Part shown: piece by piece, positions 1 to 64,000 of the stretch
Numbering within the stretch: the stretch's first letter is position 1
How the letters are laid out: every line of letters begins with the position of its first letter
Assembly (NCBI RefSeq): GCF_964204645.1
Contig: NC_134033.1
Span: forward strand, 1,694,131-1,758,130
Direction of reading: 5' to 3'
DNA: 64,000 nt
Source: Tubulanus polymorphus
Lineage: Eukaryota; Animalia; Nemertea
Position numbers and translations under genes: made by a program
The notes under the pieces: model-generated
Database searches by the model: none
Seen by the model: the letters and a program-made list of their open reading frames with translations, nothing else
What the model was told of the DNA's origin: nothing

Positions 1-82
1 GGAAGCGAGTCCGGGAGTGATACCGGACCCCTGGCAAGCGAGGATGCCCAGGGAGGTGATAGATCATCGATCACCTGCTTAC

Positions 83-1869
83 TGTTCCAGAAAGCACTAG
101 TTAAATACTGGTCATATAATCTGCATTCACACTACCACTAGTTTGAATTTATGAATTATGTCGTAACTCTCTTCAACTCACCGAGCTCGATTTCAAACTT
201 ACTTGTAAATAACGAAGGCGATTATGCCAGCTATTATCAATACGGCAATCGGCACGCAGACACCGACCGCAATAGTTGAACCTGTATCTAGACCTCCGGT
301 GTTGGCCGCAGTAGCTCCATCACGTGAGGGATCAGTCGTTATTGTAGATCCCGGGGTCAATGTTGCTGATGTGTTGGCGACAGGAAATACAGACGTGTTT
401 GAAGTTGCTGTTGGGGCAACAACAGTAGTGTTCAAAGTTGCAGTTGGCGCAATAGTGCTGGAAGGTGCAATTGGCCCAGTAGTGTTTGAAGTCGGAATTG
501 GCGCAATAGTGCTGGCAGGTGCAACTGGCCCAGTAGTGTTAGAAGTCGTAATTGGCGCAATAGTGCTGGAAGGTGCAACTGGCCCAGTAGTGTTAGAAGT
601 CGCAATTGGCCCACTGGTGCTGGAAGGTGCAATTGGCGCAATAGTGCTGGAAGGTGCAATTGACCCACTAATGTTAGAAGTCACAATTGGCCCACTAGTG
701 CTGGAAGTTGCAGTTGGCCCACTAGCGCTGGAAGTTGCAATTTGCCCACTTAAGCTAGATGTGACTATTGACCCACTAGTGCTGGAAGGTGCAGTTGACC
801 CACTAGTGCTGGAAGGTGCAATTGACCCACTTTGGTTAGAAGTCACAATTGACCCATTAGTGCTGGAAGGTGCAGTTGGCCCACTAGTGCTGGAAGGTGC
901 AATTGGCCCACTAGTGCTGGAAGGTGCAATTGGCCCAGTAGTGATGGAAGGTGCAATTGGCCCACTAGAGCTGGAAGGTGCAATTGGCCCAGTAGTCATG
1001 GAAGTTGCACTTGCAACAAATGATATTGTCGAAAGCAATACTGAAAAAAAAACGTGATAGGCAATTTAATTAAGGTTTCAGAAAACATGACTCAAGTTCA
1101 ATTAATTTTCAATTATTCAATACATTTACATCTATATAAACATTTCAACATTTGATATCAATCACCAGGGGGAGTGAGAGGCTGGTGATTGACATCAGAC
1201 GTTAAACATGCATCATAGCTAAACTGGTACCATAGTCTGTTTACCAGATGATGTATTGGTTCCCTTGTTTCAGGAACGACAGCTTGAATATCTTATTGAC
1301 TGCTTGGTAATTTACGCTTTGGCAATGCTGGGAATGAAATCCAATCCTTAATGGCTTAAGGGAACCAGAAATTCTGTTTGTTATAACCGATAGTTCTATA
1401 TACAGCGGAACCTCGTTACAACGAACTTCAGGAGACCAGAAAATCTGTTCGCTATAACCGATAGTTCTATATACAGCGGAACCTCGTTACAACGAATTTC
1501 AGGAGACCAGAAAATCTGTTCGTTATAACCGATAGTTCTATATACAGCGGAACTTAGTTACAATGAACTTCAGGAGACCAGAAAATCCGTTCGTTATAAC
1601 CGATAGTTCTATATACAGCGGAACTTAGTTACAATGAACTTCAGGAGACCAGAAAATCCGTCCGTTATAACTAATAGTTCTATATACAGCGGAACCTCGT
1701 TACAACAAACTTCAGGAGACCAGAAAATCTGTTCTTGGGATGAAATTCTAAGTTTGTTATAACGAGATTCCACTGTATGAGAGGTTTAAAACTCGGGCAG
1801 TCTGAAACATTGATCCAGGCATTGTGACTTACCTAAAATAAAGCACAAGAATATTCTTGCAGGCATCAT
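83..1869 (-). CDS. Type-I membrane mucin-like protein (5' part; continues beyond window start)
   Basis: Exons 1833-1869, 203-1040 and probably 83-120, all GT-AG and phase-compatible. Gives signal peptide MMPARIFLCFILVLLSTISFVASA, a Ser/Thr/Pro-rich 9-aa repeat (TSGPIAPSS, 27 bp), TM helix IAVGVCVPIAVLIIAGIIAFVIY and the start of a cytoplasmic tail (KLYDQYLTSAFWN). Confidence 0.8.
1357..1778. repeat. 71-bp tandem repeat made from the left end of a Tc1/mariner-type MITE
   Basis: About 5 copies of TA-CAGCGGAACCTCGTTACAAC... at 1401, 1472 etc. The matching inverted end AACGAGATTCCACTG-TA lies at ~1761-1777. Confidence 0.75.
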
Positions 1870-2228
1870 TTTGATTATCAAAATTCCGGATGAAAACAAA
1901 TATCCGCAGTTCCCCTTTAGTCTCGGAGTTTGGATTCAAATGGTTTTTTTTTTTCACTAACGTCTGTCGTGTTGTTCGACCCAAACATTGTCGTCGCTCG
2001 GCAACTACAATGACAGGTAAGTCCCGTCGAGATAAGCGTGGATACTTACCTTCATTTCAACGAGTTTCTTATCAGTTTAAATAAACCAGTGTTCAAGTGT
2101 TCGACATACTTTTTCATATAAAATACATATATCATCAACTTTTCGTTGATTCTCAATCGACATTCCTTTAAAAAGGACGATTTCGTTTTTGTAAAACAAA
2201 TACCGGCTATAGTTTCAATACGCTTACA

Positions 2229-2609
2229 TCAGGGACAGAAATCCATTTTCAGGGACTGTTTCTGACAATCAGGGAACAGTAAACCATTTTCAGGGTCTGT
2301 TTCTGACAATCAGGGGACAGTAAACTATTTTCAGGGACTGCTTCTGACAATCAGGGAACATTAAACCATTTTCAGGGTCTGCTTCTGACAATCAGGGGAC
2401 AGTAAACCATTTTCAGGGACTTTTTCTGACAATCAGGGGATAAATAGTAAACCATTTTCAGGGTCTGTTTCTGACAATCAGGGGACAGTAAACCATTTTC
2501 AGGGTCCGTTTCTGACAATCAGGGAACAGTAAACCATTTTCAGGGTCTTTTTCTGACAATCAGGGGACAGTAAACCATTTTCAGGGATTGTTGCTGACAA
2601 TCAGGGGAT
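2229..2609. repeat. ~41-bp minisatellite
   Basis: About 9 copies of AAACCATTTTCAGGGTCTGTTTCTGACAATCAGGGGACAGT. Confidence 0.9.
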
Positions 2610-3864
2610 TGCAACCCTTTTCCTTCGACAGAAACAATTTCCAGAGATGAGAAGCAAAATTTCCACAGAAATATGAAAAAAAAGCCATTTTCTCCTTTTT
2701 TTACAAACATTACATTGATTATTACAATCATTATTTCATTGAGCATAATTTAATAATCGTTTTAAGCAAGTACAAAAAACCCTATTACTCTAATGTAAGT
2801 GAAATATTACGTCATTGATCGGTGATCTCCACCCATTTAGTAAACACGTATTACGTCTGCCCAACAAGGTCAAGGTCAAAAAGGTAATCAACATAGTTTT
2901 ATGATAACAAAATGAGTTATTTCAAGATCGTCACGTCACGTTTTGCGGTACAAATTTTTGTAGAATGACGAAATAAGACCAGGGTTCATCGTGTCCAAGA
3001 CCAATCTCATTCAATGACATTCAAGTACTTTTTTGACTATGATTCCAGGACTTCCAAATCAACATTTTCCCGGCACTCTTATGATCAGCAGATTTTAAGA
3101 GATTTAACTGAACTTGGATCTGCAGTTGATAACTAATGACTGATGCCATTCAAGGACTATGACAACGATCGAAGGATTTTACAGCCCATTTCATGATACT
3201 CAAGGCCTTGAATTGATGAGCCATTCCCATTTCAAAACTTTTCAGGACCTTCAAGGACTGCTATGAACCCTGTAAGACACGACTTTTGAGCGACCTACAA
3301 AAATTTTCAATTTGTTAAGATTCAGAACCGAAATCCGATTAAATTATTCGAAGTAAAACTAACGAAATGATTATAGATTCAACCCGACATTATACTAACA
3401 TGGTTCCAACAGTTATATGAATTCAAAATTCAAAAAAAAGTTTTTCTCAAGTATTTCATGGGTGATTTTTCAATTTTCCCAAATGAAAATGAACAGACAT
3501 CATCATGCTACAGTCAACATTTCAGCGGTGATTGGTTGATAAAGGTGATTTTCGAGGGAAATCGCTGAAGAAAGTTGCTCGGCAAATACAATACGTGAAA
3601 TGTAACGAATTTCCCAAATATTTCCCTGTTTTGAGGAATATTTTTCAAATTCCCAAATATTTCCAAACCGGGAATTATTATTTCAAAATTCCCAAGTTTT
3701 TCCCAATTTCCCTGTTCTGTGGGAACCATGTACTAACGAAATAAGTACAATTTTATACACGCAGTTGAATGCTCGCCTCAGATTTCTCGCGCGACTGTTA
3801 GATTTTCACAAGAAATTTTCCGGGGCAGTCGGAGTACAAGGATTTAGAAACTTTCATCAGCGCG

Positions 3865-4245
3865 TCACACGCTAATCCGAGGTGATCGCTCGCGTCTGTT
3901 ACACATTCTTGAGACCTTCGTAAATGAGAAGGTGGGAATCTTTCGCGAGTTAAGGTTAGGTAGATATTTCAACGACGAATTATCGTCAAACGAAATCTCA
4001 AAAACCTGCGTTGAAAAATCTAAATCCGACTACAGAGCCGACAACCTCTCTGAAACTAGTTCAATTATTATTTTTCAGTAACATTTAATCCAAAAATATG
4101 AAAGAAAATGTTCAATCAGTTATCAAGTGGGGCGAGACCTTCTTAGACATAATCACAATTCACAACAAGGAAATTTTGAAGTATTTTTTCTGCACCCACA
4201 AAAAAAATTGCGGTACAACAATATATATCCCTGATAAAACATGAA

Positions 4246-4286
<41 letters not shown>

Positions 4287-7200
4287 GTAATTATGTTACT
4301 TTTCCTGAACAAAAATGAACAAAAAATCTGATTCCTGATATAAGTTTTAATATGCCACCGATGAAAGTTTCAAGTTATTCCATTTTAGGCCTGTTAGAAA
4401 TTGTCCCAAAATTCAACAGTTAAGTTTCGCTACGTTCATCTAGGGTTTATATATATCCTTGCATACTGGCAGCCAATCACGGTCATCAACTAAACCAGTC
4501 AGCCAATCACAGTCTTTCTCGCGTTTCCTGCTAATCTGTTCAGCGCGGTGCTTCCTAAAAATACCGTACAAATTTTTTGTATTACTTGAAATTCGAAAAC
4601 AGATGGCCACCTTCATAAATCCTCCGATGACATCATCAAATTGCCTACTAGTGATGTGATCTATAAACTATTCTAGAAAAGATGGCCGCCTTCATAAATC
4701 CTCCTATGACATCATCAAATTGCATGCTAGCATTTTGATCTAGACTTCTTTAGAAAAGATGTCTGCCTCCATAAATCCCCCTAGGACATCATCGAATAAT
4801 ATTGCCTCGTGAATTGACCCTTCCAGAACAAAATGTCTGCCTCCGTAATCTACCTATGACATCATCAATTTGCCTGGTACAAGTATCGGTTAGATCTATA
4901 GACCCTTCTAGATAAGATGGCTGCCTACATAAATCCCCTTATGACGTCGTAGAAAATATCAAATCACTTACCCCAGTGAACTGATATGCGGATGGGCCGT
5001 GCGGTGAACCAGGACCTGAAATGATAGATGGAAACATCTTTCAGAAAAAGAAACATGCAAATTACTGATTAACATAAGAGATAATCTATGACTTTTTACT
5101 GAGCCTGAAACCATTATATACAAACTAAGCAAGCATTTCCTATTTGACCACCGAAAAAATTACTACAAGTTCTTGATAACAAAATGATGCCAAATCAATG
5201 AATGTAGGAATAGGCTAATTAGTGAACTTAGAATGTGCAGATTAAAATTGATTAGTTTGTTTTGATCGCAGTCAGGGGTAGAGAGAGAAAGAGAAAGAGA
5301 GAGAACAGCCCGGGCTGTTGGAATCAATCTTCAGATATACTACACAAAACCACAACAGATTGACGGAATAAAAAAATATATCAGATGAACAATACATACA
5401 TTAACTCTACTGGGATTAAGTTAAATGACTGAAAATGCACTGATTTTGACTCCGGAGTCGACTCAAACCATCGACAGTAGCAGACGTAGTTCCACAGTCG
5501 AGTCAACTGTGGAACCGGACTGAATCCTAAACTGCGGAACACTGGGTCCGGAACTGTGGAACTGAGACCAGTTACTGTGAAGCTGGAGTTAGAACTGTGG
5601 AACTGGAGTCAAATCTGTGTAACTGGGTCCAGAACTTGAGGAACTGAATCCAGAACTGTCAGACTGTGGAATCGGGGTCCAAACTGTGGAACTGGTTCCA
5701 GTTACTGTGGAACTGAATCCAGTAACTGTGGAACTGGGTCCAGACAATAACAGTGTAAGATGATGCCACGTTTCGACAAAAAAATAAAATAAAAACAAAA
5801 TTCTGTCGTGAAATTCCACACCACACGTACATGCTCCACTACCATTGTTATATAAATCGGTGATATTGCCATGGTTACGAACAATGATCGGTACCTTCTT
5901 CGCGTAAGGCGTCGGTCAGCGCAGCCGTCAGTCGCGGGTCGCACGATCGCACAACGGTGGCGCCACCTGTGGACGAAGAAGACAACAATTGATGAGCAGC
6001 AGCAGCGGCGTCGAACGATCCTACGGTAGCGCCACCTGCAGGTGTCGAATAAAGCGTGCAACAAACGTTCTCCGGTTGACGCAGGACACAATCGCACGAT
6101 GTTAGACTGGTGCCCGCCTCTCCGGAGATGTCGCAGCCCGGCCGTGTTGGACTGGTCAACTGCGCAAATGACGTCGCCGATTTTTTCGAAACCGTATCCA
6201 AATTTTTTTCACCAATTTCTAATTCGTGTTTCGTTAAGTTCGTCAATATCGGTCGTTGTCTATAGATGGCGCCGGTGTTGGTCTGCTCGTCCACGACCCG
6301 GTTCTCGGACGCCAGCGCGACGGCGGTATCGTTGATACGGTTCACAGGTAGCGCTACGACCCGAGCGAGGTGTCCGCCGAGATGAAACGCGGATTCGGCT
6401 CCCGCGCTCGACGCCGACCCGGCAGACGTGAACAATATCCCGACGAAAAGGAAAACTTTTAGCAAAGAAATAAATAAAGGGGGCGCCGCTGAAAAATAAC
6501 GATCGAGCAAAAATTAAACGCCCTCGAAAATTACAATTGATCTTAAATATATTTTTGTGATAAGTCCACACCCAGCAGTGCTACTGCAGCTAAAAGGGAT
6601 CCACCTGGTGGCGATAAGAGTGCAGTGCATCAACACCGCATTTCTTCATTAAAACCCTCTCCGCGCTAACTAGATAATACCCTAAGAGATAATTTGGAAG
6701 TTTTCAAAAATACCACCCTAGAGAGTGAAATGCACCACTGGAGTGCCTCTACACCACAGTGCGGTGTATTGTCGGTTACTACGTTTCTTCTGTTTAGCAA
6801 GTGCTGCCATCTTTCATTAGAGATGAACGCTAATCACTAATGAAATCAATACACTGCAGTGCGGCGTACTAGCAAATTTCGGCACTGATTAATACACCGT
6901 ACTGAGGTGTAGACCGAGAAGGTTAACTCGATAGAAATCTATTTTTCAAATTCAATTTCGAACTAGCTCCACATTAATTCGTTAATGATTTCGAAATAGC
7001 GAGTACATGATAGGGCCCGATTTCACCTCCCGCGAAAAAAACCGACAAAATCAAATCTTACCGGCTCCTGGACGACCTTGACCGGCGGCTCCTAGACGAC
7101 CTTGAGCGGCTAGCGCTTGAGCCTCGTCGTCGTCGAGGTCGCCGATGCCGATCACCTCCGGCACGTCGATCTCGGCGCTCGGTACGTGTAACTCGGATAT

Positions 7201-10200
7201 TCCCGATTCGTCGGCCATCGTTTTGCCCTGCAACAAATATCGACAAGTTTCACAAATGAGATTCTATTCAACGAGATTCCCGGTTTCTTATCGGCTCGGA
7301 CTGAGTTAAGACCGAGCTTATCTGTAGAGCAACCAAACGATCAGCTTAGTTTGGTCCTAACTTGAGTCTCCATCGTGGAACCAAAATTTGCGATAAGTCC
7401 TATCCTATCTTAGTCTCAACGGTGGAATTGGAACAAAATGAATTTATCCCGGTCTCGTTCGGGCCCCTGCCCCACCGACCTTGGTCTTATCTCAAGTCTT
7501 GGCCCTTGACCGAACAGACCAGGGGCTGGTTCCATAGTCAAGGCTTATGCATAAGACCAGTCTTACACCATCTTAGCTCTATAACCGATTTATCAACTTA
7601 AGACACGTCTTAAGATTTAATACCACTTTTGGAGTTAAGTCCAAAGCGGGTGGTATAACATCTTAAGACTCAGTTGTTAGATTGGTTAAAGAACTAAGTC
7701 CAAAGCTGGCCCTTTGTCTTATCTTAGTCTGGAACTGGAGCAAAATGAGCTTATCTTGTTCCTGATCAGCCTCGCTCCATTCAACTTAAGGTCTTAACTT
7801 AACCCTTTCAGTGTTGACTAATCAATCCTCTATTGTGCTGGAGATAATCTAAAAATTTTGGAAGATTCCTCCCTAGTGTGTTAAATAACGAGAATACCAT
7901 TATAGTGCGTCTACACCGCGGCGCGGTGTATCGTTAGTTACTAATAGTTCACTATGTTTGACAGGTGCTGCCATTTTTCAAGAGAGATAATTACTAATTA
8001 CACCAATACACCGCAGTGCGGTGTACTAGCAAAATCCATCACTGATTTATACACCGCACTGCAATGTAGACGCACTGAAAGGGTTAAGGTCTAAACCGTA
8101 TAACCGGACCCTCCCTGCTCGCTACACAAGATCAGCTTTCATCTTTCGACGCTTTTAATCGTGGCTTAAAATCACAGTTTTACCTCGGTGTAGATTTGCA
8201 TGAATTCATTGACCGCGTTCAACGAGCTGAATTTAATACGGAATTCACGTCTGACCGGTTCGTCTTGAGAGAAATCCATCGCCGACCACTCACACGTACA
8301 TTTCTTTTCATTACTGCAACGAAACACACGAATTAACATTCACAAAATATTTACGGCTCCAAAACTGGGACAGCTTTTATAGACAGATATTACCTTCAAC
8401 AAGGGGGGTAAACTCAATTGAAAATGATTAGAGTTAGCCCCGGGGTAAAAGGTAATACCAGTCTATGAAACAGGGCCCTGGTTACAAGCTCAAAGCTTTG
8501 ATTTAATGCAGGTATCAATCTGGATCCCCTTCAGTTCAGACATTCAGTATTTATCAGACAGATGGACCCTCAGATCTCTGTCAGAAATCAGACATTTTAT
8601 CAGCACAGTTTCAAAAACTGATCATCCACACTTCACATGTGTTCAGAACTTCACCTGAGACATTTCTAATTGAAAAAAAACTAAAAACCTCAGACATTGG
8701 ACATTCTATCTGAATAATTTCCAAAAACTGATAGTCCACACTTCACATGTGTTCAGTACTTCACCTGAAGAGGGTTCTGAATGCTGAAGGGGATTCAGGG
8801 TTCAAGGCTGAAGGGGTTCAGGGCCGAAAGGTATTTAGGTTTTAGGGGCTGTAGAGGGTTCCGGGTTCATAATCTATTCACCTAGTCATGTTGGTTTCGA
8901 TCGTGATCACATGATTACAGATGACCAATCCCTCGTCGTTCGACATCTGTATTCTATAACCGAACACGTCGTCATCGGATACAATATGCAAATTACCCAT
9001 CCCAACCGCCTGTAAATAGAAGAGAATATCTATTAATTATTCATCCAGGGTTGCACTGATATTTGAACTGACATGATCTGCTAACAACAGAAACTCTTTG
9101 ATTTTATGCGCCATCTCAACAAATTTCCCTGATTTTTAAGTTTTTTTTTTTTTTTACGAAATTCCCTGACTTTCTTAAAGAAAAGAAAATTCTTTGACTT
9201 TGACCCTGATTTCCAGGTCAGCGTCCCCCACCCTAATTATTCATTTTGAATTATCGATTATCAATAATTAATCGTTATTTTCAGTTATTCGTTGACGTCT
9301 GCTGAAAAAATTCCGTTACCTTGAACTTCGAGTCTTCCTTGTAATACAACGTCGCTCGCTTTTCGAATAAAATCTCCATTTCATCTTCGTAATCTTCGTC
9401 TTCGTCATAATCTTCATCTCCTCCTTCTTCCTCTTCATCTCCTTCTTCCTCCTCTTCGCCAGCTCCATAATCCTCATCCTTTTTCTCATTCACTTTATCC
9501 TCGATGGTCAGTTTACAAGCTGCACGAATCAACGAATGCGAAAAATAAATATTTTCAGGAATTCAGACGATTATGAAATGATGCGAAAATCCCCCTATGA
9601 CATCACTGATTATCGACTTGATGATGTCATAGGCGTTTAATTGATGCAGCCACCTTTTTATCAAATTGATGTCATAGGGGGATTTATAGAAGCAGACATA
9701 CTTTTAGAGGGGTATTCTAGATCGAATCAGGATTCAGTTGTGGCGGAATATAAGCTATCTCTGTATCATGACTGCATCAATTTGATGATGTCATAGGGGG
9801 ACTTATGGAGCCTCTCTCTGTATCATGACCGCATCAATTTGATGATGTCATAGGAGGATTTATGAAGGCAGCAGCCATCCCTGAATCATTATCACACCAA
9901 ATTGATGAGAATTTACGGAGACAGCCCTTTCTGTATCATTACCGCATCAATTTGATGATGTCATAGTGGGATTTATGGACGCAGCCATGATAACATACCT
10001 GATGTATTATCAGTAATGACTGCACATTTTTCGATGCACTCATCAATGATCTCTTTAAACTCTTTCGCTTGTTCAACTTTCTACAAGGCAATGCGCAAAG
10101 AATATTTTAATAAAAATTTTTTTGATACCCCAAAGACAGCTTGAAAATCGTCATGCACTTTTACATGTCAGCCACTTTCCGCCCATTTACAAATTCCCTG

Positions 10201-13200
10201 ATTTTTTCCATGTGATTACACACAATTCCCCCCTTGAGTGAATCAGAGAAATTACTAGGTTCGAAATGTTACAATTAATTCATTTTTCATTGAATCACTT
10301 ATTGATAAAGATACATTCCCAGAGTTTTCCAAATTTTGGTAAAATTGAAAAATCCACTGATTTTCACTGTTTTTTTTCCTCTTCAATACCTTGAGATTTC
10401 CAGGTTTTCCAGGTCAGTGGCGCCACCCTGTTTTACAGGAGAAACCCTGGTTTTTGGAGGAATTTTTTTGTCAACTTACTTTTACCTAGAATCAGAGCAA
10501 TCAATTTCACCGTTTTTTTTACCTTGAATCAGAGCAAGGTTTAGGTAAAGTTTGCAAAATTCACTGAATTTCACCGTTTTTTTCTGATTCCCTGAGATTC
10601 CCAGGTCAGTGGCGCCACCCAAGTTTACGGGAGATACCATGCGGTTCGGAGGATCTTTTTTTTTGTACCTTGAATCGGAGCGCGAATTGTTGACAGGTTC
10701 GGTCGTCGTTGTCCGAGTAGTCGATGGCGTACCAGCACCACGCCGACTCCGACGACGGCATCGGTTGCAACGCCAAATCTTTAGTGATCATCTGATTGCA
10801 GCAGAGTTTGAATATCTGTTCTCTACGCATCACCATACGATACCGTTCTGCGAGCAGACGCAACATGAGAGAAATAAGATAAATCACGACCAGGGCTCGG
10901 TTTCATAGATGTGGAAGGAAAATAGTCGCTGGGAATATTTCGAAATTTGTCGGTTATAACCATGGTTTCTCATCGTTACTACGGTGGTTGTCGCCGAGAT
11001 TTAGGATTTACACCTAGGGATAACTTTGATACTCAGTCTATGAAACGGGGCCCAGGGGCTGGTTCCATAGTCGAGACTTAAGTTCAAAAGTGGTCTTAAA
11101 TCTTAAGACGGGTCTTAAGCTGTTAGATTGGCTATAGAACTAAGATAGTCTAAGACTGGTGTTAAGTTTCAGCCATGACTATGAAACCGGCCAATAATTC
11201 ACCCCTAGTTCGTTTGTTAAGTTGCGTAGAAGGGCTGTGTTAACCACGGGCTGCAGTTGCTTAAAAGTTGTAAACATAGTGACAATTTAAAGTTCATTGT
11301 TGCATTGGTATTTATCTGCCCGTTATCTTTAACCAACTATCGAGCAACTGACCCCAGGTAACGAGACGAGAAGTATTTTTCAGACTCAGTATTCCTGAAG
11401 ATTTTACCCATGGTTTTCCACTAATGTCAAAACTAAGCCCTCACCTTCAGTGTTGTGTTTTAATACTTTCATTTCACCGATGCCGCGCTCCTTCCATTGT
11501 TTGTTGTCCGCGTCATAACGATACATTTTAACTCGCTGTTTATACAAACATTCCTCGTTTTCTTCTCCTGCAGACGGACAAAATAAAATGAAATTAATTC
11601 AAATTCAACTACTGTAACACCAGGTGTCGCTAGTGTGCAGTAGGACACTGACTACTGCGGTAATAGGGGATTTCACTTGTGGCAAGTGGGAATCCACCAG
11701 GTGTCGCTAGTGTGCAGTAGGATATCAACTACTGAGACAATAGAGGATTCTACTTGTGGCAAGTGAGGATCCACCAGGTGTCGCTAGTGTGCAGTAGGAT
11801 ATCAACTACTGAGACAATAGAGGATTCTACTTGTGGCAAGTGAGGATCCACCAAGTGTCGCTAGTGTGCAGTAGGACATCATTTACTGCGGCAATAGAGG
11901 ATTCCACTAGTGGCAAGTGAGGATCCACCAAGTGTCACTAGTGTGCAGTAGGACATAAACTAATGCAGCAATAGAGGATTTTACTAGTGGCAAGTGAGGA
12001 TCCACCAGGTGTCGCTAGAAGAAATGATGAAATATTTACCGGTAGTGGTTTCAACTAGATCCGGTAGTGGAATTATCGGTTCAAAATGAATGTCGTTTGA
12101 TTGTACGATCTCATCTCCGTCTGCGCTATCACCACCGGCGCCACCTTTCGACGAATCGGCGTTACTACTAGCGCCGAATAACGTCTGGCCGGCGCCCGAC
12201 CACTGGAAACTACCTTTACTACCTAAACATATAAATGAATAAATGATTGAAATTTATGAATACGAGTTTGAAATAAGAAACTGAGTTCAGTAACTGTGGA
12301 ACTGAGTCAAGTTACTGTAAACTGGGCGCAGAACTGTGAAACTGGGCGCAGAACTGTGAAACTGGGTCCAGTAACTGAGGAACTGAGTCCAGTTACTGTA
12401 AACTGGGCGCAGAACTGTGAAACTGGGTCCAGTAACTGAGGAACTGAGTCCAGTTACTGTAAACTGGGCGCAGAACTGTGAAACTGGGTCCAGTAACTGA
12501 GAAACTGAGTCCAGTTACTGTAAACTGGGCGAAGAACTGTGAAGCTGGGTCCAGTAACTGAGGAACTGAGTCCAGTTACTGTAAACTGGGCGCAGAACTG
12601 TGAAACTGGGTTCAGTAACTGTGGAATTGAGTCCAGTTACTGTAAACTGGGCACAGAACTGTGAAACTGGGTCCAGTAACTGAGAAACTGAGTCCAGTTA
12701 CTGTAAACTGGGCGCAGAACTGTGAAGCTGGGTCCAGTAACTGAGGAACTGAGTCCAGTTACTGTAAACTGGGCGCAGAACTGTGAAACTGGGTCCAGTA
12801 ACTGTGGAATTGAGTCCAGTAACTGTAAAACTGGGTCCTAAACTGCGGACTGGGTGCAGAACTGAGGAACTGCGAGCGGAACTGCAGAACTGTGGAACTA
12901 GATACAGAGCTGTGGAATTGGATCCGACCTAAACTGTGGAACTGGAAACTGTTGCACCAGGTCAACTTCCTGTAGAACTGGATCCACGAAACTCAATTTT
13001 GAGAATTTTTTTCACACTTACCGGCAGACGATCCGAATCCAAAACCAGAATTAGGAGATTTCGACGCGATTTCCGCGAACGAAAACCCAGAACCGCCACC
13101 GAACACCGGACCCGGTTTCTCTGAGGGTTCGTCTTTATTGTTAGTTTCTCGCGCTGTCGTCGTCGTCGTGGATCCGGCAGCAGCAGCAGCAGACGCAGCG

Positions 13201-16200
13201 ATATCCCCGAACGTTAACCCGGCGCCGCCACCGAACGTAAATCCAGCACCGCCTCCAAACACCGAGCTCGGTTTCTCAGGTGGTTTTTGAACTTGGTTGT
13301 TTTTAGTTAACTGTGTCGTCGCGGGAACGCCAGTAGAAGCAGACGGAGCGTCTGAGTTTGAAGAGGAGTCAGCTGGAAATTCAACGAAAATTCCTATCAA
13401 ACTTTCATTCAGTTTTTTTCTTTCCGCAAATTATTTTTATCACTTATCACAATATTAAACAAATTTCCAATATTTCAAGATATTTTACGATCATTTTAGT
13501 TCTATAACCAATCTAACAACTTAAGACCAGTCTCAGCTCATTTTGGTTCTATAACCAATCTAACAACTTCAGACCAGTCTAAGCTCATTTTAGTTCTATA
13601 ACCAATCTAACAACTTAAGACCAGTCTAAACTCATTTTGGTTCTATAACCAATCTAACAACTTAAGACCAGTCTAAACTCATTTTGGTTCTATAACCAAT
13701 CTAACAACTTAAGACCAGTCTAAACTCATTTTGGTTCTATAACCAATCTAACAACTTAAGACCAGTCTAAACTCATTTTGGTTCTATAACCAATCTAACA
13801 TTTTGAGACCAGTCCTAAGATTCAAAATCACTTGACAGTTAAGTCACAACTGCGCAACTAGGCCTCAGGGCTCTTATTGGATATGAAACAATTTTCGTAA
13901 TTCAAACCCAAGCGAAAAACAAGGGAACAGAATCAAGCCTCCGAGAGACGATCGAAATAATTCCGTACCTCGGAGAGCGATGTCAGCGAGTCGATCGTCG
14001 CAACCGGCACACCCCGGGCACGTGACCGCGTTCGTTTCGAACAGGTAGAAATTATCGGGGAGTTGGAATTTTCGGGCGCGTTCGACCTGTTCGGCAGACG
14101 CCTTCACTTCGCCGATGAACACGACGTCTTCGTCGCCTTCACCCGACCCTGAAAAACAACGAATAAAATTCTGATAAAAAAAAATCAGTTTTTCTTTCCG
14201 AGTATCAAAATTCTAAAAATGGGACCAATTTTCATTTCAAATGCGCTTCAATTCGTAACATTTACAACAAGAACATTAAATCATCAGTTCAAATATTCAA
14301 AGAATAATACTTTGAAACAGGGTGGCCATTTTGATTTCTATTTGACTTGCATTTCCCCCTGACTATTCCCCTATCATGTAAGTTGACTTGACCTGCTAAG
14401 AATCCAATCAATTAACAAAGTTAAGATATAGATAGAAACTGATTTTATGCACAATGTAACAACCTCAACACATTCCCCTGATTATTCCCTGACATATATA
14501 TTGTTTTCCCTGACTTGATCTGCTTAGAATCCAATCAATTAACACAGTCTATCACGTAAAACATAAGACGGAAACTCTTTAATTATACGTGATCTAGCAA
14601 TCTCAACAAATTTTCCCTGACTGCCCTGATTTTCAAGAAAAAACGTCAGATCCCCCTTGATTTCCCCTGCAATCTAACTTTCTCAACAAATTCTCTGATT
14701 TTTCAAAGAAAAGAGAATTTCCCCAACTTTCCCCACATTTACAGGCAAGTGGCGCCGCCCTATTGTAAAATCTCTTCGTAAACCTACCTGTCTTCGCAAC
14801 CGGTCGACTGGCATCGCGTAAAAGCGGACTCGTACCCGAAGGTCGCGTGGAGTCGGTCGTCGACGTCGGACTCGAGAAACGTCCGCCAAACGAGAATTTC
14901 GGCGACTGCGTCTGCGGTGCCGCCGTCTGCTGGCTGCTCGGCGATTTAAACGAAAATCCGGCCGGAACCGGCGATTTCGAAACGTCTGTCGTCGATTTGA
15001 ACAAAAATCCGTCTGCTCCGCTCGAGTCTTTCGCAACACCAGATGGCGCTTTAGAAACGTCGGGCGTAGATTTAACCGCGAATCCATCTGCTTTGTTTGA
15101 GTCTTTTTCAACAACAGGTGGCGCTACCGCCTCGCTTGGCGCTTTATTCGCGTCGAATGTCTTTTTGAATTCGTCGGCGAGTTCCTCCGTGCGGAACCGA
15201 ATGCAGAACGTCTCCGGTTTCAGTTCGGCGGGACCGGAGCCATCCTCCGAGTGATCGATGGCGCCCCATACCCACGCTCTACACGGCGTCTGAGTACCCA
15301 TCGGTGTCAGCTGCATTTCACGCGCCAAATTATGATTCAGGCAAACCTTGAAAATGTGATCGCGTCGCATGAGTACGCGGGCGCGATGCGGCGCGTCGCG
15401 ATGGCGCAGGATTTTCACGTCGCCGACGCCGCGTTCCTTCCACTCGCGCGCCACGTATCGGTAGAGTTTGGCGCGCGCGATGAACTCGACCGTTTCGTTC
15501 TCCTCGCCGGAGGTCTGTTCGACGCGTTCGAGACGCACGACCGGTTCGAAGTGGATGTGCGAATCATCCGCTTCCGAGTTCACGTAATATTCTCCGTCTG
15601 CTCCAGCGGCAGACGGCGACTTCGACGTCAAATCGAGTGGTTGATTAGTCGTCTTCGCCGGCGTGCTGACGCCATCTTGTTTTTTACTCATCGAGAATTG
15701 GAATGAATTATTGGTGGCCGCCGCGTCGCCGAACGTAAATCCTCCAGACGCCGCTCCTCCAGCTCCGACACCGAACGGCGAACTCGCGCCGAACGAAAAT
15801 CCCTTTTTCTCCGTCGCGGTCGAGTCCGGCGTCGAAACCGTTTTATCGCCGAATTTATACGAAGACGCAGCCGCGCCGGCGCCAAATTTAAATCCGGAAC
15901 CGCCTGCGTCCGATTTCGTAGTTGAACTGACAGCGCCCCCTGCGGGTTTCGCAGATGTACAAGCGACGCAGGAAGTCGTGTTCGGTTTATTCCGCACGTA
16001 GCACATGCCACAATCCCATTCTCCGGGCTTCGCTTTGAAACGATCGGCTATCGATCCGGAATTCGCGCCGCTGGCGCCATCTACGGCATCGGCGGTAGTT
16101 GAATCGGGTGGCACGGCTACTGGCGCCGCGCCAACGTTCACAGCCGGATCGGCCATCGGTACGAATTTAAACCCACCGCTCGCGGCAGGTGGTAGAGCAT

Positions 16201-19200
16201 TCTCTTTATCTGCGCCGCCGAAGGCAAAACCAGTCGCGGGTGGTAGGGTGCTTCCTTTAGGAGTATCCTTCGCAGCTGAATCGCCAGATTTGGCGCCGCC
16301 AAATTGAAAACCAGTCGCCGGTGGCAGATTGCTTTTGCTGGACGCGAAGACATTGGCGCCGCCGATTTGAAAACCGGCCGGGGATTGATTTTTCACGGTC
16401 TCCGTCGCCGTATCGCTAGATGGCGTCGAAGCGGCGCCGCCGTCGAATATAAACCCACCAGAACCGAACGCGAAACCGCCTACGCTCGGAGCCGATTTCG
16501 GTTTCTCTTCCACCGCACCCGGTTTCATCGATAAACAAGCCACGCATTTATTGACGTCTGCTTTATTTCGAACGTAGCACCCGTCGCAATCCCATTCACC
16601 TTCACGAGCTTTAAACAGTTCCGCCAACGATCCTCCACTCGGCGCAGGGACCGCTTTAGACGACGGCGGCGGTGGTGGCGCCGACGGTTTTTCGGCGGCC
16701 GTTTTCTTCGCGGCGACCGCCTCTTCGAAAACGACCTTGAACCGATCGGCAATATCCTCGTTCTGGAAACGCACGGCGAATTTCTCCATCTGCGCGACCT
16801 CGTCGGTGAAATCCGACGCCATCCAACAGAAACACGTTTTCTTCGCGGCGAACGGCAACAGTTTCATGTCGGCGGTGATGGCGTGGTTGGCGCACACTTT
16901 CAGCACCTGCTCGCGCCGCATGACCAATCGGCGCGACGCGTCGTCGTCGTTGTGGCGCAGTATTTTCAACTCGCCGACGCCGCGCTCCTTCCACTGTTTC
17001 GTCTCCGGGTCGTAGCGGAACAGTTTGGCGCGTTCGCCGAACAGCTTCGTTTCGTTCTCCTCGCCGGTCTCCACGGCGACCAGGTCGGGCAGCGGTATCA
17101 CCGGCTTGAAGTCGACGTTCGGCTCGTACTGGTCGGGATGGTCGCCGGAGTCCGACGTCCCGCTTTTATTCAAACCCGGCGACGCGGCCGACTTCACCTC
17201 CTGGAATCCGATGTATTCTTTAGTGTGCTGCAACGATGGTTTACACGGTGACGCGGTACCGCCACCGCCGGGCGGCGACGCCACGTTCCCGAAAACGGGC
17301 GCTGTTTCGTTCGACTTACCCATACCGAAACTGAATCCGGAAAACGGTTTCGCAGTTTTCTCCGTCGAGTCGGGAACTTTTTTGACAACTTCTATTTTCG
17401 GACGTTCCGCCGGCGTATCCGCTTTCACGACTGGCGCGCCGGAGAACGAAAATCCACCGATCGTATGTTTGGTATCATCTCTCGATGGCGTCGAATTCTG
17501 ATCAGTTTTGGCGGCGGTCGCAGCCGTAGCAAACGCCTGCAAAGTCGAACTAGCCGATTTTTGACCTCCGAATAAAGTTTGCGGCGTCGTCGTCTGCGCC
17601 GTGGTGTTGGCGCTGCCGAAAACCACTGGCGTGGCAGGCGATCCAGCAAATGATGATTGCGCGGTTACTGAACTAGTACCGAACGTCGGCGCTGCAATAG
17701 TGGAGCCGAATGCAGCTGCTGATGCGGTCGTGCTGGTGCCGAAAGATGGAGCAACGTTACCGAAAACTGGCGCAGAAGTCGAATTAGTACCCGCAGATGG
17801 CGCAGCAGCAGGAGAGCTAAACGGCGCAGGTGCAACACCTGCACCGAAGGCGGTGCCAAATTTCGGCGTTTGAACATTCGGCGCCGATGAACTTACTTTC
17901 GTTGATTGTTGAATCGGCACGTTGACGGACGGTTGTTGCGCGGCATAAACCGGCGTACCCATCTTAGACGCGACGAACGATGATAGATTCTGATTGGAGA
18001 CGGCGGTTTTGTCCATCTGCTGCTGCTGCTGCTGCGAGGAGTTAGCAGACGTTAATCTGTCGCTGTTGACGACGGTCGCGTTTGGCGGAGGAGCAGACGT
18101 AGCTGGAGCAGACGATGCAGCGGCAGACGTACCCATCGTTAATGATCCACCAGCCGGCGGCGCCGCGCCGAATAATCCTTGACGCTGCGCGGCCTGATTC
18201 GGATTCGTAAAGAACCCGGGACCGGGTATGGCGCGGTGCGACGGCGCGGGTTGCACCGGCGCGCCGTGTGGCGCGTACGTCACGGTAGATTTACCCTCGA
18301 GTCCCGATACGTTCCCGTACGGCCATTCCTGCACCAAATCGTTATCATCGACGAAATCGCCGAACTCAGCGTCTTCGTAGTCATCGACGCCACCGACGGA
18401 TTCAGTACCGACGCCACCCACTGCGGCGTAGTGGCGCTGCTGTTGCTGCTGCAAATCTTCTAATTTCATGCTGTTTGCCGCTTGGTGCAACGCGCCGTAT
18501 TGCTGCGCCATCTGGTGAGGCGACGGCGTATACCGATACGGCGATTGAATCAATGCTTGCGCGGCGGCGTGTGGCGCCTGTTGGCGCGCGAAATAATCGG
18601 CGTAGTACCCGGGATGCGATAGCGCCGCGGCCGGTGAATACGTCAACAACTGGTGCGTTACGTCCACTTGACCTTTCATCACCTCCACCTGACCTTTCAG
18701 ATGGTGGAACTGCGCGGTAAGGTCGCCGAGCAGACGCTCGACGCGGTCCATCTGAGTCGTCTGCGTCGTTTGATTGGCGCCGAGCGATCGTTTCAATTCG
18801 TCGACCGACGCGACGCACGACGTCACCTTGCGACCGAGGTCGTCCATGCCGACGACGCTCGCCTCGACTCGTTTGTCGAGAACGTCTTGGCGACGCGCCA
18901 GGAAGTTCAACTGAGCGTCTAAACGTTGCGGACTCGGTTGAACGTGATACGAATGCTGTAATAGAACGTTAAAAAAGATTTTTGGAAATTTTTTTTTTTT
19001 TCGTCTTAAAAATTATTTTCGACTTCAATAAAACACAAATTCTCAAATTGACACATTTATGCATGACTACTACATTATCCCCCTGCAACATTAAATTGAC
19101 CTAAGCCCTTCGAACAAATCCTCTATGATATCATTTAATTGAAACCTAGCCCTTTAAAAATACTTACTCCCACTTTGCATAAATCCCAATATGACTTTTT

Positions 19201-22200
19201 TATCAAATATCAAATTTCTTGCCGATATAACATGTAAAACCCACATCCAGACTTCCTAAAAACATGGCTGCCTACATTATTACCCCATGACAAATTTGAC
19301 CCCATCGTCAAATTAGGCAGAAGTTTTTTAAATAGCGAAAGATGGTGGCTACATTAATCCCTTACGCTATCATCTTATGTATATTATCCTAGAGAATATT
19401 TTCAATCAAAAAATCCCCCAATGATGTCATCAAGTTTCCCAGATATTACTAGAAAAGATAATTCCCTCTACGATTACATCAAATAGTTTACTAATGATTT
19501 GAAGTCCCCTCCGCAAGTCGGTTTCCTCCGTAAATCCCCCTATGACATCATCAAATTACCTAGTCATCAATCTAAAAACACTTAAAGATGGCTAGCCCTG
19601 TAAATCCCCCTATGACATCATCAAATTACCTAGTCATCCATTAACACTTCCCCTTAAGATGGCTGCCCCTGTAAATCCCCCTATGACATCATCAAATTAC
19701 CTCGTCATCAATCTACAAACACTTAAAGATGGCTGCCCCTGTAAATCCACCTATGACATCATCAAATTGCCGAGTCATCATTCCACAAAGACTTCCCCTT
19801 AAGATGGCCGCCCGTGTAAACCCCTATGACATCATCATCGAGTACTTACGCTAGGTGCAGGTAGATTGTCGTCTAGCACCGAACTATCGAGCGTTCCGTT
19901 GCGTCTGCTAGTCGGAGTTCCAATCGCTCCATTGCGTCTGCCGCTCGTCGGAGTTCCTTCCACCAGCAGCTGAGCGCTCGATTCGAGGATACTATTCATC
20001 GTCCGTCTGCCGTCTCCACGTTCCGGACCGTTTCTCGGCATGAACGGCGTACTGCTGCCGATCACGTGACCGTTCTTTAATCCGCGCCCCGGTGTCGACG
20101 GTAAACCCTAATACGTAGACGACGGATTGTCAGTTTTTTTCCCGAAACGTTTCCGAGATTTTTTTATCGAAAAAATATTTTCACGCTACTCACCAATAAT
20201 GAAGGCTGATGCAGCGTCAAATTCACAAAACTATCGTCGTCGATATCTGAAAAACCGTTATTTTCAAAATTTCAATCGCAACAAGCAAATCGGTTATCTT
20301 CAATGAAATTTGAAGTTTCAAATTCAGCCATTATTTCATCTTAAAAATTAAACAATCACCTTCGTTTTGATCGAGAGCGACTATTTTAGCATCGATGCTG
20401 TCTAATGCCGGTCCGATTATCTGGTGGTACTCCTGCAAAGACAAAAATTCATCAGAATTCAAGACGGCCTCCACAGGAGCTAGGTCGGACATTTTCCCGT
20501 TGTCCCAACGTGTCCGACTGTTTAACATTTCACATTGCCTATTTCTCAAACTTGAAGGAATTTCGAAGGAGTTTCGGGCTTTTTGCTCGAATTAAAGGAG
20601 TTTCGAGCACCTTTAGAATCTAGCTACTAGGATTATTTTCCAGTGAAAATTTCCAAAGGAAATCAAAGAAGTTTTTCGTAACTGTAGAATTCAGTGTCTT
20701 GATTGGGAGTCAAATTAAACCCACATTACTGTGGAACTAGTCTTCCGCAGTTTAAGTCCCGTCCGTCGAAATTTTTTTCAGAAAATGATTTCGATAATCG
20801 ACTTACATGATTTTTCTGTGAGCGGATTCTATCGAGGGTCAGGTACAGCGAATCACGCGCCTTCGTCAACAACGCCAGACAAACTTGTCTACGACTGTCG
20901 GACAGCGCGCCGGAATTCAACTCTATTTCGGCGAGACGTTCGTACAGCTGAAACACGAAAATAACAAACACGCGTAAATAACTTCCGTAGCACGTAGATA
21001 AAACAGCCTCCTCACAATTCAAGCATTCCAAGATATAAGGCCAATGGAGTTTTTAAGGAATTTTAAAGGAGAAAATTTCTAATTTCGAGGAAGCGTCTGC
21101 ATCACTTTTATATCTCAATTACAGTAGACTCCTCCTAAATCGGTACTGTTTATCTCAGTAAACCATTAATTCATTGGTTTTTTAGTGAGAAAATTTGTAT
21201 CCTTTATACGACTAAACTCAATTTCTAATTCAGTAACCGCCTAATTGGGTAAAAAAATTCCTGGTCCCGCTATCAATTTAGGCGTAGTCTAATGTTTATC
21301 TAATCAACTAATTAACGAATGTTTGCTTATTATAACACTAGTCTCTTAGACATGTCATATAAACCTATTCAATAATTGAAGGAGTTTGAAAGGAATTTCT
21401 GACATTTTGCCCAAATAAAAAGAGTTTCAAGCACGTTTAAAAGCATTTTCTGTTCAGAATGATTTTCTAAGGTATCAAGGAGTTGTACTGGACCCTGTAA
21501 ATAAGAATTCGTACCTGAGCTTGGTGAAAAGCAGCCTCGGGCAAGGCGATATCCGCGAACGCTTTTATAGCCTGTTCGAATTTGCCGGCGTGCATCGCGT
21601 CCATCGCGAGGAACAGTCGGCCATGTTGGATGTGCAACTCGACTTCCGGTTCGGTCAACTGTTCGTCGGTGACGAACCATCGTTCTTTCGGGTGATGAAT
21701 CCGACGACCTCTGAAATACCAGTACTGACATAATTTCGATATTCTTGGAGCCACCCGCTACAGAAAAGATGGCTCCGAATGCTGTAATTCGAATACAGGG
21801 CGCAGGCCATTTTTATTTGTTTATTCTCTGACAATTACGTTGTTCACCCTGACTTGATCTGCCAAGAATCGAATCAATTAATACAAATATGTAAGACATA
21901 GACGGAAACTGATTGATTTCACGCGCGATCTATCTAACCATATTTCCCCGACTATTCCCTGACATGCGCATTGTCTTCCCTGACTTGATCAGCTAAGAAT
22001 CCGATCAATTAACACAGTCAAATACGTAAGACATAGTTTGATTCTATGCATGATCCAGATATCTCAACCAATTTCCTTGATTTTCAATTTTTAAAAACAA
22101 AATTCCTCGACTAGTGAAGAAAATTCCCTGATTTTCCCCTTATTACCGGGTTAGTGGCCGCCCTGCGACCAGCTAGAGAAAGGATAACGCGATCTCATAC

Positions 22201-25200
22201 ACTCAACAACGAACGCGGCCCTTTCTAAAATCCCAGCACACGAAGAACGCCGAAAGACTTACTTTTGTATTTTCGTCAGTTGTTCAAGAGCTTTTTTCCA
22301 GTAATGTTTCGCTACGGTCTGCAACGTGGCCACCGTCTCCGGTAATTCCGCGTTACTGCTATCCATCGTCTCGATCAACTTTTCAGCCTGGAAACAACAT
22401 TCCAACATTTATGACGTCAGGAAAACAGAAATTTGCCGATACTTCCATTACCCCTGACCACATAAATGACCAGATATTCCCCCCCCCCCCCCAAAAAATT
22501 TCTTTTCAAATTTCAATAGCTTTTCAAAAAACTCCTTTCCAAAACTTTGCAATACTTTCAAAAGCGCATGAAAGCTCTGTTTTGATAGCGGTTTTTAGCG
22601 TCATTTTATCTCAACTTACGCGATTCTGGAAATTGCGCGCTAAATGCACGATCAACGGAGCGTCGACTCCGTGCAGGTCGCCGTGGATACGAATAGCCTC
22701 TAAACCGTGTTGTATGAATAACCTCATCTTCGCGACGTTATCACTGAAAAATAGATAGAAAATGATTTCTTATAAGACGTTTTTGAATTAAGTCCAGAGT
22801 GACAGGGTTTTTGTCTGATCTGAGACTATAAAATTGCCCGACGCTTTACCACAATTGCCTGATTAAATCATAAGATATCCTCAGTGAGGACTGTTTCTTA
22901 TCAAGAGGTTCCTCGTGTCACTCATCACCAGCAAGAACAACAAGACACCAAAAATTCAAATTCCCTGATTAAATTATATGATATCCTCAGTGAGGGCTGT
23001 TTCTTATCAAGAGGTTCATTGTGTCACTCGTCACCAGCAAGAACAACAAGACACCAAAAATTCAAATTCCCTGATTAAATTATATGATATCCTCAGTGAG
23101 GGCTGTTTCTTATCAAGAGGTTCCTTGTGTCACTCGTCACCAGCAAGAACAACAAGACACCAAAAATTCAAATTCCCTGATTAAATTATAAGATATCCTC
23201 AGTGAGGGCTGTTTCTTATCAAGAGGTTCCTCGTGTCACTCGTCACCAGCAAGAACAACAAGACACCAAATATTCAAATTCCCTGATTAAATTATAAGAT
23301 ATCCTCAGTGAGGGCTGTTTCTTATTAAGAGGTTCCTCGTGTTACTCGTCACCAGCAAGAATAACACCTAAAATTCAAATTCCCTGATTTTCAGGAAAAA
23401 TGTCAGAATTCCCTGATTTCTGTAAGAACCCTGATTAACCTAAGAATCGTATCTTAATAAAAATTCTAAATGAACAAAAACTTACAATTGAGTATTAGTA
23501 TAGAATCTGTAAACCGTTTTCCACCATTCCGTCTGCTGAGAGGTGCAGACGGGTTCGCTGAGTAGAACCGGCAGCAGACGCGGTTTATCCGAACTCGGTT
23601 TAACGACGCGTTCGCGCTCGGCGATTCTCAACGCGCTGCACCGTACGACCGCTTGTAAAAACGCGTCCGTGTCCGATCGGCTGAGCGTCTGCGCTCCGCA
23701 CGAGTCAAGGTCGTCAGTAGACGCGAATGATGATTGTTGCATATCGGTGAATATTTGGAATTCATCTACGAAATGAGAAAATTCAAATATTACAACCTTA
23801 ATAAAAATTGGAAAAAAATGATTTGTCATTCAATTACGGTCTGATAACCCTAATCCTAACCCTTTATTTTAATCAGAAAATACCCAAAAGACTTTAGATT
23901 TCTTTTCCTTAGAAAAGTCAAAGAGGACCCAGATATCTCGAGTTTCTAAGACAAATGTTCAGATAATTTCATTTCCTTAGAATATTCAAGAGACCTAGAT
24001 GTCTTAAGTTCATTTTGCTATTAATTCAGAAAATTCAGAAGAGACCAAGATATTCTAAGTATCCTTTGAACAAGATTCTTTCAGATATTTCCAAAGTTTC
24101 ATTGACTTAAAATTCCTGTTATCATAATACTTACAGTCGGGTTGAACGTTCATTTTGGAATTGTAATACTGTAATGCGATCCATACTAAATGTTGTAAGC
24201 TGTCTTTACGCGTCAGATGAGCGGCTATTACAAAACAGAAACAATAAATAGACTTCAGTAACCCTCTTCAACTTAATAGAAAACCCCACTAACCCCTCGT
24301 AAAACCCCCTCACAAAGCAGACCCCCTCACCATCACCAACCCTGTTCCTTGCACTGTCAATATTCTCACACCCAGCCCAACTCAAGCAAAGTTTAGCTTT
24401 TACAAAGTAAAAACTACTCTCAAATAGTGGTCATGCTAGTCAGATGTGCACCCCACTCACTGACCCTCACTGAACCCACTCACTACCCCTCACCATTCAG
24501 AGAATCATCACTCTTTTCACTCTCTACCCCTTACTGAACCCACTCACTACTCCCTCACCATTCAGAGAGTTATCACTCATTTCATTCACTACCCCTCACT
24601 GAACCCACTCACTACCCCCTCACACTGTTCCAATACTCACTGTTATCGTATTTAGTGAGTTGTTCTAATGTAGGATATTGTGGTTTATAATCAGTTAACT
24701 GCGAACAACTCGTAATAAACGATCGATTCGAATAATTCTTCATGTTCGGAGCCGGAAATAAACACTGGTACAAACGACTGCGACCCTGCAAACAATAATA
24801 TCATCTCTTATCTAACAAGAAAAACTCTTCCATTTTTTCCAATTGATTTTTTGAAAATGTCTTTTCCTTAAATTTCCAAATCAACACCACTCTTCGATAG
24901 ATTTTTGAAAATATCTTTCGTCTTAAGTTCAAATCAAATCAAATCAACGGTACTCACTTGTTTTGTGGAGTATATGCCCTTGATTTTGGACATCCAAGAT
25001 TCGCTGTCCCCTAGACACAGTTGTCGTAGTAAATGCCCTGAAATAAATTTTTCATTTCTGAGTTTCAAGATCCCCAATTTTGTTTCAAACAGCTTCATTA
25101 TTACTCGTCTATTCAATAGCTTTTACATACCCACTCCCAGCAAGCTTTATAGTTTCTAGATCGCCAATTTTGTGTGAAATATCTTCAATATTACTTGTCT

Positions 25201-28200
25201 ATTCAATAGCCTTTACATACCCGCTTCCAGCAAGCTTTAGTTTCTAGATCCCCATTTTCGCTAAACAGTTTCTAAATCCCCATTCTATATCAAAGACAAT
25301 TTCTAAATACCGATGTAAATTTCACGAGACACAAGTGACACATTTACTTCCAGTTTCAGAATCCCCATTTTATCACTCAGGTATTTAATGGTTAGAACCT
25401 GAATTAAACATCCCCGTTCAATTTGGTTTTTATCTAAACATATTTTCAGCTTCAGATAAAGATCCAGTTTCCTAATTTACTTTCCCCGTTAATTTTCCAA
25501 CTTACTGACTTGATTCAAGCGCAACGCCGCCGATTTGTACCAGTGCATGTACATCGTCTTGGAGTCTTCGGGCGTCGTTTGGAACCACGCCCTCTCGATA
25601 TCGGGCAGATCGATGCCGTAACTAACCAGGTAACAGCCGGCCGCATGGCTCGTAGCCGTCTGCCAGTTCAACTGTCGCTGAAATTCAAATTTCAACGAAT
25701 TCGAAACGAACGCGATTTTCGGAAAGATTTGGAAATAGCTTTAGTTGGAATAGTGTCCGTCTGCCAGGGTCCAGTTCCACAGTTCGGAGTTAAGATTTGA
25801 CCCTGAGTTAACTCATTGAAAATGAACTAATATTAACTCAGAGTTAACTCTAACTCACAACTGTGGAACTGGGTCCAGGAGTTTAACTGTCAAATACTAG
25901 CCAATCTTATTTCGAATTTAAAATGACCATAAACACTTTTGACTTTCCCCCCGACTATTCCCTGACTTGATCTGCGAAGAATCCAATTAATTAACACAGC
26001 CAAATACACGTAAGACATAAGGCTGAAACTGTTTGATTATATGCACGATCTACCAATATCCCTGGTCTCGCCAAGCTTTTTTTCTTTAAAAAATTCCCTG
26101 AGAATTCCATAATTTTTTTTAATCAAGAAAAGTCCTGATTTTAATAAACTGTGATGTACCCAAAATGAGACGGACGAGCTTGTAATGATAACGAACCTTC
26201 TGAGCTTTATGAAAGCAGAGCGTGCCGGCTAGGTAGAAATACTGAGCGATCATCTCTTGCAGTAAAACAGGCCACGCGGCGCTGTCCGATTTCACTTCGA
26301 CAACGCTCATTAAATACTGATCTAATCTACAAAACAAACAACGAATCTATCATTCAACAGGGTTCGCAACATTCTCTCAATTATCTATTTTCTTGAGGCG
26401 GTCGACATCTACGCTAATCTTTTGATTTTTTTCGAAGTTAATTTCCATTGAAAATTGTCAGACAACCGATGACGCTGATGCCATAAGAATACTTATGGAG
26501 GCAGACATCTTTTGTGGAGGGATTTATAATCAAATCACTGGACAATTTGATGATGTCATAGGGGGATTTATGGAGGCAGACGTCTTTTCTAGAAGTGTCT
26601 ATAGAACAAATCACTAGTAGACAGTTTGATGATGTCATAGGGGGATTTATGAAGGCAGACGTCTTTTCTAGAAGTGTCTGTAGGTGAAATCACTGGACAA
26701 TTTGATGTGGTCATAGGGGGATTTATGGAGGCAGACATCTTTTCTAGAAGTGCCTATAGATGAAATCACTGGACAATTTGATGATGTCATAGTGGGATTT
26801 ATGGAGGCAGACGTCTTTTCTAGAAGTGTCTATAGATGAAATCACTGGATAATTTGATGATGTCATAGGGGGATTTCTATAAGCAGACATCTTTAGTAGA
26901 AGGGTTTATAGATGAAATCGATTGACAACATGATGATGTCATAAGGTGATTTACGGAGAGTAGAGACCGACTTACTTGAACAAGACGTCCGAACAATCAG
27001 CCGGACCTTTAGATTGTAACGTACACGCCAGCTGACAGTTCAACGCGTGCAGGAAATTCAAATGGAAATCGGTGTCGATCGTCAAACCAGATTCATCTTT
27101 ATAAACCTGTAAAATCAAGTATTTACGTCGAGGTGCAATAATGCGGGTGGTTACCGATCGCGATCTGGAGATAGATTAAAATCATTCAACTCCAATACAG
27201 CGTGTGCGTAAATTCTCAGTTCCGCCGTACCTGGCTTTGAAAGGGGATCGAAATATTTCGACCGACATTTTTCTCGAAATAATCACGATATTTCTCATAT
27301 TTTCAGGTACAAAGCCGATAATTACTGATCACAATTTGGACGGATAAGAATAATCTCATTTACTTCTCATAGGGGATCGAAATACTTTTGCGGACACTAT
27401 ACTTTTTACTTAAAAGATTTATTCAGATTTTCTCATTACTATTCACATTTTTTCAAGCAGACATAATTTTTTTCACAATTTCTTAAATCAATCAAACTCC
27501 TCAAACCCACCGAGGAGTGGGCTGTCTAATTCGCATAATAATAATGATGTGTCTTAGAGCGCTAAATCCAGCAAAGCTGTTCAGAGCATCTAACTTTCCA
27601 GTATCATTACCCCTAGCCTATAAACTCTAACCATTTATCAGTCATCTCTCCCTGGGGAGATGTAACATCCGAGCAGCTGCTAGGGGCTCAGAAGTGTCTA
27701 TCAGGGCAGGTACCCATTTACTCCTGGGGCCGGTTCCATAGTCGAGACTTAAGTCCAAAAGTGGTCTTAAATCTCAAGACTGGTCTTAAGCTGTTAGATT
27801 AGCTATAGAACTAAAAGAGTCTTAGACTAGTCTTAAGTCTAAGTCACGACTATGGAACCGGCCCCTGGGTGGAGAGGCAATTAGGATTAATATCTCGCCC
27901 GGGGACACTACGGTAATGTGAGGGTTCGAACCCACGACCTGGCTACCCTAAGTCGAACTCTCAGTCCAGACCGTGGCCATATTTCGGTTCTCCGTCAGAA
28001 ATTCTTACCTCGAATATTTCGACGAGCGATTGATACCAGTGTAAACTGTCGGGATACGCGGCTGTTTTCTCACAATCTAACGCATGCGCGTAGGCCTTCG
28101 CGTACTGCTCCGAGTGGATGAACAATTTCAACAGTTTCACGCGCATGTTCACGTCGCGCGGGTCTTTCACCAACACGTTGCTTAGCAACTCCAACAGTTC

Positions 28201-30854
28201 ATCGTCGTTCTGCTCGCCGCCTTTTTCGTAGATTTTTTCCTAGAAAACGAAATTAAAATTCTCGATAAAAAATTCGTCGTTTCGATTGAAATCCGGAAGA
28301 AATTATCGGCGACTTTTTCGACGTACCCTCAGTCTGACGCCTACTTCATGGGACGGGTGAATTTTCTGCAGTTCTTCCGCCCAAAACTGAAAATACGAAC
28401 AATATTCTTAGAAACGAAGACATACCAACCTATGGACCTGCAGAAAAGATGTCAGCGTTCGTAAATCCCCCTATGACATCATCAAATTCTCTACTAGTAA
28501 TTTGATGCATTAAGAATCGATGGCTGACCATCATTAATCCACCTATGAAATCATTACCAACAGGGTCCAGTTTCACGAAAAAGTTTAACCCTAAAACGGT
28601 GAAGTTTAAATTGTTGTCCTCGTTGAAAACATGAAGTAACCAATGGCGATTACACCAAAAATTTTAGTTAAACTTTCTCTGTGAAACCGAGCCCTGGTGT
28701 TAGCCATTCGGTCGGTCAAATCACCAGCAAGCAAACCGATGACGTCGTAGGGGGATTTGACTAGCGTTCCTTAATATCGTACCTGAGCTATTCCAGGATC
28801 GATGTCCATTTGACAATAAAGTTCACAAACTGTAAATAAATATGGAGATAAGTAAAATGAAACTCAAACTTTCGTTTTATAACCCTTTCAGTGCGTCTAC
28901 ACCGCAGTGCGGTGTATAAATCAGTGATAGTTTGCTAGTACACTGCACTGTGGTGTATTGGTGTAATTAAGTTCTATCTCTATTGAAAGATGGCAGCACC
29001 TGTCAAACATAGTGAAATACTAGTAACTAAGGATACACCGCACCACGGTGTTGACGCACTATAGTGGTATTCCTGTTATTCAGCACACTAGGGTGGAATT
29101 TTTCAAAATTTTCTAATTATCTCCAGCACTATAGGGCATTAATTAGTCCGCACTGAAAGGGTTAAGGAATCCAGATGTCGCAGGGACCATTTTCAATAAA
29201 ATCTTTTTATCCCAGAAATGAATTCGTTCTCTCGTACCTTTGATTAAAACGTCCGATTGCGACGCGTCCAATTCTAACGAACGCCTGAACGACGTCACCG
29301 CTTTCTCCAGGTGGCGCTGCGCCTCGTAGATCTTACCGAGCAGTTTATGCGCGGGCGCGTAATTCTCCTTTTGACTCAGAAACGCGCAGACATATCTGGG
29401 AAAAAAACAGAAATGAATTTGAAAAGTTTGACAGCATGACCATTTATCCCCGACTATTCCCTGACATGCACATTTGGATATTCTTGGAGCCACCCGCTAC
29501 AGAAAAGAATGCTGTAATTCAAATACAGGGGGCAGGCCACTTTATTCGTTTATTCCCTGACATGCGCGTTGTTTTCCCTGACTCGATCTGCTAAGAATCC
29601 AATGAATAAACGCAATCAATTATCTAAGACATAGACCGAAACTGTTTGATTTTACGCGCTATTTCTCTGACTTTTAGCTGTTTTACAAAATTCCTCAACT
29701 ATTCCCTGATTATTTTTAAGAAAAGAAAATTTCCAGACTTTTCCCTGATTTCCAGGTTTTAGGCCTAGGCCACCCCGCTTTTATCTTTAATGGTGTCGCA
29801 GTTGCCCGATTGCAATTAGCCACTCGCAATCAGACCAAAGGGCCTAAACTCTCGACCGTCAAAATTCTTTAACTTACTTTTCCGCCTGGTCGAACGCATC
29901 CACTTTGAAGTAAAGGTTCCCGATCGTGAAGCCTTTAGAATTACGCTAAAAATAGACAATGAAATTATACTTAGCCACATGTTCGGTCCACACTAATGAA
30001 ACTAGCAGGCAAACCGCAGTCCGGTGCCGACTAACACTCCCCTGATCCCTAAATAGCTTTGGTATTTGGAAAGGTCAAGGAAATACAGGCCTGGGTACAA
30101 ATTCAGATATAGCAGAACTCACTATTTGACGGCGAACTTCCCTGCGGGGGATTTAGGGGCCCTCCCACAGAGGAAATTTGAAACGTTTTAGAGACATGTC
30201 CAGTCAGTCAAAGTTAGTGAATATTTCATATAACAAAGTTATCCAATAAATTTTCATTGATAACTAGTGGATCTCAGGATCTTGTGGGGAGGTGCCTTTC
30301 GCACCCAACGCACCACCCCAACCCTATACCCCCTCCCCCACGAGCCAGGGTCGGAAGTGATTTTGTATTTTGCCTTAATTTATTTGAAATTTATAAATGA
30401 AAGTAAAAGTATATTTAGAAAAATTGCTCAACAAGACTAAAAGAAAGGCGGCATACCAGCCTGAGAATTCAAATTATTCTAATTCAATTATCTAAATTTC
30501 AAATTTCACTTCAACACGCTTAACCAACGAATGAGACATTAATCAATGATTCATTCTATGTTCACCCAGCACTGGCAGCGGTTGTCTCCACCAGTGATCT
30601 CCGTCGCTCTACGATCCTAGTGTAACCAACTGTGGTACATCAGACACTAAGATTCTTGGTGAAATTCTATGATGATGTAAGTATTTTAAGCCAGCGCGAG
30701 GAGTGAGTGACGTTACCTCTCTCTGATCTTTAACTCGACTCAGTATATCGTAGACGTGAGAGTCGACGTCCTGTTTGGTCTTGAACACCGCGAACCGTCG
30801 CGGACTGCTCGCCGCCTTCTCTTCTTTGTATTTTTTCCAGTACTGTCCGTACAT
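3865..30854 (-). CDS. RANBP2: E3 SUMO-protein ligase RanBP2 / nucleoporin Nup358 (~30 exons)
   Basis: Spliced exons: 30717-30854, 29878-29945, 29238-29395, 28783-28829, 28327-28386, 28009-28239, 26976-27106, 26197-26326, ~25506-25677, ~24958-25037, several more to 19850, large exon 14788-18955, 13969-14148, ~13022-13372, ~12040-12222, ~11445-11567, ~10669-10850, ~10000-10080, ~9320-9519, ~8882-9010, ~8183-8313, 7062-7227, 4972-5015, 3865-4005. N-terminus [11 protein letters not shown]...[15 protein letters not shown]...[10 protein letters not shown]...FRRSLELD matches the RanBP2 TPR start. Four RanBD-type domains (three with WKERG, the last divergent), two W-D-C-x2-C...C-x2-C zinc fingers, FG/FxFG repeats. 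Confidence 0.95.
4247..4286. repeat. (ATT)n microsatellite
   Basis: About 13 ATT units. Confidence 0.95.
4600..4950. repeat. Dispersed ~80-bp 'AAGATGGCTGCC...TAAATCCCCCTATGACATCATCAAATT' repeat family
   Basis: Degenerate tandem copies here. The same motif occurs at ~9590-9990 (reverse), ~19120-19835, ~26470-26960 (reverse), ~28440-28560 and ~51400-51550. Confidence 0.8.
5500..5742. repeat. ~20-bp AACTGTGGAACTGGGTCCAG minisatellite
   Basis: Degenerate tandem copies; same family as 12280-12950. Confidence 0.8.
5875..6455 (-). CDS. Putative alternative terminal exon of RanBP2 (~193 aa, unknown domain)
   Basis: Pyrimidine tract plus AAAG acceptor at 6456-6457, in frame with phase-1 exon 7062-7227. 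CpG-rich composition like the other exons; open to a stop at 5875. Confidence 0.45.
7803..8083. mobile_element. piggyBac-type MITE (281 bp)
   Basis: TTAA on both sides (7799-7802, 8084-8087); TIR CCCTTTCAGTG...CACTGAAAGGG. A second copy in the opposite orientation lies at 28883-29161 and a diverged copy at ~6650-6926. Confidence 0.85.
10890..11357. mobile_element. Three adjacent PIF/Harbinger-type palindromic MITEs
   Basis: Successive GGGC(T/C)nGTT(T/C)CATAG...CTATGAAACnGG(C/G)CC-type ends flanked by CWG-like triplets. Confidence 0.6.
11618..12018. repeat. 77-bp minisatellite (~5 copies)
   Basis: CCACCAGGTGTCGCTAGTGTGCAGTAGGA...CTTGTGGCAAGTGAGGAT repeated at 77-bp spacing. Single related copies at ~6570-6630, ~34615 and ~47665-47715. 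Confidence 0.9.
12280..12950. repeat. ~20/59-bp higher-order minisatellite
   Basis: Repeated AACTGAGTCCAGTTACTGT-AAACTGGGCGCAGAACTGTG-AAACTGGGTCCAGTAACTGAGG. Confidence 0.9.
13493..13868. repeat. 47-bp tandem repeat inside a Harbinger-type MITE remnant
   Basis: About 7 copies of TTCTATAACCAATCTAACAACTTAAGACCAGTCTAAACTCATTTTGG, followed by the MITE right end (AAGTCACAACTGCGCAACTAGGCC), similar to 48040-48177. Confidence 0.85.
14788..18955 (-). CDS. RANBP2: RanBP2 large internal exon (coiled coil, FG repeats, RanBD1, two ZnF-RanBP2, RanBD2)
   Basis: 1425-aa ORF bounded by acceptor TTACAG at 18956 and donor GTAGGT at 14787. Contains [25 protein letters not shown]...[43 protein letters not shown]. 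Confidence 0.95.
22857..23388. repeat. 106-bp minisatellite (5 copies)
   Basis: CCCTGATTAAATTAT...GATATCCTCAGTGAGGGCTGTTTCTTATCAAGAGG... at 106-bp spacing. Confidence 0.95.
25766..25879. mobile_element. Short palindromic Harbinger-type MITE
   Basis: CAG-GGTCCAGTTCCACAGTT ... AACTGTGGAACTGGGTC-CAG inverted ends. Confidence 0.7.
27535..27985 (-). mobile_element. tRNA-derived SINE interrupted by a MITE
   Basis: B-box GGTCGTGGGTTCGAACCC at ~27920-27940 (minus), central CTCCACCCAG/GAGTAAATGGGTACC segment split by the MITE, and (TTA)n tail at ~27535-27547. Confidence 0.65.
27727..27864. mobile_element. PIF/Harbinger-type MITE (138 bp)
   Basis: TIR GGGCCGGTTCCATAGTCG...CGACTATGGAACCGGCCC with a CTG target-site duplication. 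A 138-bp copy in the opposite orientation lies at 48040-48177. Confidence 0.85.
28883..29161. mobile_element. piggyBac-type MITE (copy of 7803-8083)
   Basis: CCCTTTCAGTGC...GCACTGAAAGGG-TTAA; near-identical reverse complement of 7803-8083. Confidence 0.85.
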
Positions 30855-32096
30855 TTTCGCTTTATTTCGCACCGAAATTTCAGCCAGAAAAAGTCTGAAA
30901 CCTCTCCATTCGTTCGGCGCGATGGATAACGCTATATCGCGTATTGCGATTCGGAATGCGGTAGGATAGTCCGACGGGTTGCCCGTGTCTCTACTCGCTT
31001 CCCTGTGCCTACATCTCCGGCTCCGGTCGGTCAGTTTGGCGGTGGCGCCGCATGCACGAATAAAGGCCGCGGTTTTTATATGCGGACTCCGTTTTGTTTT
31101 GTACACGAGCAGTTAGAATGCCGTCTTTTTCCCATGAGATTTTAGATAGTATTTTACTTCTTACACATGACAGCGTGTTGGGATATTTTTCATTCATTTA
31201 TTGCCAGCCTCCAGATTTCCCCGCGAATCCGCGTGGAAAATTTATTTCCCATTCGTATTTATAATTTTCCGGCGAATTTTCTGCCAGAAAATCTTATTTT
31301 ACCAGATCGCGTCAATCCCGAGTCAACCCCGATGAATCAAATTCCAGAGGAGAAAATGAAGAGTTATGTGATGTTTTTCGAGTTATTTTGGCTTTATTTA
31401 GCGTAACGGGTGACACGGAAATGTTGGGTTGAATAATTGGGTTCAGCTGCTTGCATGTTTTGAAGAGAGGTACCACGTGTTCATCTAAACCCGACGCTTT
31501 TCAATGATTTCAACTGAAATGAAAGAAGATGAAATAAACGTTAAACTCTGTGTTGATAGAGTGTTGATAAGTCGCGAAATTACTGAATTAGTTTCCCCTT
31601 ATTTCTAGTCCTAATTTGTACTTGAAATTCAATTTAAGATTGTAATATTTGGATTTATAGGCAGCAACAAAATGATTGTCCCGACTACTTCGACTTAGCG
31701 AGTTGGCTTTGCTTCAACAAAGTCTATGAATCTGTGAATGTTTTGAGATTAATCTACTTAAGTACCGGTACGCATACCATCCAATCATAGAAACAGGGTT
31801 ATTTGGATATAAATTTATAAATTTTGAAATACGTTCGAACTCACTAAAGTCGTCATATTTAGTCGAGACGATTATTACATTCATGACTTATTCATATGAA
31901 GACCTACACTCAGTAAATTGATTTGGAAATACAAATTGAGACTCAAAAATTTTGACTACTCTAGTAATCTAGCGACTTGTACGATTGTGAGTTTGACCAG
32001 TATCACAAATTGTGGAACACTATTAATCATCTCTATCAATGTCAATGAAATTACCTGCGTATCTACAAGTTGTGCAGCAAAAGGTTCCTGGGTAGT

Positions 32097-33529
32097 TTAG
32101 TACCAACCGCCGTAACCGCCCATATTACCAAAGGCATTGTTACCGTAACCACCGGTAGCTCCGAAACCTTTGTTAAATCCATTGCCGAATCCACCGTTGG
32201 CAAATCCGTTACGATGGCCACCAGCGGCGCCATTGGCGAATCCTCCGTGACCGGCAGCTCCGCCGAAACCTCCACGACCATATTGGGCACCTCCGGCAGC
32301 GTGTCCATGTTGGGCGCCATAACCGCGAGCGCCTCCGTGTCCGGCTTTGGCGCTGAGGGCGTTTCTGTTATCCCAGCCCTGGTCGATAGCGCGGTTATGA
32401 CCGCGGTTATTGCTGAAGGTTTGGACGTTGCTGAATCCACCTCCATTGGCGAATCCACCCTTGGCTCCGTGTCCGGCGACACCTCCGCGAGATCCGGCAG
32501 CTCCGTAAGCTCCTCCGCGGTTGAAAGCACCACCAGCGCGGTTTCCGAATCCACCGTAACCTGCATTGTGTCCTTGGTTGCCGTAACCTTGGTTAAAACC
32601 GTTTCCAAATCCACCGACGGCACCACCTCCGTGGTTGTTGGCTCCCCAGTTGTTGAAACCGCCTCCGTGTGGGCGGGCCATGTAGCCACCTCCGTAGCCA
32701 CCTCCCATTCCCATTCCTCCTCCGTAACCACCTCCCATTCCCATGCCACCTCCGTAGCCACCTCCCATTCCTCCTCCGTAACCACCTCCCATTCCCATGC
32801 CACCTCCGTAGCCACCTCCCATTCCCATGCCACCTCCGTAGCCACCTCCCATTCCTCCTCCGTAACCACCTCCCATACCTCCTCCGTAGCCACCTCCCAT
32901 TCCACCTCCGTAGCCACCTCCTATTCCCATTCCCATTCCACCTCCATGACCACCTCCGTAGCCTCCTCCCATTCCACCTCCCATTCCACCTCCGTAGCCA
33001 CCTCCCATTCCTCCTCCGTAGCCACCTCCTATTCCCATTCCCATTCCACCTCCATGACCACCTCCGTAGCCTCCTCCCATTCCACCTCCGTAGCCACCTC
33101 CTATTCCCATTCCCATTCCACCTCCATGACCACCTCCGTAGCCTCCTCCCATTCCACCTCCGTAGCCACCTCCCATTCCTCCTCCGTAGCCACCTCCCAT
33201 TCCTCCTCCGTAGCCACCTCCCATTCCTCCTCCGTAGCCTCCTCCCATTCCTCCTCCGTAGCCACCTCCCATTCCCATTCCCATTCCACCTCCATAACCA
33301 CCTCCGTAGCCACCTCCCATTCCCATTCCTCCTCCTATTCCGCCGCCGTATCCACCTAATCCACCATAACCTGCAGGTGTATAAAGAATTGAAGACGAGT
33401 TAAATATCCTAAAAGATAAATTCGAAACATAAAAAGGAAATATGCAAACAGTATTCAAGAGTTTGACCTCTTACCGCTGCTATGGACGGAGACGATCAAT
33501 AACGATAGAAATACAACAGCAGACTTCAT
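32097..33529 (-). CDS. G1: secreted Gly/Tyr/Met-rich structural protein (442 aa)
   Basis: Exons 33475-33529 (MKSAVVFLSLLIVSVHSSG, signal peptide) and 32097-33370. GGGYGGGM repeats, then the conserved core with Trp at 32373-32375. Confidence 0.9.
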
Positions 33530-33835
33530 TGTGAAGAATCTCTGAAAATCGTAATTTCAAAATTCATTTATATTCGTCCTTAGAATTTTACTCAAAACAT
33601 ACTTGCACAGGAACCGTCAAATGCCAGAAGGGACACAAATGTTGAGTGAATGCGTAACGGACACCACCATTGATGAAACACTTTATTCATATTGGGACGA
33701 ATATATATAATCCTACACTTTAATGATGCGATAAAAGATAGAGTTTGAACTGGTAGTTGGATTCAACGCTCCGGCTATATCGTCTTCCGAAATAATCATA
33801 ATCACCTGGAAATGACGATCATGAGTATTAGCATT

Positions 33836-34030
33836 GTATTCCTAAAGATGACCATTAGGATAAAGTCGAAACGTTGAATGAACTACACTAGGTCAAGGAA
33901 TACAGTATTCCTGAAGATGACTATTAGGATATATTCGAAACGTTGAATAAACTACACTAGCTCAAGGAATACAGTATTCCTGGAGATGACTATTAGTATA
34001 TAGTCGAAACGTTGAATAGACTACACTAGC
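33836..34030 (+). ncRNA. Three tandem 69-bp minimal type-I hammerhead-ribozyme-like units (degenerate)
   Basis: Consensus TATTC-CTGAAGA-T-GACTAT-n6-ATAGTC-GAAA-CG-TT-GAATA: stem I TATTC/GAATA, stem II GACTAT/ATAGTC, palindromic ACGT in place of stem III. Units start at 33836, 33905 and 33974. Confidence 0.7.
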
Positions 34031-36069
34031 TCGATGCTTAGTGTGGAATTCTATATCCCTTTACATGGCGACCGTTCCGGTCTTCCCCAATTCAAGGCTC
34101 CTGCCACAGCTTTGGCGGAATATGAGTCACACAAGAACCTTTGTGGCTATTCCTTCGGCCACCAGATGCGATCTCAGATTGGCCATTAGTTCCACTGACC
34201 ACTGGCGATCTCTGTCGACAGAGCAAATAATGGCGGCTCGATATTCAATCAACGTGTGAAAACCTACCTGAATTGTAGACTCGAACAGGCGAAAAAATGA
34301 AGCCCTGAACTGAAGCTCCGGTTAAATCTGTTCGATTTTATAGCCGCGTTCGGCCATCGTTTTTACAAGCTGGTGTTGACAGACGACAGCAATTAAAATC
34401 ATGCGTACATTGTGTCGCAATTCGAAAAGGCACATTCGAAGTTTATTTATGGTATATTTAGATTTATGGTTTGCAGACGGTGTTGGCCAGGCTTTATAAA
34501 TCGCCTTAGCGACGAACAGACGGTGGTAACAGGTGGGAATATGAATCAAAGCTTGTTGATCGCCTGTTTACGTAACCATCACAAAAAGTGACCGATCCGA
34601 ATTTAGTGCCGGTACCACTACTGTGGCAAGCGAGGATTTCGTGATGAAACCCACACAATCGTGGCAAATCTTATGCTTTGATACTTGGATTGACTCCTCT
34701 AAACAACTTCAAGAAGTCATTTTACCTCCAATATTCCGCTGATGCGGCGACCATCACGATGATCGTTAGAACAACAACATCACTTGTTTAAATTGTTTCT
34801 TTGTGTTATTGAGTTATAGCACGAAGTAAAACAATTTGTTATTCAATGCTGTAACGAAAAGGCAATCTCATTATCTCAATTCCCTAAACCTAACTGAAAA
34901 ATGTAATTTTCTTCTTTTTGGCGACCCAGCCTTGCTTGACTTAAACACTAATACTAAGATCACCACTCTCTCATCCAAATTCATTTGCAAAACTAGCGAC
35001 CGTTTACCACTACCCTGATAGCATGTCCTCATTTTAATTTTCCCAATTTCTTTGTGTTTTTTTTTATTTATTCGTTAGTTTTGTGTCACTCTGTTCATAT
35101 GTTTATTTATGTAGTAATTATATGTTCAACCTGTCCATAATGGGATATTCCCGCGTGACAGGTATCTTTCTTTTGTATCGTATGTCAGTTTGATTTTGAT
35201 GAATTTGATTATAAAAAAAAGGCATCAAATGGTGCGTACATACTGGGCCTGCTTAGATCCCCTCCCTCCCCATACGCATTATCACTGAACCCCCTCCCTC
35301 TATCGTGCCTACACACTCAGTGAACGACCCCTTATCAACAATCCATATACATTATTTACATTACATTAAATGTTGGAGGGATCTCTACACATCTAAGCCT
35401 ATTTTGATGAATGGCTAGCTGGGTATTTCAAAAATCCGAATAAAGTGGTGCCATCTGGTGTGTACCACCGATATATCATTGAATAATGTTCGTACTTCGT
35501 TACAAGGACGTTCAATGAAGATTCTAAATGTATATCATATATTATACTGCGTGACAACATCCGAGTTAGAAAACTTATCTTTGAGTTGATTGAGTCTGAG
35601 TTAAGTGGATAATTCTTCTGCCATCTTTGAACAAATAGTTCTTCAGAAGAACCTTAAGGGATGTTCTTCAGCTTGCCTCTGGGAGGAACCCCTAAAGCTT
35701 CTTCAAAGCACCCCGAAAGGTTTCCCGATGGACCGATCGCTCAGGTAAAGGTTTTTGTGAAATGTATGTTACCCATGAGTCCTTTAGAACACATTTATCA
35801 CGAGGTTCGGAACACGTTCTCCAGCACTATATTCCACGCGTCCTAACCAAGTTCAACATTCAGATCATCGAGAACACAAATGAAGAAATTCGGACAACCG
35901 TCCCAATTTTATGGTGGTACATTCAGATTTCAGGCTGAACTGAAATTCATGCAGACGTGTACATACACGAATTACCTATATCTTAAATCAAGAAATCTAA
36001 ATATATTTATCTATTTTGATGACACAGTTTAAGAGTTTGCAAGGTAAATAACGCCGTAACGTCTCGCAT

Positions 36070-36960
36070 CAGTGCATAGATGTTGGAATTCTAGGCGTAT
36101 TCACCCACTGGAAGAACGTATCCGTTATTTGAAAGGTTAACTGCGATTGTTGGACGATCGGATCGACCCAAGACCTATAACGTTGTTCTGGAGACTTAGT
36201 GCACGTAGTAGGTACAGTAAACATGTAAATACCACCATTGTACATTGTTACCGATGATGAAGAACGAGTTGTCTCCAAGCGATTGAACATTTCAGTCAGA
36301 ACTCAAACCTCTGTAGATGCTAACATTACTGACACTGGAATGAATAAACCGTTCACGAATTTGTACAGGTTTGTTTACAGTTTGTTCCGTCGCATGGGCG
36401 CAACAGATTATCCTTCTTTATATAACACATATTTCACTATTTGGTTTAAGTGATAATTTAGTGATAATGAACCACTCTCGGCAACGGCTAGAATTAAGAA
36501 ATCTCTCCGTACGATGGCGAGATTTATGCGTCAACGTTAGCGCCACTATCAAAACTGTTACCGAGTAAACCGACTTTAACAACGACTAGAAATAAGGTGA
36601 CACCTGATCCTACGATGAAAGCGGCGGATAATGCTTCCGAGGCTCTAACTTGATATCCAGAATTACCCAACCGTAGTGTTGTTGCATTGATGGTGTTGTG
36701 TGATCTATCGTCGTTGATTCAAGTATGTCTTCAGTAGCTCCTGTAGTTCTTCCAGTTGGCACAAGACTGGGAATGGCGGAGCCCTTGGAGTTAGAGATAA
36801 ACTTTGGAAGCTCTTTTAGATATCGATGGATGGACTGTCGTGAAATTAGAAATATAGTAGTTCGTATACTATTTGTAGTTACCGATTGACATTTGGATGG
36901 CGATAATTTGCGAGCTCATTTCGATAGCGATGTTCTGGGAGCCTGTAGTTAGTGATAAGA
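36070..36960 (-). pseudogene. Decayed rhodopsin-GPCR fragment (S/T-rich N-terminus, TM1, TM2, later pieces)
   Basis: Frameshifted reading ...FLVVVKVGLLGNS/LIVALTL...FLILAVAE (GN of TM1, LAxxD-like TM2). DNA similarity to 43480-43900 and 39850-40200. Confidence 0.45.
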
Positions 36961-38073
36961 CTGACACCCGTGCATTGCAGCGACTCAGAGAAATGCAAAA
37001 CATTGAAAGCACGTAACACATTTACCAAAGATCGATTTGTTAAGAACCTTGCATAAATGATGTATGAACATTAGAATTTTTACAAATTTTAACTCGTACA
37101 GCTACATCATTAAAAGGTGCATTGATACGTCAGTCATCAGTTATCAGTCAACGGCCATGAGTTATAAGCTACCAGCATAAAAGAGCAATTGATGGTATTC
37201 CTACTCGAATGTGTTTCATGAGTTCAAACTTGTTTTAGATTATGACAAAATCTGTTCGTCTTGCATGTATCACCGATCATAAGATTGAAACCCATCAATA
37301 ACTCAGATCTCAATGAAGGCTTCTCCTTTAACCAAACTAAAACCCAGTTTGAATTTTTCATATTGCGTTGAGTTGACTAAACTTGACCCAGTGATCTTCA
37401 CTCCAATGCCAACAATGGAATTGTATTACTAGGTATATATACCCCATGAAGGGCGAAAGAGACTTCACTGCATGACATTGTCCAGTGGAACATTGTAGAC
37501 TATAAACTCATTTTAGTTCTATAACCAATGTTTATGGCCTCGAAATCGAATCAAAATTTCCGAGAATGAATAATTTTCGTATGAATTCCACTAAACGAGA
37601 GAAGGTGATGAGAGGGAGAGCCCATGGAGATAAAAGAAACGCCAAATAATGAATAGTGTTTTAAAAGTGCTATGCGGAATTTTATTCAACCGAGTCGTCC
37701 AGAGAGAAAATTCAATTCAATCCATTAATATATATTAATCAATTTTTGAATTATTAGCAACAACGGCAACAATGGTAACTACAGCAACAAACAGAAACAG
37801 TGCACGCTAAGACATAACCACGACATTCAATAAGTTTTCAACTGCAACCTACAAAAATAGACATTAATAGAAACTGAATTGGAGATGCGCTACTGATGAA
37901 TCCTATCGAGTTATGTAAAACGACGTTTCTAATCAGTTTTTGATAAAATTTTCTCAAATCGAGCAAACAAACTGAGAACACTCGAAACAAGTTAATATTT
38001 ACTATTTGTGTGGCGAGATTTTGAGATTTTACCTTTTTTTCTAACGAAGGAATAAAGTCTTTCAAGTAAGAGT

Positions 38074-39286
38074 TTAGTAGTAACCGCCAGCATGACCGCT
38101 GTTGCCATAGGCATCGTTGGCGTATCCACCTCTGGCTCCGTAACCTTTGTTGAAACCATTAGCACCTCCGCCTTTAGCGAAACCCCTATTGTATCCGGCA
38201 GCTCCGCCATTAGCGAATCCAGCGTGACCACTGGCAGCGCCGTGAGCTCCTCTGGCGTATTGGGCGCCTCCAGCAGCGTGGGCATTGTTGGAACCTTGAG
38301 CTCTAACACCTCCGTAACCACGACGAGCTCTAGCGCCAGATTGGTTATTCCAGGCCGCATCGACAGACTTATGATGCCCGGCTTGTTGGTTGAATTTGTC
38401 GAGGTTGTTGTAGCCTTGGTTGGCGGCGAAAGATCCTTGGGCACCTTGTCCGCGGACGTGTCCTTGACTTCCTTGAGCGCCGTATCCTCCACGTTGGTTA
38501 AATCCAGCGTTTCCGCGGTTACCGAATCGGTTGTAGCCAGCAGCATTACCTCTTGCGCCATATCCTCGGTTGAAACCGGCAGCATGACCTCCGTGAGCGC
38601 CACCTCCGCGGCTGTTGGCTCCAAAGTTGTTGTAGCCGGCTCCATGTGCACCTCCTCCGTAGCCACCACCTCCTCCGTAGCCACCACCTCCTCCAGCTCC
38701 ATAGCCACCACCTCCTCCAGCTCCGAAACCACCTCCTCCTCCAGCTCCGTAGCCACCACCTCCTCCGGCTCCGAAACCACCTCCTCCTCCACCTCCGTAA
38801 CCACCGCCTCCTCCACCTCCGTAGCCACCGCCGACTCCGCCTCCGTAGCCACCGCCTCCTCCGACTCCGTAGCCACCGCCTCCTCCGACTCCGTAGCCGC
38901 CGCCTCCTCCGGCTCCGTAGCCGCCGCCTCCTCCGGCTCCGTAGCCGCCGCCTCCTCCGGCTCCGTAGCCGCCGCCTCCTCCGGCTCCGTAGCCGCCGCC
39001 GCCTCCGGCTCCGTAGCCGCCACCTCCTCCGACTCCGTAGCCGCCGCCTCCTCCGGCTCCGTAGCCGCCGCCTCCGCCGGCTCCGTAGCCGCCGCCCCCT
39101 CCGGCTCCGTAGCCTCCACCTCCACCAGCTCCGTAGCCTCCGCCGCCTAAAATGAAATGTATTAGAAACGTAGACGAAAATTATCAACGACACATTCGGA
39201 TCGGAATCAATGAAGAAAGAATACTATTTACCGTAATAGCTAGCGGCCACCGTGGAAATGATACACAGGATCACTGCAAACTTCAT
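38074..39286 (-). CDS. G2: secreted Gly/Tyr/Ala-rich structural protein (375 aa)
   Basis: Exons 39232-39286 (MKFAVILCIISTVAASYYG) and 38074-39146. GGGGYGA/GV repeats, core Trp at 38350-38352. The true frame is absent from the ORF track because exon 2 has no start codon. Confidence 0.9.
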
Positions 39287-39450
39287 ATTGGATGCCTGAA
39301 ATAGAGAGACTGAGACGATGTACGTATATTCAACAACTCAACACTGAAAACTAAACCACAATGTCGGATCTCGATGCAGTCCTTCTTCCAGTAGTCACAT
39401 ACCTTTAAACTGTGACACAAACAATGCACCGATCGTCTCAACCACTGGTC

Positions 39451-39458
39451 TTTATATA
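39451..39458 (-). promoter_or_regulatory. TATA box of G2 (equivalents at 42741-42747 G3, 46459-46466 G4, 53442-53448 G5, 58488-58494 G7 plus strand)
   Basis: TATATAAA/TATAAAA just upstream of a short non-coding first exon ending in a GT donor; position conserved among paralogues. Confidence 0.7.
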
Positions 39459-39849
39459 CTGTCTCCAGCACAGCTATTACGTATGATTTATTTTCGCAAC
39501 TTGCGTTTGGTGACATTTTCTCATTTGCTGGAAAATTTATTTTCACTTTTTACGTCGCAACAGGTGTATACAATGGGGCTGGTATAGACAACAGCTAAAC
39601 AAGGACTTTTAAGGAGATTGAATTATTCGAGGTACAGTCGACTCCACTCAATTCGCACCCAAAATTAGAATCCTATATACAATGCCTTTTTCAAAAAGAG
39701 AACAAAGAAAGACATGATGCGCTATGATGTTAAATCAAGAATTTTTTCCAAAAAGAGGGAGCACGTTCCACGTTGTTCCTCCTAAAATCCACCCCTGATC
39801 GGTTTAAGTGATAACTATGTACATTTATATATATTTACAGTAAACTAAT

Positions 39850-40200
39850 GAACCAATGTCGACACCGGCAAGAATTAGGAAAATAAGTCCGTATGATGGC
39901 CAGATCTAGGTGTCAACATTAGAGCCACAATTAATCTTTTGCCGAGTAAACCGACTTCATCGACTAGCAACATGGTGACACCTGATCCCACGATGAAAGT
40001 ACTTCAGAGGCACCAACCTGACATCCAGAATTACCCAACAAAAATGTTGTATTGATGGCATTGTGTGATTGATCACCATTGATTCAAGTATGTCTCTAGT
40101 AGCTCCTGTAGTTCTTTCAGTTGGCGCAAGATTAGAATCTGCGGTGCTCGTGGAATAAAAGATAAACTTTGGAAGCTCTTTTAGAATTCGATAGACTGAC
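39850..40200 (-). pseudogene. Second copy of the decayed GPCR 5' fragment
   Basis: Collinear with 36460-36830 (e.g. CCGAGTAAACCGACTT, AGTAGCTCCTGTAGTTCTT, GATAAACTTTGGAAGCTCTTTTAGA). Confidence 0.4.
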
Positions 40201-41549
40201 ATTCTGATAGTTCATGGACTTTGTACTGGGAGCACTTATCACATTTTCAAAATGTCGTTACATTAAAAACCTTAAATATAATGATGTATGAAGATTGAAA
40301 TTTCAACAGATCAACTTTTTATTCCCCTTCGGTGGAGATTCGAACCTGGCGACATTGCTAGACTCAGCCACGCATTAAACCGTGCCACACTAGACACAGA
40401 ACGCAGGTACCTGTGCAGGTTTACCACCAGATTGCCCGTTCGCTGAGACAAATTTTACGGAAGAACCATAAATGGAAACACCTGGGCATTTAGCTGCACA
40501 CTTGGTCTACACTAGTGTCGCAGGGTGGCGATACCATCCGGTTAGAATCCCTGCCAGGGGATAAGGGTGCAACTCTTCGAACTGCATCTTTACGGTGCAT
40601 TACAACATCAGCCATCAGCAATTAGTCATAACGTAGCAATAAGCAAACGATATTTCCTGTCGAATGTGTTTCGTGTGCTCCGACTTGGTTTTGGTTATGC
40701 CATTATCAATGCGTCCTAAACGTATAACCAATCGTAAGATTGAAACCCAGCCTTAACTAAGATCTTAAAGAAGGTTAAGTTCTGCTCCTCTAACCAATCT
40801 GAATCCCAGTTTCAATCGTTCATATTGTGTTGAGTTGACTACACTTGACCAACCGCTCTTCACTCCAATGCCAACTCGGAATTACCTAGCATACATCACG
40901 AAGGGCGAAAGAGACTTTACTACGTGCAAGACCAGTTGCACATTTTTAGACTATTCTAAGCTCTTCTTAGTTTTATATCCAATCTAGTACCTTGTAATGC
41001 AAATAAAATTGCCACGAGTGAATAATTAGGACATGTATTCCACGAAGAAGGAGAGAGGAGATACAGATCAAAAAGATTTTTAAAAACGTCAAATAATGTA
41101 AGGTGTTTTAAAAGTGCTATGCGGAATTTTATTCAACCGAGTCGTCCAGAGAGAAAATTCAATTCAATTCATTAACAAATTGATTTTTGAATCAATACCA
41201 ACAACAGCAACAATGGTAACTACAGCAACAAACAGAAACAGTACACGCCAAAACAAAACCACAAAATCACACATTTTCAACTACAACCTAAAAAATAGAA
41301 AAACATAAAAATTTGAATTGAAGCTGCACCTCTGCTTATGAGCATAAGTGATTAATGTGAAACACGTATTCATTTTATCCATTCATAACCAATTTTATCA
41401 AGTTACCCAATCAAGACTAAGGCCACTCGAAATTGAAATATTTCAGTATTTGCTATTTACGTGGCGAAATTTGATGACTTAAAAAAAACGTTTCATTCGG
41501 ATTTTACCTTTTATATCTAACGAAGGAATGAAGTTTTTCAAGTATGAGT

Positions 41550-42567
41550 TTAGTAGTAACCGCCAGCATGACCGCTGTTGCCATAGGCATCGTTGGCGTA
41601 TCCACCTTGGGCTCCGTAACCTTTGTTGAAACCACTAGCACCTCCGCCTTTAGCGAATCCGTTCTTGTATCCGGCAGCTCCGCCATTAGCGAATCCAGCG
41701 TGACCACTGGCAGCGCCGTAACCTCCTTTGGCGAATTGGGCGCCTCCGGCAGCGTGGGCATTGTTGGAACCTTGAGCTTTAACACCTCCGTAACCACGAC
41801 GAGCTCTCAAGCCAGCTCTGTTATTCCAGGCCGTATCGACAGACTTAAGATGTCCGGCTCTTTGGTTGTATGTGTCGAGGTCGTTGTAGCCTCGGTTGGC
41901 GGCGAAAGATCCTTGGGCAGCTTGTCCGCGGACGTACCCTCGACTACCTTTAGCGCCATGTCCTCCAGCTCGGTTGAATCCACCATAACCGCGGTTACCG
42001 AATCGGTTGTAGCCAGCAGCATTACCTCTGGCGCCATATCCTCGGTTGAAACCGGCAGCATGACCTCCATGAGCACCACCTCCGCGGTTGCTGACTCCAA
42101 AGTTGTTGTGACCGCTTCCATATGCACGCGGGGCATAACCATAGCCGCCTCCGTAGCCACCACCTCCTCCGTAGCCACCACCGCCTCCAGCTCCGTAGCC
42201 ACCACCTCCTCCGACTCCGTAACCACCGCCTCCTCCGGCTCCGTAGCCACCACCTCCTCCGACTCCGTAGCCACCGCCTCCTCCGGCTCCGTAGCCACCA
42301 CCTACTCCTACTCCGTAGCCGCCGCCTCCTCCGGCTCCGTAGCCGCCGCCTCCTCCGGCGCCGTAACCTCCTCCAGCTCCGTAGCCTCCGCCGCCTACAA
42401 TGTGATAGATTGGAAATGTAGACGAAAATTATCTTTAAGATATTCGACCGGAGAAAATTCGAAAGCAATGACACATTCAGGTCGGAATAAATGAAGAAAG
42501 GATACTATTTACCGTAATAGCTAGCGGCCACCGTGGAAATGATACACAGGATCACTGCAAACTTCAT
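41550..42567 (-). CDS. G3: secreted Gly/Tyr-rich structural protein (299 aa)
   Basis: Exons 42513-42567 (signal exon identical to G2) and 41550-42394; core Trp at 41826-41828. Confidence 0.9.
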
Positions 42568-43479
42568 ATTGGATGCCTGAAATAGAGAGACTGAGATGAT
42601 GTACGTGTATTCAACAACTAATCACTAAATACACAACCACGATGTCGAATCTCGATACAGTATTTTTTCCAGTTGTGCCGGTGAACATACCTTTAAACTG
42701 CGACACAAAACAATGCACTGACCTGCTCAACCACAGGTCTTTTTATACTCTTTCCAGCAAAGCTATTAATTATGATTGATAATCGCTACTTTGCGTGTGG
42801 TGACATCTTCTCATTTGCTGGAAAATTTATCCACACTTTTACGTCGTAACAGGTGTATACAATGGGACTGGTAGGCAACAGCTAAACAAGAACCTTCAAG
42901 AAGATTTAATACTTCGATATACAGTAAACTCCGCTCAATTCGTACCTAAAATCTCACTTGAGAGTGATACGTGAATTGTGTAATTTCATATCAAATTGTT
43001 TCATTAAGGTATTTCGTCAAACATCTGAGTTACCTACGAGTTGATAAAACATGGCCTGGAGGAGTCTTCTGTATGTTCTTCACGAGGTTCCTCATTTCGA
43101 GCACATCTATTGCGAGACTTGGAACATGTTCTCCACTAGACTCCATCCGTTTTAACCTAGTTCAACGGTCAGAACTTGGAGGCCACATTACAAGCGAAGA
43201 AATTCGGACAACTTTATCAACATTTTAACGCTACATTCTGATTTAAGACTAAACTGGAATTCAAAGGCATTTGCAGCAAACGTGTAGGTTTACTCGAATA
43301 CTCGAATGACCTACATACACGAATGACCTTACAAATCAAATCCCGAGACCTGAATCTTGAAAAAAAATTAATCTATCGTTTAAGCCTTTGTTTGGGAACC
43401 TTTGCAGCAAGGTAAATAACGCCGCAACGTCTCGTGTATTTCCCTACTTGTCAGTGTGAAAATTCGAAGCATAGTTCCA

Positions 43480-44077
43480 TTGGAAAAAAAAACATATCCG
43501 TTATTTGAAAGGTTAACTGTGATTGGTGGTCGATTGGACCCAAGACCTCGCCCAAATGATGTTGTTCGGTAGTAGGTTCATTACACACAAAGATACCACC
43601 ATTATACCTTGCATTATATCCCCGCATGAAAACCCGGTTACTATTTATAGTGAAATTCTAGATATTCCGTATTATTGGAAAACAATTCCGCGAGTCTACG
43701 TTTCCGCGTAATGACAACCCCGATCGTACACACCGACGATGACGAGCGAGTTGTCTCCAAACGTTTAAGTCAGAGCTATAATTGTTATCGATACTTTCAT
43801 TACTGAAATTGGTAGTAATAAGATGTTCACTACTTGTTACATTTTGACCCGTCGCATGGACGCAACCGATGTCGTCTTTATACCACGCATCTTTCACGAC
43901 CACATCGGGTATCACTGCTCCGGCCATAGAAACCAGATAGATTAATTTAGCCAACTCTGAATTTCTGAATTGAGGTCCTTCAAATAGGAACCATACGATG
44001 CACGCTCGTTCCCGGGATGCAAGGCAAAGTAGATTAGAACTCGATGATTGTATGAGGTTTACGTGCTTTCCTTGCAA
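43480..44077 (-). pseudogene. Decayed rhodopsin-GPCR fragment (TM3-TM7 region)
   Basis: The ORF reads NLLCLASRERACIVWFLF, comparable with WSLVLLSVERLVVVGFPL of the intact GPCR. It continues with TM4-like LIYLVSMAGAVIP, an ECL2 Cys, then frameshifted GVVITRKRR...EY/RISL. Confidence 0.6.
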
Positions 44078-45182
44078 TTTGCAAGCTAAGTGGCTGAGGT
44101 GAATTTCACCAAGAGGGTTTCAGGGGCAGATCCAGGAGTAAACTTGGAGGAGAACCAATGAGCTTGAATTCACGATTCAAGGACAATATGGGGGTGGGTC
44201 TGCGGGCCCGCCCGAAAAAGATTTTTCAAAATGAAGCTGATTTTGAAGTCATGATTCTTGATACACAGCCACCCTATTTCAGGCAACAACACGCCAAAAG
44301 CAGAACAGCTTTATATTCTGAAAACTCTATGAGGTAACAATTCAATTCAAGTGATCTCCTTGTCCTGTTCCGCGTTTTGACATTACAATTCAAACTTGTT
44401 TTTGGTTTCGCCATTATCAGTTCGTCCTGCGCGCATAACCAATCGTAAGATTGTAACCCAGCCATAACTCAGACCTCGAGTAAGGCAAGGTTCTGCTCCT
44501 TTAACCATACAAAAACCGATAACACACGGCCCACCTACTCTTCACTTCAATGCCAACTCAGAATTGTAAAAATAAGTATACTTCATGAAGGGTGAAATAA
44601 ACTCTACTGCATGCCATGGACTAGCTTCTAAAGCTGACTTCAGTCCTATAACCAATCTATTGAATTCGAATCCAAACAAAATTATGTTGAATGATAGACT
44701 TTGACATATATTCCACTAATTGAGAGGCGAGGAGATAGAGAGAAAAAAATAAACACAAGATAATGTATAGTGTTTTATAAGTGCTATGCGGGTTTTATTC
44801 AACCGAGTCGTCCAGAGAGAAAATTCAATTTATTATCAAATTAATCAATTTTTTAATCAATACCAATAACAGCAACAATGGTAACTACAGCAACAAACAG
44901 AAACAGTGCACGCCAAAACAAAACCACGATATCACACATTTTCAACTACAACCTACAAAAATAGAAGTACATAGCAATTGGGTCGAAGCTTCACAGCTGA
45001 TGAGATCTAGCGAGTAGAATAAAACAAAATATCTCAGGGGACCATAAATTATCCATTTCATCAACCCGACCGATACAAACTCAAAACAATTCAACATTGG
45101 GTGAGATTTGGATGAAGATAACCTTTCATTAAGATTTTACCTTTTATTTCTAACGAAGGGATGAAGTTTTTCAAGTATGAGT

Positions 45183-46294
45183 TTAGTAGTAACCGCCAGC
45201 ATAACCGTTGTTGCCATAGGCATTGTTAGCGAATCCACCTTTGGCTCCGTAACCTTTGTTGAAACCATTAGCACCTCCGCCTTTAGCGAAACCGTTCTTG
45301 TAACCGGCAGCTCCGCCATTAGCGAATCCAGCATGACCGTTGGCAGCGCCGTAACCTCCTTTGGCGAATTGGGCGCCTCCGGCAGCGTGGGCTCTGTTGG
45401 AACCTTGAGCGGCAGCACCTCCGTAACCTTTACGAGCACTCAAGCCAGCTTTGTTATTCCAGGCCTTATCAGTGGTCTTAAGATGTCCGGCTTGGTTGTT
45501 GAATGTGTCGAGATTATTGTGAGCTCGGTTGGCAGCGAAAGATCCTTGGGCACCTTGTCCGCGGACGAATCCTTGACTTCCTTTAGCGCCATGTCCTCCA
45601 GCGCGGTTGAATCCAACGTTTCCGCGGTTACCGAATCGGTTGTGACCAGCAGCATTACCTGTGGCGCCATATCCTCGGTTGAAACCGGCAGCATGACCTC
45701 CATGAGCACCACCTCCGCGGTTGTGGACTCCAAAGTTGTTGTGGCCGGCTCCATGAGCACCTCCTCTGTAGCCACCACCTCCTCCGACTCCGAAACCACC
45801 ACCGCCGCCTCCTCCGGCTCCGAAACCACCACCTCCTCCGGCTCCGAAACCGCCGCCTCCTCCAGCTCCGTAGCCACCGCCTCCTCCTGCTCCGAAACCA
45901 CCGCCTCCTCCAGCTCCGTAGCCACCGCCTCCTCCGACTCCGAAACCGCCGCCTCCTCCAGCTCCGTAGCCGCCGCCTCCTCCGACTCCGAAACCACCGC
46001 CTCCTCCACCTCCGTAGCCACCACCTCCTCCACCTCCGTAACCTCCGCCGCCTCCGACTCCATAGCCACCGCCTCCTCCGACTCCGTAGCCACCGCCTCC
46101 TCCGACTCCGTAGCCACCGCCTCCTCCGACTCCGTAGCCACCGCCTCCTCCGACTCCGCCGCCTTCAATGAAATATATTAGAAATGTAGAAAAAAATTAC
46201 ATTAAAGATATTCGACGGGAGAAAACGGATAATATTTACCGTAATAGCTAGCAGCCACCGTGGAAATGATACACAGGATCACTGCAAACTTCAT
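45183..46294 (-). CDS. G4: secreted Gly/Tyr/Phe-rich structural protein (344 aa)
   Basis: Exons 46240-46294 and 45183-46162 (AAG acceptor). GGGGYGV/GGGGFGA repeats; core Trp at 45459-45461. Confidence 0.88.
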
Positions 46295-47664
46295 ATTGGA
46301 TGCCTGAAATAGAGAAACTGAGATGATGTACGTAAATTCAACAACTCATCACTGAAAACTAAACCACAATGTCGGATCTCGATGCAGTCCTTCTTCCAGT
46401 AGTCACATACCTTTAAACTGTGACACAAACAATGCACTGATCGTCTCAACCACTGGTCTTTATATACTCTTTTCTAACACTTTTTATTTTTTTTTTTTTA
46501 ACTTTTTCAACATTTTTGTAATTACTTATGATTGATATTCGCCACTATGCGTTCGGTGACATCTTTTCATTTGCTGGCAAATTTATCTACACTTTTTACG
46601 TCGTAACAGGTGTATACAATGCGACTGGTATACACAACACCTGGCTGAAAGTGCACATCACAAACTGCCGCTTAATCGTTGTTGAGTTCGTAAAATTGAT
46701 AGCATTTTTGGCATACGGTGCGCGTCAACCTTTTGCACCTTTCGAGATGCGCTTGGCGAAAGAGAGTCACGATAAAATCAATTAAAAACATAATTTAGTA
46801 TCCTTCAGAGGTTGGATATCTTCATTTGGACTTTTCCAGTAGTTATACACAGAATTCACAAATGATAACAAAATTATATTTTCCAAAAAAACTCTGACGC
46901 CAAGAGTCACCTTTAACTTGATCATCCCGAGGCAAATGAGAAAGAGGTCGGTGCAAAAAAAACCTAGAGAATTGAGAGAGAAGGATCTGACTGGGGAAGA
47001 AGCAGCTCGAAGGAAAGCTGCCGATCGACAAGAATAGAATTCCCCATGATGCTTTTAAGAAAATGTAGAATGCAATTTGAATCAATTACCAGGTACGACA
47101 ATGAATGGTGTACCCACCAAAACGACAGCAATTTTTATTTTCATATATTTTAGAATAATAGCGTTAAGAAATGTTTCGTCGTTTCTTTTGCCCATTTGGC
47201 CGCACATGGAAATAACGGCAGAACCTGATATACTGAAGATAATATATGATTTTTTTTGTCGTTAGACCACGTCACAGCTTTCGTCACAACTGTTGACAAT
47301 GTTCGATAGCTAGACGAATAATAATTTGTCACATCGATTACCAAAACGACATAATGCATTAACTTTTAAGGACTAAGTATTCTATATAGACGTTATATTT
47401 TTAAAACTGACTCACATGGGCCCGTACGAGCTGTCATCTATTTTTAAAAAAAATTCGAAATTCATTTTCGTGGAAACGATAAACGTATGTGCATTTTGAA
47501 TATGTTAAGGTACGATCTTTTAGGTTAAAGATTTAAAACGACAAATATCTAAGATCAGAGTCGAGATGGAAAATGCTCCTGATGCTGCCTTTTAAACAAC
47601 GATACTGATCTGTATACAATCCAATCACACTGACATTTTGAAAATTTTCCAGCATTTCAATTTT

Positions 47665-47876
47665 GCACACTAGCGACACCTGGCAGATCATCGCTTGCCA
47701 CAAGTGAAATCCTGAGTCTCGGTGGATATAGGTCTTAACCGAGTAGAGGTGGATAAAGGTGTTTGACTCGGAGGTGGTGGTGGTGATTGCGACAGTGAAG
47801 TTACTTGCATTCACCGGTGATCGAACCCGGGTCTCGAACACAAGAAGCAAGCATCCTATCTAGTAGACCAAAGCTA
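47665..47876 (-). mobile_element. tRNA-derived SINE-like element
   Basis: The minus strand reads TGGTCTACTAG (A-box-like)...CCCGGGTTCGATCACCGGTGAATGCA (B-box, tRNA-Gly-like 3' half). A body follows that ends in the 77-bp satellite motif. Confidence 0.55.
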
Positions 47877-48039
47877 CTTGGCCAGTGGTTTGATGTCTTA
47901 TATGCTAAATACTACTAGAAATGAACCGAATGAATAATCTATTGCTATCTATAAAATGACGCGGCCGATTTGGAGAAACCATTATTTCAGCCCAAGTTAT
48001 GCACACTTTTTTACGACACGTCTGGAACTTTGGATCCTG

Positions 48040-48177
48040 GGGCCGGTTGCATAGTCATGGCTTAGACTTAAGACCAGTCTAAGACCAACTTAGTTCTATA
48101 GCCAATCTAACATCTTAAGACCAGTCTTAAGATTTAAGACTACTTTTGGACTTAAGTCACGACTGTGCAACTAGCCC
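48040..48177. mobile_element. PIF/Harbinger-type MITE (138 bp)
   Basis: GGGCCGGTTGCATAGTC...GACTGTGCAACTAGCCC flanked by CTG on both sides. Confidence 0.85.
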
Positions 48178-51100
48178 CTGAACCTTAACGCGTATCCAAT
48201 GTTCCTTACTGACGTTTTGACGCCGCACAAATCGTTGCAAAAATTTATAACTATTATGCGTTATCTAAGTGGCACTATGTGATTCGATGTGCACTTCGTC
48301 ATCAATATTTGCGTTTCAAAATGACAATTTTGCATTTTGTAATTAAATATGTTTTATGACTACAATATTCTATTAAAGCAATTTACATGTATTTCCATTG
48401 ATGAATTTTGAGTGATGTGCATTACGTCATCAATATTGGGGCTAGCCTGGTTAAACTAGTCGCCGGTCGATTCGATTCAATCGTCAATAGAATTATATTC
48501 AAATTCAAAATGACGTCATCGATCCTAAATGTTACATCATATTATTCTATATCGATAGTATTAGGCAATATGTTTCCGATCACACGACTTTATTTTTACT
48601 TTGATTTCCGATTTCAAAATCAAACCCCCTGTTTCGCTCACGGCAGGTGTGGTAGGCCTGTAAGGGACACTCAATCAAAAAATCAAACGAAATTTACCAG
48701 CCAAATAAATAACATGGACAATCCCTATTTTAAGATAAAAAATATGTTTGTTTTATAGTGTGAATAAACTTTGAAGTTAGTTTCCCCGTTTAACGATGAC
48801 AAGATGATATATAAGGTATGACCTGCGCCCAGTGTCCACTTGAGTATAATTGCTATTGGTTACTTCATGTTTTCAATGAGGACAACAATTCAAACTTAAC
48901 CGTCTTAAGCTAAAACTTTGTCACGAAACCGGACCCTTCACTAGTTTTATTTCCGTCAGTTCTTTACCTGAACATTAAAACAAAACATGGATTGGAGGAA
49001 GGTTTTGTCAATGGACTGATTGACTGGAAAACGACGTGATTCTTTTCAGTTGTGTCCCTTACATCGCGGGATAAAGTTCTGCACCTTGGACAACTATATG
49101 TATTCTCCGTCATGATCAACACCGTGCCTGTTCCAGCATCGGTTCAGTTTCTACAATAACCAGTAAAATGAGTCCATCAGGATCGAAACATGCACCCACC
49201 CTCCTTCAAAATCGAAAACGAGCAGACCTGTTACTACATTGCTTCGAGTTGGTTCACAAGCCGTTCGTTGTTTTGGTGCACGGTTTTCCCACCAGATGGA
49301 ACAGTAGACACTTAAGCGATCAACATGCTTAAGTATAATCTGACCTCCTTTTTGACGTCGTAAAAACCGTTGCAATAATGTTTATATACATTGATAGTAT
49401 GCGTTGAAGGACTTCTGAGTGAGTCGTTGTGTATTATGTCATCAATTGGTGTTTCAAAATAATATTCTGGCGGGTATTTTCAACGGATATATTACATAAC
49501 TCTTATTTCTTGTTTGATAGATTTTAACAAGTTTTCGGAGAGGATGTGCAATACGTCATCAATACCGTGGCTAGACTGGTTGCCGGTCAATTCTATTGAA
49601 TACAATTCCAAAATAACTTAGATAATCCTTAAAATTATATCATTTAGGTTATATCGTTTATTGTCGACAATATCAAGTAGTAAAATATGTGTGATTTTCC
49701 AAGGAGTCAATAAACTTTCAAGCTAGTTTTTTCGTTTTTTATTCCAGCAATGAATTTTAAGGATAGTTTGATACTACTGGAGCACCTGGCGGATCCTCGG
49801 CTGCCAGGGGATGAATCCTCTGCAATCACAGTAGAACTAGGACCTGGAAGAGGTTCTTCAGGAACCTTATTTTCATCGCCACGGGTGATTTGTACTTTAT
49901 TCTCGGAATGAAGTAGTCAGATTCTCGATAATTTTTCATTGCGGTTGTGGCTAAGATAATGCGGCTTTGTCGATACACTGTTCCGCTCTTAAGGGTTCTG
50001 CAGTAGCGTTCAATGTTTTTTTTAACACCACGACCGTATCCAACCACATTACGCAAGGAACGTGCATCACGATTCTAGTTTTTTTTGGTTAGTTTTTTGT
50101 TTGTTTTTTCTTGCATTATCGGTTAAGCCCTATCGGTTTGTTCATTAAACCACTTAATGGTTTAAACCTTGCAATGGCCTTTGAAGTATTGCCCGCTCTC
50201 TGCAACCAGCCAGCAGGACTCGGACCTGCGTGGCTTTTCTCACGACTAACCCTATTGACTATCCATTTGACCTCACGACGGAATCATGGTCTTTGCTGTA
50301 TTGTTTGCACACTAAAAAGTAACCAACATGATACAAATCTGATTGTGTCACTCAGCACTGATAGCAGTGAATGCAACAGCATGACGTCTCGTCCCAATAA
50401 GCTAGACCACTGTGTGTCGAAACCCGGGAGGGGGAAGCCCGAAATCGCCGTCTGAGAGCGCCGCTGTTCTTGTCCGGGATGTATGCACTTCCCCTCCTGT
50501 CCTGCACGGCGATGTCGAAACCAGAGACCAAAAATAACCAACGTCTCAACTCAGGTTGATAAATGATGCAAGGATTCTATTGCATGAACTTTAGCAACTG
50601 ACAATATCCTATTACCCTTACCCCGCGTGTTGCGCTGCCTCTGCTCTGGCTCCGGCCGATGTTGCCACCAATGTTGCTCTCCCTGTTTTTTCCCCCAGAG
50701 TACAGTTTGTACCGTGCATTTATTCTATAAATTTATCGTTATCTAATTCCGGGTTTTATTAGAAAGCTTTTAATTATTCCATAATACTAGACGTCAGGAA
50801 TTGTCCCACAAGCTGGAGATAGCGTAATAGCAGACAGTGATACGTAGTTAAATTGATTAGAATTCCTATGTCACAACAGTATCTATGTAGGTGTCGTGTA
50901 TGGCCATCACCGGCTCATATCGTCTTCTTGGCATAAGCCCTAGTTCGACTGCATAACGTTTCGTTCTGATGTAGATTGGTGGCAAAGGTTTTTTATCTGC
51001 CTTGTACAAAACTTTTTTAAATCGCGATCAGGCTAACCATAACATACCCGGTAGTTACAGAAATGAATTGATTACTGTTATTACAGTTAATCTTATTGCA

Positions 51101-51705
51101 GTTTACGAAAGCGACCCGAGCGATGGGGAAAAACAAGGTATCGTTTTTTACTCCTCGTGAAAAAAAGCCAATAACATTGAAGCAAGATACGTTTGATTCT
51201 ATTTAAAAAAAAACTTCATAATTCGTTTATTGTTTTTCGTCATATAGATCTTTTCGACAATATACAAACACAAAATAGAAGCACAAAGTAAAGAGGATCC
51301 CAATTGGACGTGAAGAACTGGTTGAAATCTGTTTGGCATCTCACTTGAAATCTGCAACAAAAACAACGAAGAATCTTTGTAATTAAAAAACTCTTTCTGA
51401 GAAAAATGGCTGCATCCATTAGCCTAGGGATTTAATTCTAAACAGCCTTTGGGAACACACTTTTGACATCATCAAAATGCGTAAGGTGACCTATAGAACC
51501 TTCCACAAAAATGGCTGCCTTCATGAATTCCCCTATGCCATCATTTAAATGCTTTATATGAAAAATTATCTACTCAAATAGACGGAAAAAGATCGATGCC
51601 TTCGTTGGTACAAATCTTCCAACTCAGTTAAAAAGCAACGCTTTTGCTATTGATATTTGTATGAACTATGTTTGGGCGTACCTCTGTTTAATGCCATCTT
51701 TCTGT

Positions 51706-52808
51706 TTATGCGTATCCGTAATTTTTAGCGTTGTTGCCGTAAGCTTTGTTGGCGTAGTTGCCTTTAGCACCGTAACCTTTGTTGTAACCGTTGGCATTAC
51801 CCTGATTGGCGTAACCTTTATTGTATCCGGCAGCTCCGCCATTAGCGAATCCACCGTGACCACTGGCGGCACCGTATGCTCCTTTCTTGAATTGGGCGCC
51901 ACCGGCGGCGTGGGAGTTTTGGGAACCTTGTCCAGCAACTGATCCATAGCCATTCCGAGATTTCAAGCCAGCGCGTTCATCCCAGACCTTATCGACAGCT
52001 CTAAGACTTCCGGCTCGTTGATTGTATTTGTCGAGGTTGTTGTAACCTCCACGTTGGGCAAAGGAACCCTGTGCACCGGAGCTTTTGACAGCTCCATTGC
52101 TGCCGCTGGCGCCGTAACCTCCGGCATTCTTGTATCCGCCATGTCCTTGGTTACCGTACTTTTTGAAACCTTGGTCGTGACCTTGGTTGCCATATCCTTG
52201 GTTGTAGCCGTTACCGTAGGCACCGTAGGCCTGAGCTCCACGGTTGCTGCCTCCGTAGGCGTTGTAAGCGTTTCCATATGGACGTGGCTGGTACATTATT
52301 CTTCCTCCTCCGTAGCCACCACCTCCTCCCCTTCCGTAGCCACCTCCACGTCCCATTCCGTAGCCGCCTCCGTATCCTCCGGCTCCACCGCCTCCGTAAC
52401 CTCCGCCTCCACCGCCTCCGTAACCTCCGCCTCCACCACCTCCGTAACCTGCGGCTCCACCGCCTCCGTAACCTCCGCCTCCACCGCCTCCGTAACCTCC
52501 GGCTCCACCGCCTCCGTAACCTCCGCCTCCACCGCCTCCGTAACCTCCGGCTCCACCGCCTCCGTAACCTCCGGCTCCACCGCCTCCATAACCTCCGGCT
52601 CCACCGCCTCCGTAACCTCCGGCTCCACCGCCTCCGTAACCTCCGCCGCCTACGGGCATGTAGCCTCCTATAAGTTAAAAGTGAATTTAAGAATGAAGAT
52701 AGCGAAATAATGAACAGAAATGTGACAGAGCGAGAGAGAGAGAGTGCATCAATATTTACCAGCATATACAGCAGCAAACAGCCCAATAAAAGTAATAGCA
52801 ATCTTCAT
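51706..52808 (-). CDS. G5: secreted Gly/Tyr/Lys-rich structural protein (336 aa)
   Basis: Exons 52760-52808 (MKIAITFIGLFAAVYAG) and 51706-52667. GGYGGGGA repeats; core Trp at 51982-51984. Confidence 0.9.
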
Positions 52809-54715
52809 TTTGTAGCTCTGGAAGTAAATTCAACCCAATAGTTTAAAATCAAACAATTTCTTTTAAACCATCTGAGACTATAACCGTTCTAAAAAGTGCA
52901 GTGTTAGTAGCCTCAATCGTTGGCGGTATCGCAACACCAGCTATCCCGACAGATTGCGTGATAAACACTCAGCGTAGCGCTGCGCACTCGGTCTAGTGTG
53001 ACAGGGTTTCGTCACGCGTTTAGCAATGTCAACAGGTTCAAATCTGCCGGGAGAGGATGATGTGCGTGGAACTCAATGTTTTGATAACTGGATCCCAAAA
53101 ACTTGAATTCGACCACAAGGGTCTGCAGTTGCACTAAAGCCAGTTGAAGTTAACTGGTATTAAAATGCCAAAGTGACAACTGAAATTGCAATATCACTAC
53201 GGAATTTCGTCACCAGTTAACCTTAAACAATTTTTGACTAAACTAACCCACGGATCAGATTCGAATTGATACAAAGAAGTTGGGTACCAGGTTATCCAGT
53301 ATTTCCAAATGTATAAGTTCACATTAACAAGGCTGAAAACGTCCAAAGACAAGTAGCCAACGATCCTTAGGATTCAATTCTTCTTACCTCTTTATTCAGC
53401 GACAGAAAATGGTTGTATCCAGTCGAGAGAATATGAGCCTCTTTTATACCAGTGTGATCTCACCCACCTGACACTGTGCACACCTGTGCCTGACTCATTC
53501 GATTAAGGCGAAACAATTGAACATGAGTCAAAAGAAAATTCGTCACCTCTTCTTTTGTCTCTGAAGGTATGATAGATTTCACCTGGTGCCCACGTTTGCA
53601 ATGTCATCTGCGATGCGTCCGAAAAGTTGAAAAGGTAACGCGCGCATAACAAAGTTGAAAAGTTGAAAATACGTGAACCTATTCTACTTATTCCAGTTAA
53701 GAATGCGGCTATCATGAAGGCAAAAGCTGAGTTAGACCTAAAAAAGATCATCCATGGAGGTTAGACAATTGAAGAGGTTTCTATAAATTTGGAGTTTATA
53801 TATCTTTAGCAATCTCCATACTTGGACGGTCAAAGGGTCAAAATGATTACTTAAATGATGAAGTCAATAGAATCATCGTTGATTCCGATATATCTAACAT
53901 TGGTGTCGATCAACTTAAGATTGGGCCTACATGAATATCTTAAAATAGATTTTTCCAACTTTGTTCATTTTTCCGAGATTAAAATTCCTAATCTTTTTTC
54001 TTGTACGACAAAAATTTGGAGCCACCTAAATACCGTTGAACGGATTTGGGCCTTCTTTATATACCCCACTCCCTTAATGAATCAAATCAAAGCCACCTAC
54101 AGTTTTACCGATTACGTCATAAGAAAATACATATATTTGATTCTTGTCGTCATAGGTTTTGCATGACTATATACGGAATTCTACGAAGGCGTTTCTGAAA
54201 TGCGCTCGGGAAGGAGCTTCGTACGCGCAGGTTTCCTTAACGTTGATGGATGGTTGTTTAGCACGACCACGTTTGTCGATCCAGAACCGCGGTTAAAACC
54301 GGTACATTCATCACCGAGTCAAACGTGTGTTCGTGACGCCCGACAAGATGGGCCTGGTAGTAGTAACGCAAAAAGACAATAGAATTGCGGAGGACGTCAC
54401 CAAAATTGGGGAATTACATTCATAAAAACGGATTCTCAGTGTCATCATTTACTTCTTCAAGTTCGATGATTTTTGAGCAGATTATTTACTCTGAAGTAGT
54501 ACGTGATTGGCCCAATTCAGCGGTTGCTTTATTCTGGCTTTCGTGTATGTTTCATAGTGGATGCAGTGACGTTGCAAGGGGTTCTGCCAAACTTAACAGT
54601 TAAATACAAGGAGGAGACATATATTTAGAGAATCCCACACTGATATAATGAAAGTCGGAAATATTTTCATCCAGCTATAAATTTATTCATCCGACGTGAC
54701 GACTAATCCTAATGC

Positions 54716-54912
54716 TAATAGTCATCTTCAGGAATACCGAGTAAAACAAAATACGAGGTATATATACAACATCGAGGCTTCTATACCCCGTATTTTGTTT
54801 CACCCAGTATTCCTGAAAATGACTGTAAGGATATAGTCGAAACGTTGAATAAACTACACTAGCTCAAGGAATACAGTATTCCTGAAGATGACTATTAGAA
54901 TATAGTTGAAAC
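54716..54912. ncRNA. Hammerhead-like repeat: one inverted partial copy plus two direct copies
   Basis: TAATAGTCATCTTCAGGAATAC (inverted) at ~54716-54737; direct units at 54807 and 54876 with the same 69-bp spacing. Confidence 0.65.
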
Positions 54913-55980
54913 TTTTTGGACATCATCTTTCGTTATATCAGTTTGGGATTCTCTATATCGCCAAAACACGGCAAAGTGTTTCATCGGTTATCAAGGAGAC
55001 GTGTTTAGATGGCCCTATTCGTCGTGTGAACCATATTTGGCACACATAGATGAAGAAAAACGGTTCGCTACGATTTTGATGATATCACTAAAAAGAAAAC
55101 ACAATACGTGTTCTGTTGTTAAGACAATGATATAGAATCCCATACTAAATAAAAAAGAGTCCAAAATGTGTCATTGAGTTAATGCTTTAATCCAATGTTT
55201 CGATCATCAGGATCATCGATGCCTTGCTACTAACGTCGGCGATATCTATTCTTACAAATCAACCCGTGTAAACAACTTATACAACAAACTAGGACCAATT
55301 AAAATAATGACGAAGAACTCGTTCTTTTTTACTCTAAATGATGTTCTGTCTGTCTGGGCGGGAATGGTGGCTGCCACAAGGTGTGCGTAGGGCATATGGT
55401 AACATGTGTTGTTATTGTTCGCTTTGCATTTTCGAGTAAATCGCAATTCTATCAACATTGTGAAGGTAAATCATAGTAACTAAATCAAATTCGTGATCGC
55501 GCTCTGACAAGTCGACATTGAAAACCTATTCTTCAATTAAACGTCAATTTCTGGAGCTAGAATCTCATCTAGAATACTGTTCCTTGTTGTTTTATTGTGG
55601 TAAGATCTGGAATAATTTCTGGAATAATTTTTTGCGCGTAACTAAATTCGGGACTATCCTGGTGATATTACCTTTCGTGGATTATGAACTTATTTTTCTG
55701 AGAGGTAACTAAGGGAGGTTGGGATTGTCCTCTCCGAATTCCGGAATTCTAATCCAAGCTGGACGTTCGTTTCTACCAGAATACGAATCGATATAGTTCA
55801 TAAACGGAATACGTTCAGTCGAAACCTGCCTAGATTTAAATCTGTAGAATTTGTTTCAAATCTTAACTTAAAACTCGAAATAGATCTACAAGAAAGAAAA
55901 TCATGCCTCGCCCTATTGTTGTGGTATCTAAACCTGCCTTAGAATCCTGATTTCGAAGATTGTTTCCTTTAAGGCTGAAC

Positions 55981-57475
55981 ATGAAGCAGAAAATGAGGTG
56001 TATTATTCTGGTTCTGATAATAACATTCAGCAACATCGTCTATCGCCCTATCAATGCATCGTACTACAACGTAGGTAGGTATCTTATCCTATAGAATAGA
56101 TCCACGTTCTTCAATTTCATTTTTACCCTTTTCTCCCGTTTATACCGTCTTATTCGGTAACATCCTGATAGAAAAGTAATCCATTGTATTCCATTCTATA
56201 ATATGCTTGCTTTGAAATTTCATCCACATCTTAAAATCTCTAATTTCATTCTAATTACTTTATTTATCGTCCATTACCTCCTAGCCCTACTCCATAATTT
56301 GCCATTATATACATGCTTTGTAATAAAAATTTCACCAAACTTCATCCATAGATATCGTTATTTTTTTTCATTGCCTCCTGCTATTTAACCTACTAAACAT
56401 AAGTTTGGATATCCTAGTGAAAAAAGTAACGCAAATTCTAGTTTAAATGCAAGATCGACAGTTCCGTTTTCATGCAAAAGTTTGAGCTCAAAACGGTTGA
56501 GGTTGAATGATTGCCTTTTTTGAAAACATATGCAGTAAAGACTTAGTAATTATACCAAAATTTTAATTTTTTTGTGAAATTGGACCTCGATAATGAAATT
56601 TGATTAATACAATGAATAATTTCTGCAAATTGACTCCGTCTCCGATATCAGCATTAGGTGGTAAATTCAAAATATTCAGAAATACAATATTCTATAATTT
56701 TCTCTCTTCTCTAGCATCTTTGCCAACCGCTTCCTACGGCACTGGTTCCACTAACAGCGGGCTGGGGAAACAAGCCACTAGCGGGTCCTACAGTAACGGG
56801 AACGCCGCTGGAGAATCTACCGGCGGAAGCCAAGCACAATCCGCCACCATCGGCAATCAGGGAACTACGAGCTATAACCAAGGCGGTTCGACCGGAGCGT
56901 CGACGACATTCGGGGGTACCCAAGGGCATTCCTCGGGGGCAGGGAACGGCCAGAAGACCGGTTACGGAACATTGACCGCGTCCGGATCGAGTGGAGGCTA
57001 CGCTAAATCAGCGAATACCGGCTGGGGCAGCCAGGGCGATATATTCACCAAAGGGGGCTACACGGTCCAGAAAGCGTACGCCGGTAAAACGGGTCACGGC
57101 GCTGGGGGTGGAACGAATACCGTATCGACCGCTGGCTCGGCTTCCGGGGTCGGGGCAACGAATAACTACGCCGGAGGCGGTGTAACGCAAACTGTGAAAA
57201 ATGGCGGCTACACTGGTGGACAAAACGTCAACTACGGCACGCAAACCAACGCTGCTAACGGACATACCAACAACAACTTTGGATCGTCGCCCGGCTACAC
57301 AACGGGATACCGGTATCCGGTAAACTATGGAAACCAAGGGAACTACGGTAATAACTACGGCGGATATGGAAACAACTATGGAAACAACTATGGAAACAAC
57401 TATCCCATTTATGGTAATAACTACGGAAACAACTATGGAAATTATGGCCGAGGTAATTACGGAGGTTACTACTAG
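55981..57475 (+). CDS. G6: secreted Gly/Thr/Asn/Tyr-rich protein, second subfamily (284 aa)
   Basis: Exons 55981-56074 (MKQKMRCIILVLIITFSNIVYRPINASYYNV, donor GTAGGT) and 56715-57475, phase 1. Core Trp at 57023-57025; C-terminal GNNY repeats. Confidence 0.8.
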
Positions 57476-58995
57476 TAAAGGATGGTAATGAACATCCCGA
57501 ATCCATGTCATCCATAGTCTAAATAAAACTGTCGAGAAAGAAAAATAGAAATTAATGTTATCCAAATGTGTCTTTATTGTTTTGTTGTCTTGCTTTATTG
57601 CTTCATGTTGAGAGGGAGGAGAAGGTCGCCGCCCTTGGCAGATCAAGTAAAATCGAGAGACCAGGATCCAGAAGGAAATGAAACACATTTCTCGGAAAAG
57701 CGGCCATGTCAAGGGCAACTAGCGGGGCGTTACCCTCGGTATTGAAATGTTTCTGAAGAATTACACAACTACGATAGGATGTCATCATGAGTGTCAAATT
57801 TGCAGGTCCTAACTAGCTGACAAAATAGGCAACCTTAGTAAGCAGGAGTCCTGACCTCGAAACCAACCCCTAATCCACGCCGAGATATTTTTGGCTTCCG
57901 CTCATAACATGAATCCAAATGACTGTACTGGGAGACGTAGTGATGCCGTTTACAAATACCCCACAAATCAGAAACAATACATGGCATACTATCTATCTAT
58001 CTGCTTTGTAAAACGTGAAAACGAATATTCTCCAAAATATGCCGATAAATTACGATAATCAGTCGTTTGAAAATTCGATGACGTCATACGGGGGATTCAC
58101 GGAGCCGAATATCCTTCCTAACACGAGCTACGCATCTTAACGTTCTTTGAGAAAAAAATATCCGTTTACTCAATTGCTCGTTTATCTAGACACGTGACCC
58201 GTATGCGTGTGCGTACTACTGTGGTAAAAATGAACCAATCAGGATCGATTAGGTTTTGAATCAGCGGTCACGTGGGCGATCCGTATGGATGACTAAAAGG
58301 TGGGTGCGATAAATCCGAATCGAGTGACGCGTTGGACATCAATATCTGACAATTCAAACAAAGACGATGAAACAAGCTGTTTCGTAGCGGGGCGATAAGT
58401 CACCGACGCTGTCCCAGCTTAAAGGAACATCCACTGCCGGTGGTATCCGCCGCGCAAAACTGCCTATGATTCACCGTTTTCATTGTCTATATAATAACCG
58501 TTCGCTTTACCTCTGCCGTTCACTAAAGCGCTGCATCCGAAGCAAGGTTCGTAACATTATCTCGAGTCCCGATTTTCGTGACTCTTTGTACAGTGATCTT
58601 TCGTTTACGTCCGAATGTTTTAATCATTTAAAGTAAAATGAGAAATGAAATATCGTTACCATTACTGAAACCTTTGGTAAAACTGAGCAGGATTCGACAG
58701 TCATTATTAACTTCATGTAACTTCACTGGAATCGTTGAAGTTACTGGTAATGAGAAGATCGTCGTTAGTAGCTTACCAAAATCTTACCGAAGCGTTAAAG
58801 TCATTTGAAATAAGAATTGCGTTGTTACTGCTCGAATATCTAATGTTTAATTGCGCCTCGATCATTCTATCCATTATTAAATTAGGCCAATCATTCTATG
58901 GAATGGTTGAACCTATTAGCTATAGCCGGTATATCGAATTACGACGATTATCAATGTAAATTTTATTTCAAGGTTCAGCACTGGACAACATCACG

Positions 58996-60254
58996 ATGAA
59001 ATTGGCAATCTTGGTCATCAGTTTGGTATCGACGGCTAGCGCCGGCTACTATGGTGGTATGGGCGGTATGGGCGGCTATGGTATGTACCAAAAAGGGACA
59101 ATAGTTTTGGTAATATGGATGAGTTGGGGATTAATTAGTAATGACATACTGGGACACTTTTGTCTACCTTATGGAACATTTTTCTGGGGACATTTTTGCA
59201 AGATTGCAAGGATGGCAAGAGAAGTGTTGGTGGTAGGGAGGCTGTTGTAAGGGATGTAAATAGTAATCGCTCGCGTCCATCATACTCATCCATTTTTTTT
59301 CAAATTAAATCCCGAAATATTTTGCTTCTAATTCAAGGCACTGGTGGATACAGTGGCGCCGGGTACGGAGGAGCCGGTTACGGAATGGGCGGTTATGGAG
59401 GAGGTGGATACGGAGGAGGAGGATACGGAGGAGCCGGATATGGAGGAGCAGGAGCTGGATACGGAGGAGCAGGAGCTGGATACGGAGGAGGAGGATACGG
59501 AGGAGGAGGATACGGAGGAGGTGGATACGGAGGAGGTGGATACGGAGGAGGTGGATACGGAGGTAAATAGTTTTTTCACCAACGGCCTAAGGTCGATTCG
59601 GTGAATTCTGCGATGACGATTCAAATGTTTCAGATATAAATTTACTCATTTTCAGGCTATGGAAGAGGTGGGTATTATCCTGGTGGTGGAGCTTATGGCG
59701 GCACTTACGGAGGTCAAGGAACTCGTGGCGTCTACCAAAATAATCAAGCTGGAGCGCAAAATAGCGCTGCCGCACAAAACCAATATGGCGGCGTTGGAAA
59801 CAAGAACCAAAACACCTACAATCAAGGTGGTGCAACCGGTGCCAAAACTAACTACGGAGGAGTTCAATCGCACGGTGCTATGGCTGGCAACAAAAATAAA
59901 CAAGGTTACGGCGCTATGAATGGTCAGGGATCAAGCGGAGGATACCACAAGACTACTGATACCGGTTGGGGAAGTCAAGGATCCATCGGAACCAAAGGAG
60001 GATACGTCGACCAAAATGCTTATGCCGGCAACAACGCTTACGGTGCTGGAGGCGGTGGTCAATCTCACGGATCTCACGGTCACGCAGTCGGAGGTGGAAC
60101 TCAAAATAACTACGCCATGGGAGGAACCTCACAAACTCAAAACCAAGGAGGTTATACCGGAGGTCAAACTGCAGGAACCGGTGCACAAGGCAGCAGTAGC
60201 AGTGCTAATGGTGGTACTAATTGGGGAGCTATCGGTGCCGGCTTTGGTCGTTAA
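58996..60254 (+). CDS. G7: secreted Gly/Tyr/Gln/Asn-rich protein, second subfamily (302 aa)
   Basis: Exons 58996-59080 (MKLAILVISLVSTASAGYYGG...), 59338-59562 (GGGGY repeats) and 59656-60254, all phase 1; core Trp at 59967-59969. Confidence 0.9.
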
Positions 60255-61416
60255 AAAGGTAAATTCTACGTGAAATTTCAGTGCGATAACCAGAGCCAAG
60301 TTAGAATCGATTTTTACTTATGTTTACATCGACTCTGGATACAGTTACGCTGTATCTTCACCCTAGATGTTCCACAAATCAAATACACTCAAGAGCATAG
60401 GAACTATTGAGAAATAGGTCTACAGTGAAATGGAATCGAAGTCTGAAACAAACGTTTAATTGATTTGAATTTATTTCAGATTGCTTCGTGTGTCACGTGG
60501 AGCCGGTTCTAATACTGCATTGAAACATCGACCTTGACATTGCACACAGACGATACAAACACGACGTAAACACAGGCTTCAAATGCTCACGAGAAAAAAA
60601 AACGAGATTTACCAACGAAAAGTTACATTATTTCAAAAACGATATATATTCTAATTCGTAGAATAAAGTTTATATATTTATTTGATAAATTTTTCGTTCG
60701 GAGTATACTGTAAGCATTGTTTCGTAATGGGGGGGGGGGGGAATTCAGGGGTCGGGCTTTCATAGTCAACCAACTCATGGGTCGGGCTTTCATAGTCAAC
60801 CAACTCAGGGGTTGGGCTTTCATAGAGATCGAATAGAGATAACTACCTTCAAAGCGGATAGGGGTGCACATAACAGTATCGTATCGCTTGGACCCGAATC
60901 CTTTCGGACTTCATCACTCACATATCAGTGTGTCAAGAGGAGAGTTGACTGAAGTTCAGTTAGTAACCGAACTGCAGTTTACTCAACAGCTGGACTGCAG
61001 GTTTAGTCAGCAGTTGGACTACAGGTTAAATCAGTAGCAGGATCGATTAGGAAACTTTCTGGATTTCAACTTTATTGTTAAATCAGATTGAGATTCTCTG
61101 TGACTCAGGGCGTTTCACAAATGGTCGTCTTGGTGATGATTATCGCAGCCTCGAAACTTTCATCACATCAGTGTACGCTAACGTTATGTAATTTCAGCAA
61201 AATTATCATCACGAAGCTTTTCTCCCAAATTATAACCATCCGAACAAAGCAGAAAATCGATTCAAGAAACTTTAGTTCGCTGATTATAGAAAATGACTGA
61301 CTATTATGTATAACTAGTCTGGGTGTCGTCGGATAGTTGCCTGTTGATATCGGAATCGATCTTGTAAGAGCGGCGTATCGAAACATCGCTTCTAATATTC
61401 TTCAAGAAATCAAGAC

Positions 61417-62502
61417 ATGAAGACGTCATCGAACACAACGACGATGACAACGCCATCTACCAGCAGGTGTGATCTAGAGAAGGGCAAACCGATCAAAGAG
61501 GACCTTATGATCGGGGTGAATTTGTATATGAGCGTCTATCTAGTGGGTTCGATTGTGGGTATTGTTTTAAACGTTTTAACTATAGCCGTTATTCGTCGAA
61601 TGAAACACAATTCGGCCTACTATCTGATCAAAGTTTTAGCCGTTAACGATATGATGTATTTATGGGGCATTTTCATTCTATATCCGCTTCGTACGAGTTA
61701 CTTATTTGCGGTTTTAGGCGACATTTTGTATCGCGTTGACGACTGGAATTTCGGGAAGGTTTTCATAATGATCGGTATGCCTTTGTATTACGTCTGTTCG
61801 ACGACTCGAAGCTGGTCTCTCGTTTTGTTGAGCGTCGAACGTCTTGTGGTCGTCGGTTTTCCGTTGAAACACCGTCGTTTTTGGACGAGAATTACAGTAA
61901 ATTGCGCAATAGGCGCCATCGTTTCTGTATCAATCGGCGGCCATTTTATTCACCTCCTGCCGGAAATACATATAAAGATTTTAGGATGCCCTTCTTATTG
62001 GCCGTACATAACTACCTACAAGTCTAGGATCACGTATCCATTGTTATCCATGGGTAAGCTATACCAGTGGCGCGTTTGGCTGTCGGAAGTTGTATTCTTC
62101 TTTTCGATTTCCATGTTTGTACCGATGGTTGTCCTGTTGGTGACCAATTCGATCCTAGTCGGCGTCGTAGTCGTCGAGAAAATTCGCAGACGATACATCA
62201 CGGCCGCGGCGGAAGAATCGTTCGCGAAGGAGTGGCGAATTCTACGAATGACCTTGACCGTCGTTATGGCGTACGTGCTACTGGAATTCATGGCGTTAAT
62301 CGATCGAATGTCTACATTTAAAATCATTCACATCTCGTATACAAAAATTGTAAGACCGCTTCTCATAAGGAAGATCGGCATAGCGCTATCAATAGTGGAT
62401 TCTTCGGTGAATTTTCTACTGTACTGCACCACAAACCGACAATTCATTAAAAATACGAAAGCCTTATTTTCATCGGGGAAATCCTTTCAGCAAGCCTCCT
62501 GA
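61417..62502 (+). CDS. Intronless rhodopsin-class GPCR, FMRFamide-receptor/Srw-like (361 aa)
   Basis: Seven hydrophobic segments: TM1 GIVLN, TM2 LAVND, TM3 SVERLVVVGFPL, TM5 FVPMVVLLVTN, TM7 DSSVNFLLYC, helix 8 NRQF. Confidence 0.9.
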   Translation: MKTSSNTTTMTTPSTSRCDLEKGKPIKEDLMIGVNLYMSVYLVGSIVGIVLNVLTIAVIRRMKHNSAYYLIKVLAVNDMMYLWGIFILYPLRTSYLFAVLGDILYRVDDWNFGKVFIMIGMPLYYVCSTTRSWSLVLLSVERLVVVGFPLKHRRFWTRITVNCAIGAIVSVSIGGHFIHLLPEIHIKILGCPSYWPYITTYKSRITYPLLSMGKLYQWRVWLSEVVFFFSISMFVPMVVLLVTNSILVGVVVVEKIRRRYITAAAEESFAKEWRILRMTLTVVMAYVLLEFMALIDRMSTFKIIHISYTKIVRPLLIRKIGIALSIVDSSVNFLLYCTTNRQFIKNTKALFSSGKSFQQAS

Positions 62503-63589
62503 TGCCATGTTCAGGAGCCATCGTTCGACCGAAAAATACAGTTAAGTTACGTTCACTAAAGTTATGGATGCCAGCCGGTCAAGATAAACCTACGGTGAGA
62601 CGTTATTAAAATCACACCGAGTATCCTAGCCGAGCATCGTTTTAGCACTGCCAATTACACTATTAATAATAGCGAATCGTGGATTCATAGATAGTTTAAA
62701 AAATTCTTGAAGGGCACTAGATAATTCTCAAAGATTCAAATGACGACTCAATTCAAAAAGGGTAGACCAAAATTGTCAAAATATATACGATAAAGTGTGT
62801 TACATTCTGCCAACAGTTCAGAATGAGCTCCCCGATATTTTGTTTAGATGACATTTCTCACGCCCGCACTAAAGAGGTTAAAGCAGCGGGAAATTATTAT
62901 TCAGTTCTAGAATCCCTCGATTTGATACACAGAAAATGAACCATTTTTCCAAAGAATTTCATGGGTTTGGACACCAAACACCGGCGTAAAAGGGCTAAAT
63001 GGTTGGATGATACGACCAAATGATTTTTCGCGAATCCTCTTCAATATGCCTTGCCTTTGCCCCCGTCAGAAAATACACGTGCCCTTTTAATTAGTTCCAC
63101 CTGTCTGGATCCGCCCAAGTAATCGTTGGTCTATATATATTTTCCGGGGAAACCGACGATAGTATACTTGCAAGCCGAGTACGACAAATCACAAAAGATG
63201 GCGACGGGTAATAGAATTCGGAAAATCATTTGAAAGTATCTCCGAATCGTTTCTGAAAATCTCCACCTTATAGCACCAAGCAACTCTCGAATGAAATAAA
63301 ACGACTTAAACTCATCCGACGTTGTTCTCGATTTTGTCTTGTATATTCTTTCACGATCAAAACGTTCATAGCGTTACAATAACAACTTACGTTCCTGTTC
63401 AATGTGCTGCCATTTTGTGAAACACCGGGTACATACTCAGGTATGGGAACTTGCTACCCGGGTATGAACTCGGTCGTGCTCAACAGCTATAATCAAATAC
63501 TTACTTGGAATCAACTAAACAAGCTCATGAAAACAATAATCTATTAAAGAATTGCGCGAAAAGATAATAAAGGCTGAAAACATTTCCTT

Positions 63590-63702
63590 AAGCTAGTGGT
63601 GTTTATTCGACGTTTCGACTATATTCTTATAGCCATCTTGAGGAATACTGTTCACGGAGACTATACTAGAATAAAGTCGAAACGTTGAATAAACTACTAG
63701 TT
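63590..63702. ncRNA. Hammerhead-like repeat: inverted full unit plus direct partial unit
   Basis: The minus strand reads TATTCCTCAAGATGGCTATAAGAATATAGTCGAAACGTCGAATA, with the canonical GUC cleavage triplet but a mutated core. A direct GACTAT...AGTCGAAACGTTGAATAAAC follows. Confidence 0.6.
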
Positions 63703-64000
63703 AAAGGAAACATTTTCGGACTTGATATTTTTTTCGTTACTATTGTGGGAGTTTCTACATATTATCGTTACAACACGGATATTATAGTGTTTTATCGATG
63801 GCTCTCGTCAAAACGCCTGAGGCCTGACACAAAACCCTACAGAATTGAGATCTCCGTCATAATTCTACAAGCCACCTTCGATGAAGCTTCGTCCAAATAA
63901 CATTGCGTCTCAAGCTGAACCTATATATAAATACTGCTGTGTGTGCTACAGGTGTTCACTGCGTAGGAATGCGCGTTATAAATCACACCTGGTCCCCGCG

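Follow-up and report, generated by a model that had tools for sequence, protein, structure and literature searches.

The window, meaning the whole 64 kb stretch of DNA that was analysed, contains seven genes (G1-G7) for Gly-rich, apparently secreted proteins of 284-442 amino acids, with coordinates counted within the window. GT-AG models give intact joined coding sequences for all seven; these joined frames were checked, by script, for length, stops, and splice dinucleotides only. In G1-G5 and G7, a signal-peptide exon is followed by a phase-1 GT-AG intron, and these canonical introns lie at the same place in genes with either of the two types of core (A and B, described below). Signal peptides were called by a hydropathy scan and by position only. 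The features are:

33475..33529 (-): G1 signal-peptide exon (hydrophobic N-terminus and donor site)
32097..33370 (-): G1 main exon (motif, core alignment, joined frame)
39232..39286 (-): G2 signal-peptide exon (hydrophobic N-terminus; conserved in G2/G3/G4)
38074..39146 (-): G2 main exon (motif, core alignment, joined frame)
42513..42567 (-): G3 signal-peptide exon (hydrophobic N-terminus; conserved in G2/G3/G4)
41550..42394 (-): G3 main exon (motif, core alignment, joined frame)
46240..46294 (-): G4 signal-peptide exon (hydrophobic N-terminus; conserved in G2/G3/G4)
45183..46162 (-): G4 main exon (motif, core alignment, joined frame)
52760..52808 (-): G5 signal-peptide exon (hydrophobic N-terminus, joined frame)
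51706..52667 (-): G5 main exon (motif, core alignment, joined frame)
55981..56074 (+): G6 candidate signal-peptide exon, tentative (hydrophobic N-terminus, ASYY, phase-1 GT donor)
56715..57475 (+): G6 main exon (motif, core alignment, joined frame)
58996..59080 (+): G7 signal-peptide exon (hydrophobic N-terminus, joined frame)
59338..59562 (+): G7 exon 2, a Gly/Tyr repeat arm as a separate phase-1/phase-1 exon (repeat scan, joined frame)
59656..60254 (+): G7 exon 3 (motif, core alignment, joined frame)

In G1, the ATG is at 33529, the signal exon ends in phase 1 before GTAAGA, and a 104-nt GT-AG intron gives an intact joined frame. The main exon encodes a Gly/Met/Tyr-rich repeat arm of ~232 amino acids (32676-33370; periods of 24, 48, and 72 nt) and then an A-type core (32100-32675) with its Trp codon at 32373-32375 and the stop at 32097-32099. 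The other A-type genes have the same plan: G2 has ~165 amino acids of 24-nt (8-amino-acid) repeats and a core at 38077-38652 (Trp codon 38350-38352); G3 has an arm of ~89 amino acids and a core at 41553-42128 (Trp codon 41826-41828); G4 has an arm of ~134 amino acids and a core at 45186-45761 (Trp codon 45459-45461); and G5 has an arm of ~128 amino acids and a core at 51709-52284 (Trp codon 51982-51984). G6 encodes a divergent B-type core (56723-57277; Trp codon 57023-57025) followed by a long Asn/Tyr/Gly repeat tail. Exon 3 of G7 encodes a B-type core (59667-60221; Trp codon 59967-59969) and a C-terminus that ends in GR, and the N-terminus of G7 parallels that of an intron-less environmental transcript (L033).

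The signal exons of G2, G3, and G4 are nearly identical, while the intron behind them carries indels of 33-41 nt. These three genes also have a TATA box and a 5'UTR intron in common. A sequence-only reading of this DNA had given all seven proteins a signal peptide, which holds for G1-G5 and G7, but the candidate exon of G6 is not adjacent to its main exon: it is separated from it by a 640-nt intron and is tentative. Its N-terminus is strongly hydrophobic, and it has the ASYY motif as in G2-G4. An alternative start for G6 at a nearer in-frame ATG (~56612) was rejected, as it gives a weak signal peptide. In three sequencing runs that contain the locus, introns and intergenic DNA were covered alike and there were no joints, so these runs behave as DNA.

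When the 64 kb window was translated in all six frames, the motif G..[KR]..[DN]..W........[KR].G[YH] had exactly 7 matches, every one of them in a long open, Gly-rich frame, so the claim that all of G1-G7 carry the motif in frame was correct (7/7). Likewise, exactly 276 nt (91 codons and the stop) do follow the Trp codon in each of G1-G5; the distance is 285 nt in G7 and 450 nt in G6. The landmarks that G2 and G7 were said to share (GN[RK], [FY]NQ, QGY, NNA[HY]xAGG, and GAxG) all align without gaps. On the other hand, the core cannot be described as centred on a single Trp: the L006 paralogue has His at that position, yet 91 residues still follow, and there are extra Trp residues in G1 (3 in all) and in exon 3 of G7 (2 in all).

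The composition of the proteins is strongly biased. As had been noticed earlier, they lack Cys and are poor in acidic residues: the main exons of G1-G7 encode 0 Cys and 1-5 Asp+Glu, with pI 9.3-10.1. Gly accounts for 26-55% of the main exons (~30-32% of the cores) and Tyr for 6-12%. The proteins end in GGYY, GGWY, or YGR.

A profile search of the genome found 15 members of the family, all on one chromosome. In the main array, five A-type genes on the (-) strand face six B-type genes on the (+) strand; an A+B pair lies 1.1 Mb away, and there are two lone A genes. Thus, the window does contain a cluster of seven genes, as first described, but the array continues past G7 with four more B-type genes just beyond the window, and the chromosome has another four members at other sites.

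By sequence, the cores fall into two anciently split types: A is rich in Arg, Lys, Asn, and Ala, and B is rich in Gln, Ser, and Thr. The split has support of 100/100, with branches of 1.52 and 1.05 changes per column. When the A and B alignments were compared with hhalign, the probability was 93.8% (E = 1.7e-7) over 159 columns that paired without gaps and kept the same numbering. Composition-matched controls, in which halves of cores were compared with each other, gave 1.6-1.9% in 4 of 5 pairings; the fifth (N-terminal half of A versus C-terminal half of A) gave 66%, but over a repeated 17-residue motif only. In a scan of offsets between A and B, z was 5.8 at offset 0, which was also the best offset in 9 of 12 local windows. 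The two types are homologues that share a single register.

When MAFFT aligned the 15 cores without forcing, columns 1-185 were free of internal gaps, and the summed length of the tree is ~7.9 changes per column. The zero-indel claim made for the window therefore extends to 15 paralogues and one environmental homologue. Counted from the Trp, the fixed-length part runs from about -100 to +84, which makes ~185 residues; the last 5-10 residues and the tails do vary. The contrast between arms and cores is real and is stronger than was claimed, as it holds across the A/B split (~2.6 changes per column). For example, the arms of G2, G3, and G4 differ by up to 76 residues in length, versus a core dS of only 0.12-0.17.

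For older pairs of cores, dS is 0.5 to >1.5 and dN/dS is 0.26-0.49, while for G2/G3/G4 dN/dS is 0.63-0.85. The core is under purifying selection, and dN/dS of 0.3-0.5 implies moderate constraint only. The conserved columns are mostly Gly, with scattered aromatic residues. Solenoid or serpentine repeats often display periodicity or internal duplication. In the core, we found no significant or convincing periodicity of residues, and hhalign of its halves found no internal duplication (~1.6%) aside from the 17-residue motif, of which the A core has a copy near either end. The core is low-complexity but not repetitive, and without tandem repeats it does not favour slippage.

The family does not match any named family, as had been suspected. 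Pfam-A gave 0 families for five cores at E up to 10, and none for L033 or for a neighbouring gene without a core. A sequence search of the PDB gave one chance match only (E = 0.38). No match at E<=0.001 came from word-index searches, in which the A core and the B alignment were the queries, or from an exhaustive search in which a profile of the A alignment was run against 1.84 billion representatives. In the ESM Atlas, the B core had no usable match, and the best one for the A core, at 0.82, fell short of the useful range. A literal search of papers for six core peptides also found no match, and exact-sequence look-ups of a G5 open frame and of L033 were empty. All of the queries from this genome were single exons or cores, and HMMER's composition filters and masking of the host species may conceal relatives.

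An environmental transcriptome contains at least one homologue, L033, a cDNA-like, intron-less contig that was found by a DNA-pattern scan only. It encodes a signal-like N-terminus, a Gly/Tyr/Pro arm, and a B-type core of the same length as the others. It is 62% identical to G7, it aligns with G7 across the core without a gap, and both end in YGR.

AlphaFold2, run with the 15-sequence alignment, gave pLDDT of 36.3 for the A core and 36.9 for the B core and predicted no secondary structure, so an ordered assembly is without structural support. The prediction for a complex of an A core and a B core scored 0.00, which is no answer and weighs neither for nor against binding.

Our preferred explanation, to which we give about an even chance, is that G1-G7 are lineage-restricted secreted structural or adhesive proteins of a matrix, whose core might assemble in register much as the central domain of chorion proteins does. 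(The sequence-based argument is that a tail of 185 residues without an indel, despite very deep divergence, is probably a self-assembly module of an extracellular material.) Each protein has a predicted signal peptide, an arm of Gly-Tyr(-Met) tandem repeats whose length changes freely through slippage, and a core of ~185 residues. Once exported, the proteins would build a matrix, sheet, fibre, egg coat, or glue; the uses proposed at first (fibre, tube, cuticle, egg case, or adhesive) are guesses. The cores would stack in register as self-assembly modules, with conserved Gly, aromatic, and Asn/Gln positions lined up between like and unlike subunits, so that an insertion would be lethal to assembly. 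The arms might be disordered, elastomer-like spacers, and the many Tyr residues could be sites of cross-linking or stickers.

To our knowledge, the central domain of lepidopteran chorion proteins is the sole well-studied parallel. Chorion genes are paired throughout, while here there is just one head-to-head junction (G5/G6). Chorion families A and B (Pfam Chorion_1) are also secreted proteins from clustered genes, in two homologous subfamilies, with one Gly-rich, indel-free domain of fixed length between flanks that vary in length and composition and have Gly/Tyr repeats. That domain is Gly-rich, 51 amino acids long, and indel-free; it is a proven self-assembling (amyloid) module and was recently solved as an amyloid scaffold (PMC13252134). 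By analogy, this pattern of indels in arms and core can mark an assembly domain. The likeness is of design only: the core here has 185 residues instead of 51, there is no sequence similarity (and no Pfam match at E up to 10), the variable arm is on one side only, and aromatic, Asn/Gln, and basic residues, all disfavoured in the chorion domain, are abundant in the core. Also, a six-frame search of the host genome found neither the arthropod R&R chitin-binding cuticle domain (PF00379), so the host is not an insect or other arthropod, nor the nematode cuticle-collagen N domain. (As a positive control, the same search found 58 matches to the nuclear-receptor zinc-finger domain, zf-C4 or PF00105; many are split-exon halves of a single gene. 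With these matches, the host is not a ctenophore either.) COX1 is likewise absent from the genome, and the relatives of its RanBP2 belong to many phyla, none with an identity above 54%.

More broadly, the family is Cys-free, basic, and rich in Gly, Tyr, and Asn (Gln), and on sequence it seems to fit the loose class of silk-like structural proteins. Shematrins are dominated by repeats and have a short basic C-terminal tail, unlike the long, conserved, non-repetitive core here with its GGYY, GGWY, or YGR end. Searches of libraries that draw on NCBI and UniRef proteins, and that may or may not include shematrins, gave no match at E<=0.001. Silk-like structural proteins such as shematrins and KRMPs from pearl oysters are also lineage-specific multigene families with Gly-X arms and basic charge, but the class is polyphyletic and is defined by composition rather than by homology. 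[quoted passage not shown] By the standards of McDougall et al. 2016, G1-G5 and G7 have the signal peptide (from the hydropathy scan; G6 tentatively), and the Gly content of the exons (26-55%) and of the cores (~30-32%) is high enough.

A bolder version of the preferred explanation, which we consider doubtful, is that the core has a new fold of the functional-amyloid type, in which basic A and polar B subunits would polymerise together in register. Such a fold would match the insect chorion scaffold by convergence, outside the arthropods, in an unusually long low-complexity domain whose length would be fixed by the geometry of assembly, and the A+B pairing at two loci would reflect an obligate two-component material.

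Alternatively, these might be secreted disordered proteins that form coacervates or adhesives, akin to mussel-foot proteins or to the low-complexity domains of FUS, without ordered assembly in register. The length of the core might then be fixed by selection on how many aromatic and cationic stickers there are and how they are spaced, and by the absence of repeats that are prone to slippage. Both cores are predicted to be fully disordered, and their composition is suitable: Gly makes up 30% and aromatic residues 11-17%, type A has 9% Arg+Lys, and acidic residues are almost absent. The aperiodic pattern of conserved columns and the absence of tandem repeats fit as well. But sticker-spacer regions normally tolerate indels, and there are none here over ~7.9 changes per column; also, the register of A and B is kept residue by residue along the whole core. 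We view this alternative as rather unlikely. Mussel foot, thread-matrix, and periostracum proteins, which are adhesive or sclerotised, are rich in Gly, Tyr, and Asn, basic, and DOPA-bearing, a modification that leaves no mark in DNA. They share with this family a bias towards Gly, Tyr, Asn, Arg, and Lys, a high pI, and (for type A) the lack of acidic residues. They are short or based on repeats and have no long domain of fixed length, and no similarity to them was found in the libraries we searched.

It is improbable that these proteins are Gly-rich cationic immune effectors (similar to attacins, gloverins, acanthoscurrins, or nematode Gly/Tyr peptides) instead of building material. They are predicted to be secreted, and they are cationic, Cys-free, and rich in Gly, Tyr, and His. 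Their genes form tandem arrays in which the dN/dS of the recent duplicates suggests relaxed or diversifying selection, and most B-type proteins, as well as the environmental homologue, end in Gly-Arg, a possible signal for amidation. Yet Pfam, searched at E up to 10, gave neither Attacin nor Gloverin nor any other family, the proteins are large, with arms of up to ~230 residues, and the dibasic pairs of the A-type cores are not conserved among paralogues. An indel-free core of 185 residues is unlike fast-evolving families of effectors, and since the genome lacks R&R and nematode cuticle-collagen domains, the named effectors are models from other phyla. That the open frames are non-functional (an artefact of Gly-rich composition, low-complexity DNA, or decaying pseudogenes) is close to refuted: the genes are known here from DNA alone, other frames of the same repeats are also open for hundreds of codons, and downstream poly(A) signals are inconsistent, but where dS is saturating the dN/dS of the cores lies well under 1, each of the seven joined frames is intact and has canonical splice sites whose position and phase are conserved, signal exons are conserved while introns diverge, and an intron-less homologue with the same architecture is transcribed in an environmental data set.

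It is common for a lineage to have Gly-rich secreted proteins of its own, and most of these are dominated by repeats and evolve quickly. What is unusual here is that both subfamilies, and a second organism as well, have kept 185 low-complexity residues that are predicted to be disordered at one length through ~8 substitutions per site. If the core assembles in register, then this would be an independent second case of a large family of paralogues that encodes one supramolecular architecture, and it would offer a compact, Cys-free recombinant module for biomaterials, with natural variants in arm length. If it does not, then the question is what keeps a disordered sequence free of indels.

The arms of G1 and of three paralogues (L006, L013, and L014), and also the neighbouring gene without a core (L032:1896-2450), consist of Gly/Met/Tyr repeats in which blocks of two or three Gly flank single Met residues. 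These resemble abductin, the elastomer of the scallop hinge ligament, which is ~136 amino acids long; the likeness is limited to the arm and its composition, and homology is not detectable. Abductin has the decapeptide repeat GGFGGMGGGX and 58 mol% Gly, and its extracellular form has 116 residues (PMC9999432). [quoted passage not shown]

The sequence-only reading had described seven genes (G1-G7) whose Gly-rich products share the motif G..[KR]..[DN]..W........[KR].G[YH]. Translating the window in all six frames gives exactly seven matches to this motif, each in a long open reading frame that codes for Gly-rich sequence:

32097-33470, minus strand, motif-bearing open frame of G1
38074-39180, minus strand, motif-bearing open frame of G2
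41550-42428, minus strand, motif-bearing open frame of G3
45183-46196, minus strand, motif-bearing open frame of G4
51706-52674, minus strand, motif-bearing open frame of G5
56597-57475, plus strand, motif-bearing open frame of G6
59640-60254, plus strand, motif-bearing open frame of G7

The main exons of these genes encode 26-55% glycine, with a pI of 9.3-10.1. As originally noted, they have no cysteine and few acidic residues (1-5), and in all five of G1-G5 the tryptophan is followed by exactly 91 residues and the stop. (In G7 and G6, 94 and 149 residues follow it.)

To count the family, we searched the 268-Mb, 77-contig animal assembly, in which the window is C9:1694131-1758130, with G2, G7, and a joint profile. 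These searches found 15 members and no more, every one of them on contig C9. Seven lie in the window, and the array runs past the window's end. The genes are of two types: A, with a core rich in Arg, Lys, Asn, and Ala, and B, with a core rich in Gln, Ser, and Thr. Because the A genes at the main locus are on the minus strand and the B genes are on the plus strand, this locus consists of two arrays that diverge from the gap between G5 and G6. The family and one neighboring gene are laid out as follows:

G1-G5, minus strand, A-type array (five genes)
G6, G7, and four genes just past the window end, plus strand, B-type array (six genes)
L006 and L012, second A+B pair, 1.1 Mb upstream
L007:734-1015 with 1459-1905, plus strand, isolated A-type gene (C9 at 15.66 Mb)
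L008:2437-2787 with 1492-1917, minus strand, isolated A-type gene (C9 at 13.85 Mb)
L032:1896-2450 (C9:571896-572450), minus strand, core-less neighbor gene, single exon

In both L007 and L008, an intron splits the core (a stretch of ~185 residues around the tryptophan) at one shared position (~57), and both genes seem to lack the long repeat arm. In L008, a TGA stands in frame immediately upstream of the match on the second exon. About 4 kb separate the core-less gene from the A-type member of the upstream pair. The product of the core-less gene is secreted, with a signal peptide similar to those of G2-G4, and consists of pure Gly/Met/Ala/Tyr repeats that end in GGYY. The gene may derive from a family member that lost its core, or it may be abductin-like and unrelated. 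Abductin is an elastomer whose Gly/Met repeat resembles the arms of G1 and several paralogues (PMC9999432).

The observation that the core is free of indels is sound, and it is stronger than first described. An unconstrained MAFFT alignment of all 15 cores has 0 internal gaps in columns 1-185, and differences in length are confined to the last few residues and the tails. For the intron-split genes, L007 and L008, both exons match the profile residue for residue. The tryptophan on which the core was said to be centered is almost invariant among the paralogues, but L006 has a histidine instead (and keeps the core length). The branches of the tree sum to ~7.9 changes per column, or ~1,400-1,500 substitutions over 185 columns. 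In protein evolution in general, roughly one indel accompanies every few tens of substitutions; even ordinary proteins would therefore be expected to have tens of indels over such a distance, and the core has none. The arms provide an internal control: in G2, G3, and G4, they are ~165, 89, and 134 residues long, although dS between these cores is only 0.12-0.17. For older pairs of cores (dS from 0.5 to saturation), dN/dS is 0.26-0.49, while for the recent trio G2/G3/G4 it is 0.63-0.85.

The A and B types share one register as well. A profile-profile comparison matched them with a probability of 93.8% (E = 1.7e-7) across 159 ungapped columns, with identical column numbering in both. Because both profiles are Gly-rich, we ran controls. 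Across all A-by-B pairs, an offset scan peaked at offset 0 (z = 5.8), and in local windows with offsets of up to 8 either way, offset 0 was best in 9 of 12 and nearly tied in the other 3. Comparing composition-matched N- and C-terminal halves with hhalign gave just 1.6-1.9%, except for a 17-residue motif, GG-x-A-x-GFN-x-GYGA-x-G. This motif occurs twice in the A core, close to either end, at positions 19-35 and 159-175 (hhalign E = 5.6e-5; an example core is at 38077-38652, minus strand), and is the only internal repeat or duplication that we detected in the core. The split between A and B has support of 100/100 in the tree, where the two branches measure 1.52 and 1.05 changes per column.

The family had not been recognized as a named one, and our searches, whose queries were taken exon by exon, agree. 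Pfam scans of five cores gave no family, even with E up to 10, and no relative was found among the sequences of solved structures, in two word-index searches (with the A core and the B alignment), in the Atlas (with A and B cores), or when the A alignment was run as a profile exhaustively against 1.84 billion representatives. Literal searches for six core peptides found none of them in the papers covered. Named Gly-rich families of arthropods and nematodes are unlikely on host grounds too, since a domain search of the genome found neither the R&R domain of arthropods nor the N domain of nematode cuticle collagens. (As a positive control, it found 58 matches to the nuclear-receptor zinc finger.) In sequence, the family is novel. 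In kind, it adds a variant to the secreted Gly-rich structural proteins. Silk-like structural proteins have been defined by a signal peptide and at least 25% glycine in an 80-residue window (PMC4944945), and by these operational criteria, with predicted signal peptides, the family is silk-like.

The nearest known design is the lepidopteran chorion, which has two homologous families with variable flanks and proven amyloid assembly; its Gly-rich central domain has a fixed length of 51 amino acids, with 0 indels among more than 500 sequences (PMC13252134). In contrast, the core described here has 185 residues. By analogy, we read the core as a probable assembly module whose copies would stack in register, and the arms would be disordered spacers. 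In-register stacking would fix the length across unlike paralogues, would conserve columns at Gly, aromatic, and Asn/Gln positions (which are the conserved columns of the core), and would keep A and B alignable. The leading alternative is an adhesive or coacervate that works through disordered stickers and spacers. AlphaFold2 gave a pLDDT of 36-37 for both core types, and no residue periodicity in the core was significant. An in-register assembly module is plausible and has a good precedent in chorion. A Gly-rich immune effector is less likely.

It is also less likely that the family is an artefact rather than genes. In each gene, the coding sequence opens with a short upstream exon, which begins with ATG, encodes a hydrophobic leader, and runs in phase 1 into a GGTAA-type donor. 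With acceptors taken from the sequence, all seven spliced models have intact coding sequences (284-442 codons), and all of their introns are GT-AG. G7 has a third exon, with the repeat arm alone on a separate phase-1/phase-1 exon. The weakest point is the leader exon of G6, whose best candidate is 640 nt upstream:

55981-56074, plus strand, candidate leader exon of G6

G2, G3, and G4 share a TATA box (GTATA(T/A)AAAGACC), located ~160 nt from the ATG in each case, and a short first exon that is non-coding. They also share a ~105-nt 5'UTR intron that ends 9 nt before the ATG, and a near-identical signal exon. The intron 3' of the signal exon has 33-41-nt indels between copies. Because the exons are conserved beside drifting introns, we consider them to be real. 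G1, G5, and G7 have a pyrimidine-rich AG acceptor immediately before the ATG; acceptor-like AGs at such sites could equally arise from spliced-leader trans-splicing. In the three public read runs that contain the locus, coverage is even across introns and intergenic sequence, with no joints, so these runs behave as DNA.

A scan of JGI metagenome records for DNA patterns identified one homologue from another sample, L033 (contig Ga0123379_1066977, 1022 nt). In its single uninterrupted frame of 288 codons, a signal-like leader is followed by a Gly/Tyr/Pro arm and then by a B-type core, and the protein ends in YGR. AATAAA lies 3' of this frame, so the contig resembles a transcript. L033 is 62% identical to G7, lies within the B clade, and is not among the genome's 15 copies from the profile search. 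Homologues with frequent core indels had been expected to count against the original reading; this single cross-sample homologue is ungapped over the whole core. It also gives indirect support for the order of signal, arm, and core and for transcription of the family.

Six of the eight B-type proteins end in Gly-Arg, mostly Tyr-Gly-Arg (G7, codon site 60249-60251, and the set L011-L014 and L033), which is possibly a signal for carboxypeptidase and amidation. A-type proteins mostly have aromatic C-termini, often paired (GGYY or GGWY), with Ala or Gly in G5, L007, and L008.

The window also contains these features:

199-1038, minus strand, mucin-like open frame, Ser/Thr/Pro-rich, with a C-terminal transmembrane-like segment
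33836-34032, 69-nt tandem repeat (2.9 copies, 92% alike), ~300 nt upstream of where G1 translation starts
12000-30000, minus strand, RanBP2/Nup358-type nucleoporin gene (for example, open frame 14633-18910 and TPR exon 29143-29493)
61417-62502, plus strand, rhodopsin-family GPCR gene (Pfam 7tm_1, E = 5e-8; 361 codons, intron-less)

The mucin-like frame has no match in Pfam. In the tandem repeat, CUGAAGA and GAAAC boxes are discernible by eye; a search with Rfam, both at the gathering score and with E up to 1, gave no hammerhead. The nucleoporin gene has an N-terminal TPR exon and also encodes FG-rich stretches, two RanBP1 domains, and zinc fingers of the RanBP2 type; its best outside relatives (only 35-54% identical) are spread across vertebrates, echinoderms, arthropods, and molluscs. 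The GPCR gene falls within the B-type array, where its neighbors are G7 and the B gene that follows.
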